NCBI GenBank assembly: GCA_002633005.1
Contig: NMRA01000474.1
Span: 275,409-339,408, forward strand
Source of the DNA: Phoronis australis
Lineage: Eukaryota > Animalia > Phoronida
Length of the DNA: 64,000 nucleotides
Direction: 5' to 3'
Positions 1-64,000 of the stretch are shown piece after piece; positions within the stretch are counted from its first letter, which is position 1, and each line of letters begins with the position of its first letter. The notes beneath the pieces are model-generated. The model was not told the origin of the DNA. It made no database searches and worked only from the letters and a program-made list of their open reading frames with translations. Made by a program: the position numbers and the translations under genes.

Positions 1-928
1 GGAGCACGGAATCTAAGTCAGGCATGAGAGATGGTTGGGACTTGGCGTACAGGCCGACGTCTGAAAATGCTGTAACTAAACGAAAACTTCCTTGAGGTTT
101 CTTGACTAGAAACGAAGGATTAAGATATTCTACTGTGATACCAACATCCTCTGGACGGGCGAATACTTCCAGTAGCTCCAGCTCGTTGAATGTTTGTTAC
201 AATTCCAGGAGCTTTTCCTTGGAGTATTGGGGGAGGCAACCTTTACTCTGTGGAGGTTGCTTAGGACCCATGTTGACAATGGCCTCGAACGGGCCTGCGG
301 CGCCATTGTACACGGGGTATTGCGGATCAAATACGTGAGCTAATTTGCGATGCAGGGCCTGGAACCTGTAACGATCTGCAGCATGCAAAATATTATCGGG
401 ATCAACGGCAACAAAGCGATGGAGATCCAAGCTAGTTTTGGGGGATGAGGTACATTGGGTGGCTGTCGGGGATCCAGATGGAACCTCCGAATGAGTGAAC
501 ACAGCGTGCACCTGGCAAAACTGATCATCTCATCGCAAAAATCATGGTTCGTCGGTGTTGTTGAGCAAGCGAATCTTGCCATTAGTAGGAGCAAGAATGG
601 TGGGTTTTGGCCATAACTGGGAAACACCCGTGGAGCGGAGGCTAACGCTGTCGGAGCGAGGTTTGATGGCAAGATGTTCTTCAGGATCGGTGAAATCGGA
701 CGGTGCCTCCAACTCACCACGCCATATGGCAGTCATGTGAGGGGGAGCACGTAATACTTGGGACAGCCGTGATGTGGGTCGTGGGCATTGGTTTACGGGT
801 TGGCCATGCGTGTATGTAGATCCGTCAGCCAACGTCATAACTGGGGTTGTTTCTAATACGTCTACGTCAAGGGACTTGATAACAAGACCGTCAAAAATGA
901 AGGAATGTTTGTTACGCCAATCGAACAT
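1..928 (-). mobile_element. Degenerate Ty3/Gypsy-type LTR retrotransposon pol fragment (pre-RT region and RT N-terminus), running off the window start
   Basis: Minus frame reads [114 protein letters not shown] is the typical LTR-RT start. In-frame stops at 197-199 and 542-544 show decay. Confidence 0.8.
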
Positions 929-3479
929 CCTAGTTTACTATGCAATAGGCCTAACCAATCAGAAAAACAAGTCGAAGGTCATTGAGTGCAAACTAAAATT
1001 TTGAGCTAGAGACTTCAAAATTACAACTGTTTAGTAAATGTGATTGAGTTTGAATTCTAAATTATGAGGTCATTTGGTGCACCCATGGGGTCATTAGGTG
1101 CATTTTTCTTCTGAAAGTTTGACCAATTCATTCATGTTGTATTCTAAAGTGCTTAAAGTAAAACATCTGTGATTCTTAACATTAACCACACTTTTAATCC
1201 AGCTTACAATTATTCCTCATCCGTTCTCACAATGCACCGAAAGAGGTCAATTAGTGGAAAGGTCATCAAAATATTAACATGTTATTTTTCTTACAGTTTT
1301 AGAGAATTCCTTTTCAAATTGGTTAACGGGTTGCTGTCAGTAACTTCCCATAACATATCGTTTAATACACGCGCGCAGAGTCCATTATTGTCACGCCGTG
1401 ACAATAATCTTTCTAGTTTTCCTCCTGTAAGGCACATTCCAACACTTAGAAAAATAAGAAAATAAATTAACGTAACAGTGTGTCTCAGTTGTTCAACCTA
1501 AATTTTCTTAGAAAGAAAATAACTGTAATTTTGAAATAAGCCCTTCAAATTCCCTTCCCAGAAGTTCCCACAAGTCCAAATTAGTTCTGCGTCACACTAG
1601 CCAGTAATTATGCAACCAAAATGTCAGCCTTGTTTACGCCACCCTTTTAGTTGATCTATAGCTGAAATTTTTGAACAGCAAAATGTTTACCAACTTTCTT
1701 CTTTGAATTAGCCAGTTAACAAAACATCTATATATAAATAGAAGGAAACAGAAATTGTCTTAAATTCTAAATGATTGATATTTAGCTATTTCATTACAGT
1801 TGGCAGGATATATACATGTACATGTAACGTGTTACATCGATAGTGAACCATAACTTGCAGTAGCGCTCGTACAGACAACAGTGCAAGTATGCGTGTTGTC
1901 AGAATAAGCCATTAATTTTCTAATGACACTTGTAACTGTATGGCGTGGATGGGAGCGAAGTAGACGCGAGTGCAACCTCTCTCCGCTCAACCGTGCAGTT
2001 TCGCATCCGCCACAGCCCGTTTCGTCAGAAACTGTATAAATCTACACCTCCTTCGACAGCAATTACGCCCCTGGACAACACTTCTTTATTTGCGCCCCCT
2101 CCTTCGATTGATTCCACACGATCGTAAGACTTAAGCAAGATAAGGAAGGGTGTTAGCATAATCTAATTCCGCTTCGTCAAACCTTTGCTCCTTGGCAACT
2201 CAATAAATAAACTAAAGCTAGGAAAGGTACGTATTTTCAGGTAACTACCCGTTGTTAAGTTACAGGCGTATTTCAAATCCACAATTCCTCAGTGGCAATT
2301 TTCAGTGACGTAGATGTTTGACTCTTTAACTGTACCTTGAAATCTAGGGGACACAGGGAGTGCACATTTGTTTCAATTTGCACTTCGCAATACGGAAAGG
2401 TAGTTGCTTTATGGAGCAAAAGGAATTGCGAACACCTATTCACATTTTGTTTTATCTCATGTGCAGCGCTTGTTTCTCCTTTTATTTTCTTGTTTCTCAA
2501 TAACTTGATCTGACATTGAATTTCAGAAAACTAGAAGTCATGAAGTGCATCGCGGAACTCATTGTATTGGTACTGGCTGAGGGCTGCATCCAGGCGCAGC
2601 TGGTAGATAGCGAAGACGGAGGTGAGAACAAAAACTGTCAGTGCTCTGAGCCAAGTTTTGCAAGAATTTCGCAAGTAAAATTAAAGTGATCGCTGTCCTT
2701 GTAATGCCTGGCGATATCTCATGAAGTATTGCGTTTTCGCGAGTTTCTTTTGTCCGTCTGCAGAGTGCCAGTCTGGTCGAGCTTGTGACATGGATGAATA
2801 ATTTGGTACCCCTTCAAATTTAAAACTGCATTTCGTCCTACAGTTTAGCTGACTAAAAGAAAATCGAATTTGGACTTATACTCTAATAAAATCGGTCTCG
2901 GAATGTTTCTTACTGCGGTGACATTCTATTTCCGCTACCAACAAAATATCTGAACCACCCACTACTCAAAATGGTCTTAGAGATTTTTGGATTTGACAAC
3001 CTTGAAAATGCGCATTACAAAAACACGCATGTATGCATTGTTTGTGACTTGAGTTCCCAACTCAAGATCAGACGAGAATGCTCATGAGTCATGTTTCAAA
3101 ACCCCATGACGCTTCGGTTTAGAAGTCGACAATGACAGCTAAACAGCGGTGAAATGAACCTTTTAGCTTTCCCTTCCGTCTTTGTATAGTCTGCGTGATC
3201 CCATTTTGGAATCCAAGTAATGATCTTAAGAAAATTAATTTTCCTTTTCTATATATTACTTTATGAATAACTAAAATGATACCCACTAGTTCTTAAGCCA
3301 CCGGGAGGTGGCGCTTCAAAACTGTATGATGACCAATCGGGTCAATTTGAGCCCACTTCCAGTAAGTTTATTTTCTCTGCTTTTGCTCATCAGCCAAACC
3401 GTTAAGAACGATGTTGGCAGACCTTCTGCGTAGCTCTGCATCTTATTTTGTCCCTCTTTGCTTATGCAGGGGAACTCGG

Positions 3480-4260
3480 AGGTTGTTTCCCAATGAATGT
3501 TGACTCTGAAAAAAATAGCAGCCCCGACAATATTGTTGGTTCGCTACATATATTTATCCCAGGCTTCATTTCCGTCTGCTTTTTCTTCGAAATCTACTAA
3601 GTGTTGGATTTAGTTCGGACAGGCGACTGGGCCCGTCTTTGGCAATGAAAGGTGTTCATTTTTGCATATAAATTCACAGGCCTCCTCGTTTTCCATTTTT
3701 ACTGTGTTTTGACCCTAAGTGGCACCATGAGCTTCCTTGCAAAGTAATTGAATGTTGTCGCACCCTATCTGTGCTGTTGTCATAGCGTTCGCCCTATGAC
3801 ATGTCTCGACGACTGGTTGGTGATAAGCAACCCCAGAACTAATCTCCTCGCCGACGAGAGTTTGTTATGGACCTTTTGTTCGATCTAGGCTTCATTGTAA
3901 ATGTAGATAAGTCTGAAATAAATGCCCACTTAAACTGTGTGTCATATCGTGATTCTGTTTCCATTCGACAAAGGTCTGCTTTTTCTATTCGAGACTAAGT
4001 AGCTTTTCTCAGAATTTCGGCTGCGTGCTTATTGCTGGCTCTCCTTACGACTCGACACCTTCTAGTCACGTTAGGGAGGATCACATCTTGCACAGACCAG
4101 GTATTGAAAATGACTCCGAATCAAAATTTAGGTTGTTGATACACCTGGAGATTGGTTCTATCCACGTTTACCCTGAATTTAAACGTGATCCGGAAATTTC
4201 CATCGCTTCACGAACTGCACTGACGCTCTCAGTCGTTGATAATAATTGATAACATTCTGT
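3480..4260 (+). mobile_element. Degenerate DIRS-type (tyrosine-recombinase retrotransposon) RT/RNase H remnant
   Basis: 3781-3950 translates HSVRPMTCLDDWLVISNPRTNLLADESFVMDLLFDLGFIVNVDKSE, matching the DIRS RT pattern YLDDWL...LGF.IN.EKS. Upstream VLDLVRTGDW (~3602-3631) and downstream HRPGIEN / VVDTPGDW RNase H-like pieces lie in shifted frames. Confidence 0.7.
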
Positions 4261-7200
4261 TCTCTTCACACACTTCAGTTTATTCCCACGTACTTTAATC
4301 TTTCCCTTACAGAACGCACCTCCTCTCCAGCATTTGTTATGTAACTACATGTGTTTCTGTGACTTTCTACATTATGCTCGTTTTATTTCAATGTCGCAGC
4401 CCACCCCCCTCGCCTCCGAACCTCGAACGCGAGCTGAAGCTGCACACGTTTACTGTTAGAATTGTAAGAATGAAGTACGACTGAATTTTACAAAATATTC
4501 CGTTCTATTTCAGTTGCACAGCAAAGATTCTGCAGAATTTGTATTGGTACCAAGTGCATTGTAGATTGCAAGAGAATAGGCAATAACGGGGGATTCTGCG
4601 GCAGTTCTGGTTGTACCTGTGGGTAGGTAAGTAAACAAAATGTACAAAACCACGTAAAATAAAATAATTGCCCTTGTTCCGCAACTAAGCCGCTTTGATC
4701 AGCACCCAGCATCAACAATTTTGACATTTTTTTATCCAAAAGCTTCACACACTAATGTAACAACATTAGCAATAGTCACCAATTTCTTAGTTGCGAGTGG
4801 TGTGTGGTTTTGGGTCGAAGCCAACTTCTCGAACCTCATGAGTGCAATCACTTCCTGTCGACCTGAGTACCACTGCATCATTGGATCGTTGGGGCGGGAG
4901 AAAAGCGTGCACCACTTTAACGCACAAAACGGTGACTTTCTGAAATATAAAAGTACATGCATTTTGTGTTACCGCATCAATTGTAAAAAAAACACAAACT
5001 AGGGCCCATTATGCCTGTTTAACCTATCCATATCTCAGTCATACGACGGAAGGACAATGTAATATCCGATCTCAGAAATGTCCACGTCAGTTTGTGGGGT
5101 CAAGTTAATGAGTGATGACACTGCAATGTAACGCATACAATGATGAATAGATATGAAGTTTTTCTGAGTTCCTCGACCCAGTGGATCAATTCTGTAAATT
5201 CAGTCTCCTCTCACACTTGGACTCAGAATTTTCCTAAATCGTTCGCGTACTTGAGTGTCGTTCATGAGTCTCACGTGTAATCAACTTATTTTTTATGAGC
5301 TCCTTTTTATCATTGACAAACTTTAGAAATGTAACTAAACACTGAGCGTTTAGTTGAATGTAAATAAATACTGGCTTATTCCCAAATTTAAGGCGTTGTC
5401 TTAACAGTTCACTACGCATTGTTAATAATCACAGACACTCTAAAGTGTTTTAAAAGTCTGGTCTGTACTCCACCTGTTGGTCACGTCATGTGATATATTG
5501 GACATAATTCCAAAACAATTTCTGCCCCCTACCGGGTCTCGAACGAGCTCCCCCCATTTGTCGAAGTCGGCAAAAAGGTCCACCTCAGAGAAAGAAAAAG
5601 ACCAAGGGAATGAGACAAAAGTCCACTAAAAAGGCACAAGCGCGCAATTCACAACTGTGGACGTGGTGCACCATTTTTTAGTCTTTTGGATTTTTTTTGT
5701 CTGTAAGACGTCCAGAAAGTCGGAAATTCGAGCCCGCCATATTAAAGGCTGGGTGCGCACATGTTGTGTATTTTGTTAAAATTTCAGTTCTAGTGGTCTG
5801 TCTTTACGCGGCACAACCTAACAAGGATAGTTCTTTATTAGTGAAAATATAAATTTCGCAAGTTCACGATCATTCCACATCAGCTGAGCAACACAAGTAC
5901 ATGTATACCCAAACAGTGGCACGTGCCCGGAGGTGCAAATATAGTATCCAGTCCGATCTATCATCTAATAGTTGCCATGGCAAATGAGGCAAGAAAGAGA
6001 AAACTACTCATTTATAATGTAAAAACAGATACCAAGTGAAACAACAATTTTCAAGTTACAGTTAGTAATGTCCTTTTGCTTTGTTGATGGAAAAAGCAAT
6101 CAAACTGTTCAAAATAAATTTCAACAAATAATGTTTTTGATGAAGTTTAAAAAAAAACATTGCTAAAAGAATGCCACATTAGTCAAATAGTGCTTCATAG
6201 TAAAGAGAAAGGTTAAGTGTTGGAAAAAGAAAAATTCTCTGAGTAAAGATCGACGCAAATACACAAAATATTTAGGTGCCTGACCCTTTTTGGATTTTTT
6301 ATGCAACTGGGCACAAGCGACTTCGCAACATTTATGGAATTACTTTGTAGTAAGTTACAAAATATGTGATTTTGCTATGCTGTTCGTATTGGGTCATGTC
6401 GACACTGTTACTGGAAATATACTCTTTGAGCTAAAACTACATGTACAACTCTGACTTGTATCAAGGAGTGTTGTATTACACTCCTTTCCTGAAAATGCAT
6501 CACTCTAATTATGTGTCCATCTGCACTAAACACAAGTGTCTTTCATTTTGTGCTCGGGTATATCTCTACTATAATTCCATACATGTAATTACTGTTTTAA
6601 ACTTCATTTTCATGCAAATGGTAGGCCAACGACATTGGTGACATTTACACAGTTAAGTAAATGTACTGACAACCAAGGAAAAATAAAAAAAAACTGTCAA
6701 AGCAACTTCCATTTGTTTCTTTATTGCTGCATTTCTCGCACCTATGGGTGTACATGTAGATGGCTGCAAGTTTGGGTTTTTATCACGTTCAAAACGAGAT
6801 TTTAGCATAGAATAGCCTCGCTGAGTGGACAACTGAACATTGACTGCTTGGGTAAGCGTTGGTATCAGATTCGCCAACAGACATGAATGAGTTTTTGGGG
6901 ATGTATCTTGTGTGGAAAATTTTTGGACTGTTCACGATGTACCGAGTGTCTAACGAGCTAAGTGCGCACCAATCTGCAGCGTACAAAGAAATATCATTTT
7001 TGGGCGATTGTGACACAAAACTCTCACGACTTTGAGAACTTCAAATTACTAACATTTGTCACCTACAAATTGTTCTCAATAATCTTCCTAAACCCATTCA
7101 GAAGTGGTGTTGTTATATTGAAAGAATTGGAAGATCGTTATTGCTTTAAACCAAGTTTAAGTGTTTTCAAGTTGTCTTGTTAAGACGAGGTTATTTAAGC

Positions 7201-7340
7201 ACCGTGCTCGAAAGAACTGCCAATCTAATTAAACCCAGCATTCACTTCTCGTCTGAGTAAGGAACAAGTTTAGGTCAAAGGTCGTACACCAATTATGGGA
7301 TCAACCAAATCTTAATTTCTTTGCCGGAATGTGGTTTACA

Positions 7341-10300
7341 TAGTCGGTGGGCCAGATTTTGTAGGGCCTCTAGAAAATGGTTTTTGTGAGTACTTTAGGG
7401 GGGCAATTTTATTTTGGTGTTTTTTAATTCATTTATTAGAGTGTTTTTAAAATCTAAAAAGTTCCCACATATAATGTTGCATATTTTTGAGAAATTTGAG
7501 TTTGAAGTTACATAATAATCACCAAAGAGCTTAGTAAACTTATATTTGTAAAAACAACAGTTTTGGTGATTTTTTTGTAAAACAAGGAATATGGTCCCAT
7601 CAGTGCCATTGTATTGAACAATATTAAACTCACATTACACGTTTTACTATTGTAAATTAATTGTAAAAAGTGAAATTTAAAAAACGTAAAGAGACTCCTA
7701 GTGGCAAAAAATCAAACTAAGTCTGATTGTTACTAGGAAGTTATTCTGGCATTGTCAGGCAATAAAAATAACACAAAACACTTGAGACTGGGCAAAATTT
7801 GTGCCTCAATGACTAAAACATTGACTAATGGTGTAAAATACAGCTTGTTTGCATAATACACCAGAAATATGTTATAGTACAAAAACAATATAGTTGAATG
7901 ATCTCTGTGAATGTGCACAAAGACTGTATGAAAATCAGATTATTCTGACAGCGTTTATCAAGCAGTATGAGACAAATACATGACAATGATCAAAGTATGT
8001 ACTTTCTATGACTTACTCAACAAATAAAATTAACTATTTAATACAAAAAGGAAATAACGGGGTAAGGTTGGAGGTCTATTAAGGGTTACTTGTCAAAGAA
8101 CTATCCAATGTTATGCAGTCAGTGTTGCTGATGTTACTACAGTTGTCACAGCTGCACATTTCTGTACAGTTTGACCCAGCATTGCAGCGCAAACTCAGTT
8201 TCCCAGCACACATGTTCTTTTTGCACTTGCAGCGTACTGTCAATGGAGATGCGGTCATTGCTATACATATTAACTGCAAAGCTCCACCGCCAAGGGGCCA
8301 ACTATGGTCGATTAGAGAGGGTACAACACTGCACACTGGATTAGCCCGCAGGCAATGAAGGGTCAAACACTAAGTCCTTGTTTGGAGGCGGGCACTATTT
8401 GGGCAAACGTTTGATTCAAAATATGTTATAATGGGCTGTGTTAATTAGAGTCAGCCTGAGCAAGTGAATAGTTGAACACTAGCCTCAATTCAATTTCGTA
8501 TCTCTTAGTCGGGCACAAACTACAACACTGAATAGCTTCAACAATATTTCTTAAGATTGCCTGTCCAAATAACTTCATGCACACCAGCTTTCTGAAGAAC
8601 AGCTGTCTTGCTTTAGTTTTGAAAGGCAAATGACATCTCCTTGTGTTAGAAGCTTCGATTCAATGAACTCCAAACAAAACTGTAGAAAAACATCTCTGAA
8701 AACTGTGAATTCGTCACTCTTCACAATCGTTGTCTTTCTATTTTTTACAGCATGATGATCTGTGGTACTTGGCTTCTAAGACACAAGGTCTTTATCTTTG
8801 AATTTCATTTGCATATTCAGGGCTCTGGACTGAGCTGTTGCTTTCGATACAAGTCCAACTGAAAAAAACCCGAACTGTTAACACTAATTTAACATTCAAC
8901 TATGAGTGAGTTGGCATGCAACTTTTTCAGACGGACTTATCAGGAACTGATCCACCACCAGCCTAACAAATTTACATGCCGTCTGATCTGTCGCCTAATA
9001 ATGTTGATCGTCTAATAATTAGATCAGTTGATGCAACTGAAAAGAAATCAGCTGATATACCAGTGCAGTGATTGAAATTGAATTTTTTTAAATCAGATGC
9101 TCAAACCATAGTCAATCAATTTACACTTAAGGTAATCGACGTTTGACGAAATGGACAGTGGCTTCCATCGTCCTCAAATTTTGACGGTGACGATGGCCAC
9201 TTAGGCACTTTAATTTAATTATCATTGCAGCTACCTAAGTAATTAATGTTTACAAAAAATCGAGACTACGGCAGGGGATGACGGCCACTTGGGTATGTTG
9301 TTTGCAACCATCTACTCCATTTAACATTCTCAAAAATTTTTGACTTAAAGTGCTTTAAAATCACACCCACAGTATAACGCCATAGGATTATCCCTTAGCG
9401 CAAGCAGTGTCGATGTGGCAACTGAATGGAGTGTTCGAAAAACAGGATTGCAGGAGTATTTGTTTAAGCTGGGAACAAATGAAAACATTAACAACCTCCT
9501 CAGAGGCATCTCACTACGCGGTACTTCTAAACTTATAGGAACATAACTTGCCGAAAAGTATCCGGCATATGGAGTACCTATGGAATGATCATCGTCTCTA
9601 CTGGGTCAGCAGTATTGTCTAAGGCCTAGGCAGCCAAGGGGCTGAACAAGTTAAAAAACAACTGGTGATAATACTGAAACACACATGGAAAACACCAAGA
9701 TGTATTTTTAAAAAACACGTACCTGTTTTTGAAAGCTATACTTCTTTCTCTTTCTTGAAATGTGGCCCATAATGTACTTTTCCTGCTAACAAATGATGCA
9801 CTCATGTTTCAGAATGTTCCTATCTTGTTCAGGTTAATTGGGTGTTTCAGATTTTGGAAGTAATTGATTTTCTTGGGAAATCTTGGATAACATCTGTATC
9901 ACTTTCAGCAACTTCAGCTTTAGTACTACTGTTGGTGCCTTGAAACGTTGCTATGCCGTTCTATGTCCTTTCAATTTTCTGGTCTGACACTTGGTATTCT
10001 AGTCTATAGCACTCAGCAGTATACTGTGTAGGCTACCAGGGCATGCAGCTGTTTTCTGCACAAACGTTTGTGACACCTCTTCTTCTTTTTGATCTACTGA
10101 TCTACAGAATTCCACAGTCAATCCGCTTTCGTCAGGAAGCTTTCCTAAGCTTCTTTAGGCTCTGACATCACAATTTTGTGCTGTTTGATAAACCTTGAAT
10201 TATACAGGCATCACACTCCATGGGAGCAGCCATAATGAAGTAACTAAGCACAATACTATCTGGCTCTCTGATTGGTCAATTCAATAGAAAAGCACCATCA

Positions 10301-10486
10301 AGTGGCAGGAATGTGCACAAATTTTGTGCAACAAAAACACCTTTTTTAAAATAATGTGCAAGTGTAGACGTGGGAACTTTTTGGAATTTGGTTAATAGGT
10401 ATATTATCTAGCCACATAGAAAAAACTAGGTTGCCCCCCGAAAGTACTCACAAGGATGAACGCTATGAGATCTGGCCCACCGACTA
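7341..10486 (-). mobile_element. Internally deleted Academ-like DNA transposon (3146 bp)
   Basis: Perfect 17-bp TIRs TAGTCGGTGGGCCAGAT (7341-7357) / ATCTGGCCCACCGACTA (10470-10486), matching subterminal IRs (7383-7406 vs 10431-10453), TAG..CTA termini and a 3-bp TSD ACA on both sides. Internal remnants: EAKYHRS (~8755-8780) and a Cys-rich C-terminus. Confidence 0.8.
8079..8366 (-). pseudogene. Remnant of the transposon protein C-terminus (HCLRAN motif plus CXC/Cys8 zinc finger)
   Basis: ORF LHCLRAN...VRCKCKKNMCAGKLSLRCNAGSNCTEMCSCDNCSN inside the TIR element; flanking frames are broken. Confidence 0.7.
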
Positions 10487-12357
10487 ACAACCACTCTTAC
10501 TAACTTGAAAAACGGCACAACTAAATACCGGGCATTATAACTGTGTACCTACATACATGTAGGTACGTCTTCCGTTCGTCAAAAACCATGTCTGGAAGTT
10601 TTTGCTTGTTGTGGAGAACATTTTATATTGCGTTTTTTAGAAGCAGATGCACCGCTTTCTATCCGGAAATCCCGATTTCAAATTCATTTATTGTGCTTTT
10701 GTTTCCTAATTTTGACCGTGACAACTTTGCAAGAGCTGTTCAAAATAACACTGTCTCTTTACTATCAATATTTCTCAGAGTACTCTTTTTATTAACATGA
10801 ATAATCGTAAACTGTGTTACAATGCCTCTGCTTTACGGTAAAACACACTACATTCTTGTATCAGGGTCACTAATTCTTCGTTTCTAATACAGGGTTAATG
10901 GTCACGGTATCACACACTATATACATGTATTGGGATCACTAATTCTTACATGTACTTTCTGATAGTGGGTTAATGGTCACTACAGTACTTGCATCCAGAG
11001 AGGATCATCTTTATGAAAATGTGTACATTGACTATTGAAGGCAGATGCTCCAGAAATATGAACAGGTGTTTACATATCTTTAATACTGTGCACGTGCACA
11101 TGTATTTACACAGAAATACCAATGGTGGATAAGCTGTAGATGACATGTCTCAACTAGATATCCTTAGAATACCAATAGCGACTAAGTCTGAAAGTGCAAA
11201 ATAATGGCAACTTAATATATTAACAACACACATAACAAGATATCTTTACACACAAAAACAAGCCACAAAACATAATCCCAATACTCATCTAAAAGCAACT
11301 ATGTTCAAAGTTAACATATTTTAGTATTGCATCGCCACCCTAGGTAGCCATCGCAATGACTTACAGTTGACCTATGCATTATGGGTACCCACTCAATTAT
11401 CGCCGCATGTTAAGAGGTTTCCAAGGCAACCCTGCAGACATTGGAAATTAAACAGCAAAAAAGACCAACACAGAGAAGTTCGGAAGTTCTGATTTGTTAA
11501 CATTTTCGTGATTTTTTTTAATCAGCAAAACTCATCTGGTGTTCTGAATTGATGAATGTAAGGTGTTTAAAAGAATATAAATCGTTTCTTTTCTCCGGTT
11601 GTTCTGACTGTACTATGATGGCAGAAATCCACTCACTCCACAAACTGACTTTGACATAGTGATAACGTTAGAGCTGTACATGGTTTGAAATATAATTAAG
11701 ACAATGGGAAGATATAACAGGCAACAACAGAATGAGCTAAAATACTGCAAACAATGTGATTACACCAGGAAAATGCAGTAATAGAACGTTGAGGCCATTC
11801 CAATTCTCAGTTGCCTAACTGTAGATCTACATGTAATGTGACATCATGGTGCGCTCAGAACTCAGTGTTCAGGCCATGTCCATGACCTGCAACCAAACAG
11901 ACAAGCTTCCATTTCCCCTTTTCTCATGCTGGTGATACATAAGTGGTACAATGCGGGGACTTTAGGCTCATCCTCGTCTTAGTAAAGTTTAAGCCGCCAT
12001 CCAAATAAAAAACAGTCAACTACATTTGTGTTCGTTTCCTAATAGCACCATTGCAAGTGAAATGATAGCTCGACTGCCATATATGACGTTACAAACAACA
12101 TGTCTATACCTATGTCTATCTCTCAATAACTAAGTCTATACATATGTACATGCACGTGTAAGCTTTTGAATATTTACCAAACCCAGTCTACACGGTTACA
12201 AACTTATTCGTAATTTTGTAAACCATACAGTATTCTGACTTTCCTCACTTAATTTCGAAAGGTTTGACCAATAGGTAATACACAGGGACTTGGTTTGACC
12301 AATAGGAAATACACAGGTTCTTGGACACTATAACAACTTGTTGTGGTAAAACAAGTT

Positions 12358-12696
12358 TCAACGTGGCCTTCCATTAGGGAAGATTTCGGTGCACAATTGG
12401 CTATCACTGACGTTGATGTCGTCGTATATGGCCTCCATGCGGATTCCTTGTTCAACGGAACGAACGGCAATTTCATCAAAAGGCACAGTGTGGATGGGTG
12501 GCACATTCGGAAAAATAAATGTTTGCATTACGGCCACGCTGGCTTCATGTTTCTCGTCAGGCACGAAACCGGGACATCCGGAACTACCTTTACCAAAGTT
12601 TGAACTGGTTTTGTAAAGTGCTCGGCGACCATCACCGAACTTCGGGAATACGTCAAACCCAAATCTAGCTTGAGACCATTGCTTTAATTCGTCATG
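12358..12696 (-). CDS. ANK-protease exon 12 (last), catalytic Ser (LYKTSSNFGKGSSGCPGF)
   Basis: tatttcag|CATGAC...; Ser codon at 12580-12582; VEQGIRMEAIYDDI resembles the FAM111 C-terminal IE.G..M.SI..DI; ends TGA at 12360-12358. Confidence 0.9.
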   Translation of the reverse strand, partial: HDELKQWSQARFGFDVFPKFGDGRRALYKTSSNFGKGSSGCPGFVPDEKHEASVAVMQTFIFPNVPPIHTVPFDEIAVRSVEQGIRMEAIYDDINVSDSQLCTEIFPNGRPR

Positions 12697-15600
12697 CTGA
12701 AATAGACAAATGTCAAATATCTCTCCTAGATAATGAAGGAAAATTCTCTGAAAATCAATAAGACAATCAGAGGAAGCAATAGGTAGAAACAAAGACACTA
12801 CCTTTGCTATGAACACCAAATCCTCTAGACTTGACATAAAGCTGAAGCCATGTATGACTGATTGTCAAAATGCAGAGCTAATCTTCAATTTGCGAAACAT
12901 TATCTGTGTCTTTGTGACCCAGGGTTGCTCTATTGAAATTAGTTCAAGCTGAAACTGCAGGTATGAAAGGGATTGAAATTATAAAACAAACTATTGTTCT
13001 GTGTAAATTGAGAGTCTGGTGAGGAATTCAATTGTTGATGGCATATCTTGGTCGCAATAGGCCTACCGTTCTGCGAAAGTCTCTTGGCTCCATTTGCACA
13101 ACACTGCAGCTGACATCAGCAACTTTGTTTTTCCCGTCAGGGTGACCAGCAAAGTGAAGTTGTGTTTCTTTGTTAAGCTTCTTAAACCTAGTAAGAGGAG
13201 GTGGTAGCGAATCCAACTTCTTGCAGCCGCTTACTGAGAGAGGAAGATCTGCTTGTAGGTCCAATTTTAAAACGGCCATGTCCAGATCATCGTTAGAGTA
13301 CACTAGTGACCCCACACAGCTGCCAGCGGCTGGCCCAAGTCCCAGCAACGATGGTTTGTCGTAATAAAAGAGCACTGCACTGTTTCTGACTGCAACGAAT
13401 AAGGTGACACGTGTACTTAAGTACTTTGTAACATGTAATGCTAACATTAACTAACTTGTGAAACATTTGAAAGTAATTTTGGTTTCAGATAACAAGTTGA
13501 GTGGTTTTAAAAGTTAATTTTGAATGTTTGCTATTTTGGCGATTGATTATGGGACACTTCTTCAAAGTTCACAACGACGTCGTGTGCCAATAAACAACAA
13601 AGACGATTTTAGGAGGGGGGGGGGGGCAGGGGNNNNNNNNNNNNNNNNNNNNNNNNNNNNNNNNNNNNNNNNNNNNNNNNNNNNNNNNNNNNNNNNNNNN
13701 NNNNNNNNNNNNNNNNNNNNNNNNNNNNNNNNNNNNNNNNNNNNNNNNNNNNNNNNNNNNNNNNNNNNNNNNNNNNNNNNNNNNNNNNNNNNNNNNNNNN
13801 NNNNNNNNNNNNNNNNNNNNNNNNNNNNNNNNNNNNNNNNNNNNNNNNNNNNNNNNNNNNNNNNNNNNNNNNNNNNNNNNNNNNNNNNNNNNNNNNNNNN
13901 NNNNNNNNNNNNNNNNNNNNNNNNNNNNNNNNNNNNNNNNNNNNNNNNNNNNNNNNNNNNNNNNNNNNNNNNNNNNNNNNNNNNNNNNNNNNNNNNNNNN
14001 NNNNNNNNNNNNNNNNNNNNNNNNNNNNNNNNNNNNNNNNNNNNNNNNNNNNNNNNNNNNNNNNNNNNNNNNNNNNNNNNNNNNNNNNNNNNNNNNNNNN
14101 NNNNNNNNNNNNNNNNNNNNNNNNNNNNNNNNNNNNNNNNNNNNNNNNNNNNNNNNNNNNNNNNNNNNNNNNNNNNNNNNNNNNNNNNNNNNNNNNNNNN
14201 NNNNNNNNNNNNNNNNNNNNNNNNNNNNNNNNNNNNNNNNNNNNNNNNNNNNNNNNNNNNNNNNNNNNNNNNNNNNNNNNNNNNNNNNNNNNNNNNNNNN
14301 NNNNNNNNNNGGGGGGAAAGAAACTGGCCAATAGTGACGCAATATTTCATGGTGACGAAAGCCGACGCAGAGATAGCACCACAGCCTCATCAACAGAAAA
14401 AACATAGAATGCCAATCCGCCATAATTGTCTAAACTTCACATATATTAAGCAAAACAACATACCAAAGCGACTATTTAAACCTGGAAGATATATTTTTCA
14501 CCAAACAGTGTTTAACAGAAAGTGCGGGATTAGTGTTTTGGTGCAGGTTTCCTGTCCATTCCCGGGGTCCCTGGTTTAAATGCCAGAGTTCGAGTTTTTT
14601 CGGGTTGTATAGCCGTTTTGAAGGCACCTGTTTAATACCGAGTTACTGTCTTGACGGAACATCATGTTATTGTTATTAAATGAAATAAGACGGTCTCTAT
14701 CACGGCCATACATATGAAAATAACCCGCAGTGACAAGTAATATCCACGAGCCTGATTTGAGGCAATCACGAAGTGTCAGTTATTCTAGACCAGCCTTAGA
14801 TGGGATCAATTTCGTAAATGTTAAAGGTGACAAAAAGTTGTTTGTTACAGAAATAGCGAGTTTGTTGCGACGTTAAGGAACAGACGATTTCACCTTTTGT
14901 CTTGAAAATATAATGACTGAGTAGGGTGTTCTTGTTTCATATCAAAAACAATAAAACATTTATTGATAATTTGAAGAACATGCAAAGTTTTTCAGAAACA
15001 GTAACAGCATGTTCAGGGAAAGCATTTAAACTTTCTTTGGGAATTTATCCGCGTTTTAGTCACGTCAAGCAGGTAATGTATTAAAGGTAGTGAGTTCGTA
15101 AAGTTTGCTTCTGCTCTTACGAAATTCCCGGCATTTTCGTACTATATCAAGCACGTGTTTAACTTAAACTAGGTTCCTAGACTTAAAATAGTAGTAGGTT
15201 TGACAAAGCGTTATTCAACCAACAGTTCACCAATAATGGTGCACGTGACACTTACGATCATCGCCCAGTTGTTCAGCAACGTGCTTATTGGTCATGACGT
15301 AGTCAGGGCCAACACGGAAACCTGAACCTGTGCCGGTTTGTCCAACAATCAGAGCTACTGATGAAAAGGCTGTTGACAAAGATGTGAGGAAATGCGCCGA
15401 CATCGTCTCTTTGTTCCAATCAAACGCCAGACCGAAACTACACTGGGTTGGCTCTTTTCTGGGACTTTGTACAGGAAAGTAGTCTGAAAGAAAAGAATTG
15501 TCAAATACCCTTTTCCAGTATCATCACTGACCTCTTCAGTTACACCAAAGTGATGTGCATGTCTCCGTTATATTGTGTCACAGGTGTAAATGTTAAAACC

Positions 15601-18600
15601 ATCGAAACTTGTATTTAAGCTCAGGGAAATGTGCTACATCAAAGTCTTGCCTTCCCAAGTGGGCTTGCTTTACCATGTGAGACAAAAGCGAGTCAGGAAG
15701 TGGCGAGGAGATGATGTATTTGAAACCAATTTAAAAACGCTTTGCCATAAACAGACATCCAAAATCTTGACGAATAAACTGTAAAAAATACGTGGTGATC
15801 AAGTTGGATCCTGTTTTAGTGGCAGGGAACTGTACTTTGAATAGTGTAATTTAGCCTGTTTTTTGTTCGCCGACGACAATTTTACAGTGGAGCAGCCACG
15901 ATTTAGAAACCACTGTGGCCTAGATTTAAAAACAAATGCGGTTCTTTTGCAATGCTGGGAAACTCCGGGTGTATTGAGATTGACTGGGAATGTGTAAGAT
16001 GCAAATAAATCGACGTGGCGGTAGTTCTTACAGATTACATTGAGCTCCATTTATCTAACCTGTTGTAAGTAATTAGGTGATTGAGAACAGAGTGAGAAAT
16101 AATATAATGCATTAGACAAAACGAGCTTTACATGTATTTGGCATGTCGTTGGCGGATTTATTTATCAAACCTGAACTACATGAAGGCATTGGTAAGCACC
16201 GAGTCAGAGCACGTTACGTGCATCTCATAAGTATTGTTTGACCAATGGGCATTCTGCATAGGCAGATTTAGAGGGGGAAAGGGGCAGGGGGCCCGCCCCC
16301 TTGGCTGACGCAGAAAAAATAAAACAGCAAGAGCGTGACGAAATATTGAGTTCATTAAATAACGTGGTAATTAACCTGGGGCTGAAACAACATTTTGATG
16401 TGTTGAGGGTTCCCCGTTTTTTAGTCCCCCAATTTGATTCTTAGCAGAACCTCCGCTTACCCGAAAGTTTGAGCCCACCCACCCCTGGTTGCGCGCATGC
16501 AATCGTGCTTTGCGCGGTTGCCCCAGACAACATGTTGATATACCAGATCCGCCACTGTTCTGATATGTACAATGAAGCTACATTCACTACAACACCATGT
16601 ATCTGAACTCGATAGACACTCAGTCTTATACAGCTGAATGTTTAGACCTAGAACAGTGAGCAATACCATATTAGAATGCAGCCGGTGAACAAGCAAAATT
16701 GATTCATGTAGCAGTGTTTACCAGTGACACAATATCCCGCTAGATGTAAGTGGTATCACATATTGTATCAACTTATTCAATACACACTAACTGAATGTAT
16801 GAAATCAACATCTCATTTAGAGCATTAGGTGAATAGTACCGGCAAAACTATGTGTATGAATCACACCGATAACAATTCATAAATAATCTTACATTCCTAC
16901 GTGGCCAATAAAAGTCAAATTTGAAGATGATTGAAATTTTCTCTCAGTTAATGATTGTTCTGCTACTAAAGGAAAATGTTATCGCAAAAAACGTAGTTCC
17001 AAAATAAAAGCGGTATGTTATCACCATAAAGTTAGGTTCTACTATTGCAGGTCAAGAGTTTAAAGCCAGTATTTACGATTATACTTCATATACCTGATGG
17101 TCTGACGTCAACACCCAGAATTCCCAGTTCATTTTTGTCTCCTTGGTGTGCTTGTATATTTATATCTACATCCCCTTTGGGCACTGTTGCCCCGGAGGAC
17201 TCGAAGTAATAAGCAAGATATCTTCCAAGGCTAAAGTGCGGGTCAGCACTGGACCTGTTTTTGGCTTCAGCACCCTCAGCAGAACTCGCACGTTGGTTTT
17301 CCTGTCTTTGCTTCATTTGAATCTATACCCAAGTCAAAAACGACACAACCGCATTAACTAATTTATTTTATAACTGATGATGCTACTCTCTGCTCTGAAC
17401 ATCTATGTAATTCCTGAGTTAGCAATGGATAAAATGTAAATAAAAAACATGGTATTATTAAAAAATTATTAACAAACATGGTCACTTGACGAGTATCGTT
17501 TTCATCAGGTAAATAATGATTATTTAAAGAGTATTCAATGGTTAACAACACACATCCGTTTGAACCTAATTCTCAAGACAAAACTGACAAGTTATACTGT
17601 ACCTCAAGGAACCCCTTTAAGGTTTTAATATTTTCGGCGGCGGTCTTGTCAAAAAACACGCTACATTCTCTTCCACAAACATCATAAGCTGTTTCGCCTT
17701 CCTGAAAATTAACAAAATAGAGGTAAAGAATTAAAAAGTACATATAATTTTTCAGAAAACACGCAAAATGAGCATTTTTTTGATCTCGTGGTTCTTGGAT
17801 TCCGGCATGTTTCCGTCTGTATTTGTTCAGGGTCAAAATTTTAACCAAGTTTCAACGTGTGCCTCTTCTTTTCTCAAGAGTTACAGTTAATCTGGGTATA
17901 GGTCTTGACTTGGTGTGGTCGAATAGTGACACTCAGTGTCAGTTGTTTTACACCTGCGTCTGCGTTGCCTCTGTAAATGTTGGAAGAAGTGTCTCATTTC
18001 AAAGAACATTATACACGTGTTAGATGGGGTTCCAGTCGGGAGGTGTACTCCATAGGATTAGCAAACTGAGGTATGAACTTGTTAGATGGGGTTCCAGTAG
18101 AGAGGTGTACTCCATGGGATTAGCAAACTGAGGTATGAACGTGTTAGATGGGGTTCCAGTCGGGAGGTGTACTCCATAGGATTAGCAAACTGAGGTATGA
18201 ACTTGCTGACAACTTGTCCAGGACATCTTTCACTGTAGTCTACTGAGATGACATCAAAAGGCAGCATAAACTGACTGGGGTGCGGATGTCACCATGGCGA
18301 CCACGTGGTAAAAATGCTTTTATTTTTTGTTCAAACATTGACTTTTACCAATATTTGAACTCTCGCGTACATGTATACACGTAGATACTGTGCATTCCTG
18401 AACCTCCGTGGAAAACGGTTGGAAGTTACTTTAGACTTCTGTTGTTTACTGTCAGCTTGCATAATAACAACCTCCACCCAGCAGTAATGACCAACATCGT
18501 CCGATACAAATACATTTTTCATGGAAATTGTTAGGTACGCATCCAAAGTGTCTTCATGCTTCAAGGAAGGCTATTTACCGTGTTAAAGATGCGTGTTTGG

Positions 18601-21600
18601 GTAAAGGAAAAGGTATATAATCCTTAGCTATGGGGATTTAAACAGGTAATCAAATTTTCTAATAATTTATAACGCCCTTTTCCTTTATGGTCAGTACTTG
18701 GTTAACTAAATATTCATCACCTAATCAAATGACAACACCTAATGAATTACTGAATGTTGCACACAAAGCATCGTTAAAAGTACATTTCAACCCTAACAGA
18801 CGTTAATGTAGAAAAGCGGACATGTTGAATATTAGATAACATTTTTTAAAATAAAGGAAATGGTTAAGTACCGAAAGGATTTGATGATTCTATTACGTCA
18901 AACATTTGAGACCATAAATTGTAACGCGATTAAATATTTTTATTACAAAACATTTCCCATTGGCGATTGTTCCTGGTTTTACGCGTTTACTAAGTTTTAA
19001 GACTTCCTCATTCTCAGCAGAAAACATTATTTTCAAACTTGCTGAAGAATGATGCTAGGTCCAAGATCCGATAATCTCAAAATTTGAAACCAACGAATTG
19101 CACTACTCACTACATCGTTGAAATGTTAACAAACTTGTCAAAATTATTACAATTTGGTTTATTTCCAGTTCAAATACAAAAACTAATGTTGAAAATCATG
19201 CCCCTTTCATCTTTTCTGGAGATATCAAAGTTTTTGTCCAAACATTTACTTTTTGGGGTGTTTTGATTTCCGTGGAATCGGTTGTCCAGCCGACTTTTTT
19301 TACCAAAACGATAGTTGCATCAGGCGTTTGCTTCCTTGAGTCGTAGTAGTACCCGAAATAAGATGCTCTCATGAGAGGTGAACTTAATAAATTATCGTCA
19401 GATTAAAATGTTTAAGAAATTTGGACCTTTGTAATTATGTCATCAGGTATCTCGTCTAAATCCACGTCACGCATAGTGGTCTTTAAGTTTAACAAACTTT
19501 CTCATTCCAATCTACGACATAACGCGCTTTTAACCAAGTCCACCTATGAAGTCTTCGCAACATTTTTTTCCAAAAATAAATTACATTATTTTTTGAATCG
19601 GTGTTTTGTGTAAAACTATATCGATAGTCTTGTCATTGGGGATTTGTCTAATTCATATAATACATATATAGTATCTTTTCGAGTCCTATCAAGGCTAAAC
19701 GTGGTTTTCACAGCCTCAGTCTTGGTTGTTTGCTGCAGCATGACTTGAGATTTATACAGGTTGGATAGATCGCAGATATATTTATATACATGTATTTCAA
19801 AGTGATCAACTATTGCTGTCGTTGTCGCTGTAGTTTCTCAAATGCGTATCCACATTTTCCATGAGGTGCAACGGTTCCTTTGTGTTTTGTCGTTTCCTAT
19901 AAATTGTCCACGTTTTAGCTTACCTAGCAAACAAAATCAGAGCTCAAGGGTCTTTTCGTTATCTATTAATTATAGTTTCCCGCTTCAAAGCCATGTCAGA
20001 AACCCTATTGTTAAGGCTAAATGTCCGTCGCTTTACATTTATCAAATGTGTAAGAACAGATTTATGCACACGTTTCCGTGGTCCTGTCAAACGTTGTTAA
20101 AAGAAGTTGCCTATATATAGAAGATCCACTCACCAGAGTAATGCATTTTAAAAGGCTCCACAGTCTCACAAACACTGTACCATAGCTACAGTGTAACATA
20201 CATGTGCAACGGATCTCGTTGTATACATCCGGTCAAAGCTAAAGGCGTCTCTCCAATGGCAGAAATGTATTTTCGGAACGATGTTAGAATTGTTCTTTGG
20301 ACAGCAAAAAAATGGAAACAGATTAGGGATACTTGCACTCTGTAGTTGTAGTTCATTTCCAATATCTCAGATGAATTGATAAATAATCGAACAAAATATC
20401 TATTAACTACTGCTCACAAAACTGAACAATATGGTCCAAATGCCGAGTTCTTTCAATCTCCAGTTTTGTCGTTTTCTGATAAGGTTCCACATCACTTATT
20501 TAGGTTGTCATTATGCTGTTTCATAAAGGAGATGTTTGGACTGGTACGTTTGACATGGGTAATTTCTGATAACGTGGCCACCCACGCACATTAAGCGAAG
20601 ACCAATTAAAATTTGCCAAACAGGCACTACGAAAAAATAAGAACGATGAGAAAATGTGTTAGCTTTTGAACAAACTGATGAATTACATTCTCAAGCTCAA
20701 GTTTTTGCAACTAACGGATAAAACTGATTGACACAACACGAAGATGTGATTTGAACGAAAATAAAATATGGGGTGATATAGAAAGCGTGTTGTGTTTCGG
20801 ACAACTGAATACACCAACAGTCAGAAACAAATCAGATCGCATATTTATACACGTTTTATAAGAATCTGAAACAGACCCTGGATTTAGAGTGGATCAGAAA
20901 CGATCACTGTGCGCAAATTAGTCACACAGCGCTCTGCTTTTTCTGGGGTCTAACTTATGCAGACTTCTGGAACAGCGAAAACCGCACTTGTCTTTTCAAA
21001 AGGCTGGACTTTGACTAACTCACGCCCAACATTACTCCACCACAGAATATATCAAACAAAACATGGCAGGAACTTATTACACAGTAGTGCAATTGCATTA
21101 CAAACAAACCAAAAAATTACACGACTTTGAAATTTGGTTTTTAAAACAGTCGCTTTTTAAAGCAACCCTGACTAAAAAGTACTTGTAGGAAAATCAAAAT
21201 GTGTGCCTGTGTTGGGCGCCTTCCTCCGTGGTTGGTCTGTTTTTAGTTTGTGTACCGATTGTACGATCAGACGAGCAGCCTTGGTTTCGCTGCGTGTTCT
21301 GGGAAGGTACTTGCATTGAAGAAGTGACTCTATGTAACTCCAGTAAAGAGGTAGATCAGTTTTAATGAGATATTTATTATGAGTGAACAATTCCTCGAAA
21401 TCAATATTCATTTAAAACACATTTATTGCAGCATTAACTAAACTTGGAGTACAACACTCTTGAGATACCTTGTTTACGGCAGTCACGTCGCAGCTGCCAT
21501 TATGGACCAGCAGTTCCACGACTGCTGCCTGTCCTGTCTGGGAAGCTAGATGTACGGGTGTGTTTCCATCCTACAGTAAACGAACAAATATGATAGAATG

Positions 21601-24600
21601 CTGGTCAGCATCATACATAGCAAAGTGGGTGCGTCAACAGAGAGTCACGCTTAACACCTTTCAGAACTTCGCCTTCAGTTGCATACTTACTGTATGAAGT
21701 GGGTGACTCAACAGAGCACGACTACAACTGACATTTAAACTCAGACAAAAATGAGCGCAATTTCCTAAATGCTGATCTGTTGTAGTCACGCGACTGAAAA
21801 GATGATTTTAAATATCACAATTTGATGTTATATATTACAACAGAGCCACGATCATTTAGTGAGTGCTATGGTAATGCAAGTAAAGAACAAGTGCTCAATG
21901 TACAACTCCAGGTGAAGTGAAAACTGTTTCTAATAACATAATGTCACGAGCACGTCACGTCACGTGCGCGTCACTTCACGTGCCGTGAATTCAACGTTTA
22001 CAAACAAAATTACAATTTGTGATTATTTAATTAAAACACCCAATAATTCAACCTCGTCACGTATTGTGTGTTCATCAACCTGTGTGTCGTTAATTACCTG
22101 AGTACGGACATCCACTGTAGCGTTGTGTTCCACAAGACACTTCACTATCTGTGTATAACCACACCCTGCTGCACAGTGCAGCGGTGTCCGGCCCACCTAT
22201 GTAATATATAATGGAGATGTGTGAACGAACGATCAACGTTTAGAGCAAATTAACAAACACGGGGGAAAGTGAACTTGTAAGGTGACATAAATGAAACATT
22301 ACTGACCTCTCTAAGACGCAACAATACGTGTAATGATTTCAACAGGGAAATGTTGAGTTTAAGAACAAAACAACAGAGCGTGTTCAGTGTTCCGTCTCGT
22401 TACACGCTGATAACACACAGCAAGTAATTGTGCGCTGTAAAGTGTTGGACAATCAAAATAACGTAGAAAATATATCTGAAACTAAATGAGGCGATCCAGA
22501 TCGTCTGAAGGAAATTATTGTTTGACGAAATGTAGAATATATATAGGTAAATAAAACAACAATAATGAATCAACTGAAATGTTCGGATGCAGCTTTGACA
22601 GTTCTCTGTTGGAAAGCAGACGACATTTATTTTGACATTGTTTAAAGACATAAAATTGTGAAAAATATCAACAAAATTTGTTCTTCAATAGTTTTAATCA
22701 TCTCTTGTGTAAACAACTAATTCAACCAAACAACCTGTGTGTCATTAATTACCTGAGTACGGACATCCACTGTAGCGTTGTGTTCCACAAGACACTTCAC
22801 TGTCTGTGTATGACCACACCGTGCTGCCCAGTGCAGCGGTGTCCAGCCCCTCTATGTAATATATAATGGAGATGTGTGAATGGACGATCAACGTTTAGAG
22901 CAAACTAACATACACGGGGGAAAGTGAACTTGTAAGGTGACATAAATGACACATTACTGACCTCTCTAAGACGCTACAATACTTGTAATGATTTCAACAG
23001 GGAAATGTTGAGTTTAAGAGCAAAACAACAGAGCCTGTTCTGTGTTCCCTGTCTCGTTACAGGCCGGTAACACACAGCAAGTAATTGTGCGCTGTAAAGT
23101 GTTGGACAATCAAAATAACGTAGAAAATAAATCTGAAACTAAATGAGGCGATCCAGATCGACTGAAGAAAACTATTGTTTGACGAAATGTAGAATATATA
23201 TAGGTAAATAAAACAACAATAATGGATCAACTGAAATGTTCAGGTGCAGCTTTGGCAGTTCTCTGTTGGAAAGCAGACGATATTTATTTTGACATTGTTT
23301 AAAGACATAAAATTGTGAAAAATATCAACAAAATTTGTTCTTCAATAGTTTTAATCATCTCTTGTGTAAACAACTAGTTCAACTAAACAACCTGTGTGTC
23401 ATTAATTACCTGATCACGGATATCCACTGTAGCGTTGTGTTCCACAAGACACTTCACTATCTGTGTATGACCACTCCATGCTGCACTGTGCAGCGGTGTG
23501 AAGCCCCACACCTATGTAATATATAATGGAGACGTGTGAATGGACGATCAACGTTTAGAGCAAACTAACATACACGGGGCAAAGTAAACTTGTAAGGTGA
23601 CATAAATGAAACATTACTGACCCCTCTAAGACGCTACAATACTTGTAATGATCACTCAAGTTTTACAGGTGATTTTAAAACCTTGAAGTAAGAACAGAAC
23701 ATGGTGTAGAAGACAACTGCCAGAAATTACTGAGCGCCGCCATAACTTCACAGTGACCCCTCCATGTTGTGTTCATACACCGGTTTAATGGCTTCCTGTT
23801 CAATATAAAGTTGTAATGTTGAATGGACGCTTACCATTAAGAATAGAAAAATATCAACGTTAAGTCGCCAAATATATTGTTGACACAATTCAAACCTCAC
23901 TGTTTCTTAAGATGCATGTACCGGGTACAGATTGAAAATACATGTCGAAATCTTGAGAAATAAAAAGTGTATATACACACAACATGTTTAGTTAAACTTC
24001 AGATAGTTTACAGCTTTGTAACAAAGATATCACTGTCTTAATTATAAAATCGTCTCAAGTAGTTTCTATTACCCCGTCTTGCTTGTTGACGATAGCGCCT
24101 GCTTCACACAAAACACGCGCCACCTCTGTATGTCCCAGCCCTGCTGCACTGTGTAGTGTTGTCCAGCCCTGCAGAAACAATGAACAAGTTATAGCAAACT
24201 TCACAATCATTAACTTCACCGTGAATCTTAATTACTCATCATGGAAACGTTGAAATAACACATTTGCACACAAAATTACTAAATCTACTCTCTGCTTACC
24301 ACATAATATATCAGTTGTCGTTGGAATGGATCATCAATTTTAGAGAACAAGGTTACGTCGCTCATGTAGAACGTTTGTTAGTTTCAGTAATAATCCTCAG
24401 ATTAAAGACATGACATGTTCTTTAAAAATATGGACACTTTTATAAAAGTCCGACTTACGACTGGTTGTAGCTAAGACAAGCTATCACTGTTATTGTCATT
24501 AACGTGACCTTGATATTTAAACTTAAAAATTTATCATTTTAAGAGATCAATTTTTCGAGAGATCAAGGCAAAAGTATTGTTAGTGTATATGAAAACTGCA

Positions 24601-27600
24601 ATTATATGGGTAAAGCTTACATGGTCGTCTGGTTTTCTTTAATTAGTAGGTCTACCCCAAACCAATCCCTGCTGGAGGCATGAATTGAAAAACATGATCA
24701 AACTAATTTGTAAAGTCCAGTTTCACTTTTTTCCTGAGGTCCAAAATAATTTCTAACAAATTAAAGTCAGGAACAAACAGAAATAGAAGGAAGAGAGAAA
24801 ATCAATATAGGGTAAATTCGCCATTGGCATAGGATATTATCAAAACGCAACTGAAGTATGAAGTTTTTCATGGAAAAAAATGCAGGGCAATCCTTGGTAA
24901 AGGGTCTGTTACTGGTCAGGAACTAAACACATTTCAACTTATAAATGGCATCCAACAAAATCCAAGCAGGCAAAACGTTCAGGAAAAGAATAAAGAGTTC
25001 TCTACAAATTAAACGCACGTTGAAACACATTTCACCAAAACCATTCTTCTTGTCAAGATTGCTGTTCAGAAATCCAATCAATCATTTGTCTCCCACAAAT
25101 TGTTCTGCTATTCTTGAGACGACGTGACAGCGGTCTGGACAGGCGAAGCGTTGCTTTTAAAAAGAGCGCTTTTCCAGACAGTTTTCGCGTGTACACGCGA
25201 TAAATTGATACATTAGTCAGTTCTTGAATATATTTAAAGGGGCATTTAATAATCGCAAGGAACTAATTAAAGAGAGCGTGACTAACCAAATAAAAGGTGT
25301 TGCAATTTGTTTTTTTTAACTCTCGTTTGACCCTTTTACAATCAGACGTTCAAAATGGTGTTTCGGCGTTTATACAACTTTCTATATTGCAACTAAAAAT
25401 TTGAGATTTCTGCTGATTTACTTTATTCAACATTTCGCTTCAGAGTGGTGCGTAAAGAGGGAAATGTCAAAAATATATGGTCTCAGAGAATATGCAACGC
25501 TACAATCACGGCTGATTTGATGACAAGCAAACAAGGAATACAAAAATTCAACAACTTGAACAAAAGCCGCAATTTCAGGTTGCGTCTCAAGTAGCCGAAT
25601 GCCATTTGGATCCGACGGCCACTTGGACAAAATATAGAAAGAAATACGGATAGATAATGTGTACAATTGGAAAATATTGCGCGGTAGAACAATAGCAGTC
25701 ACCACAAAAAATACAACATGTTGCACTATCAAACAATTGAATACTAGAAAAATATCTGAATAAATCTTTAAAATTCCATTCTTTATATAAAATCACCCAG
25801 TAGTACAATGCGTCACGTGTACACCAGTCCATCTATTAATAGAACAAAATCTGGAAATCAATAATTAGACGTACACTGGCACGTCAAAACTGTACTTCAT
25901 TTCACTAAAATTTAAAAACTCGATACACGTTTGAGCAATAAAAATGTGGCCTGATTAAAATCAAGCAAGCGTCATTGCTATCATTTTAATTGTTTTGAGA
26001 AATATTTATTAAGCTCGCCGTATATTAGTGACGTTTAGAACAGAGCATCGAGATCAAATAACAAAATTAGGCCTACATGTAGGTCGCTTTCGCTTACATA
26101 ACAAGTGCAATTCCCAGACACGACTGTTCTTTGGTGACCTGCTCTAAGGTAATATTCACTCGTAGTGATTAATTTCATAATCCACTTTCATCAACTGAAT
26201 GCCCGTTAATCTTTTAAATACGGCAGCGCAACCATGACAAGAATGTTTCTATTTTAAAAATAAAGTTACATCGTTACCGTTAACTAACTGCTACTATTGA
26301 ATTCAGTCTCCACACGTCAGAATGATGCAATAATACTACTCTACACACCCAAATTCAATTGAAAGCTCAGGTTTTGACCTCTCGTGTCAAGTCAAACTGT
26401 GCGACCTGAAATTTCAAGCATAATGCGTGCTGAGTTTGTGTCTCTACACTTCTACCGACTGATACCTTGGAAATATGAAAAAACTCATGTGGGTCCGGCC
26501 ATTAGTTAGTTGTTGCCAAAGCAAGTTCGAAAGAACACTAACACATGCTGTGAACAGACATGTATCGCGTGAACATGAAATAGTGCAGATTCGATCTTTA
26601 AATCGTTTCGTCGACTAGTATTTTTGACTACTTTTGAAAATTTTCGGATGCGCCTAAGAAAGTTCTGCACCCCGGAAGAACAATTTAAAAAACGGTACAA
26701 AACAGCAATGTTTCCAATAATTCTGAAACGATCAACGTAACTAGCGTTGTGGTGAAAAACATATCAATTTTTCTTGTAAAATGTCCAAATTATCGAATTA
26801 AAATATCCCAGGTCCTATCGCATTTTTAAAACTGCTTGGTCAAGTTATTTACGCGCACGGTCGTGGTCCCACCAGAGAATCATTATTCGGAATATTCGCG
26901 TACAGCAAGCGATTTTTTTTGCTCCCCGGGTACATTGTAGTCAGCCGACTACAAATACGTCACTGATCTTTACTGGTGTAAAACTCGCTTGGAAGGAATA
27001 CTGTTCCGAATGAAACATCAGCCAAAGGAAATTAGAATTGCGGGTGTCTAAAAAGCTGTAAGTATTAACGATATCCAGGCATTTACGCTTTGCTGGTGTG
27101 CGACGCACAAAAATATAGTATTACAAAAGTTCTTGCTACTGCAATCAATTCTCAGTTCGGCAATCATTCACAACAACGGCAACACTCAAATTTGCGCCAA
27201 ATTCCATATCTTTGAAATTTTTCGGAACAAGCGCGCACTGCTCTACTAATCGCAACCCATAACATTTGAAAAACTTCAATAAAACGCCAACAGCTCTGGC
27301 AAGCGCCCAACCGTTGTTTGACTCACTAAAATTGGTTTTCAAAACTGCATAATGCGAAGTAACCCTAGCAACATGCATGCTGGGGTCATGTGTCGTTTTG
27401 AGTCTACCTATTTTGTGGAATAATTATGTGACACGTACAGTGTATTTCTCGTGCTCAGGAAACAAATCTAATTACCCGATAATGGAAACCCGCACGGAAT
27501 GGTTACTATTTGGAAGCTAGTTATGATATGAAAAACTAATGTCTGAAAACGTAAACAGTATAAGCCACATAAATGTTGTAGTGATATTTGAACTGAATTG

Positions 27601-30600
27601 GTCCTGATGATCGATCCGTTGGTTTGACAATTGTTGTCATTTTAAGAAATTGAACCAAAAGTAATACAAATTCTGTCCCAAATCGATAACGTTAAATGCA
27701 CAATACGTCATTCGGCTAGGAAAAATTTAAGCGGTTTTGTTTATCGACAGGATTTTTCAATCGTGTGAGTCGCAAAATTTGAAGAGCAAACAAATTGAAG
27801 AAGCTTGCACTCATAGTTACAGGGTATATCTTTGCTTTTTAACGACTTTGATGACAGTCATACCGTAGATCAATAACAAAAGAGTCCTGGATATTTTTTC
27901 AATGAATATTTTGTTCAAGTTTACGGTCAATACTTGCTTACCGGAAAGCACGTGGCTGTTTTAGAGCACGGATTCAATTTTCACGTAGGCTTGCGACAAG
28001 TACTTAGAACTTGCAAAAGGATGTGTCATAGCATGGCAGATGTATAAAGCCCTTACGGGAACGTCAGGCAGCACAGATTTGATTTGCATTGCAACATGCG
28101 CATCCAGGGCTTTTCAATAGCTGTAGAGAAAAACAATTTCATAAAACATTAAGAATTCAATCTCGCGGCCTAAAATTCGGGAATACCTACATCAGAGGAA
28201 AAGGCAATATTTAAATATTTTCTCCATTGGCTAGAATCAATTTGGCGCATACAATTTGTGGGTAATTTTTGCGAGCTGGAATTCGTGTAGGGAGCTAGAA
28301 ATTTGGTTTCAAAGGTAGCAAAATGCAATTGTAAGGCGAGTTATCATTATCTTTGCTTCTACCATGACCAAAATGTTACGTACTGTCTAAGAATTTGAAC
28401 AATTGCTTGGATAAAAAAAATTGAACAAATGATACACCAAAAACAAGCAAAAACAAGCAAAAACAATGCTTTTACTCATGCCCTAAAGCAAATAACCCAG
28501 AATATTAGACTTTGACCTAATACTAGAGTATCAAAACATAGTTTTTATTCCTTTACTGTGAAGCATCTACACACCGTGTATGGTTGTGGTATCTGTGAAT
28601 GAGATCTAACATGAATTTACCCCACAAGACTTGATCACTGTGGATTAACAAAAGTTTTCCTTATCCAAGTACGTTTTAGTTAGTTTTTTAAATAAATGCG
28701 ATAATGGTTATGTTCAATCCACCCATATCATATACAAAACTGACGCCACCTTTCTAAGCAGAATCAGGTGAAGAACGGACACTGTGAAAAAAGACACACC
28801 AACTTTTGTATTAACAAAACATACAACCATAACACTACTGGGTACCGGTAGCAGCATTTTAGACCAACAAGCAGTTGCTTTATCAATACTGCAAATAATA
28901 TCATATCACCTTGAGCACTGAATTTTAAAAGTGCACTAATTCGCACTATAACGTAACTTACGGTCCGTAGGCGCTACGTTTAAATGCCAAAAGGCGGTTG
29001 GCTGCGCTTACGTGCGCTAACACCCAACTACAGCACTAAATTAGACACAGGGTGCCTTGTCTGCATCTGTGGTCAATTGGAAAAAAATCAGAAAAAAACA
29101 TGTAGGATACAAAGCTTTGAAATTTCTTACAGTAATTCAAATCACCTTCTAATAGTGTTTCCAAAGTTCACAACATAAAAATGAATCATTTTTCACAGTC
29201 CGATTTGTACCAGTAGTCCAAGCGTATCTTGTTGAATAAATAATACATTGTATTATTATCTCATATAAAATGAGGCATGTATTTTCCCCAATAAAACTCG
29301 TTCAGCAACAACACCTGAAAAACTTAGGTCTATTAATTTAAGAGAGAACTGACAATTATCAACTTATCACGATACTCTTTTTAGGAATAACTCAAGATAA
29401 AGTTTGACTGATTCTCTGAGTCCCTTGTTTTGTTAGCTTACAGTGCTCCGTTAACAAAAGTTCCAATACATTGGAATCCATTGTATGCAAGATTTCACAT
29501 TTCCAAAACATCTCCTACTTCCTACACAATTATTTCCCGGTCCATTTTTTTCGAACTTCATGTGATTTTGGAAGGACAGTTGCCGATGGGGTTGTCTACG
29601 CACCTGTTGAACCCCCTTGGCTACAGTAATGACCCTTAGTAGGCTCATCTCATACTAGTCCTTGTTCGACGCACAACTAACATTGGTCAGCAAGATCGCA
29701 CAAATTAATGAAGCCTAGTAAGCTATATCAAGCTTTCACTGAACGCTATACAGCACATTATGCTCCACGAACTCAGTTTGCGTACGCACACGTTGAAACA
29801 AATTTTACCTAAAATAACATCTTTTTCTGTTCAAGATCTCTATCCAGTCAATGATGTCGACACAAATGCATACCCTAAATTTTTAATGTACGCAGTTCAG
29901 TGAATTGAAACGGAATGACCAATCGCAATTTCAAAAAAGCAGCGCTTTGCTGCCAGGCATCGATACATTGGCATTCATCGATCACGAAGAAATTCTAATA
30001 ATTATTTGGGTGCACAGTTACGATAGGGCCTTTTTAAAAGTATTTTCTAATATGCAGGACCTAAGTTTCAGACTGAAGCTGAAAATAATTATTCATCTGA
30101 AGTACCGTAATATGAATTACATGCATGTATAGTGTACTACGAATTTCACAAAAATGCTAGAAAATCCCAGCAATTAAAAATGACGTCATTGTGAGCACCA
30201 GATTCAGGATGAGCGAATCTAAGGGACCTCGGTCACGCAAGCGCAGTGGCCTTGAAGAAAGATTTGTTGACAGATTTTTTATAAATTACCTTCAGGTTTA
30301 TCTCAGGATATGTTCAAATTCTGTCTGATATATTTTTTATCAGTTAGACGGAAATCCCGAAAAATTTTCCAAACGTCTTAGCGGACTGTGCCGTTACACC
30401 AAAAGGAATGCCGATAAGTTTCTTATTTTACATTTATTTGACGGTCACGTTTGCAAGTGTCTATGGTTCATACACACTGCTCGAAATTTCAACTATATAA
30501 GCACGATGTTATTACTTTTTCCAAGCGTAATATTTGCACAGTTGTTATTTGAAACGCGCCGGTGAAACGTATATTTGCCTCTTATTATTTTAACGAACAA

Positions 30601-33600
30601 TTCCCCAAGTGGTGCGCGTTAAAACCAGCATTCAATATATTAACGAGATAAATTAACCCTTTCATCAAATCAGTTGGTCTATATCATGTCATGTACTTGA
30701 AACTGGTTAATTTTGGATGGGTTTTTCAATATCTTCAAAATTGGTTGCATTCTGATTTTTTCGTATTTGCTCGACCTATGTTAATATGCTTGTGCAATGA
30801 TATTATATCGTGGTTGCAGAATGGTTTGAGACAACTGTTGTGTCATTGCTTTACCAGAGTGATAATAAAATCTTACTTAAATGACAGACAGAGCATCTAC
30901 TATGCTGAAGAATGGGATACCGTAGCAGGAGGTCGCGTCACCTAGGGGGAACTCTTATAACGAAACTGCATTTTAGGAATGAACCAGTTGTGCATGAAAG
31001 AAATTGGAAATTAATACGCCCAGATCTTGAATGCAGCAAACCGGAACACTATTATCTACGACAACAAAAGTGATTGCACCGACTATGTAACGAATAGAAT
31101 AAGTAAAATAACATAAAAGATGTGCCTCGATCCGCCGAACACTCAGTTATTCAACGAAATTCCACTAACAGGAACCTATCCTACTATTTGAAACTTGGAT
31201 TATGGTACCCAATTAGCAAACAATTGAGAATCACTGCTGTGCTGTAACACTTCAAAATTCTTTCTTTAAATTGGGCATTGAATGAAATGTACAATTGCAT
31301 CACTTTCTATAAATTGCAATAAATTACCAACTTCGCCTTGACTTGATGAATGAGAAGAGTACCGTCTCTCACCTGTACGAAACTGTTCACGGGATACGAT
31401 AATAATATGGAAAATGGGTATAATGTTAGATAATCAATCCGCGTTTGACACAGTTTCACAAGACCCCTTCTTGTACAAAGTTTTCTCTTATCCAATATCG
31501 GACACTCTGCACACACTCCGCACTTTATACTTGTAAATTAACTCTATCCATCCAATCGGGTAGTAGGACTAGACAGTGTGTTTTCAAAACCCTCACTCCC
31601 CGTCTTTGTTTACGTAGGGGTATCGAAAGCTGATGTCCTATTTCTACTCTTCATCAATCATGACAGACATGAGCTCCAAAACCATCCATGACATAATCAA
31701 TGGTAAAACGTCTGATACAGCCGAATTTTATACAAATCTCAAAAACATCCCAAAAGCCTTTCTTTCCAACTACAGTTGAAACTTGGTTCCACTCAGGGCT
31801 CGTAATAAGCACATGGAAGCTTCAAGGCTGAGATAAAGTGTTGATCTTACATTTTCTAGATGCCTCCATTTCAAACTAACACAATCTTTATCTGAATCCG
31901 CATGGTGAAATTATTCCCCAAAACATTTGTAAAGAAATCTAGTCATGATAGTTGATGATGAAATGTCATTTGAACCACAGTGTCAAATCCGTGTGCAAAA
32001 AAATCAAATTCTAATCAACCTACTGAAATTCGTTCATGCAAGTTTCAAATCGTTTGGTACCTACAAACGATTTGAACATTTTGACTATGGTGAGATAATC
32101 CACCAAGTCGTGTAGATAGTGCGAGACCTTTGCTTGAGCTACACAAAGTATCATAAAAAGCTTGCAATAACCAATGCTGGTGTCATGAAAGGGTCTAACA
32201 CAGTAAGTGGTCCAAAATGTCATTGTGTTGAAAGGTATTAGCAGCTCAAGTTCTTAACAAAGTAAAGAATGTATTACGAAATACAAAAGTCAAAAACATC
32301 ACTCGATCTAGGTACAGTTCAAGAACGCTAGTACATGCTATGCCCTTCGCGAGATTACGCCGTGTATTTTAAACAAGACCATGTGAATTTGGACAGTTTT
32401 TCCAACCCGCAAAACAGCTACACTGAGAACTCTACTAGGGTTTCTCTTGTCGCACATTTTTCTTATTTCCACCATCTTACAGTCGAGCAACTAGTAAATC
32501 CACAATTACCAAGGCATAGATGCAGGTCACATCCTCTCATAAAAATGATATGCCGTAATTAAAATTTCATTTTCACAAATGCTTTTGCGAAAAGAATAAA
32601 ATTATTCTTCCTACAGTCGTATACCGCCGTACAATAACAAAGGAAATCTGTCAACAGATTTAGGTCAAGATTATTGCTAAACTCTGAAAAATTCAGACAC
32701 ACTTTTCAAAATATGTCTTCCCGGTGCGCCTGCGGATCTGTCCAAATTGGTCTGTTTCTAATGCTTTCGTAGATCGTTTGCGTGATCCTTGTTGCGGATC
32801 CTGGAGACGGTCGACGATATAACAGATAAAATTAATAGTATTCCACGGCAGATTGGTAAATACATCTTGTTAGTAACTGATTCTCATGACTAGCCCAATG
32901 GCGTCTATTAAGTGCTACTTAGTCAATTTCTCTATAGTATGTAACCTGTCTTATAATTGCTGTTCGTAGGACTCGGTCATGATTTCATTGTATTTTTCTC
33001 ACCGACATACGTGTGCTGTTAAGGCAAGTTAAGAAAAAACGTCTGTTTTATATCTAAACTTCCGTAGCTATACATGTACTTGTATGTGAACATTTTGTTA
33101 TTACTGTTTTGTATTGTTACCACGATTTTGACATGTCGCTTTGGTTAACAGTTTACAGTGTTCATACATGTATATACTATTCAACATAAAATTAGGAAGG
33201 CAATGCCAATCGTGATGAAGTTCTTAAGACAATGGATGTGTAGAATTGTTTTTAACAAGGTGCATTTCAAGTCAATGATGATCAGACAAGTGTTCATGTG
33301 TAAATACTCACCGACCGACCCAGCGCTTGGTCCACATCCCAACCACGGTTTACATACTCCAGTAGAGTAGAACAGTCACCTTTTTTGGCGGCTGTTCTAA
33401 CCTGAAAATAATAACAAATAAATTTTAAATCGAATGGTGTACATTCATTACCATTACGAACTCAATTTTACAAAAAAGTGCTCCTTAGATGATATGAACA
33501 TTGAGGGACTAGGGTCGGGGTTGTTCCTGGGTCTTGATAATGCAGACCATATGAAATACTCTTCGCAAATTTTGGCTCTTGTTCATATTAAAGCTTCCTA

Positions 33601-36600
33601 ATAACCACACATTTATACCAACTTTATGAACGAGAAACACCACAAGTGTCGTCCTCTTCCTTCTGACCCGTTGTTGATTGTGTCCACGTTGACCTTTTTT
33701 CCATTTTGACCTACATCGTACCGTGACCATTTTACCATCAATATCATTTCAACCTCTTATTATGTTTAAGTTCAGTTGTCCAAAACGTGCTGCAATCTGC
33801 AGTAATCTGCCCCCTCAAACATTGTTTGGATAAGGTATGAGTATCATTTAGGGTGTATAGTCTGGAGTTAATAATTATTTGTTCATCAACGTAGTGTCTC
33901 CCAGTGTTTGCTCATTGAGGCATCGGCTAGGATGTATGTATTGGGATTTTCGTTGCGTCATCTCAAGAACGTGCAATAGCGAAGGAAGACATGTCGGATG
34001 GAAGGACAAAGGTGATGTTGTCTCAAACTTCTCCGCATTTAGTGTTCGCTAAGATACTCATTTCTTATTACCCAATTATTGCTCTGATCTGGAATTTCGC
34101 TGTTTGACGTTTACCTCCCATTTCGATTCGTACGTTTTGTGAATGACTGTAGGCACATAATAGTCGATAACTTCCCATATAACGTAAAATTCGATATAAA
34201 AGCAGTGAGATGTAACTTGGTGTACCTTTTGTACCATAGGTTGTCTGCACTTCATTTTTGTACATTTTTGCAAACTTGCTTTTAACGTTACTCCATTCAA
34301 GGTGATTTTTAGTCTATCGAATATTACACATTTATTTACTGTGGTTCCTGTACTTTTGTTTGAATTCTTCCATACTATTTCCGTTATTAACTATCATTGT
34401 TAATAAGTAACATTTACCAACCTGGCCCTCGCCTTTTTACTGAGAACTAAATTCAGATAACACCACTATTATTTCTGAATCAAATTTAAAAAATCGTTGA
34501 TCAATGCTGATGTAAAAAAATAAGTTGTCTTTGTTGGGCACATCAAGATTAATTACATTCCCTCAGAATATATTTTCCAATGAAGACGACTTCACTAGCT
34601 GTAACATTTACGGCACATTCTCACTTCTCCGAGTTTATTCATAGTCTGAATGAGTATCATGCAAACAATACATACAGCATTGGTTCCTGGGAGACGTGAA
34701 TTTATATTGTGATAATGAATAATTGAACTCAATCTTGCACCTTGTAGCATGACTATAACTTTATCTTAACACTCTTCTTCAACATACGTACACCACTCAG
34801 ATGATGAACAGACATACAGTTGGCACACCATCAGGTTCTACCCTTTGTTTCGAGAGTCAATCATAGGACTTATCGTGTTATCTCGGTAAGTTTTGACAAG
34901 TTACCTCAAGAGGGCGCTCCAGGTATCATTTGACTAGATTACATCCAAAGTTGAAATCCAGCGCTATAAATGAGATCTATTTAACAATGGTTATACAAAT
35001 TCTTTGTTGATAACCAAACAAAGAAAAGGGCAAAGTGAGCGTGTTAGTCGGTACCTGAAGGTCACGTGGTTCAAGCGAAAGCCAAGTGTTCGGTCAATGG
35101 CATGACAAGATTTTTTTACCAAAATTAAGACAGAAAAAATACATATTTGCTGAAGAAAAGTACAATAATAAAGTTCCAATTTAAGAATTTTAGCGGAGCG
35201 TTCGGTTCAGGTTGTTTGTGTGATAACGCCGTGTTGTAAACTACAAGATTGTCTTTTGTACATCGTTCCTAGAACGAGCGTATCATAAAATCAAGAATGA
35301 GACATTTCTTTACTGAAGTGAACGAGCAAGAATACGAAAAGAGCGCAACCTTTTCTTTGAAAAAAGCAGTACTTGTTGGTGGTTGCGAGAATTCACTTCA
35401 CGTGTCGCTCAGGTGATATTTTCCTAACCACCAGCGGCTAAACCACAATCAAGGTCCATATTCGAGAAGTGACTGTGTTACGGTATAAAATAATTTTGTC
35501 TGGTCACTTACCAAATGTCAACTGAATCTCATATGCAAAGAGTTATTTAGTTGTGCAAATTGAAAAAATAATCATCAAAATTGGACAATGTTTGAGAAAT
35601 GCATGCTTGCTTTTGTCTATGAATTCCATGCATTTTCAGCGTTACGAGTGGCCATTTTAAAAATTGCAATTTTCAACTGTCAGCAGTAGAAAGGAAATTT
35701 ATTTTAATAAGCAAGTAATTGTTTTGACATGACTGGGAATGACTTAAGTCAATTTCGAAATCACTTGGACGAAGTTGCGCTAAATCGTTGAGAAATGATG
35801 GAGTTCATCATAAAACAGGCACTGGTTACGAAAATTGTGATATCGGCGATTCTAACCCCCACCTACTGTAAAGAGGGTTAAAAACTAAAGTTCACATTCT
35901 GTAATACAAAGAACTGTAGAATAAGTTAGCCAAGGCAACACAGCAAATTATTCAATATCTAAACAAACCAAAAGTTTGGATATTTACTGGGTTCTGCTAT
36001 GGTGAAAATGGGCCAAAAAGGCTAACAAAGTGTAGTGTACGTACCCCCATGTAGAATTCAATAACACAAATGGTCATTGCAAATGAAATTATTGCCTTTT
36101 AAATAACAACATGGTGGTTATTATCACCAAAGAAAAAATAATTGGCCATACAACATTATGTTACCATGTGACGCAGAAACAGTGATGTAGTGTATGTACC
36201 CCGTTTTGTAGCGTATGTACCCCCATGTTTACAAATGTCATGAAATTAAAATATCACTTGGAAAGTAAGCAACATTGGTCATGGACAGTTTCCTTCCTTA
36301 AACATGTTAGGTTAAAAGGGTGTTTATTGCAAATACATTTGTTTTGAGTGAAATATTAGCATTTCTGTAGTGTACATAACCCCATATTTCAATTTGTGCC
36401 CATTTTCAAAGTATGGCAAATATGGGTATTAATGCTGTGCTTTTTATTTTTTCTCTTTGAATTGATTAAGTAAATCAACTAACTCTCAGTAGATTCTTAG
36501 TACATAGTCATAAACCTGACATGTCATTGAAAGGTAGTGTACGTACCCCTGTGTAGCGTACGTAACCCGGTGTGAACAAATACCGTGAAACAAAACTATT

Positions 36601-39600
36601 ACATGGTAAGTATGCAACATTTGTCACACAAAGTTCCCTCCATTAAAAATGCTAGGATAAAAGTGTCTTAATTACAAATACATTTGTTTTGAGTGAAATA
36701 TTTGCATTTGTGTAGTGTACGTACCCATATATTTTAACATGTGCCTTTTTTCAAAGAATGACAGACAGATACACACATTTATGCTGTACTTTTTGCTCTT
36801 TTCTCCTTGAATAGATTTGGTAAGTGAACTAACTCTCAGTAGATCCAAAGTATTTTTAAAAACCTGACAAGTCATTGAAATGTAGTGTACGTACGCCCTC
36901 CAACCTCTGTGATATAACGTATTGCCCACAAGTATTTTTACATATTGCTGTTCTCATAAACAATACTGATATTTCCAAAATGCATCCAGTCTGACAAAAC
37001 AAAACAAAAACAATGCACATTGTTAAATACTGGGGAAACAAAATGCCACACAGGTCCTGGCTAGTAACATCCTAAAAAACATGTCATGAGACAACTGATG
37101 TTGCAGAGGCAGGTTCTCTACATGTATCTCTCAACACAACTTGCAACAAAACAACTAGTAGAGGCAGTGCAAAATTCAAGATCAACCCATACATTTGTAC
37201 CTTAGTCAAAATTTGACGTTAAGTGACTATGCGTAGTGGACGTCCACCCCCCCCCCCCCAACCAGTACCATTTTCTACTGTTTACAAGTTGAACACTCGG
37301 CCTAACTTGTTTGACCAACTGGTGAATGTGTTGAAAACTAGGCTTATAGCACCAATAAGGTTTTTGAAAAAAAATAGTTACCTGTCATTTTCTTTGTGTA
37401 AGAATCATATTGCAAGAGATGAAGTTTTAAGACATGCAATCATCAAGAACAACTCGATCAGCAAGGTAATAACTTTTTTCTTACTTTAGTATGTGATACT
37501 TCTTCAGTTTGATCAATAACTTATTAAATTAACAGCTACCTTACGAGTTTTTGCATGATAGAAGTGGTTTGTGACCACAAGTTGTAGTGTACGTACACTT
37601 TTATTCAACTGCGATGCATTAGGCCATAAAATTTTATTCGGTGGTTCTTGTGCAAAATATTTTAGATTACAAATCTGGAATGATGGTACTTTAAAATAAC
37701 CCAGCTTTCACAGTAATATGACAACCTTCATTTTTCACCAAAAGTGGCCACCGAATATGGACCTTGATTGTGATTTGCCCGCCGGATATTTCGTGCATAG
37801 ATTTTAACAATGTGAAAAAAGTCACATGTATTGGTAAGCAGGGATAAATCGCATTGCATTGAAAACTTCCTCACACTCCAGGATCTAAAGAAATAGCACA
37901 GACATGTCGCGTGCGCAACTACATGCACAAAGACATCGCAAAACATGAACCTGATGCATTTGACCCGGTAACAGAGAGATAAGGTTCTAAGTATACAGCA
38001 TCATATTTGAAAGAAAACAATTTGAAATATCGCCCCGGGACAGTGCGCTTGTAAACACTGTTGCCATGGACAGTGTGTACTCGTGAGTGAGTCTACATGC
38101 AGTGCTTTTCTTGGCTTGTATGGTCAGACAAAAGGTAGTGACTTTAACAATGGTCAAGCTATTTATATAACATGACCTTGGGACAACAGAGACGGTTGTC
38201 TTAACCAATGTTTCGTGACTAAGGTCTTGCTGTTTAGCGTCCTATAGCATTACCGAACTTTACCCAGCTGAAAATATAGGAACACTGAGGCTGGTATTCT
38301 CAGAAGTGAACGTAGAATGCAGTGAATTAACGGTTCACTATGTAATGCGCACATAGACCTACACTCAACAACGCACAAATGCCATGAACCGTGAATACTT
38401 GTGAGTCTACATTCACAGCACTTTTCTTGAGCTTGACAAAAGGCGTTCGGTGACAAAGCTATTTGAAGAACACGACCTTAGTGAAAATATAGACGGTCAC
38501 CTTAACCAGTCTCGTTTACAACACACCTGGCGAAAACTGTGACATCACTGAAGTCCTTACCCCGAAGTGAACGTATACTCTAGAAGTTAACGCTCCACTA
38601 CCGCAACATGCGTATATAGTTATTCTCCCATCTACATTTTTAGAATGTAAGGATAGCTTCAGCCTGACATTATATTTGCAATGACAATATGGAGGGGAGT
38701 CCGAGTCCAGGGCCCGGTCTCCAATCTTTTTACTCGAAATGAAACTCGAAATTAGGTTTGTCATTTTCTACTCTACTTTTGGGCGAACTCAAGATAAGCG
38801 TCTATTATTCTATGCTCGAGTACACAATAACTTATGTAGATAATTTATTGCCCTTAGGTCACAGTTTGTAAACCCAATATTAAAGCAATAAGGTCGAGTT
38901 TGAACTCGAAATTTCGAGTTTTTACTCGAGTTTGTAGCACGAATATAAGGGTCTTCAAGGGCAAACTTGAACTAGAAACTCCTATGCATAAACTATAATG
39001 TATTCGAGCACAGTCTGATAACCAATTACCTTAAGCTCGCACAAAAGGAGCAGAGAAATTGCCAAAAATAGTTTCGAGTTCGTTTCGAGTACAAAGATTA
39101 GAGACCGGGCCTAGGTGAGGGCTACACTGATCTTGTTGTTTCCAGACAAATCATAACAGCTCAAACCACACCTTCTAAACACACGTTGGCCACCAAATAG
39201 AATTTTTGAGTTAAAACAAGAAAAAAATGGCGACCAGCTTGTGAAATAAGTGCATAAACCGGTGGAAGACATAAAATGTCAGGCTTGAGGAAGGGAGTGA
39301 TTGATGGTTGGTTTGGTGTGACAACAATGGTTTGGTCTGTGCCAACAATCGAGTTTTATAAATGTCCATTGTTAAAAGGCATGCATGCAACCAAACGTGC
39401 AGAGGTAGACTTTTATTATTTTCTATGAAGTGGTACTCACCCAGGCTCCGCCCCTCCTCTGCGGTGATAGTGGGAAATTCCTAGTGCGACTGAATTAAGC
39501 CATTTTGCGACAGTACAAGGGTGTAACTTAAAATGTCTTTTGCCAACAACATTGACATAAATGTGGGTCTCAAAACGTTCATTAAACCATTAAGTTGATT

Positions 39601-39813
39601 GTAAAGTCACGCTGATCGTCGACATAACGCCGCGGGTTAATCAATCAAACTTCAAAAGCCCGCCCTAAATAAACATATTCAGCATACAAGATTTCAACGA
39701 CTATGACAGGGGAGGGGCGAAAAGATGATTGAAATGATTTCTGAGAAAACTCTCACCTTTTCCAATTCTGCCTCATCGAGTTGTAAACGACATGATTCCT
39801 TGTTAGATGCCAT
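12358..39813 (-). CDS. Ankyrin-repeat / FAM111-like trypsin-fold serine protease fusion protein, 12 coding exons, about 620 aa
   Basis: Exons 39813-39757, 33401-33312, 24168-24073, 23511-23410, 22851-22753, 22196-22098, 21570-21469, 17701-17603, 17322-17094, 15483-15256, 13389-13067, 12696-12358. All introns are GT-AG with compatible phases; total 1863 nt = 620 codons + TGA, no internal stop. Ankyrin G.TPLH.AA..GH..IV..L repeats precede protease motifs TNKHV, DLDMAVL, GHPDG, GSSG.PGF and VEQG..MEAI. Confidence 0.88.
13067..13389 (-). CDS. ANK-protease exon 11, catalytic Asp (SNDDLDMAVLKL) and GHPDGKNKVADVSC
   Basis: cgttgcag| ... ACG|gtaggc; 323 nt, phase 1 to 0; LD.A.L.L and GHP.G..K..D..C resemble FAM111 proteases. 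Confidence 0.9.
13633..14310. other. Assembly gap (678 N) flanked by G-runs, inside intron 10 of the ANK-protease gene
   Basis: Run of N with poly-G on both flanks. Confidence 0.99.
15256..15483 (-). CDS. ANK-protease exon 10, protease N-terminal part with catalytic His (SVALIVGQTGTGSGFRVGPDYVMTNKHVAEQL)
   Basis: ttctttcag| ... C|gtaagt; 228 nt, phase 1-1; G.GF.V....VMTN.HV trypsin-like motif, His codon at 15281-15283. Confidence 0.9.
16257..16557. mobile_element. Short hAT-like non-autonomous element (MITE)
   Basis: Left end CATAGGCAGATTTAGAGGGGG and right end AGATCCGCCACTG (reverse complement CAGTGGCGGATCT); GC-rich subterminal blocks; no clean TSD. Confidence 0.5.
17094..17322 (-). CDS. 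ANK-protease exon 9, linker (IQMKQRQENQRASSAEG...LGVDVRPS)
   Basis: ggtatag| ... G|gtatat; 229 nt, phase 0 to 1, open frame; bridges exons 8 and 10 in phase. Confidence 0.75.
17603..17701 (-). CDS. ANK-protease exon 8, C-cap ankyrin-like repeat (EGETAYDVCGRECSVFFDKTAAENIKTLKGFLE)
   Basis: taattttcag| ... GAG|gtacag; 99 nt, phase 0-0; the NK|EGETAYD junction completes a typical terminal repeat. Confidence 0.85.
18017..18204. repeat. Tandem repeat, 62-bp unit x3
   Basis: GTTAGATGGGGTTCCAGTCGGGAGGTGTACTCCATAGGATTAGCAAACTGAGGTATGAAC recurs at 18019, 18081 and 18143. Confidence 0.95.
21469..21570 (-). CDS. ANK-protease exon 7, ankyrin repeat (DGNTPVHLASQTGQAAVVELLVHNGSCDVTAVNK)
   Basis: tttactgtag| ... 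AAG|gtatct; 102 nt, phase 0-0. Confidence 0.9.
22098..22196 (-). CDS. ANK-protease exon 6, ankyrin repeat (VGRTPLHCAAGCGYTQIVKCLVEHNATVDVRTQ)
   Basis: tacatag| ... CAG|gtaatt; 99 nt, phase 0-0. Confidence 0.9.
22753..22851 (-). CDS. ANK-protease exon 5, ankyrin repeat (RGWTPLHWAARCGHTQTVKCLVEHNATVDVRTQ)
   Basis: tacatag| ... CAG|gtaatt; 99 nt, phase 0-0. Confidence 0.9.
23410..23511 (-). CDS. ANK-protease exon 4, ankyrin repeat (VWGFTPLHSAAWSGHTQIVKCLVEHNATVDIRDQ)
   Basis: tacatag| ... CAG|gtaatt; 102 nt, phase 0-0. Confidence 0.9.
24073..24168 (-). CDS. ANK-protease exon 3, ankyrin repeat (GWTTLHSAAGLGHTEVARVLCEAGAIVNKQDG)
   Basis: tttctgcag| ... |gtaata; 96 nt, phase 0-0; canonical ankyrin consensus. 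Confidence 0.9.
30900..33150 (+). mobile_element. Highly decayed non-LTR retrotransposon (CR1/L2-group) RT remnant in intron 2, antisense to the host gene
   Basis: Fragmentary motifs in the expected order: GTYPTI (~31170), AFDTVSQ (31441-31461), LFLLFIN (~31640), DDEMSFE..VKSVCKKI (~31953-32008). Boundaries approximate. Confidence 0.55.
33312..33401 (-). CDS. ANK-protease exon 2, N-cap ankyrin-like repeat (VRTAAKKGDCSTLLEYVNRGWDVDQALGRS)
   Basis: tattttcag| ... |gtgagt; 90 nt, phase 0-0; AA..GD...L.....G.DV ankyrin pattern. Confidence 0.8.
36030..36900. repeat. Diverged ~347-bp direct repeat (about 2 copies) studded with GTAGTGTACGTACCC motifs; probable DNA-transposon subterminal region
   Basis: Approx. 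36188-36533 aligns with 36534-36881. The motif recurs at about 36032, 36188, 36204, 36367, 36534, 36552, 36712, 36882 and 37584. Confidence 0.7.
38711..39111. mobile_element. PIF/Harbinger-type MITE (401 bp) in intron 1
   Basis: About 43-bp TIRs GGCCCGGTCTCCAATCTTTTTACTCGAAATGAAACTCGAAATTA vs TAGTTTCGAGTTCGTTTCGAGTACAAAGATTAGAGACCGGGCC; 3-bp flanks CAG/TAG. Confidence 0.75.
39472..39481 (+). promoter_or_regulatory. Consensus NF-kB site GGGAAATTCC in intron 1, next to a GC box (39448-39454)
   Basis: Exact match to GGGRNWYYCC, about 280 bp into intron 1; motif evidence only. Confidence 0.35.
39757..39813 (-). CDS. ANK-protease exon 1 (MASNKESCRLQLDEAELEK)
   Basis: ATG in accATGG context; ends AAG|gtgaga in phase 0 and reads directly into VRTAAKKG of exon 2. 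Confidence 0.7.
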
Positions 39814-39872
39814 GGTCAATGTCTGGTCGTTAGAATCCCTGTGGTTCTTCTTCGTCGAGTGAATATTACGCA

Positions 39873-39923
39873 GCGAACTGAAAGCACTCCTCAGTGGGTA
39901 ATTCCAGAAGTTTCGATGAGTCA
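39873..39923. promoter_or_regulatory. Putative proximal promoter cluster of the ANK-protease gene: IRF-like GAACTGAAAG, kB-like GGGTAATTCC, 3-unit HSE TTCcaGAAgtTTC, AP-1 TGAGTCA
   Basis: Motifs at 39875-39884, 39896-39905, 39902-39914 and 39917-39923, i.e. 60-110 bp upstream of the ATG. Confidence 0.4.
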
Positions 39924-40669
39924 TTGCTTAAATAAGTTATTGACAGCCAACAGGTGGCAGGTTAGGCTTTTATCTGATACAGATAGATAACAAATCATAC
40001 TCTGCGCAAGTGATCCTATTTTGAACTTAGTAGTAACCTGCACGGATTTTAAATGCAACTTTCACCAATAGTAACACCAGCAGTGTGTTGTTATCATAGA
40101 ATCTTTATACTATACTTAACTCTATACAGTACTGCAGAACACGCTTCCCGGGCCGTGCTACGCGCGGCACACAAAACCCGTCCCCCCGCTCCACTACTGA
40201 GGCCTTCGTTGCGCCCGTTTCGGCACCGCCTTGGTCTCATGCAGCTAGGAACCAGGTCCCAAGCACAGTAGAGGCCCTCTATTTAGATTCGAGGTGTTAC
40301 ATTTTTTCTTGCTGGACGGAATGTAAGAAATTTCGGTGCCTGTAATGGGGAGCTGAACACCGGGCAAGTGCATGACGGCGTACTGACGGTCCTTCCGCAC
40401 TATTGAACTATTGCAGACGTGAGGGGTTTTGAACGTGTTTCCTTGGGAACTGCCTAGCACAGTCTTTTGTCCCGTACGACAACAGGAAGGCCAATTATCT
40501 CCCAGGCTTCAAAGGGTTAACTGAAACCTGCATGGCGGAATGAAATGTCTTAATTTCGGTTGTAGTTGTCGATTTTGGTGATTCCGCAAAAACTAAACAT
40601 GATCAGCATTTGACAAGAAATTCAGAAATGCTATTGGTTTTATGTTCAAATATGTTATAACTTAACTTT

Positions 40670-40960
40670 CTTTTTAGCAGCACAGCCTAGTTGTCGTAAT
40701 GGGCGATCGACGTCCGCGGTCGATATAGTCTTCAAACAGCTAAGCTGGTTTTCTTAGTTTTCACTTTCAAAAAGCTGATTACCGTAAGCTACTTTGTGTC
40801 ACGACAGGGTCAAATGCAGTAGAAAGAAATGTGTACTGCCTTAGTTGACCGGGAAAGTATCCCACAGCCGTGTACCTTGCCTACTAAAATCTGACAAAAA
40901 TTCTCATTGAAGCCGGGGTTTGAACACGGTCTCTTCAACGAAGTATTTCTGCCTCGTCCA
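40670..40960 (-). mobile_element. Probable tRNA-derived SINE
   Basis: Minus strand has a B-box-like GTTCAAACC within GACCGTGTTCAAACCCCGGC (~40911-40931) and ends GGCTGTGCTGCTAAAAAGA, a LINE-like 3' tail; the A box is unclear. Confidence 0.4.
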
Positions 40961-41353
40961 ATCGATGAACACTAATTAATGTTCACTCACTTCATGTAAT
41001 CATGGTGTAGGTCCAGTGACTCGTCCAATCGATGAACACTAATTAATGTTCACTCACTTCATGTAATCATGGTGTAGGTCTAGTGACTCGTCCAATCGAC
41101 GAAGACTAATTAATGTCCACTCACTTCATGTAATCATGGTGTAGGTCTAGTGCCTGACTCGTCCAATCGATGAAGACTAATTAATGTCCACTCACTTCAT
41201 GTAATCATGGTGTAGGTCTAGTGACTCGTCCAATCGACGAAGACTAATTAATGTCCACTCACTTCATGTAATCATGGTGTAGGTCTAGTGACTCGTCCAA
41301 TCGATGAACACTAATTAATGTCCACTCACTTCATGTAATCATGGTGTAGGTCT
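40953..41353. repeat. Minisatellite, 67-bp unit x6
   Basis: CTCGTCCAATCGATGAACACTAATTAATGTTCACTCACTTCATGTAATCATGGTGTAGGTC(C/T)AGTGA repeated; one copy has a 4-bp insertion; no variable spacers. Confidence 0.95.
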
Positions 41354-42045
41354 ATCCATTTCCCTTCCCATTTGCTGCTACATGTGAAAGCACGGGTAAC
41401 GGCTAGCACATGCATGTATGAACCTTAGAACGCGACGACGTTACCAGAAAAATGAACATAAAAACATGCTATTACAACCTTAAGTGACGCGATTCGAGAC
41501 ACAATACAGAGACTAAATCTTCATCTTTGTCTGTAGCACGCCCACTCTAGCGGTACACTGGTGTTACTGTTACAGGTTTTGTAAGTCTATTTTCGGTTCT
41601 GAAAAAAGTTATCCGACAAAACGTACATTTATAGTTGAAAGTATAAAACAACAACACAATGAATAAGACTCAGAAAAAATGAGACAACTTGAAGTGTTGA
41701 AATACGCACACAAATCACACGGTAGCTCTAAACAGTGTATTACCTCAGTCGACAAAACATCTGACTCAACACCTTTGGTTTTGAGCTCTACAAGATAAAT
41801 TCAAAAGAAAAATCTCGATTCCGTTGCACACTATTACTACTGCATCAAATTTTGTCAATTTTATCCAGTCAGCCGTTTGGACAAAATTTGAAAAATCATA
41901 AATAACAACGGGGGTACGATGTTTGAAAATCGACTCTGGGGTGAAGACGGCGCATTTTCCCACCGCTTTCCTCGTGGTTAGATTTCCTCTGAATTAGTTG
42001 GAGTGACTTCACAGGCAGATCTATATTATTCCACTATTCAGTTAC

Positions 42046-42530
42046 CTGCTCCACCCTCTCACATACCCGCATTCGGCGTTGAATCACAGCGACCTCTAGA
42101 TTTTTTGGAAGAAGAGACAGTTCGATGGAGATTTCGTCATGCATTCTAATGACAAATTATTGGGTCTTTGCAATCGTAAGGTACATACGCCGCTGCTGCA
42201 TTCAGCAGCAACATATAGTACTGTCGTAATGTGATCCGATGTATGATGTTGTCCCGAGTGTCCCGCGGCAAGAGTTGGACGATGTAGGGTTAGTGACACT
42301 GTTGATGAAGGGTGACGTGTACTCTACAGGTTACACGTGTCATTGATATTGTCACCCTCTTTGCCATCACTCCACCTTCCCAGACTAGGACCACGATGAT
42401 GATCAGACCCACTTGCCCGAGCATGGCTTACTGTGTAATTTCTAGAGTACTTCATTAAACCAAACACTCCTTTAAGATCCACTGGATACTTCCCAAAAAG
42501 CTGTTCACTATCGGTCTCATGTAACATTGC
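42046..42530 (-). pseudogene. Possible decayed exon of an M28-family metallopeptidase
   Basis: Bounded by ttttattcag| and CAG|gtaact. Fragments in shifting frames: VTN...GTLGTTSYIGSHYDS (IGSHYDS at 42240-42220), AAECSSGVCTLRLQR (cf. GADDN.SG...LLE.AR), NLEVAV/FNAECG (cf. IIFV.FD.EE.G). Confidence 0.35.
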
Positions 42531-42589
42531 CTGAATAAAATCGATTTCTTAGAAAGTATAATAGGTGATATCTATGATTGACCTTTTGC

Positions 42590-43840
42590 GAGTTTATAAC
42601 AATAACGCGAGGTTACGTGAGACTTAACTGTGACGTCACGGGAAGTGGGGCAAAAGCTTGTCGTTTGGCTCATTTGCCCAATACGTTAGCAGAGTGTATT
42701 CTGTTATTTTCTTCCACTTTTTGGCCGTTTAGTTCGAAAAATGACAAACAAGCATTGCTGTTATGGCAAATGAAATTCAGATTCGCACTACAATACGTTT
42801 TGTACTAATTTCGTTTCGTGTATTTTAAACGGGCGATAGGCGAAATCTGCTCACTGAATAAGTTTTCTCCACGTCAAAAATACATTCTACATCTAAAATT
42901 GTCACCTAAAAAGGCGCTTACTTTCTCCAGTGGTCCTCTCTGCTTCTAAACATATCTTCGATGAAGCATAGCTACGGGAATTCAGGTGACTTTGGCGAAG
43001 AATTCCAACTCCACATTGTGGTTACTGTTAACTTAAACCGCGCGCGCGATAACCACAAAGTAGTTCAACTGGTCAGGTGAGTACGAGGCAAAGGCTAGCG
43101 CGAGACTGAGTGAAGCGCGAGACCTGGCGCGTGACACTTGCAAAATAACATGAGAACATATCAAGTGAATTTGTAAGATTTGTGTTCCTTGGACTTATTG
43201 TTCGTGATTTCACGTAACTTCCTCAAAATGGCGCCCTGTGAGAGAAACTTGAGCGAACCGCGAGGTTTTCATGGATAGGTTCAAGTTATTTGTAGACTAA
43301 ATTGTANNNNNNNNNNNNNNNNNNNNNNNNNNNNNNNNNNNNNNNNNNNNNNNNNNNNNNNNNNNNNNNNNNNNNNNNNNNNNNNNNNNNNNNNNNNNNN
43401 NNNNNNNNNNNNNNNNNNNNNNNNNNNNNNNNNNNNNNNNNNNNNNNNNNNNNNNNNNNNNNNNNNNNNNNNNNNNNNNNNNNNNNNNNNNNNNNNNNNN
43501 NNNNNNNNNNNNNNNNNNNNNNNNNNNNNNNNNNNNNNNNNNNNNNNNNNNNNNNNNNNNNNNNNNNNNNNNNNNNNNNNNNNNNNNNNNNNNNNNNNNN
43601 NNNNNNNNNNNNNNNNNNNNNNNNNNNNNNNNNNNNNNNNNNNNNNNNNNNNNNNNNNNNNNNNNNNNNNNNNNNNNNNNNNNNNNNNNNNNNNNNNNNN
43701 NNNNNNNNNNNNNNNNNNNNNNNNNGTGTAGCAAAGACTCGGGGCCAAACAAGAGCAACATGGCGGGTTTTGCCCCCTTTCCGGTGACGTCACATTGACT
43801 AACGAGAAACTCGCAAGTGAGCTATTGCTATAGCCTTTCC
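42590..43840. mobile_element. Inverted-repeat-bounded element spanning gap 2 (family undetermined)
   Basis: GTGACGTCACGGGAAGTGGGGCAAAA (42630-42655) mirrors the reverse complement of 43768-43793 (GTGACGTCACCGGAAAGGGGGCAAAA); outer TATA(A/G)CAATA...GCGAG similarity continues. Confidence 0.5.
43307..43725. other. Assembly gap (419 N)
   Basis: Run of N. Confidence 0.99.
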
Positions 43841-46295
43841 TCCTGCGACTACCTTCAAAACATTGCATGTATGCTTAAAAAATCAAGCCCATATAATGTG
43901 AATAGCACAACCAGGAAAATATGTGTCGAAGTACCGTCCCGACCATGTCTTAGGTACTCTGCGTCACAGTTGATTGCCAGCGATAGATTTAGACAGTGAT
44001 GACATGAGGCTGACACTTGCCAGAGTACACGTTTGTAAGGCAGTCACAGTGAAATATGATCGAATTAGTGTGAGACGGTTTTGGGATTAGTCAGTTTCGC
44101 TAGAAGCTGAACCATTTACCCAATGTAGTATTAACAAGATTTGTAGGAAAATGAATCACGGTTATGTCAAAAACTAAAAGGGCCAAAAGAATTGAAGCGC
44201 TTCGGTCCTGGTTAAAACTTCAGCTAAAACATCGCTGTCATACGGTGAATCTTCACTTGTACCGGACGACATGCCAGCACATTTTTGTGGACGCAAAAAT
44301 CAATCATTAAACGGAAGTACACAACCCGACAGACTCGGTTTTAACTCTGATCCTTTAAATAACCTGGGCATTAAAGCCCTTCGCAGCAGTACCATTTTTG
44401 ACAACCATTATTTCGGTTCATGTTTCGGGGGTGGAGCATTTCATTGCAGGTGGTAATACCGTGGACTAAATCGGACCATACATAAGTTGAGCTCCATTTT
44501 ACTTTCACCCCCACAAACATGGCCTAAAAGCATAAGGAAGGCTTAGGGGTTACTTGAACTTTGTGGATTAGAGCTGAAAATATACGCAAAAACGTATTAA
44601 AAATTTTGTACATTTTATTTTAGACAACTCAACGTGAACAAACCCAACAGCTACCTAAGCCCTCTTTATATCAAAGAAAGACACTTTCGTTTCAAACTAT
44701 TTGCCACAACTTATTATAACTTGTTCCTTTCCCAAATGATGGTTGCAGTGGGTTTAGAATGCAATACTTCGTCATTACCCGGTACCGTGAGCAGCGACAC
44801 TTGTGGTGATAATTCAACTTTTTTAGACTCACAGGTCTCTAAAAACAACCAATCGCCCAGTTCTTTCCATGCCCAGACTTCGCCTCTAATACCATCTGTA
44901 TCCACCAGATGTCACTAATAACGTCTGTCTCAACTACAATGTGTCAGGTTATGTGTCACAGGATATTTACATAACTATTTCAAGAAGGTTCGTTTGAAGT
45001 TCATAATACTCCATACAAGAGAGTTCACAGTTAGTTTTGCACTACAACATACAGAATGATCTTGAAGCAATGTTTATTCACCAGTTACACACCACCATCA
45101 ACCCCTTCCAAATACAATTGCATAGGCAAACTTCCTGAAGACATCCTATAGTTGCTAGGCAACAGTGAATAACACTGTCAGAAGTGTAGCTCAGTACACA
45201 GGGACCTTTGAATAAGAAGTCTCTATATAGACACACTTAAGCATCAAACAACCAACTAATAACCTCTGCAATGTCAGTGTACTGACTACTGTAAAATCAT
45301 CAAAGGTATCTGAGTTAAAACACAAGTCAGTGGTTGATAAGGTGATACCATTTGAATAACTGTTGTAACATCAATCTCAGCTTTAAGAGTCAAAGAATAT
45401 TTAAAACTATTTTCACATATTCAATACACGTGTCAAGTACAGACAGGATTTTGTGGCAACCCTCTTCAAAATGCGTAACTCCCAGCTACCTCTGAACAAT
45501 GTTTTTTATGTTTATTACGAAATCTCCGAATCATTGAATTTACATAACACAGAAAGCGCCAAGAGGCATTATATCTGGGTAAAAAAAGTACAAAGAAATC
45601 TATATACAATTATTTTACACAGATACATAAAAAGAAATCTGTACACAATTATTTTACACAAATACATCAATAAAAAACTGTTAAGATTACAATGACATAT
45701 GATTACGAAAGTAAATAAATCATTTTCATACACAAAGAGATTTAATATTATGAAGAAATTTTGATACTATTTCAAATAAAATCTTATTTTCATTTGTTTT
45801 GAGTTCTCGACTTCCATATAGAAAAATATTAAATTTCTTGTACACTTGCGGAATTTCAGAATATTTTTTTATAAATATTGGGGTATTCTTCCAGTGTCTG
45901 CTCCTTGCATACCTCACAAGATGAAAAATGTTTTGATGACGTCATGATCATGGGTTTCAATTCCAACTTCAATATCCTCGCGATGGACCTCCATGCCAAA
46001 GATTCTCGTCTGCAAACATAAAAATTAAGCACGCTGTGGAAAGCCCATTTCCCATAGAAAAACACAACCACCAAATCCTTCCAGGATAACATCCAGGTTT
46101 ATAAATGGACACATATAGTTGACTGTCTCTATGGCAACCAGTCATCAAGGCAACTACGACCAACCAGACAACCAAAAGTCTGTTACACATAGTTGCAAGT
46201 TCAGTCCTCACTCTTATCATTACTTTATACAGATATAACACTGATAAGAAACAGAGCTTGGGATGAATAATATCCCATTACAAGATTTGGTAGTA

Positions 46296-46554
46296 TGGAC
46301 CCTTCAGCTGGAATCATGGGGAAGGACCCTTGAGCTGGGATCATGATGATGGACCCTTCAGTTGGGATCATGGTGATGGACCCTTCAGCTGGGATCATGG
46401 TGACAGAACCTTCAGCTGGGATCATGGTGATGGATCCTTCAGCTGGGATCATGATGATAGACCCTTCAGCTGGGATCATGGTGATGGACCCTTCCACTGG
46501 GGTCATGATGATAGACCCTTCAGCTGGGATCACGGTGCTGGACCCTTCAGCTGG
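46296..46554. repeat. Minisatellite, 27-bp unit x about 9.5, in the FBXL6 3' UTR
   Basis: GGACCCTTCAGCTGGGATCATGGTGAT repeated; begins about 30 nt after the FBXL6 stop codon. Confidence 0.95.
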
Positions 46555-46584
46555 TGTGAATCTTTAATTGGAATGGTGGATCTA

Positions 46585-49500
46585 TCAGCTGATGACTTCT
46601 GTCAAATTTTCACGAAGACGTTTAAGGTCATCCCCGCAGTAGAGACTCTTCATACCTCGCGGCAATCCACGACATGAAGACAGATCCAGACGATTAAGTC
46701 TGCTACACGTCACTAGCAGACGTCTGGAAATAAATGTGAAATGTGAATTTTGACTAATCTATTTGAGAAGCTGTATCAAATATAAGTGACAAATATGTAT
46801 AATGAAAAGTGCTTCTAACACATGACTTAACTCAACAAATCATATAGACCACATGAGTCCCAGTCTTGAAAAGTCTAATGTTCTTGCAGCACAACCTTTT
46901 CAATGTCCGAATAGAAACCATGCCATGAATTTTTGTGAATTTGACACTGAAAAATATGATATAGTAAATGCTACACAACAAACAAGTCAGCTTTTTAATA
47001 GTGATCAAATAATATCACAATAAAATTCTATAAAAAGCAGAGATTTCTCAATCAACTCTACCTTTAATCCTGATCACTTTACAAAGGAAACATTACATTC
47101 AACATAAGATGTGTCAGATTCATATTTTCTGATCATGTTTGCCTTAACGAAATCAAAATGACCCCAGCAGGTGAAGACATTAAGCAACTTGGTATTTCAA
47201 GTCTCACTCTTTTCAAAATTATTCATTGGACAACTTTCGAAGGATACATTTAATTAAGTCTGACCATGTGTCATTTACACAAACAGGTATTGACAAAATC
47301 ATCACCTGACTCCATCTTCTGTAATGGCCGTCCCACACAAGTTTAACGTAGTCAGCTGACTGTCATGTGACTTGCACAGTTCATCAACAACCTTTATCAT
47401 ATCTTGTTCAGAGCTTGTGTTCCAGCCAAGGTCAAGTTCTGCTATGCTCTCTCTCCACTGAAGCAGATTTGGAACATGGACTGAACTTGGGAAAATTAGA
47501 TATTAACTATGTTACGTCTCATTAAATTGCGAATATGCAAATGAAGTACTAGTTTACAAACAAGCATGGGTCTTCCGTCCGGTGCGCTGGAAACCATCAG
47601 AAAACCAGTTACCATTACAATTACAATCTCGTGAAAGTCTCGGTTTTGGGAAACTATTACATAACTAAGTATGGTAATATGTCATCACTACCCTAATAAA
47701 ACATGGCACAGTTTATATTTGTTCATCTCACAATCAAATAATGAACGCATAATATTTGAAATTCCTATTGTTTTCTATATGTTTACACTTCTTTTTGTGT
47801 GCATCAGTCTTGGCGTTTTCTCTAAAGCCATATTTTATTGACAAATTATTGCTTTTCTGGATTATAATGTCTAGTACAATTCTCCAGGAAGACACAAGGT
47901 GATGCTTGCCACAAAATTAAATATTCATGGTTTTATGAGACATAGCATCCTTAACTAGTGTTTAAACATACAAAAACGATGGCTACTGTCAGCATTGATA
48001 TAAGTGCGAGTGAGAACCCCTTTTGGTGGCCTCAAAAACAACTTCAAGCAACACTACTTATTCACACTGTTTCACAAGGTAACAGGATGGAGATGGTCAG
48101 TAGAAATTCTCAACAAAAATTGGCAATAAGAACAAGCTAGTAAATAATTTTGAATGCTTTACATAGCTGTACATTTTTTTTCAGATTATCATAATAGTCT
48201 TAAATAGTACTCATTTTTGAAAATTCAAGAATCAACAGTGTGGCAATCAAATGACACAAATTGTTGTCAGAGCCAAGTGAAATCAATTCTAGTGAATCAC
48301 ATTAACATTTACTAATTGTACACAATAGCACAATGGTCTGTGTAGAATTCTAGGATTGCAGAGAATGTGCTCATGGTCAGTGACAAAATGTCATAGAGAA
48401 CTCACAACTGTCACAGCTTTTTCAGTACGTTTTGCATGACAATGTAGTTCAAACTCAATTTGCTGTTAGTCACAACATATTTAATGTCAGCGATAACGAT
48501 GAATTCCATATTTTACACTTTGTTAAAAGAGGAACCATCACTTTATGCAACAGCAAATGCAACAGAACACTAACAGCTCACTTAACTCAGCAAATTTCTC
48601 ACACATCTTCATAGAATTCTCAAAATGTCACGGAACTTTAGGCAAAACAAGTTCTGTCAAAGAATGCCATCATACCAAAGAGAGTGTTACTGAGCCTAGC
48701 TTTGCTGGGGCAAACAAGTTTTAGTCTTGTTTGAAGTTTGAAATTGGAACCAGACCTGATTATTGCTGCAATAGGGACCTTCATTCATGATTTGTGAAAA
48801 ACAAACTGAATTGTTCTTTTTGACCTTAAGTTTATTTGAATAAACATTGACATTACCTTTGCAAGCACTTGGGCCAGGTCACCTATTCTCAAGAAGCCAG
48901 GAGAGCAGTGACTCAGATAAAGTCGTTGCAGGTGAGAGGCTGGTACTCTGGACAAGCCAAGGGCGGAAAAGTTACGGCAGCACCTGGCTTCCAACAGTGA
49001 GAGCTTGGTGGAGGTCTTGAGTAACCTAAGAGGAGAAATAGACACCCTTGTATGTAGTTAGCTTACACTGTTGTACACTATGTGTCACTGCAGTAGATGA
49101 CTGCTGCAGTGTAGAGTCAGGAGAAGTAAAACTAATGTTGAATCGTGTTGACAAATCTTCCATTCACAATGTTAGTAGTTAGTGAACACTGGTGTACACT
49201 AGGTGCACACAGTCATGAGAGATGAAAACTGTTGAATGTTAATTGGGGAAAGTCATCAATGAGTTTAGAATGCTCGAAAGAAATGAGCAGAGAATTAGTA
49301 AACAAGTTTAATATCAATTGATTTGACAAAATAAAAGCAATCAAAAGCATACATGACAAATGCTGTACAACTACAGACGTGTGCACATTAAGAGCAAAAT
49401 CATTGTTAACAAACTGTTGTCATTCAAAGGCTAAAGAGGTTCAATTTTAATGGCGGGTTCACTTTCTACAGACCACAGTATAGCACTGCAAATAAACGTT

Positions 49501-50466
49501 TTTGTTTAAATGTAGACAGTGCTATAACTGCCAGTTATCTCCTCTGTCTAATACCAAACAAAGCAAGCCAGTCACAAAAGCCCACAAGTTATGATAAGTT
49601 GCTATACATGTACATATCCAAACCTCTAACAGGCTCCGGTATCAACAAAATTTCGGTCAATAAGCACACTTCAGTCTGGAATCAAAACCGACTCCGCGAG
49701 ATAATTCTGAAGAGGTGGATTTGAAAACGAAGTACAGTGTATCAAAACTTCACCACAGTGGGAGCACATAATAACTTTGATGCCATCAGAGGTACATGGG
49801 CAGGAGTTATTGTGCTTGCTAACAGAGGGTGGTGAGTGGTAAATATCTGTTACCATGTATTCACCATCTTGAGTTTAAGTATGCTAATAGTATATGGATT
49901 TGCAATATTACAAAATCCCTGTTACCATTTTTTCCACAACTCACCAATGTGATAATCATTGAACACCAAAGCTGATGGAAGCGTCAATTTTCAACTTGGC
50001 GGTTAACCACAGTTAACATCAAAGCTTTGATTGTAAGGGAGTTAACTGCATGGAAAGTAACTTAACAAACATTCATTCAATATTGTCAGTTGGGAAATGA
50101 GTCTCATCGCTATAATTAAAATTAAAATAAGAAAGTCCCATTTTTAAGACCGCCACAAAAACAAGCATGTGAACTATCCGTAGCTACTGCATCATCAAAT
50201 GTGAAACTTGCTAAACAAACAAAATAAATATACCGTGTTCAAGATATTTAAATTACCCCACACTAGAGATCAACATACAGTTTGGTCAGAGAATTTCATT
50301 TTAAGCATTTGGTGTCGTTATCATGTGAAAAAGTAAAGATTATGGAAATTTTGGTAAAAAAGTGAAGTTACCTGTAGAGAACGTCATCAGTTACACAGGA
50401 GGTGTGTATTGATGGGTTTATACCTATGCACAGCTGCTTCAGGTGAACAAATCCAGGTGAGTTTGT
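46585..50466 (-). CDS. FBXL6: F-box/LRR-repeat protein 6 orthologue, last four coding exons (5' exons not found in window)
   Basis: Exons 50466-50372, 49025-48857, 47457-47306 and 46723-46585 splice GT-AG in phase: TNSPGFVHLKQLCIG...VTDDVLYRLLKTSTKLSLLEARCC...LQRLYLS...AKWRESIAELDLGW...LTTLNLCGTAITEDGVRRLLVTCSRLNRLDLSSCRGLPRGMK...*. Collinear with the recalled FBXL6 C-terminus (PGFP.L.ELC, RLL..S..L.LLD.RGC, KW...L.ELDLS, LNL.GT, L.L.SCR.LPRG.KR). Confidence 0.82.
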
Positions 50467-50514
50467 CTGAAACACAAGACAGTGACACTCTACAGCATTC
50501 AGAGCAAGTGAACT

Positions 50515-51255
50515 GTAGCTTGGTGTAGACAGGTTCTGCAGTCTAATCAGGGAACCATACCTTGGTGTAGAGATGTTCTAGTCTATTTTTTAAATTATAC
50601 CTTGGTGTAGAGATGTTCTACAGTCTATTTATTGAATTATACCTTGGTGTAGAGATGTTCTACAGTCTATTTATTGAATTATACCTTGGTGTAGAGAGGT
50701 TCTACGGTCTATTTATTGAATTATACCTTGGTGTAGAGAGGTTCTACGGTCTATTTATTGAATTATACCTTGGTGTAGAGATGTTCTATGGTCTATTTAT
50801 TGAATTATACCTTGGTGTAGAGAGGTTCTACGGTCTATTTATTAAATTATACCTTGGTGTAGAGATGTTCTACAGTCTATTTATTGAATTATACCTTGGT
50901 GTAGAGATGTTCTAGAGTCTATTTATTGAATTATACCTTGGTGTAGAGAGGTTCTACGGTCTATTTATTGAATTATACCTTGGTGAAGAGATGTTCTATA
51001 GTCTATTTATTGAATTATACCTTGGTGAAGAGATGTTCTAGAGTCTATTTATTGAATTATACCTTGGTGTAGAGAGGTTCTACAGTCTATTTATTGAATT
51101 ATACCTTGGTGTAGAGATGTTCTACAGTCTACTTATTGAATTATACCTTGGTGTAGAGAGGTTCTACAGTCTATTGAATTATACCTTGGTGTAGAGAGGT
51201 TCTACAGTCTGTTTATTGAATTATACCTTGGTGTAGAGAGGTTCTACAGTCTATT
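50515..51255. repeat. Minisatellite, 42-bp unit x about 17-18
   Basis: ATACCTTGGTGTAGAGA(T/G)GTTCTACAGTCTATTTATTGAATT repeated; explains the repetitive ORF 50613-50915. Confidence 0.97.
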
Positions 51256-51320
51256 TTCGGACAGAACATTTCACTTCAAGAATTTGGTGTCATTATCATA
51301 CGAAAAAGTAAAGGTTATAC

Positions 51321-51424
51321 CTGAACAGAACGTCATCAGCGTCATCAGTAACACAAGATGTGTGTATTGATGGGTTAATACCTATGCACAGCTGCTTCGG
51401 CTGAACAAATCCAGGTGAGTTTGT
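51321..51424 (-). CDS. Duplicate copy of the FBXL6 'SPGF' exon (alternative or pseudo-exon)
   Basis: tttcag|ACAAAC...CAG|gtataa; TNSPGFVQPKQLCIGINPSIHTSCVTDDADDVLF; 104 nt with an in-frame 9-nt duplication; same phases (0 to 2) as 50466-50372. Confidence 0.45.
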
Positions 51425-51611
51425 CTGAAACACAACACAATGACACTCTACAGCATCAGAGTAAGGGAACTGTAGCTTTGTGTAGAGAGGTTCTACAGTC
51501 TTATCAGGGAATCAAACCTTGGCTTAGAGATGTTGTACGGTTTGATCAGAGAATGTGCCTTTTTGAAAATATCATAAAGTTCAAAAGTCAGAGACCTAAC
51601 ATTTATTACCT

Positions 51612-54585
51612 GGGTCAAATACTGTTAAAAATCGCTTTTGGCACGAAAGGCGAAAAGAATATAACGAAAGGGTATCGAAAATAAGATTTTATTTCCTAAG
51701 TATTTTCGGAAAATAGAGCCACATTGGCATTTTGAGAGAAGGACTTTAAATTATTGGGTGTTTTGTATATCCGTTGCCAGCTAATTTAATGACCGCAGCC
51801 GACTAGTCGTTAGTTCTCGAAGAATGTCTGCCTCCTGAGTTCAACTTAACGCTATTTTTGAACTTACACATCGTCGTGGAACGATCTCTAGTCCTGTGAA
51901 GTGGAATGTTTTCAACAAGAGACAGAAAATAATGATTACACAGCGGATATCCTCGCGTTACATGTAAGTCCGAATAAAATATTGCGGTCTGATGTCAGTT
52001 CTTCGTGTCAAACTACAGATAGATATAGTTATATTATCAAACAATACAGTGCTTGCCGATAGTTCAGAAATAATAAGTTTTTGAAGTCGGTGCACGTCTA
52101 AACAAGATTTTAAATCTCAGCCTCCTCGTTTTCAAAAAGTAGACCAACTCTGGATATACAGTTGTCAAGACGCTCCTCACAATATCATTAAGGCTGAATA
52201 TAGGAACCCCTTTAAAATTCTTTTGGAACAGCACTTGATTTCCGTTATGGAAAGCCCGACGAAAACACTGAACCATAAATGAGATGGTTTTAAAATCTTT
52301 GAGGACCATAGTGAGTTGGCACTTTGCTAAACATATAGTGTGTACTCGTTAATATCATTAATAAGGGTAACGATAACGAAAATGATAGCGAGTAATTGTA
52401 GTGATAGTAGTAATAGTATTAAAAGCAGTAATGCTAGTAATAGTAGTAATAATAACGTGATACCAATTACAATGATAATAGGAACCCAGCCATGAGTGTA
52501 TTCCTATTGAAGAGGTACCAGAAATGTTCCGTCCAAAAGTGTGTTTGTTCACGGAATTTTTTTTCCAATATGGTACAATTTTCGGCTAAATTATATCTAA
52601 AAAGTGCCATTCCTGAATTTGGAACAGAAGTGTGCAAAAATTTGACTTTTTACAATAATTAGTCTCTTAATTGGTTACAATTTCGTCAGAGCCCACTCTC
52701 TAAGCGGGTAGGCGTTCAAATTTTTCGGGCAGCACTCCTCATCCAAAAATAGTCCACTACATACCGGCCGTGTCAGATGCCACTTGTTCGTGATTTTGGT
52801 CATTGTCGTTGCATTATGACGTGGGTTTCGTAAAATGTAGCAATGGTATATTTCTTGCATGTGCGAAATGTAATACATGTATGAAAGCTCTGCATTAATA
52901 GAGAATGCGAAGAACTGAAAATTGAAATATAGCAGAGTCTGAGGAAGTCGAGATCATTCAGAGATAAAACTCCCATTAACTAAGGTAATTTATGCAGGCT
53001 AACTTTATCCAGGAAAAATAAGTTCCGTGTGCATTTTTTACGGACAAACTAATATCGGCGGCAAAACCAACGAATAAAAAATAAATTTTGGAACCTGCTT
53101 GCACCTATTCAAAATACTAGGTCATCCAATGTATCTGCTAGTGAGTGTTTTAATTGTTTTAGAAACATCTCTGATAATAGTGAAACTCAATGTGATGGTT
53201 TACAGTATATGCAGGTTTCCACTTTTATACTCAACACACTGTAAAAAATCATGTAGCTGCCACCGACCACCGTTTTTATTTTCATTGTTGTTCAACCATT
53301 TTGAACATGAGTTACAAGCAGATAACTGCACTGCACAGTAGAAAGGGTGCCATGGCCCCTCTAAAATTCTCCTAGATTCCTTTTGAAGTACGGGGGCGCG
53401 AATATCTGAAGTCTAAATCTTGGTAACTCCCTGCCTTTTCCTCCTCGCCAACTCTAATTGCTTGATACGGCACTGCAGAAGTTTGGCATTTTAAACGTAT
53501 AATGTCTAACGTTTGTCGGCGACATAACAATTTTTGCAAAGAAGGATGACTTAAAAATCGAGTAATATCGTCGAATAATATAATTTTGCTTCAGAGACGT
53601 TAGTAAGAATCGCTCCATGAAAATTATTAGTTCGGATAAAAACGACAGCGACATTCATTTTACCACTCGATCAACTATTTCATTTCCTCATTATTAATGC
53701 AACATGATGTGAGAGGAAGTAATGTTCCGGTGCTCAAGTGTTATCTGTTTGAATTTCTGCATCGACAGAAACATAATCGTGCGGAAGTGCAAAATTAACG
53801 CTTGTTAACTAAAACATACTGTCTGTTCATTAAATTTGTATTGAAAACAACGCCTTTTTAGGGACTGTTGAAGTGCTGCATTGCATGGAATTGTCAAATT
53901 TCTGCTTTCCAGGGTCTTATTTAAAATGTGTATATCTAATTAGCTGCCGTATACAGTACAAACATATTTTCGTTACCAATGACTCAGACTCCCATTAACT
54001 GTTGACATTAGCGAGATTAAGTTTATCTCAAACCTTGTGCCAAAATTTTCACTTTTACACTATTTTACACGTGTCTAGTAAAATACCTCATCCCCGTTCT
54101 CAATTAGCTTCAGTTTCAAAATATAAACCGCGTAGCGAAAAAAAGGTTTAGCAGCACAACAGCGTGGATATGTATTTAATTCTTTTCCAGTTTAATCGAA
54201 TCTCCTGCAGTACAGAGCATTTTCGTATACCATCAGTCCTTTCATTCACATTTGCGCCGCTACATTAATTTAGTAAACGACAGAATGGTCCCGGGGAAAC
54301 AAATACAAAATGTAGTTTTGATCCTGAGACAGTTGTGCGTTTACATGCGATCGTTGAAAGTTGTGAAAAGAGGTAAAATCTCACCAAAATTCCTTAATTC
54401 AATTAATAAATTGACATTAAGGCGTTTTGATTCCGTGCTAACTACAAGGTTTAATGTCATCCCAAAATGTCAATGAGGTTCCAGTATCCGAAATTACTTA
54501 ATCAATAAAATTTTAATTTCGATATCCTTTCGTTACATTCTTTTCGTCTTCCGTGCCAAAAGCGATTTTTTAACAGTTTTTACCC
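51612..54585. mobile_element. About 3-kb non-autonomous DNA transposon with ~125-bp diverged TIRs (GGG..CCC termini)
   Basis: 51612-51735 (GGGTCAAATACTGTTAAAAATCGCTTTTGGCACGAAAGGCGAAAAGAATATAACGAAAGG...) is the inverted copy of 54461-54585. No internal ORF; no clear TSD. Confidence 0.7.
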
Positions 54586-57527
54586 TTCTGTGTGAGCGTA
54601 TAATTACTGGCTGTCATCTGTTATGTCCGTACCCACATTTCCCGCTCGTCAGTTCAGGAACTTGTCCTGAACGCCGCCATTTTTCCTTGTAACTAAATGT
54701 GCTATCGCTCGCTCGATAGGTCTTCATTCTTTTTTTATTTGTGATTCGTTTGTATATGTAGTGAAATTTTAGTTTTTAGTTAGTGGTCGTTGAATTTTTT
54801 TTTGGAATGTTACGCCTACTTTTGTTTACCATATTAATATAGCATTGGTGGTTAGTTCCAGTGTTATGTTAGGCTTACAAATCTAGGAGTGGGAGCCAAT
54901 AAGAGTCAAACGAAATTTTTTCGTTTTGAATTAATTTTTCGTTTTGAAAAAGTAGTTTACTATTATCGGAAAGTTACTGCATTCTACGCAGTAAAAACCG
55001 AAAAAGTATCAACATCAGGGAATGCAGTGTAAAGTTACATGTATGGTAATTTTTGTGGCGAAACTTGGGTCACTTTGTTTGAATCGCGTCGGTCTTATTG
55101 GAGGACAGTGGGGTAAGTTACGAGTTTAAAACTTTGTCTTAATTGTATTCGCCAACAATTTACGTTGAAATTTAGTGAGACATATCTTCACATAGTATTC
55201 TGCACGATTCAACAGTTTTCACCAAATTTCAGCCTCGCAGTTGTTACTTATTCAGTGATCAATGTGCTTACATTTCCCGTTGGACTTAGTCTCTTGATAA
55301 GGTGTCACAAAATTATTCATATTTTTCTAAATTTCAAGTCTAAATTGCTTTCAAGTCATGTTTTGTAACTTATTGGTTTCTTAATTCAAGTTATCGTGTC
55401 AACAATATGAAGAATCTTAATTAGAGTATGTATTTTGGATTGTGAAGCTTCAAGCCTCCAATTCTTGATCCTGGCAGCTTCATATATTTTTAAATCACGT
55501 TTGTCAAAATTCTGGTGTAAGGAAACACTATTTAGTCACCATGGCAATAGTTACATGTGTATCCACTTTCATATCATGGAAACTTGTGCTGTTGGATAGT
55601 GTTTGTAATGCTTAAATGTTGTAAAGTATTGTGCATTTTAAGTAACTTATCATGTTCACCGGTTAGAATCATTTTGGCTTAATGAATAAAGAATGATAAC
55701 ATTTTGTATTGGACTTGTCATACTTATGTGCTCCCTATTTGGAGAAATGGAAAAAGGTCTGCCTCAGTCAGAGAAACACAAACTCCGAAAAAGTAGAAAA
55801 CGAGACAAAAGTCCACTAGAAGACAGGAAGTACCAAAATTTAGCGTCTGCAATTCACAGCTCTGAACATACACTGTACCCAGTGAATGTTATGGTAAAAG
55901 GTACACATTCTCAGAAATTTCGCACCCCCATTTTTAGGCTTGATGCGATCATGCAAAGTAATGGCAAATCTGCCTTGAAAGCCAATAATTTTGCGCATTT
56001 CGCCAGAAGACCCCAAGTTCTAAATCAACCTCGTTTGAGCGAGCGCTGTGGCCAGGGACCACATAGGCCTAATGGAAGGCTTGGTGCAGAGCCGTATAGG
56101 CCTACTAGCAAGCTGTATTTTGACGATAGTCTTCATATTGGTAGCTGGCACTGAGGCTAGCTAAGGGCTGGAGCGGCAGTGTGACACAGGACTAACCAGC
56201 CCGTGATTTTTTGCAAGTGTCTGAAACTACCCTTGAATATATACGGCATTTATGACTTGTACCTTTTTCTTCGACAAAACAGCTTGCAACCGCATGCATT
56301 TATTGTTCATCAGTGTCTGGTCTCGATCTGCACCGGGTCCGATAGACTGCGATTTCGAGTCCAGCAAAATATTTTTTGTCAAAAATTATTCGCCACATTT
56401 CTTCATCAAATTCGATAAAACTGTCCTATTTTGATTTTATCCAAATTATGATGCACTGTCGATTATTATCTCCCCGTTTGCAGGCTGGTAACAGGCACTG
56501 CTCCAGTCGCACTCACGGCGTTTTCTTAGCCTGGGTTCCTGATAGAAATGTACTTCCGGGTTTGCGGTAATTTCAAAATTGCGTTGTGTTCTTCGGGTGC
56601 AAATTGTGAGTGGCGCGTTTTTTAAGCTTTATTCGATTACGGATTGTGTATTAATTAAGGGGTGGGTACTTTTTGGATCCTTACAACATCGTCTAACCGT
56701 GTAATAAGGGTTAACAACGTTTGCTTCTTGGAATTTAACCGCCGATTCTATTCCTGTTATCGATTTATTGCTTGGTTTCGTAGCAGTCTCCCGCACGTGA
56801 TGTGAGCAGACATGTGCTTAACAATGAACTGAGACCAGTTTTTGAACAACCTGTGACCGACAAACAACAGTAACACATTAATCAGCCTGGCGGCTGTAAG
56901 CTTTAATGATAAGTAAGTTTATTACGCACTGCAATTTCTGTTGACACTGCAAGTGAACGTTGCATAGTTAAGACGTGGATAGGTTATGTGTACTGAAAAC
57001 AAGTTTCCACCGAATTATCAACCGAAGATTTTGAGATTTTCACTGGCCCCAGTTTAATCGGCTTTTTCTTGGCTACGGCAAATCGACTTTATTTCAATGA
57101 GGAACAGAAGTTCTCTAAAACGGCTCAGTGGATTTCGCCAAACTTCACATTTAGTCATCATTCTAAAGAAAAATGTTAGGACTTTCGATACAAACATCTA
57201 GTTTTTGGGTAAGGTAACAAAGACAAATGCGACTTCCATTTTTACAAAAGTACCTAGCGTTTTGCAAGCTGATTTGTCATAGAATCGAAACGAAAAGACT
57301 AAGAAAAAGTTCTTAACAGCATCTTTGATGTACCTATGTATCTGGTGAAGTTTTCTTTAAAATCAACTGAGGCGTGATTTTGCTATGAATGTATCTTTCT
57401 TTAAAAGGAATCTATATTAAAAGGGACAACGTATTAATAATGATGACACATTAATACAAGAAATAGTTTTAGATATGTATTTCCTGATCTTTTTTCTTTC
57501 TGTCAGTATCAAGTCTCAAACAACTGG

Positions 57528-57602
57528 CATACGTACGTACGTACGTACATACATACATACATACATACATACATACATACATACATACATACATAAATAC
57601 AT
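57528..57602. repeat. Compound microsatellite (TACG)n(TACA)n, possibly the 3' tail of a minus-strand LINE
   Basis: Direct reading; minus-strand AATAAA lies immediately before the (ATGT)n run. Confidence 0.85.
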
Positions 57603-58799
57603 TTATTTGACACAAAAATTGATATGCTGAATGTTGCTAACGATAGCAATGAAGTAGGAGACATTCAGGCAAAATATAAATGACTAGTTGAAACCTTGTG
57701 TTCGTGACTGAGACAGCTCAACTCATTACAGCTTTATCAACCGAGTAGTTTAATTTTCTTATCTCAAAGGGCATTCTAGTTCAAAAAATTAAAAATGTAT
57801 ACCAAATTATGTAATATGTCACATAGCATATTGTTCACATTCTTTTTTATCAAAGTAAAAGACCTTTTGAGCACCACTTTGTACATCGGCCGAGGTCGGA
57901 AAATCTTCGACTGCTGCATTCCGTCTATTTCCGTGACCTGAGTTCCTGTGTGTCAGTTCAGGAACGATTCCTGAATGACGGTCGTGCTACCTTGTGACAA
58001 TATTGACATAACCGTGAGCGTAAATGCGATGTTACTTTGTTTGGCTTTTTTGATTCCCATTTTGGTTCTTTTTATACAGACTTGATTATTTACTGTCCAC
58101 ATTTTGCATGATCTTTGCATATGACGCATATTATTTAATTCATAACCATAAGTTTGTGAAGTACGTCGCATCTCTTGAAGTCAGCGCTCGGCTACTGGGG
58201 TCTGTCCAGGCTCATCTCTAGAGTGCGTAAAGTTTCAGCAACAGTAACCGTTTTAGTAATAAATTAGAGAATAAAAGTTTCTTGATCAACAAATTTCTTA
58301 TCTTTATCGCCATATTGTGAAACTGGTGCAAATTACCATCCCTTGAACTGAGACATTGCCGTGTCACGGTGACTACCCTGACGTGTGAGCGCAGTGCGTA
58401 ATTGGCAGCAAGTCGGCACCGGCTTTACACTAGTTATAAAATGTGAAATGTAAAAAAACATCCACATACGATTTCACGGCAAACAAAAACCGACGGTGAG
58501 TTTCACATGTGTGCTTGATTTTGCTGTCAGGACACAGACAACGACGAAGCCGCCGTGACTCTTCGCCGGGAAAATGATCACTTGCTAAATTGGCTGTGAT
58601 TTTCAATCATCAGGGACAATATATTTTCTAATCTCACAAAAGCAAACTTACATTATATGTGGACATTTAAAAAATTGAAACAGATAGAGTGTAACAAAAC
58701 ATTACAAAAAATTGAAATCAGGTGTGGAGAGTAAAGACAGTAAAAAAATCAGGCGCAAATTTAAGAAGAAAGGCATATCGACGAATATTAAACCTGAAG

Positions 58800-59345
58800 A
58801 ATGGATAAATTATTCTGCTCTCTGTTTAAAGCCCACTATTCTGTTACTTATCCGGAGTTCACTGAATTTGATGCTTTTGTTGATAACTCAGTAAAAAATG
58901 ACATCAATTCAAGTAATGCAATTTTTGATATGGAGCTAGACGAAATTATAAAAACCATCGGTAGTATGAAAGACGGAATTTCGTCAGGATGTGATGAATT
59001 AGCGTGAGTTCTGCAAGTATTCTGATACAAAGTTTTTCGATTCGTTGTTCCATCTATACAAATATTTTTTATAAAAATGGTGTGTTTTTAAAATAATGGA
59101 CAAAATCCATTGTATTACCGGTATCTAAGGGCGGTGCCAAAATTTCTGAAAATTTCAGAAGAATTTCCCCCATGCAAGTCACAGCCAAATTATTCGAAAA
59201 AATATTGTACCAGCGACTTCAAGAATAGTCGGAAAGAGAAAACGTAATTAGTATATCCCAAGCTGCGTTTAGGAAAGTTCACAGTACTGTGGATCACATG
59301 TTTGTTTTATATACGTTAATAATTAAATATTTGACACGACAGAAA
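58800..59345 (+). mobile_element. Degenerate non-LTR retrotransposon RT N-terminal fragment (RTE/CR1-like)
   Basis: ELDEIIKTIGSMKDGISSGCDEL* then, after a frameshift, W.KSIVLPVSKGG...NFRRISPMQVTAKLFEKILYQRL...QAAFRKVHSTVDHMFVLYTLIIKYL, matching LINE RT domains 0-2; stops present. Confidence 0.85.
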
Positions 59346-62300
59346 GTATGAAACATTTGTTGCCACGCTACTACAAGTACATTGTAGCACGTTTGTACAC
59401 ATTTTTTCTGAAGTCCTTAGACAGTGACCCTACACTTGACCTCGTGATGCTCTTGTGGAATAACAGCTAACGCATGAGCTCGTTACTTCTTTTTCACAAA
59501 CACTTTCACGTGCTGAAACATGTTGCCATACAATGTAAAAATTGTATTGATTTTTGACACAAAGGAGCGTAGCCTTGGTGCAAAAGCTGTATACTAAATA
59601 ATCATATCCACAAAAGTCGCCAGGCAGACTGTAGGTACAATCTAAGCAGTACGACACCAGTGATGCATAGATGAGATGACCAGTGGCTAGCCTTGTTTAT
59701 TCAATTCGTATTTTTACACTTTCAGTTTGCATGAGCTTTCAGATTTCAGCATAGAATTCTATGCCTGGAATGTCAACATCCATCCTGAGGCCGGTGAAGT
59801 TACGACGCATCTGTCGCAGAGTTGTTTGCATTCGTTTGTTCCTGTATGTGCTATGGCATTTATTGTCACTAAAACTTTTTGCAACTCCGCATTTTCAAAT
59901 GTATATGAGTGATATCATTGGCAAACCCTTTGTCAGTACTTGATTTTTATAACAGAAGCAAACAATAAACGCTTTATTTCATCAGTAATTATCATTTCGC
60001 ATACCTGAATGGTTTGAAAACATTTTCAAATCAAAACACCGAGAGTGTTACAAAATTGCGAAAAAACAGCGTGTAATATTAATAAAAAAGGAAATAAACC
60101 AGCGATCACCAGTTGAGTCATTAGGAAATGATTCCTATGAATCAAATATTTCTACCTTCTATTGATATTTTTTTAGAATATAGACCCCTCATACTGTATT
60201 TGCTGTTGATAACTTGTCAGGCATTCATTCAAAATTATACAATCCATCTTCGTATATTATGATTGGACCTTTGGTGCCGTTTGATAAGATTAAAATTTCC
60301 AGGAAATGATCGGAATGAAGTGACATTAACGAAAAATGAGATAAACTACTCCAACTTACTATCCGGAATTGGCAGATAAAGAATTTCCGATAGATGATTA
60401 TGAGCAAACACCAATCACGTTCCTTTGATATTTACTGTAATTAACCTGTTGAACCCTCGATTAAAGTTTACAGATAAAATGTTTCTTCATGAAGTAAAAT
60501 CTAGCAATCCCAATTTATGTAGTGTATGTTAACGAATACGAGAGGGATAGGAACACATTTTACGATTGTTATGTTACTTAGAAAAATAGACTCTGGAAAA
60601 CACCAATATTCATAAAAAGGAAGTGTTTTTGACCACGTATTAAATAGTTGTCATGGTAAACATTCAAGAACAAAGAACAAAACATCTGGTTTCAAAACAG
60701 GAACATCTCGGTCTAAGCCAAAATATACAATGTAAGCGTGAAATTTTTACTGCAACATATTCTCACTCTCCGTGAAATTTCCTTGGAACACGGTCACTCG
60801 AGTCCTAATGGCTTCCTCTCTGAATGTTTGCTCACCAGGGCCACCTGGTAGAACACTGATGCTATCAAGAGGTGAGGCATGGATATGGTTACGCTATGAT
60901 AAGGGAGGTAAAAAATTTCCGAAATTTACTTTTTCCTCACAATTATTTTTACCCATACACTTTACAGTAAGTCCATGTTTGATTTCTCGATATGCATATT
61001 ATGCATGCCAAGGACGTGGCAATGGTGGCAAGCTACGTATCGTTTTGCTTGCGACACCCAAGCCGAATGGTCATCGCCTATGGGAATACTGGTAACACAG
61101 ACATCATACCGTGGCCTTGCCGATAAATGATTGTCACTTTCTTTATCATAACATCGGGAAACAATGGGGGTGCGAATTTATTGCTGGTTTTATGTCGCTG
61201 CACGAGAGAAAAAGCACATGTTTTGCGGTGTCTTGCCGACGTTTCTTTTTAATGTTTTTCGCTAACGTTTCCTCATATGTTTTAGATTTCAGAAAGAATA
61301 CCGTTTAAAGCTAGCAGCTTTTCGTCGGCAAAATACGTTAAAGTGGTACATTCAGTAATGAGGTGACGTGTTAGCTGATGCAATCGGACATAGGACACAG
61401 TCGGTCATGTGCAAAAGCGTATCAAGATTATCAGTGGGATTGTAGCCACTACCGTAACATAATCCAACCAAGTGTGAGAAAAACTGGCGCACGCAGGAGA
61501 CTATTCATCGTACAAATGGATCTTTCAAGTCGCACGTGTGGAGCTGAGAAGAACTGAGTAGAGTTCACTAGTTGTCGGGCATCTAGAAATATTCACGTGC
61601 TCTCAAGTACACAGCAATATCCTTGTGATTGCGCAAACTGGTTTACAGGCTCGTGATTAAATTATGAAGGCACAGTTTCCATCCCCAAAAAATAGCGCCG
61701 CCTAGCTATGTGCGAATTGCTGTCTTATAACCACTAAAAACCCAATTTCCACCCCCCAAAAAAACACTTGTAATTGGACCACTTGCTGTTTAGAATTTAA
61801 TACAGATTGTTCCTTGTCACAATGCAATTGGCATCCCGGCTTAATATTAACTAAAAATTGTGTGAAGGTTGAGATCGTTTTGTACACGGTGTGATTGTAA
61901 ATGACATGCAGCCGTGATTTGATTCGTCATGATTCAGCACTACTAGCGCAGCTATAGAACCTGTCAGTAAATAAGTATTTACATGAGCGCTTGGGACCGC
62001 GAGTTTGTACAACCAAATTTAATTGTCGAGTTTAAACTAAAATCACGAGCGTAATTTTACGCCATCAAAATTAAATTACGCTTGTAATTTCACAGCGTAA
62101 TGAACGACGTAAATAATTGCAATGGAAGTTGCTGAGACGGTTGTTTTGCGATAAACACGTTTGGATTGCGAATTTTATTAGTCCAGGATTAAATGTTCTT
62201 GGTGCAATCTTGAACTGCTGTTTACGAAGGTGTTTCTGTAATATTTTGTTGGTTGCATACCACTGTAGTTAATAGTTCAGTCTCCTGCCAGTCTTCACGA

Positions 62301-64000
62301 AGTCAGAGAGTGCCAGTCAGACCACTTAAATTTACTTCAAATGTTGTTACATAAATAGTCTCCTTGGCTACGTCATAGACGTCAGTTGCAACTCAGAGGC
62401 CATTATAGCTGAGGACAGCCCAACAAAGAACATGGGTGTTGCTTTTTTTTAATTAGAAATGATATCAACACGAACGTGCTTTTGCCAAAGGAGGACTTGC
62501 CTGCTGTTATCAACGACGTTTGGTGTGTAGTGGAGGTGTTCACGCTTAGATTTACAGCATCTTTGGGAATAGACTCAATGACTGTGGCTCACTTGAACAC
62601 GTGAAAGTGATATATACAGCTAATAAGGGAGATGCGCGGAATATATTGTGAGATAAAGCTTGAATGTATGCTGGACGGGTGAACCTTTTTAGTACTTTAA
62701 AGTGATACCAAACCAGTTTTGGCTAATTAACATACACTAAAGGCGACATTATGTTCTTTGAAAAAATAATGGGCTGTAACCTTCGACAACTCACAAAACT
62801 TTGGATTTGGTGGAAATCTGAAAACCCTTTTCAAAGTCTGCTCATAACGTCTAGCGTAACCTCCGCTTTTTGCGAATTACATGGCGACCTTAGGGAAAAA
62901 AACACCGACCAAGGAAAATGATGTCAAATATGTGACACAGAGAATATGAGATCATACTCAGAAATCTGACGCTAATTTTGCACGAGCTGTTGACATATCG
63001 AGGATGTGTACCCTTTTAAAAATGGAGAATATTCCCTGTCCCGCCATGTGCCAACATTGACTGACCGGATCAGGGAGTCTCTCTGTGGGAGTCTCTCTTT
63101 CAAGTAAATTGGACTTTGATTTAGTCGGTAAACTTTTAACTGATTTTTTTAATAGAACTATGAAAAGAAAAATCATCAGTGAATCGATATTTTGTGGAAA
63201 TGAACTGTCAGAATAAAAGTTATATTATTTATATATATCTGTTTTTTTTATTCTACATTAACATGTACGGCACTTGCTTGACTGCACCTATCTAAATGGG
63301 GAATGCCTGTGTAATGGGTTATTGTGAAATAATGTGTCAGGCTGCCCTGTGTTGTGTACCACCGGGGCCCCAATTTTCTGTCGACGGCACTAAAATAGGG
63401 GGTGAGAATGAGGATGGAGGTGGTGGCAATTGGAATGGGAGGGCAACAAACATTTTTGCAAAGTCGACACTCATCTCTATGTAACACCCAGCTGGCCCGT
63501 AGCAACGCTGCTTAACATATCAAATCTACTGTACCTGGTACTATAATGACATGACCTTATAAATATCCGATTTTGGCTAAATTAGGAACATAATATCTGA
63601 GATCGTAGATTGGATTCATGAGAGACTTTCAGATATCATGCTTTGTTTACTGATCTCTAAAATGGTGTTAGCAGTTATATTCAAAAAGCTCCACTTTCGC
63701 ATGAGGGAATACTAAAAAAGAAGGGTAAAATAAAGTTACATCACGCCACAAAATCAAGGATCTGTTAGAAAAGTTTAACAACGCTTTTGACATATCACTT
63801 TGAAATCCATAATCAAATAAAATTTGATGATTTTATTGTCACGTGACACAAATAATAACAGAAACATGTAGGTAAAAAGTCAAATTTTACAGGTCTTTAA
63901 CTTCACTTAAGGAGTTGTATTCTACAGCTCTGTACATTTTTGTCTAAATATGCAGACCTGTACATACGGTCCCACAAACTTTTAAAGTCAACCGTTCATA

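Follow-up and report, generated by a model that had tools for sequence, protein, structure and literature searches.

FAM111A, a virus restriction factor encoded by a disease gene, is among the few intracellular trypsin-fold proteases in animals. The vertebrate protein is reported to restrict SV40 and poxvirus mutants; the restricted mutants lack the FAM111A inhibitors that viruses encode (PMC9798293). Its activity is described as needing dimerization through the alpha-1 helix (PMC10920703), its over-active form kills cells (PMC7534640), and a housekeeping role at replication forks has also been assigned to it. The PIP box of FAM111A is described for placental mammals, and FAM111A-like proteins lacking UBL domains are reported from soft coral and lancelet (PMC9798293). 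Ankyrin goes unmentioned in the sections of this review that were consulted. We found no description of an ankyrin-FAM111 fusion in the literature; automatic database annotations of such a fusion may exist.

Fungal NLRs contain near-identical internal ankyrin repeats that vary in number and change on the face formed by the inner helix and beta-hairpin, a signature that has been linked to non-self recognition, and some of these proteins carry a protease effector, Peptidase S8 (PMC4986451). Brown-algal ROCO genes, whose products are proposed immune receptors, are reported to have a single repeat per exon, constant phase, tandem exon duplication, and selected sites on the concave face (PMC11378527). 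In bacterial conflict systems, trypsin-like peptidases are described as fused to recognition or adaptor modules (PMC8195603). The gene presented here resembles the fungal proteins in its ankyrin repeats, the algal genes in its exon organization, and the bacterial systems in its fusion of a trypsin-like peptidase to a candidate recognition module. It differs from fungal NLRs in being an animal gene without a NACHT or NB-ARC switch, with the repeats at the N-terminus and a putative trypsin-fold effector; from algal ROCO genes in having ankyrin rather than LRR repeats, a protease rather than a ROC-COR GTPase, and phase 0 rather than phase 2 exons; and from the bacterial systems in being a spliced animal gene, whose PADLOC trypsin-like match is weak and covers the His strand only.

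The gene lies on the minus strand of a 64-kb window, by which we mean the whole stretch of DNA analysed. When its 12 exons are spliced, 1863 nt are obtained that code for 620 amino acids and a stop. GT..AG borders are present at 11/11 introns, and the open frame, splice sites, and catalytic triad are all intact. The 620-aa spliced ORF of a preliminary description, made from the sequence of this DNA, is thereby confirmed, and the triad coordinates given there map, after splicing, to His392 (15281-83), Asp437 (13280-82), and Ser547 (12580-82). RNA data consisted of X1, a contig set in which 0.32 of the sampled words were found, and of raw RNA runs X2, X3, and X4, which come from one study, bear the same species label, and are without treatment labels; depth differences among X2-X4 are given no weight here for that reason. 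The exons, with the evidence for each, are as follows.

39757..39813, minus strand: exon 1 (coding part), aa 1-19, with the start ATG; an acceptor lies upstream near 39877; intron 1 join in 36 X4 reads, 2 X3 reads, and one X1 contig
33312..33401, minus strand: exon 2, aa 20-49, inferred N-terminal ankyrin cap, without Pfam match; intron 2 join in 18 X4 reads
24073..24168, minus strand: exon 3 (aa 50-81), the first ankyrin repeat, which scores 29.3 bits with Pfam Ank against a cut-off of 21.1; 7 X4 reads carry the intron 3 join
23410..23511, minus strand: exon 4 (aa 82-115), the second ankyrin repeat and a tandem copy; Pfam Ank 39.9 bits; repeat unit
22753..22851, minus strand: exon 5 (aa 116-148), the third ankyrin repeat and a tandem copy; Pfam Ank 43.4 bits; top PDB matches are ankyrins and DARPins
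22098..22196, minus strand: exon 6 (aa 149-181), the fourth ankyrin repeat and a tandem copy; Pfam Ank 38.7 bits; exon and intron form a unit of ~655 bp, 91-96% alike
21469..21570, minus strand: exon 7 (aa 182-215), the fifth ankyrin repeat; Pfam Ank 36.9 bits; X2/X3/X4 contribute 9/7/13 reads with the intron 7 join
17603..17701, minus strand: exon 8, inferred C-terminal ankyrin cap, aa 216-248; intron 8 join in 16/9/14 reads of X2/X3/X4
17094..17322, minus strand: exon 9, linker, aa 249-324, without family match above cut-off; intron 9 join in 8/13/13 reads of X2/X3/X4
15256..15483, minus strand: exon 10 (aa 325-400), containing the putative alpha-1 helix (354-367), the opening strands of the protease, and His392; weak Trypsin_2, MarP, and PADLOC trypsin-like matches, under the cut-off where there is one; FAM111 columns; intron 10 join in 20/26/84 reads of X2/X3/X4
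13067..13389, minus strand: exon 11, aa 401-508, Asp437 and GHP-G-K-C motif; nearest Atlas clusters are Trypsin/Trypsin_2 (best 0.91); FAM111 motifs; intron 11 join in 21/10/12 reads of X2/X3/X4
12358..12696, minus strand: exon 12 (coding part), aa 509-620 and stop, Ser547 and a FAM111-type C-terminal motif; Atlas serine protease/trypsin clusters at 0.92-0.94

Exons 2-8 are all in phase 0, with a single ankyrin repeat per exon. Pfam Ank matches above the cut-off were obtained on exons 3-7 (5 of the 12 stretches scanned), and exons 2 and 8, which gave no match, are inferred to be capping half-repeats. The count of about seven ankyrin repeats in the preliminary description therefore stands for five full repeats, while the outer two are caps only; a search of the large introns for a hidden ankyrin exon found none. 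As had been proposed, the array occupies the place where vertebrate FAM111A has its PIP box and two UBLs. Neither UBL domains nor a PIP box were found, the N-terminal half being made of ankyrin repeats, and simple scans detected no PIP pattern and no basic nuclear-signal pattern. The highest 19-residue hydropathy value is 1.43 and falls inside the protease. Because of this low maximum and a polar N-terminus, the protein is predicted to be intracellular, in agreement with the earlier reading that it has no signal peptide or transmembrane segment. No Pfam match to NACHT or NB-ARC was obtained on exons 2-12, where the only unassigned stretch is the linker of ~90 aa. The protein would thus function in the manner of a repeat-sensor/effector, yet it falls outside the NLRs, as it has no NTPase domain.

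To follow the splicing of the transcript, junction reads were used. Exact sites were confirmed by RNA for 8 of the 11 introns (1, 2, 3, 7, 8, 9, 10, and 11). At 96% likeness, the numbers of supporting X2/X3/X4 reads were 0/2/36 for intron 1, 0/0/18 for intron 2, and 0/0/7 for intron 3. Among the junctions listed, introns 4 and 5 were represented solely by joins with different letters, and the intron 6 join was absent. The first mate was on the plus strand in all listed intron-junction reads, which fits minus-strand RNA. Introns 7-11, the five that lead from the last complete ankyrin exon (exon 7) into and through the protease, were all confirmed at exact sites; the two parts are connected junction by junction, with 0 single reads spanning both. 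Separate transcripts for ankyrin and protease exons, the outcome against which the preliminary description had set its reading, are excluded, because junction reads connect exon 7 stepwise to the protease. We therefore conclude that the ankyrin and protease exons are in one transcript chain.

Other versions of the gene were also present in RNA. Most reads were 90-95% alike (995/1583, 921/1505, and 2338/3558 over the three raw RNA runs), some of these being intronic repeats. Loose ends of X4 reads at positions 17309 (93 reads), 15447 (70 reads), 13389 (96 reads), and 13355 (168 reads) correspond to versions with replaced segments, and the version at 13389, read by hand, keeps the catalytic His. 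Exon 7 was joined to exon-5-like ends in reads, read joints stepping back by 97, 99, or 753 bases show that some transcripts contain a different series of ankyrin exons, and extra repeat copies were visible. We conclude that at least two divergent versions of the gene, which are either paralogues or deep alleles, are transcribed; no second copy was found within the window. The other outcome that had been named in advance, a single-copy conserved orthologue, fails as well in that the gene does not have one conserved version, given these divergent versions and the lack of a relative in protein searches. An assembly artefact was considered as the source of exons 4-6; head-to-tail joins between near-identical ankyrin exons in the reads make it unlikely.

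The protease domain was compared with four FAM111A orthologues, those of human, mouse, snake, and zebrafish, as aligned in the supplement of PMC10920703. Five FAM111 motifs were found in order at residues 388, 436, 482, 536, and 590 (5/5), three of them as strict as the four orthologues permit and two loosened after the window protein had been inspected. Two or more motifs were found in 0 of 20,000 shuffles, and 3/3 bacterial HtrA proteins contained the His motif only (1/5). Counted by eye, ~30 of 49 invariant FAM111A columns are kept, and the columns shared comprise SV, F-x-Y, LD-x-A-x-L, GHP-x-G-x-x-K..C, Y..F..G-x-SG-x-P-x-F, and E-x-G..M..I. Residues E590-G592-M595-I598-I602-E612-F614 align gap-free with the C-terminal stretch of human FAM111A. 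The nucleophile Ser547 lies in GSSGCP, which fits the G-x-S-G-x-P motif, and the oxyanion Gly545 is kept. In common with FAM111A and FAM111B (PDB 8S9K; PMC10920703, PMC9798293), the protein has a C-terminal protease, of predicted trypsin fold, without an evident secretion signal; it also has the His-Asp-Ser order and a long Asp-Ser spacing (110 here versus 102 in FAM111A). By the ordered motifs from the published alignment, we assign the protease domain to the FAM111 type, as the preliminary description had suggested.

An amphipathic helix ahead of the first strand may likewise be common to both proteins. Judged by eye, the stretch 354-367 is amphipathic and matches alpha-1 of FAM111A; in this candidate helix, L357, L360, S361, S366, and V367 correspond to V347, L350, V351 (Ser in mouse), S356, and V357, and FAM111A K348 is not kept. 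As to the self-cleavage of FAM111A at Phe, F341-G342 lies 51 residues before the His, like F334-G335 in FAM111A, in a weak correspondence that depends on compensating gaps.

The domain is not that of a vertebrate-type FAM111A. Unlike in FAM111A, an ankyrin array precedes the protease in place of the PIP box and two UBLs, the protease is split over three exons, and residues of the S1 pocket are changed. F537, H556, and G559, residues in the wall of the S1 pocket or next to it that are invariant in the four orthologues (PMC10920703), are replaced, by eye, with G543, Q566, and I569, and the chymotrypsin-like S1 pocket of FAM111A is not found in the window protease. From these changed residues, cleavage specificity, and possibly activity too, is predicted to differ from that of FAM111A. 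In elastase-like structures, a branched residue at the last S1 position would favour small P1 residues. The same substitutions, together with altered post-serine residues that are also invariant in the four orthologues, would suit a protease of low or no activity that serves as a bait or a scaffold, for instance as a decoy for viral protease inhibitors such as those that viruses are reported to encode against FAM111A (PMC9798293). We regard this explanation as very unlikely: the His-Asp-Ser triad is complete, the oxyanion Gly545 is retained, and the divergent version read by hand at the 13389 loose end retains His.

Searches for homologues used single exons as queries. Among longer proteins, phmmer yielded no relatives for exon 12 (0/67 candidates), exon 10 (0/44), or exon 11 (0/101), and with single-exon queries no FAM111 protein was returned by phmmer, tblastn, or Atlas searches; the window protease is too divergent for single-exon phmmer to retrieve FAM111A. 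In phmmer searches of the PDB, exons 9, 11, and 12 were without match, exon 10 gave weak Spl/MarP matches, and no FAM111A chain was obtained for any protease exon. Trypsin_2 Pfam matches on exons 10 and 11 were co-linear and sub-threshold, and the weak MarP and PADLOC trypsin-like matches of exon 10 are below the cut-off where one exists. Bacterial trypsin-like clusters were nearest in the Atlas (0.91-0.94). Exon 12 modelled alone by AlphaFold had a pLDDT of 37, a value for a single exon.

An HtrA/DegP (S1C) identity was not borne out, as no PDZ match was obtained, GSSGCP stands in place of the GNSGGP motif of that family, and the HtrA profile aligns over the His strand only; an alignment of exons 10-12 to an HtrA scaffold placed them on top of one another and was discarded. 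In the genome scan, matches were confined to three HtrA loci and to their His strand, and metagenome scans found no relative. NAL1_N and Nal1_C gave no match at E up to 1 in single-exon searches of limited sensitivity. No close bacterial relative was found in representative-protein, plasmid, and genome scans: the lone representative match of exon 11, a bacterial TIG-repeat protein, is spurious, and plasmid tblastn matches, only at E 4-8, were dismissed. An Ntox25 Pfam match on exon 10 was below the cut-off, overlaps a trypsin strand, and was rejected.

The ankyrin array contains recent tandem copies. Exons 4-6 lie in tandem units of ~655 bases that are 91-96% alike, and these exons differ by 15 minimum base changes, none clearly synonymous in pairwise codon lists, with one extra codon in exon 4. 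The probability of zero synonymous changes among 15 is 0.015 or 0.006, depending on the synonymous share assumed. Positions 2, 3, 5, 10, 13, and 33, which are randomized in the ankyrin library of PMC4308713, were taken as binding positions. Variable bases of exons 4-6 made up 8/18 at library positions versus 6/81 elsewhere (Fisher p 4e-4). Between exons 5 and 6, differences were found at 5/18 library bases versus 24/556 bases of the upstream introns (p 0.001), and framework differences (2/81) were at the same level as in introns. An alternative position set gave p 5e-6; the published library set is the fairer one. Reads with loose ends at 22759, examined by hand (agreement 0.82-0.88), contain further residues at the same turn positions. 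Tandem ankyrin exons of recent origin, with changes that are all amino-acid-altering and clustered at the binding face, are thus a finding of the present analysis. The signal of selection is suggestive and not conclusive, because the sample is three copies with 15 changes. Since these positions are the most variable ones in every ankyrin family, some of the clustering is accounted for by relaxed constraint, which does not, however, account for the excess over introns.

A young, unstable repeat array might also drift under relaxed constraint, so that chance and the tolerance of surface positions produce this pattern. The sample of three copies with 15 changes, and the modest p of 0.006-0.015, leave room for such an explanation, but the difference between library bases and introns (p 0.001) goes beyond drift alone, and the frame, splice sites, and triad are intact. 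We consider drift improbable. The binding-face pattern of exons 4-6 is instead taken as indirect evidence for a recognition role.

Housekeeping or regulatory work would be another use for such a protein, with the ankyrins serving as a host-substrate adaptor that takes over the job of PIP box and UBL, e.g., in clearing protein obstacles on DNA. FAM111A works at replication forks, UBL-less invertebrate FAM111-like proteins are reported to retain the protease (PMC9798293), and the ankyrin-protease gene was expressed in all three raw RNA runs. Recent exon duplication, amino-acid-only change of the binding face, and divergent RNA versions speak against this explanation, as does the finding of neither a PIP box nor a basic nuclear-signal pattern in simple scans, and we hold it to be unlikely. 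There is a similarly small chance that repeat variation is driven by conflict within the species, in the form of allorecognition, gamete recognition, or control of selfish elements. The fungal NLRs tied to non-self recognition share the evolutionary signature (PMC4986451), and the present data would suit a ligand of either kind. However, a protein with no evident signal peptide or membrane segment is a poor fit to cell-surface recognition, and the known conflict role of FAM111A is antiviral (PMC9798293).

We consider that the gene probably encodes a fast-evolving protease of non-self recognition and defence, with viral or parasite proteins as putative targets. This defence reading is supported because the same pattern of change marks the ankyrins of fungal NLRs and the LRR exons of algal ROCO genes. 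The variable concave face of the ankyrin array would bind a non-self ligand, such as a viral or parasite protein. Binding would concentrate the protease, which could then pair through the helix equivalent to alpha-1 of FAM111A and become active. The active protease may cut the bound protein or a host protein, and the invader would be restricted or the cell killed. Duplication and exchange of exons would renew binding specificity. Equally well, the enzyme might be active all the time and the array might serve to direct it to a target. Counting against a defence role are the small sample (three copies, 15 changes), the loosened motifs, the lack of a FAM111 protein among the search results, the altered S1 pocket, and the replication-fork role of FAM111A.

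If the defence reading is true, animal immunity gains a sensor-plus-protease design without an NTPase switch, and the fusion is a natural model for targeted proteases. The protein also offers a direct way to test ligand-induced pairing as a protease switch. A FAM111 version with a diversifying N-terminal binding array suggests that non-self recognition drove at least part of the family. More tentatively, the locus may be an animal counterpart of a DARPin library, in which ankyrin exons are duplicated, swapped, diversified, and wired to FAM111 to give programmable anti-pathogen proteases; FAM111 might then be an old modular immune effector and its vertebrate replication-fork version derived, which is conceivable and somewhat doubtful.

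An upstream-exon motif was seen in X4 reads and is absent from the window. At the other end of the gene, RNA read depth indicates that the 3' UTR of exon 12 runs on below 11600. The DNA of the window is of animal type, with long introns, and a neighbouring gene is presumably FBXL6.

A total of 83 reads of RNA run X4 ran on from window position 39879 into an upstream exon, whose sequence was not found in the window. Reading the X4 reads by hand revealed an in-frame stop codon in this exon, consistent with translation of the ankyrin-protease gene beginning at the 39813 ATG.

Divergent versions of the gene were marked by three points (window positions 13355, 15447, and 17309) at which RNA reads depart from the window sequence. 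The first lies within a loop that, by eye, corresponds to the dimer-sensing loop L4 of FAM111A, and the other two are located in the linker and C-cap. Sense-strand reads covered intron 3 (23512-24072) deeply at 90% identity (X4 depth of 204 in bin 23669-24115), and few reads were observed there at 96% identity. Read-through of exon 3 leads to a stop five codons inside this intron. Given this read depth and the early stop, related copies may yield ankyrin-only products that lack the protease.

Two assembly gaps are present in the window:

13633-14310: gap of 678 N
43307-43725: gap of 419 N

Since RNA reads connect exons 10 and 11 directly over the 678-N gap, no exon of the main spliced form lies hidden in it.

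Other coding-like stretches were as follows:

19199-19402, minus strand: open stretch of 68 codons in intron 7, in AT-rich, decayed coding-like DNA
46588-51400, minus strand: neighbour gene upstream of the main gene, with leucine-rich-repeat-like exons

The sole match of the 68-codon stretch was a weak one, to a PHROG (E 0.033). The neighbour, which we take to resemble FBXL6, appears to be unrelated to the main gene; a Pfam scan of two of its exons returned no supporting match. Open stretches at 1-934 (minus strand) resemble a decayed retrotransposon polyprotein, and two of them had no Pfam match.

Repeats comprised the following:

38711-39111: MITE-like element of ~400 bp in intron 1, whose terminal inverted repeats span 33 nt and are 91% complementary
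18010-18205, 40950-41354, 46295-46554, and 50509-51256: minisatellites

Read coverage of the MITE-like element was very deep on both strands. The 62-nt unit in the 3' UTR of the main gene (12261-12322) was present in more copies in RNA reads than in the window.

Follow-up and report, generated by a model that had tools for sequence, protein, structure and literature searches.

The 64,000-nucleotide stretch of Phoronis australis DNA analysed here (the window) carries on its minus strand a gene whose model joins five ankyrin repeats to a predicted protease. The gene is expressed and spliced, and RNA reads support the model. On balance, we favour the reading that it is one of about ten sister genes that vary at the DNA level, and that its product would act as a cytosolic defence sensor-protease.

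Gene model and predicted protease domain

The spliced model encodes 620 aa with no internal stops (Table 1). The earlier note had described seven ankyrin-type exons of 90–102 nt, all in phase 0. Size and phase were borne out on the minus strand, with AG/GT borders and phase 0 at the start and end of every exon; the ankyrin assignment held for five of the seven, which passed the Pfam Ank (PF00023) cut-off (29–43 bits vs 21.1). The first and last returned no Pfam match at E≤10 and did not align in BLASTP with the internal exon against which each was compared, and their position suggests that they are cap-like. All 128 of the 128 possible combinations of these exons stay in frame without a stop, so any subset could be skipped without a frameshift, as had been claimed.

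Table 1. Features of the ankyrin-protease gene model and its tandem array (window positions)
Feature	Position	Strand	Remarks
First coding exon	39757..39813	-	ATG at 39813; 19 aa; phase-0 end; no internal stop in model
Exon 2, cap-like	33312..33401 (90 nt)	-	no Pfam match; last five codons are the loop before the first repeat
Ankyrin exon X	24073..24168 (96 nt, 32 aa)	-	Pfam Ank E=9.3e-07
Intron X-A	23512..24072	-	sense-strand RNA coverage; read-through stop at 24055, after 5 codons
Tandem ankyrin exon A	23410..23511 (102 nt, 34 aa)	-	Pfam Ank E=3.9e-10
Tandem ankyrin exon B	22753..22851 (99 nt, 33 aa)	-	Pfam Ank E=2.8e-11
Tandem ankyrin exon C	22098..22196 (99 nt, 33 aa)	-	Pfam Ank E=9.4e-10
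Ankyrin exon Y	21469..21570 (102 nt, 34 aa)	-	Pfam Ank E=3.3e-09
Read-through extension of exon Y	21394..21468	-	18 codons; stop 21412; AATAAA 21427-21422; RNA ends 21394
Exon 8, cap-like	17603..17701 (99 nt)	-	no Pfam match; each of the four RNA sources has joints 17700-21468 and 17322-17603
Linker exon	17094..17322	-	phase 0 to 1; joint 15483-17094 in 8/14/13 reads
Protease exon 1, His392	15256..15483	-	Trypsin_2 E=0.016, profile 1-20
Protease exon 2, Asp437	13067..13389	-	Trypsin_2 E=0.19, profile 41-96; loose RNA ends before 15256
Last coding exon, Ser547 (G-S-S-G motif) and stop	12358..12696	-	spliced model; Atlas matches
Tandem duplication	22076..23652	.	2.4 units of 655-657 bp, ~94% identical
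~130-nt very high-copy genomic repeat	22456..22590	.	inside tandem unit; second copy 23113-23247; two copies in window

Three tandem units of ~656 bp had also been proposed. The three exons and their common splice contexts (acceptor tacatag, donor CAG/gtaatt) are present as described; the array itself amounts to two full units (22076-22730 and 22731-23387) and a 265-nt partial one (23388-23652). Its two full introns align over 532 columns with 24 mismatches and 2 gaps, and the ~130-nt repeat within the unit reaches summed contig depths of 87,487 and 163,918 in bins of the DNA run X1, on both strands and with loose ends at its borders. The chance of eight phase-0 introns, counted as about six independent positions, is p ~0.001–0.016 if phase-0 frequency is assumed to be 0.33–0.5; duplicating a single symmetric exon would, however, yield just such a common phase. 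One-repeat-per-exon layouts are already known (PMC11378527, PMC6642158), and the available portions of PMC1266365, PMC1553488 and PMC8195603 contain no statement of a one-exon-per-repeat ankyrin layout or of an animal ankyrin-trypsin fusion. Using tblastn with the exons and the model, we found no further family members in the 64-kb window, and its 14 other ORFs gave a single, sub-threshold Pfam match.

The C-terminal domain is a predicted trypsin-fold protease, on the basis of sub-threshold Pfam scores, Atlas leads and motifs. A catalytic triad can be assigned by motif, in order, to H392, D437 and S547 (H385/D439/S541 in FAM111A), with a His-to-Ser distance of 155 residues compared with 156 in FAM111A (PMC9798293). 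Scanned exon by exon, the first two protease exons scored 16.3 and 12.9 bits against Trypsin_2 (PF13365; cut-off 27.6) and are collinear on the profile, while the third returned no Pfam or PDB match. All 10 PDB rows at E≤10 for protease exon 1 are proteases (best E=0.27), protease exon 2 has Atlas matches to Trypsin/Trypsin_2 (best 0.91) and the last coding exon to serine protease/Trypsin clusters (0.92–0.93); hence, each of the three points to the trypsin clan. The intron upstream of protease exon 2 holds a 678-nt N gap (13633-14310). No FAM111 chain appeared among the matches in three PDB searches, so orthology to FAM111 is not established.

Nal1_C and NAL1_N were not listed for any exon at E≤1 (Pfam, single exons), and no NACHT, NB-ARC or Roc-COR domain was found in the model (11 of the 12 coding exons scanned, the twelfth being the 19-aa first exon). 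Among longer proteins, relatives of the single protease exons numbered 0 of 67, 101 and 44 candidates. Metagenomes returned 0 matches to a 22-nt exon pattern, and none of the 264 pattern matches in another metagenome scan was confirmed. The sole HMMER library match, of a single exon to a bacterial TIG-repeat protein, was judged spurious and unrelated.

Neither a signal peptide nor a membrane helix is predicted in the 620-aa product, which has a hydrophilic N-terminus and a maximal 19-residue hydropathy of 1.43. Given also its trypsin-fold end, the term receptor, used in the earlier note, would mean a cytosolic sensor-protease.

Transcripts, copies and repeat order

The RNA evidence comes from runs of the same species, with samples from individuals other than the one assembled. 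Sense-strand reads and the GT-AG joints 15483-17094, 17322-17603 and 17700-21468 were present in X5–X8. Loose ends before 15256 read as protease exon 2 (28 reads in X7, 102 in X8), and a loose end behind 33403 matches the first coding exon with one mismatch (two contigs of X5, compared by eye); the joint of the last coding exon to the previous one is taken from the gene model and is not covered by RNA joints. Run X3, labelled 'DNA?', holds exon-exon joints and was treated as probably RNA and excluded from copy-number use.

Many transcripts end 28 nt past the AATAAA behind the last repeat, with 7 molecules in X6 and 13 in X8 beginning at 21394 and a depth at 21466 of 44/28/18 vs 9/7/13 spliced reads. 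This early 3′ end is predicted to give an ankyrin-only form. Sense-strand depth over intron X-A (~120–260 in X8, 20–57 in X6) can be read as a retained intron or a long last exon in some copies. Exon B was 4–11 times deeper in RNA than the first protease exon, so sister copies need not all carry the protease.

In X1, DNA depth was 55.8 at 20900-21161 vs 425–1174 at six ankyrin-block sites, a 7.6–21-fold difference (4.9–13.5-fold with 86.8 as the baseline), although summed contig depth is no copy number. Two single X1 contigs, at depths of 190 and 256, depart from the window sequence at 13 and 7 letters, and at four of the six sites no contig has the window's own letter, so X1 may not fully hold the window haplotype. 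These data suggest that the ankyrin block, introns included, lies at 8–21 times the single-copy level, and the gene is likely one of about ten similar family members, the repeats of which differ chiefly at the binding surface, as would suit an immune sensor. The read-depth check proposed earlier thus indicated a multi-copy block, but the repeat number per gene is not countable from 151-nt reads or collapsed contigs. Since the block appears multi-copy in DNA, RNA variants in loop residues and repeat order probably stem from sister genes or alleles.

Several repeat orders absent from the assembly were found in RNA, namely B-B (2/5/37 reads), C-B (0/2/0 reads and two contigs) and A-A (27 reads in X8). 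Among the joints listed (15 of 118 and 15 of 114), none is an exact skip joint of this locus, and those that fall within the repeat block all show ends that are not splice sites, differing letters at the joint or letters that are unknown. Of the two routes to variety that had been anticipated, isoforms and copy-number alleles, what stands is that sequence and repeat order vary across the species' transcripts, whereas the listed joints are without an exact skip.

Amino-acid changes of the tandem exons cluster at binding positions

In codons 2–33 of exons A, B and C, each of the 12 variable bases alters the amino acid (probability of seeing no silent change, 0.037). Four of the six positions randomised in a designed ankyrin library (PMC4308713) fall among the nine variable codons (p=0.034). 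At codons of the published binding positions, 6 of 15 bases vary vs 12 of 160 shared intron bases (p=0.0014; three exons only), while the other codons vary at the intron rate (6 of 81 bases, p=1.0). The overall non-synonymous rate did not differ significantly from the intron rate (p=0.06 for three exons; p=0.21 for B and C alone). A first binding-face set (6/9, p=0.0017) had been picked after the data were viewed and was replaced by the published set.

One-base deletions at 22816 in RNA are balanced by insertions of one base at 22820/22821 (57 vs 34+23 reads in X8, 10 vs 7+3 in X7 and 13 vs 7+4 in X6), amounting to frame-keeping changes at repeat positions 13–14. Joints between exon 2 and exon X (24162/24169 to 33314-33326) carry several different letters between, and contigs of X5, decoded by hand, gave four other loop sequences, a count that leaves out two 17-letter X8 variants one codon short. 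The earlier note did not mention two sources of variety seen here, namely amino-acid substitutions on the binding face and transcripts ending before the protease exons.

Under the favoured reading of about ten varying sister genes, unequal crossover or gene conversion would have duplicated whole-exon units and swapped them, both inside a copy and from one copy to another, with phase 0 keeping every exchange product in frame, and selection would favour novel residues at the binding face. Target binding may cluster the protein and switch on its protease, much as dimerisation activates FAM111A, and the ankyrin-only form may serve as a decoy or a partner. Exon skipping could also occur, though the data can be explained without it. 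Skipping of any subset of phase-0 repeat exons as the source of many isoforms from one locus, as in NLRP3 or brown-algal ROCO genes (PMC6642158, PMC11378527), appears improbable. All subsets are in frame, and unit-jumping joints were seen at 21572-22761 (1/0/5 reads), 22195-23413 (2 and 3 reads) and 22852-24079 (0 and 3 reads); however, each carries other letters, which points to exon versions differing from this locus. Moreover, no listed joint with exact CT..AC ends (30 of 232 listed) skips a repeat, and skipping cannot produce joints that go back, though an allele whose exon is closer in sequence to the adjacent position than to its own can give such joints too.

A single locus with copy-number alleles, in a very polymorphic species in which all RNA variety is allelic, is likewise unlikely. 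Most RNA reads are 90–95% alike (985/2066, 967/1892 and 2048/3563), unit-sized jumps occur in X1 contigs (22316-22975, 658 nt; 22915-23590, 674 nt) and near-identical repeats accompany length polymorphism in Podospora (PMC13449251). Yet X1 depth is also raised over the non-tandem exon X, intron X-A and the region behind exon Y, with 20900-21161 at single level, a pattern poorly accounted for by alleles of one locus; the letters between the unit-sized jumps are not known, and the jumps may be register switches in sister copies. We also give little weight to a neutral reading, in which an otherwise ordinary ankyrin gene underwent a recent tandem duplication and the block, spread passively through segmental duplication or by a mobile element, plays no part in defence. 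Phase 0 follows from duplicating one symmetric exon, a very high-copy element lies inside the tandem unit, intron X-A is retained in many transcripts or their ends come early, as decaying copies would lead one to expect, and the global test of non-synonymous change gave p=0.06. Against this, the changes are concentrated at binding positions and spare silent sites, the indel-like RNA variants keep the frame, and a full reading frame with three intact catalytic residues is expressed.

A bolder extension of the sister-gene reading is tentative: a previously undescribed animal 'DARPin-protease' family, in which some ten or more genes would trade single-repeat exons and vary only the binding face, with the early 3′ end releasing an ankyrin-only decoy or partner. 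Such a family would constitute a renewable intracellular sensor repertoire that cuts its target or a death effector on binding.

Comparison with known systems

The question addressed is how organisms without antibodies match changing pathogens. DNA-level reshuffled repeat arrays are already described in brown algae and fungi; if the favoured reading is true, the gene would represent a new sensor-effector pairing, an ankyrin array with a FAM111-like protease, varying where protein engineers randomise. Should only the layout be real and the copies neutral, it would be ordinary exon duplication.

The brown-algal LRR-ROCO and NB-ARC-TPR candidate immune receptors (PMC3341825, PMC11378527) are alike in placing each repeat on its own symmetric exon, in duplicating and shuffling exons, in having an effector domain behind the repeats and, under the favoured reading, in ligand-face selection and a multi-gene family. 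They differ in having LRR or TPR repeats, phase-2 LRR exons and a GTPase or NB-ARC effector rather than ankyrin repeats, phase 0 and a protease, and alternative splicing is reported for them, whereas none of the joints listed here (30 of 232) is an exact skip. Fungal HNWD and ANK-type NLRs with high internal conservation (PMC13449251) likewise have near-identical repeats with a few hypervariable binding positions, and exchange between paralogs; unequal crossover is proposed for them. Unlike in these NLRs, there is no NACHT or NB-ARC domain here and the repeats lie on separate exons, their introns duplicated along with them; long reads demonstrated length polymorphism in the fungi, while repeat number is not countable from the short reads used here. 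Human NLRP3 and other exon-modular LRR NLRs (PMC6642158) share the exon modularity that is the precondition for in-frame skipping, but there skipping is demonstrated and removes a binding surface, whereas truncation here is by an early 3′ end.

With FAM111A and FAM111B (PMC9798293, PMC10920703), the predicted product shares an intracellular C-terminal trypsin fold (Trypsin_2), triad spacing (155 vs 156) and the lack of a signal peptide. FAM111A/B proper have two UBL domains and, in mammals, a PIP box (PMC9798293), neither of which was recognised here, where an N-terminal ankyrin array stands instead; invertebrate FAM111-like proteins are also described as lacking UBLs (PMC9798293). Finally, the arrangement is reminiscent of designed ankyrin repeat proteins (PMC4308713, PMC8683736), in which an N-cap, internal repeats and a C-cap form a constant scaffold with varying positions 3, 5, 10 and 13; those are artificial libraries, whereas the array described here is natural and fused to a predicted enzyme.

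Gene model and the predicted protease end

Addition of an ATG exon and four downstream exons gave a spliced model of 620 aa with no internal stops; hydropathy analysis revealed neither a hydrophobic N-terminus nor a clear membrane helix (highest 19-residue value 1.43). Its long introns with GT-AG ends suggest an animal source. The last three exons each point to the trypsin clan: two are collinear along the Trypsin_2 profile, both under the cut-off (E=0.016 and 0.19), a PDB search at E≤10 listed ten rows, every one a protease (lowest E=0.27), and the Atlas neighbours, taken as leads only, are Trypsin, Trypsin_2 or serine-protease clusters (0.91-0.93). Motif placement put the catalytic residues at His392, Asp437 and Ser547, a His-to-Ser distance of 155 versus 156 in FAM111A (PMC9798293). 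Because sequence searches with single exons as queries found no relatives, the putative FAM111-like assignment denotes likeness rather than family membership.

Coordinates of added, protease and tandem ankyrin exons
Feature	Position	Strand	Remark
ATG exon	39757-39813	-	added to gene model
First downstream exon	17094-17322	-	added to gene model
First protease exon	15256-15483	-	trypsin-clan signals
Second protease exon	13067-13389	-	trypsin-clan signals
Last coding exon, third of trypsin-clan exons	12358-12696	-	trypsin-clan signals
Exon A	23410-23511	-	tandem ankyrin exon
Exon B	22753-22851	-	tandem ankyrin exon
Exon C	22098-22196	-	tandem ankyrin exon

RNA data under the same species label, comprising three raw runs (X6, X7 and X8; 18-19% of each sampled) and one contig set (X5), were mapped to 15100-33500, short of the final joint (13067-12696). 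The exons are covered on the sense strand. Joints with GT-AG ends were found at 15483-17094 (8/14/13 reads in X6/X7/X8, the order used throughout), 17322-17603 (16/9/14) and 17700-21468 (9/7/13), and loose ends agree with the ATG exon as well as with the second protease exon. As these connect stepwise, splicing of repeat exons to protease exons is established joint by joint, with no single read covering both.

An assembly gap (13633-14310, 678 N) lies inside a protease intron; the flanking exons are in frame without it, and their direct joint has read support. A second gap lies at 43307-43725 (419 N). An alternative start of the first protease exon (15447-15483), with 36 other letters, occurs in X5 as well as in 30 X8 reads versus 13 window-like reads, and may represent another allele or a protease-bearing sister gene. 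Run X3, labelled 'DNA?', contains exon-exon joints and intron sequence and is probably RNA. Elsewhere, broken minus-strand reading frames (200-934) resemble a retrotransposon pol region, and a cysteine-rich minus-strand ORF (8082-8369) ends in a CxC-type cluster, typical of large marine-invertebrate transposon-like genes; Pfam searches of both returned no match.

Ankyrin exons and variation at the binding face

Seven minus-strand exons lie between 17603 and 33401 (90, 96, 102, 99, 99, 102 and 99 nt), each flanked by AG/GT and in phase 0 where it starts and where it ends, and all 128 computed subsets remain in frame without a stop. Five pass the Pfam ankyrin cut-off; the first and last gave no Pfam match and, judging by position, we infer that they are caps. 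Exons A, B and C lie in a tandem duplication (22076-23652; 2.4 units of 655-657 bp, ~94% identity) and share the acceptor tacatag/ and donor CAG/gtaatt. The earlier note's description of a cassette was thus right in sizes, phase and splice contexts; its numbers were not, there being five true repeats rather than seven and 2.4 units rather than three.

Comparison of A, B and C revealed nine variable codons; codons 2-33 contain 12 variable bases, each of which alters the encoded amino acid (P of no silent change=0.037). The scaffold of a designed ankyrin library is randomised at positions 2, 3, 5, 10, 13 and 33 (PMC4308713), four of which vary here (p=0.034). In these codons 6/15 bases vary versus 12/160 intron bases common to the three units (p=0.0014); the remaining codons vary at the intron rate (6/81 bases, p=1.0). 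The overall non-synonymous excess over the intron rate was not significant (p=0.06), nor was any excess between B and C alone (p=0.21).

RNA variants are independent signs alongside these differences. Single-base deletions at 22816 have their counterpart in single-base insertions at 22820/22821 (X8, 57 vs 34+23; X7, 10 vs 7+3; X6, 13 vs 7+4), and therefore reflect multi-base changes that keep the frame in exon B codons 11-12 (22816-22821; repeat positions 13-14). Where exon 2, a cap-like end, joins exon X, the ankyrin exon upstream of the array, the window reads ALGRS-GW, and hand-decoded X5 contigs (among 12 of 225 rows listed) read ELNWM-GW, VLNSS-GW, ALSDL-GW and ALGRW-GD. At 24092 in exon X the window has A (Ile) versus T (Asn) in 11/11 contigs of the DNA run X1, 128/128 X6 reads and 425/445 X8 reads; the A may be a private variant or an assembly error.

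Several repeats were also seen. A ~130-nt element within the tandem unit (22456-22590 and 23113-23247; X1 summed depth 87,000-164,000; reads from both strands) could be a starting point for ectopic recombination among copies. The intron from exon Y, the ankyrin exon downstream of the array, to the C-cap exon holds a 62-bp minisatellite (18018-18205); others are of 67 bp (40953-41354), 27 bp (46295-46554) and 42 bp (50519-51256). The 9-kb intron contains a dispersed repeat (28950-29035) that has coverage from either strand and is flanked by loose ends on each side.

Sources of variety

The earlier note proposed exon skipping and unequal crossover as routes to variety, a reading that the data support in part. 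All exon subsets do keep the frame, and skipping of modular exons is established for NLRP3 (PMC6642158); however, B-then-B (2/5/37 reads), C-then-B (0/2/0 reads and 2 contigs) and A-then-A (27 X8 reads) orders, which are not in the assembly, cannot arise by skipping. Unit-jumping joints (21572-22761, 22195-23413 and 22852-24079; 0-5 reads per run) carry other letters where they join, and therefore derive from exon versions unlike the window locus. No exact skip joint of that locus was found among 15 of 118 and 15 of 114 joints listed, although rare ones may exist. We consider skipping an unlikely main source of variety.

Alleles of a single locus seem similarly improbable. In X1, contig depth sums to 55.8 over 20900-21161, where a single contig with one difference lies, and to 425-1174 at six block sites, unique introns included. 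The ratio of the latter to the former is 7.6-21, or 4.9-13.5 if 86.8 is taken as a second baseline. Since summed contig depth is not copy number and the window's own letter is absent at four of the six sites, this suggests only roughly that the ankyrin block is present in about ten copies. The window letter at 23774 accounts for 42.6 of 991.5, and single X1 contigs of depth 190 and 256 are 13 and 7 letters off the window. With a multi-copy block, RNA variety is not assignable to isoforms or alleles of the window locus. Jumps of about one unit in X1 contigs (658 and 674 nt, intervening letters not known) fit unit loss, mosaic units and sister copies equally. Neutral duplication is likewise doubtful.

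Early 3′ ends provide a route to variety absent from the earlier note. Depth two bases into the intron 3′ of exon Y is 44/28/18 versus 9/7/13 spliced reads, counts that are not strictly comparable. RNA molecules end at 21394 (7 in X6, 13 in X8), 28 nt after an AATAAA (21427-21422), and read-through adds 18 residues before a stop at 21412. Contig pieces 21343-21481 and 21194-21336 show that homology of the sister copies extends beyond 21394, which makes a homology border an improbable cause of the pile-up. At the exon Y donor, 15/44, 11/28 and 0/18 read-through reads have a 2-nt deletion. Together, these data predict an ankyrin-only product that lacks both the C-cap and the protease, in part from altered-donor copies. 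Exon B RNA depth, 4-11 times that of the first protease exon, fits such transcripts, differently tailed sister genes or more repeats per transcript. Intron X-A has sense-strand coverage of ~120-260 in X8, with a read-through stop after five codons.

Proposed mechanism and comparison with known systems

On balance, we lean towards a predicted diversifying sensor-protease family; the exon layout, its expression, the recent duplication, the bias in amino-acid change, the variants in RNA and the early 3′ ends were observed. Symmetric exon-plus-intron units would duplicate and swap within and between copies, phase 0 would leave every product in frame, and selection would renew the binding face. By analogy with FAM111A, the activity of which requires dimerisation (PMC10920703) and for which antiviral roles are reported (PMC9798293), target binding would be predicted to cluster the protease. 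The main text of the latter review does not mention 'ankyrin', and no ankyrin and Trypsin_2 fusion was found among the papers listed, which is weak evidence of absence.

A Pfam scan of 11 of the 12 coding exons, the twelfth encoding 19 aa, found no NACHT, NB-ARC or Roc-COR domain, placing the gene outside the ROCO-LRR/NB-ARC-TPR and fungal NLR groups. Its organisation is reminiscent of both: the brown-algal ROCO-LRR and NB-ARC-TPR genes are likewise described as having one repeat per exon, shuffling and binding-face selection (PMC3341825, PMC11378527), and fungal NLRs, as in the present gene, combine near-identical repeats with a few hypervariable positions (PMC13449251).

Follow-up and report, generated by a model that had tools for sequence, protein, structure and literature searches.

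An invariant framework with a hypervariable binding face is a recurring natural route to many specificities, and fungal NLR repeats, brown-alga LRR/TPR exons, PRDM9 and VLRs all follow it. The DARPins of Binz et al. 2003 are said to hold their framework constant and to vary only at positions that make up a continuous binding surface. A designed ankyrin library (ANK-N5C) was randomised at positions 2, 3, 5, 10, 13 and 33 as its binding surface, according to the available part of the source (PMC4308713). The highly internally conserved (HIC) repeats of ANK, TPR and WD type in NLR/STAND proteins of fungi (Podospora) show repeat-number polymorphism, concerted evolution along with positive diversifying selection in the accessible portion of Dyrka et al. 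(2014, PMC4986451), where HIC repeats are defined by at least 85% amino-acid identity over at least 100 residues and are given as rare in metazoans (0.8%). In Ectocarpus, the accessible text of PMC3341825 attributes the variability of LRR/TPR proteins to exon duplication and shuffling and reports diversifying selection on the repeat domain.

A Phoronis australis locus was compared with these systems. Three ankyrin exons (E4, E5 and E6) lie in the window, that is, the whole stretch of 64,000 nucleotides that was analysed. With a probability of roughly 0.58, they arose recently as tandem copies of a one-repeat cassette exon (99 nt, phase 0), in which the concave-face codons would have diverged under selection for target specificity around a near-identical framework.

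The array and the gene that contains it

The tandem duplication and its three exons were located as follows.

22076..23652, (-), tandem duplication, 2.4 copies of a 655-657-bp unit (blastn self-match)
23410..23511, (-), exon 4 (E4), first duplicated ankyrin exon, 102 nt, 34 codons (Pfam Ank 39.0 bits)
22753..22851, (-), exon 5 (E5), second duplicated ankyrin exon, 99 nt (Pfam Ank 42.4 bits)
22098..22196, (-), exon 6 (E6), third duplicated ankyrin exon, 99 nt (Pfam Ank 36.8 bits)

The self-match aligned 22076-22992 with 22731-23652 (94.25% over 922 nt), and a third, partial copy of the 657-bp unit matched at 90.9% over 265 nt. In each unit the exon is flanked by 141 nt of intron on its acceptor side and 22 nt on its donor side, and mid-intron sequence adds about 395 nt. 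The array edges are clean, and the sequence beyond 22076 and 23652 is unique. E4, E5 and E6 are in phase 0 and have AG/GT borders in the same splice-site contexts. Runs of N occur in the window at 13633-14310 and 43307-43725, and none lies within 8 kb of the array. A scan of both strands of the 64 kb with an HMM of the five ankyrin exons yielded no additional ankyrin exon and, in the introns of the window, no inactivated or antisense E-exon copy; tblastn found no paralogues of the gene's other exons there. Rfam and tRNA scans gave nothing above chance at 21000-25000.

The gene model has 12 exons, all internal borders GT-AG, and an intact 620-aa ORF. The remaining exons, in the order of transcription, are listed below.

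39757..39813, (-), exon 1, 57 nt, ATG start (MASNK...ELEK), beginning of the N-cap ankyrin repeat (GT donor, open frame; the RNA loose end from 33403 was located at 39759)
33312..33401, (-), exon 2, 90 nt, remaining half of the N-cap ankyrin repeat (AG/GT borders; joint with exon 3, 24167->33311, in 18 reads of RNA run X8)
24073..24168, (-), exon 3 (X1), 96 nt, ordinary ankyrin repeat outside the duplication (Pfam Ank 28.3 bits; RNA joint)
21469..21570, (-), exon 7 (X2), 102 nt, ordinary ankyrin repeat (Pfam Ank 35.5 bits; joined in RNA to 17700 and an E-like exon)
17603..17701, (-), exon 8, 99 nt, degenerate C-capping repeat, EGETAYDV... (RNA joints 17700->21468 and 17322->17603; no Pfam match)
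17094..17322, (-), exon 9, 229 nt, linker without a recognised domain (RNA joints; Pfam matches all below threshold, the best at E 0.027 and 14.8 bits, where the cut-off is 27)
15256..15483, (-), exon 10, 228 nt, likely protease start, GTGSGF...TNKHV with candidate catalytic His (RNA joint 15483->17094)
13067..13389, (-), exon 11, 323 nt, DLDMAVLKL with candidate catalytic Asp (loose end at 15256 found at 13360-13389)
12358..12696, (-), last exon, 336 nt plus stop, GKGSSGCPGF with candidate catalytic Ser (acceptor placed by AG and reading frame, with no RNA joint among the rows listed)

The ankyrin exons measure 96-102 nt and are all in phase 0. E4, E5, E6, X1 and X2 each score above the gathering cut-off of Pfam PF00023 (21.1 bits), and the best PDB matches of the ankyrin exons are ankyrin-1/2 and designed ankyrin proteins. 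A protein search with the 44-aa ORF of E5 gave only four generic ankyrin proteins (identity at most 52%), and the scaffold DNA, searched as a 36-mer with IUPAC codes and as a 23-mer, had 0 matches in metagenome contigs.

Several signals bear on the C-terminal part. Scored as single exons against Pfam Trypsin_2 (PF13365, cut-off 27.6), exon 10 reached 16.3 bits (E 0.016, profile positions 1-20) and exon 11 reached 12.9 bits (E 0.19, profile positions 41-96), the profile positions being colinear across the two exons; the last exon had no Pfam match. Atlas neighbours, taken as leads only, were Trypsin/Trypsin_2 clusters for exon 11 (0.91) and serine protease/Trypsin clusters for the last exon (0.92-0.94). 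In a search of 1.84 billion representatives, exon 11 turned up one weak match (P0005, E 1.3e-5); the last exon matched nothing among longer proteins and nothing in the PDB by phmmer. In the spliced model TNKHV (389), DMAVLK (437) and GSSGCP (545) follow the motif order and canonical spacing of the chymotrypsin fold, and their His, Asp and Ser are the putative catalytic residues of a protease predicted to be active. The product consists of seven ankyrin repeats and, likely, a trypsin-like protease. Exon 1 of the model has no hydrophobic signal-like stretch, a Pfam scan of 129 minus-strand ORFs of at least 55 aa (positions 1 to 47916) found no NACHT/NB-ARC domain, and the 620-aa model has no space for one. 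On this model the product is likely a cytosolic fusion of ankyrin repeats and trypsin-like protease, not a classical receptor.

Divergence of the copies and variants in RNA

A preliminary description of this DNA had reported three ankyrin exon copies with 7 and 11 nt differences (the latter with one extra codon), all of them amino-acid-changing, and both statements were reproduced from the sequence. E5 and E6 differ at 7 nt in 6 codons (R/V, W/R, W/C, R/G, H/Y, T/I; Nei-Gojobori Nd 7, Sd 0), and E4 and E5 at 11 nt in 8 codons plus the extra codon (Nd 11, Sd 0). Residue identity is 27/33 (82%) for E5/E6 and 25/33 (76%) for E4/E5, and nucleotide identity 93% and 89%. The differences crowd into the first 50 nt of the exon.

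Intron divergence of a few percent, also part of that description, was measured outside the exon as 4.5% for E5/E6 (25 substitutions and one 2-bp indel over 556 aligned sites), 3.1% for E4/E5 (5/163) and 6.7% for E4/E6 (11/163). An identical scaffold had been claimed as well. The 36 nt coding for VKCLVEHNATVD are indeed without difference among E4, E5 and E6, and E5 and E6 share their last 49 nt unchanged; the claim does not carry over to the RNA pile-up described below, which holds six synonymous scaffold variants at 5-14% frequency. Scaffold DNA identity is unremarkable alone: an unchanged 49-nt run at 4.5% divergence has P ~0.1, and the introns too carry identical runs (95 and 62 nt). The probability of no synonymous change, computed with the intron transition share of 0.64, is 0.093 for 7 changes, 0.023 for 11 and 0.0017 for 18. 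The absence of synonymous change in three copies is weakly unusual on its own.

An excess of change on the binding face, the core of the earlier claim, held at a test set fixed beforehand from designed-library positions (2, 3, 5, 13, 14 and 33). The nonsynonymous rate at these positions was 0.293 (E5/E6) and 0.330 (E4/E5) per site, against 0.045 and 0.031 in the flanking introns, that is 6.5 times (p 0.0038) and 10.7 times (p 0.00042) the flank, and the RNA variants agree. The remaining 26 codons run at 0.8 and 2.2 times the flank rate (not significant). Concentration of changed codons in the set gave hypergeometric values of 0.058 and 0.020, or 0.011 and 0.004 with position 10, which was added only after data inspection. 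Compared with intron, E5/E6 gave p 0.069 for nonsynonymous sites and p 0.22 for the exon as a whole. Statistics from three copies alone are weak.

RNA of the same species, chosen by species label, was taken from runs X6, X7 and X8 and from contigs (X5), and the gene is transcribed and spliced. E4 is joined to E5 (22853->23413) in 7 reads of X6 and one X5 contig, and E5 to E6 (22192->22758) in 10 reads of X8. Joints in other orders were also found, E6-like then E5-like (22849->22097) and E4-like then E4-like (23509->23413). More than 90 classes of junction inserts were listed or counted in the pile-up on E5; all 12 that were decoded retain the 99-nt period and the reading frame, and they carry 7 different residues at position 3 and TQ, GQ, NE or NK at positions 1-2. 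In RNA there are many more variants of the E-like repeat, spliced head to tail and in frame; they occur in other orders and as self-joins, and alleles are indistinguishable from paralogues there.

The pile-up comprised 500, 438 and 1037 reads and 48 contigs at an identity of at least 80%, a cut-off that favours reads with a conserved framework; it pools alleles, the repeats of one array and paralogues, and X6 and X7 also contribute other ankyrin genes, as indicated by a jump in depth from ~280 to 440 at 22795, where a loose end occurs. The listing, which takes in variants of at least 5% and leaves out two codons at either end of the exon, has 36 variant rows, of which 30 are nonsynonymous and 6 synonymous. 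Classed base by base, 3 of the 30 nonsynonymous rows alone are stop codons, and these are therefore parts of multi-base codon differences. Summed variant frequency per codon was near saturation at positions 10, 13 and 14 (1.03, 1.00 and 0.93). Position 18 came to 0.47, position 5 to at least 0.23 and position 19 to 0.20; no other codon exceeded 0.15, and 12 of the 29 scoreable codons had no variant. Per nonsynonymous site, the diversity of the four hypervariable codons, which include position 10 (picked after seeing the data), was above synonymous diversity by factors of 9.4 in X6, 14.7 in X7 and 14.2 in X8. The core inference strengthens as the RNA data come in.

Probable selection on a binding face and competing explanations

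The pattern is best read, from these comparisons of sequence, as diversifying selection on the predicted binding face. Unequal crossing-over or gene conversion among exons of this kind would generate new copies and reshuffle them, as any phase-0 exon of 99 nt permits. Selection would then retain or favour differences at positions 1-3, 5, 10, 13, 14 and 33. In the cytosol the ankyrin domain may bind a protein target that varies, and it might carry this target to the C-terminal trypsin-like protease or regulate the protease. Recombination in such arrays can imitate positive selection, and family members could supply differences. The 'receptor in an arms race' of the preliminary description could be one interpretation of the pattern; an immune, non-self or conflict role would be a guess by analogy.

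A broader proposal is tentative, and the odds are against it: the gene may be one of a large germline repertoire of 'programmable proteases', with cassette exons, each an ankyrin repeat whose binding face is randomised, duplicated and shuffled between loci and haplotypes, so that each individual would hold many cytosolic proteases directed against fast-evolving (perhaps pathogen or non-self) proteins.

The best-surviving competitor, unlikely on present evidence, is a recombination mosaic in which short tracts of conversion or crossing-over imported old differences, with no local positive selection since the duplication and with family variability that is perhaps old and tolerated. Its merits are the other orders of E-like repeats in RNA with their many insert classes, the bunching of differences near the start of the exon, and the mid-intron of the unit, which has no counterpart in the flanking introns, which makes an origin of the unit from one local exon improbable. 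Conversion tracts, however, should bring silent neighbours, and none occurs at 5% or more in codons 3-17; moreover, hypervariable codons with about 10 times the synonymous diversity would still need selection or a targeted mutation process. If there were only recombination of old variants without selection, the locus would still be a clear case of exon-level concerted evolution.

Relaxed drift of young duplicates is improbable. Ankyrin surface positions would then be the least constrained, and the lack of synonymous changes partly luck, for which the values of 0.093 and 0.023, and the p of 0.069 for nonsynonymous sites of E5/E6, leave room; ankyrin repeats in general are most entropic at positions 2, 3, 5, 10 and 13 in the accessible part of PMC4308713. 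Drift proceeds at the neutral rate at most, yet the positions fixed beforehand run well above the flank in both pairs, and the hypervariable codons have 9-15 times the synonymous diversity in the pile-up.

An assembly artefact, with alleles or paralogues wrongly put in tandem, is very unlikely. Some reference bases are nearly missing from RNA (22157, 0-1 of 4-24 reads; 22851, 0-2 of 7-22 reads), that at 23421 is absent in X6 and X7 and present in 15/66 reads of X8, and the DNA runs contain just 0.31-0.34 of sampled words. Against this stand the clean unit borders, the distance of the array from any N, and the in-frame E-like to E-like junctions in four runs, which place tandem E-like exons somewhere in the species. 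Mis-assembled haplotypes, named in the preliminary description as a danger to its own reading, are unlikely because such junctions occur in RNA.

Alternative exons (mutually exclusive or cassette), used one per transcript with the differences marking isoforms, are hardly credible. They would suit exons that share length, phase 0 and splice-site context, and an exon 7 joint placed on E5 instead of E6 (21572->22758). But this placement is ambiguous because the final 49 nt of E5 and E6 do not differ, and RNA links E4-like to E5-like and E5-like to E6-like exons and contains many 'goes back' joints with the 99-nt period.

Comparison with described repeat systems

The preferred reading, selection on the concave face of a cassette exon, has its nearest analogues in the fungal HIC repeats and the Ectocarpus exon arrays. 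As far as the available text on the fungal repeats goes, near-identical tandem repeats there vary at few hypervariable concave-face positions (inner helix and beta-hairpin), and the pattern in the E exons and in RNA is analogous. By the 85% identity criterion the E repeats fall short of HIC type, at 82% (E5/E6) and 76% (E4/E5). The fungal repeats share one exon in that text, whereas the E repeats lie one per exon with introns of ~560 bp between them. An NLR/STAND receptor has a central NACHT/NB-ARC domain; none was found in the Phoronis gene, and the partner of its repeats is likely a trypsin-like protease.

With the Ectocarpus type, in what its source makes available, the gene shares one repeat per phase-0 exon of constant length and evident exon duplication. 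It differs in its domains, which are ankyrin with protease instead of LRR/TPR with GTPase or NB-ARC, and in that the HMM scan of the window showed no inactivated or antisense exon copies in its introns. The positions of designed ankyrin libraries (2, 3, 5, 10, 13 (14) and 33) also vary in the E family. Those libraries are engineered, whereas the variation of the E family is ascribed to probable selection instead of synthesis; the E family also varies moderately at 18 and 19 and has Gly, Pro and Cys at variable positions.

PRDM9 differs in that its zinc fingers bind DNA, its array lies within one exon and its role is in meiotic recombination. Its zinc-finger minisatellite arrays are an animal case of tandem near-identical units with fast contact-residue change and repeat-number variation, according to the part of PMC8925151 that was available. 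No example of one-repeat ankyrin cassette exons fused directly to a protease was found in the literature searched. If confirmed, the locus would be a natural DARPin-like library, with targets that could be looked for, and would represent a novel effector architecture in which proteolysis is coupled to recognition. The repertoire of 'programmable proteases', if true, would be the ankyrin equivalent of lamprey VLRs and of the HIC-repeat NLRs of fungi, and its protease effector would be built in.

Gene structure and C-terminal domain

The DNA was eukaryotic, and the region contained GT-AG introns. Three minus-strand exons were scored against Pfam Ank (cut-off 21.1 bits):

23410-23511, minus strand: E4, 102 nt, one ankyrin repeat, 39.0 bits
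22753-22851, minus strand: E5, 99 nt, one ankyrin repeat, 42.4 bits
22098-22196, minus strand: E6, 99 nt, one ankyrin repeat, 36.8 bits

RNA reads of three runs (X6, X7 and X8; stranded, first mate on +) and RNA contigs (X5), all carrying the same species label, were mapped to 14400-34399. The minus-strand gene was assembled from the following borders:

Ends at 39757, minus strand: first exon, placed from loose ends of RNA reads
Between 33312-33401 and exon 3 (24073-24168), minus strand: 9.1-kb intron, RNA joint
17702-21468, 17323-17602 and 15484-17093, minus strand: introns, RNA joints
Starts at 13389, minus strand: further exon (Asp exon), placed from loose ends of RNA reads
12358-12696, minus strand: last exon, placed by AG and reading frame

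Joined in silico, the 12 exons gave a single ORF of 620 codons with GT-AG at all internal borders. The product comprised an N-cap ankyrin repeat, five full repeats (exon 3, E4, E5, E6, exon 7), a degenerate C-cap, a linker of ~100 residues and a C-terminal domain; E4-E6 are three cassettes set between ordinary repeats. N runs were located at 13633-14310 (678 bases) and 43307-43725 (419 bases). The former sits in the intron that separates the His exon from the Asp exon (both named for their candidate catalytic motifs) and could conceal an exon; the reading frame closed without one. A 62-bp tandem repeat (18018-18205, 3.0 copies, 93% match) was present in the 3.8-kb intron separating exons 7 and 8.

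The C-terminal domain contained GTGSGF..TNKHV, DLDMAVLKL and GKGSSGCPGF at residues 389, 437 and 545, in the order and spacing of the His-Asp-Ser triad of the chymotrypsin fold. Exons scanned singly gave two colinear Pfam Trypsin_2 matches (16.3 and 12.9 bits) below the cut-off of 27.6, and Atlas feature neighbours, taken as leads only, were Trypsin, Trypsin_2 and serine-protease clusters (0.91-0.94). From these motifs the domain is probably a trypsin-like protease, and it would be active. A Pfam scan of 129 minus-strand ORFs detected no NACHT or other domain, and the N-terminus of the product had no hydrophobic stretch; from this, with the protease motifs and leads, the product is likely a cytosolic fusion of ankyrin repeats and a trypsin-like protease. 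The His exon (15257-15481, minus strand) also matched Pfam Ntox25, bacterial toxin 25 (E 5.7e-4, 20.2 bits, below the cut-off of 25), over a stretch just before the GSGF motif, probably by chance or distant peptidase-like resemblance. Searched against 1.84 billion representative proteins, the Asp exon had a sole match, the 2267-residue database protein P0005 (E 1.3e-5), in six stretches, the best covering query residues 4-32.

Divergence among the duplicated exons

By blastn self-comparison, 22076-22992 matched 22731-23652 at 94.25% over 922 nt, and a partial third copy matched at 90.9% over 265 nt, so that a 655-657-bp unit is present in 2.4 tandem copies; no further copies were detected in the 64 kb. 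The middle ~395 nt of the intron between cassettes had no counterpart in the introns flanking the array. The exons were flanked alike (...ACATAG before, GTAATTAA after), and each begins at consensus position 3 and finishes at position 2 of the following repeat. E5 and E6 differed by 7 nt spread over 6 codons (Nei-Gojobori Nd 7, Sd 0), E4 and E5 by 11 nt over 8 codons, with an additional codon present in E4 (Nd 11, Sd 0), and the VKCLVEHNATVD codons (36 nt) showed no difference among the three. The preliminary description had reported these counts, the lack of synonymous change and the identical codons, and was correct in every particular checked. Outside the exons, divergence was 4.5% for E5/E6 (25 substitutions and one 2-bp indel in 556 sites), 3.1% for E4/E5 (5/163) and 6.7% for E4/E6 (11/163). 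At such low divergence, a scaffold identical in DNA is unremarkable.

Simple tests on three copies are weak. Using the transition share of the introns, 7 changes would include no synonymous hit with a probability of 0.093, and 11 changes with one of 0.023; nonsynonymous sites compared with intron gave p 0.069 (E5/E6) and 0.0019 (E4/E5). As a sharper test, the rate in binding-face codons was compared with the neutral (flank) rate, with positions randomised in designed ankyrin libraries as the a-priori set. For DARPins these are 2, 3, 5, 13, 14 and 33. Another designed library randomised 2, 3, 5, 10, 13 and 33 (PMC4308713). At a-priori positions the rate was 0.293 against 0.045 for E5/E6 (ratio 6.5, p 0.0038) and 0.330 against 0.031 for E4/E5 (ratio 10.7, p 0.00042). 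The remaining 26 codons changed 0.8 and 2.2 times as fast as the flanks, respectively, neither significant.

Variability of E-like repeats in RNA

Non-reference alleles prevailed at exonic sites in X6, X7 and X8: Tyr to His at 22157 in E6 (3/4, 9/9, 24/24), Arg to Trp at 22851 in E5 (7/7, 7/9, 20/22) and Ile to Val at 23421 in E4 (27/27, 20/20, 51/66). The ordinary repeats also differed from the reference, at 24092 in exon 3 (A>T, Ile to Asn, restoring a consensus-like residue; 19/19, 15/15, 51/65) and at 21499 in exon 7 (A>G, synonymous; 11/14, 6/10, 12/14). At 95% identity, over half of the reads fitted only in part (304/486, 294/501, 519/1009). Non-reference joints were numerous, including 'goes back' joints from one E-like repeat to another (22842 to 22752, 23509 to 23413, 22849 to 22097). 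The exon preceding exon 7 ended in RNK or HNK, not RTQ, and next repeats started with DEWGHTPLHL, DEEGHTPLHL or MEEGHTPLHQ.

Reads (500, 438 and 1037) and 48 contigs were then piled up on E5 alone at ≥80% identity, a cut-off that favours the conserved framework, and variants at ≥5% were kept. The pile-up does not distinguish alleles from paralogues or from repeats within an array. The 36 variant rows comprised 30 nonsynonymous and 6 synonymous, classed crudely base by base (3 of the 30 would be stops if alone). All 6 synonymous variants fell in codons 21-30 at frequencies ≤0.14; codons 3-17 had none at ≥5%.

Summed variant frequency by position, E5 pile-up
Position 10: 1.03
Position 13: 1.00
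Position 14: 0.93
Position 18: 0.47
Position 5: at least 0.23
Position 19: 0.20
All other positions: ≤0.15

Twelve of 29 scoreable codons were invariant. In the four hypervariable codons, a set that position 10 joined post hoc, diversity per nonsynonymous site was 9.4, 14.7 and 14.2 times synonymous diversity in the three runs, against 1.0-1.5 times in other codons. In X6 and X7, reads of a different ankyrin gene made up about one third of the depth across the exon's first half, as marked by a loose end and a step in depth at 22795; X8, with flat depth, gave the same profile. The first and last two codons, clipped in the pile-up, were covered by junction inserts. All 12 decoded inserts kept the 99-nt period and frame; position 3 was occupied by 7 different residues, and positions 1-2 by TQ, GQ, NE or NK. 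Another 79 insert classes exist beyond those listed.

Two short segments at equivalent places in the unit introns (22456-22502 and 23112-23237) were covered by RNA on both strands much more deeply than the exons. Loose ends lay at either side, and nearly all reads carried fixed differences (22488 G>A, 23220 T>G). The segments resemble a piece of repeated or strongly expressed sequence originating elsewhere in the genome; scans with Rfam and for tRNAs gave no match. X6 and X7 reads of the opposite (+) strand (first mate on -; 8 per run) joined 21872-21906 to 25440, skipping 3533 nt, with non-canonical TC..CT ends and three fixed differences, located at 21872, 21889 and 21891. Possible sources are antisense transcription, a structural variant or a paralogous locus.

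Interpretation and known systems

The best reading is an array of cassette ankyrin exons, part of a multi-member family, with the framework under concerted evolution and the binding face under diversifying selection. The data show the duplication, purely nonsynonymous differences, faster change at the a-priori positions, transcription of the gene and a variability profile that extends across the family. Unequal crossing-over or conversion would have generated the array, and the ankyrin domain would bind targets. The interpretation in the preliminary description, selection on ligand specificity in an arms race, is partly supported: the binding-face rate excess and the RNA profile favour diversifying selection on the binding face, and the gene may have an immune or conflict role.

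The chief alternative is that recombination brought the local differences in from old variation in the family, with no selection acting at this locus. Recombination is clearly at work, and it inflates tests based on codon models. Neutral drift is less likely, the excess over the neutral rate being beyond the reach of relaxed constraint alone. Mis-assembly is also less likely: no N runs lay within 8 kb of the array, and in-frame E-to-E junctions in RNA show that tandem E-like arrays exist in the species. The order of E4, E5 and E6 at this locus is taken from the reference assembly. Mutually exclusive splicing of E4-E6, set beside these E-to-E joints, is less likely too.

Hypervariable ankyrin exons fused to a trypsin-like protease were not described in the full-text literature searched, including passages from a survey of conflict systems in eLife (PMC8195603), which does not prove their absence. 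The highly internally conserved repeats (ANK, TPR and WD) of fungal NLRs show repeat-number polymorphism and a concave face under positive selection (PMC4986451), and the E4-E6 array works like them; E4, E5 and E6 fall below the 85% repeat identity used there. Fungal NLRs carry a NOD module, whereas none was found in the P. australis gene, which is therefore not an NLR. In designed ankyrin libraries, the randomised positions coincide with the variable positions of the E-like repeats.
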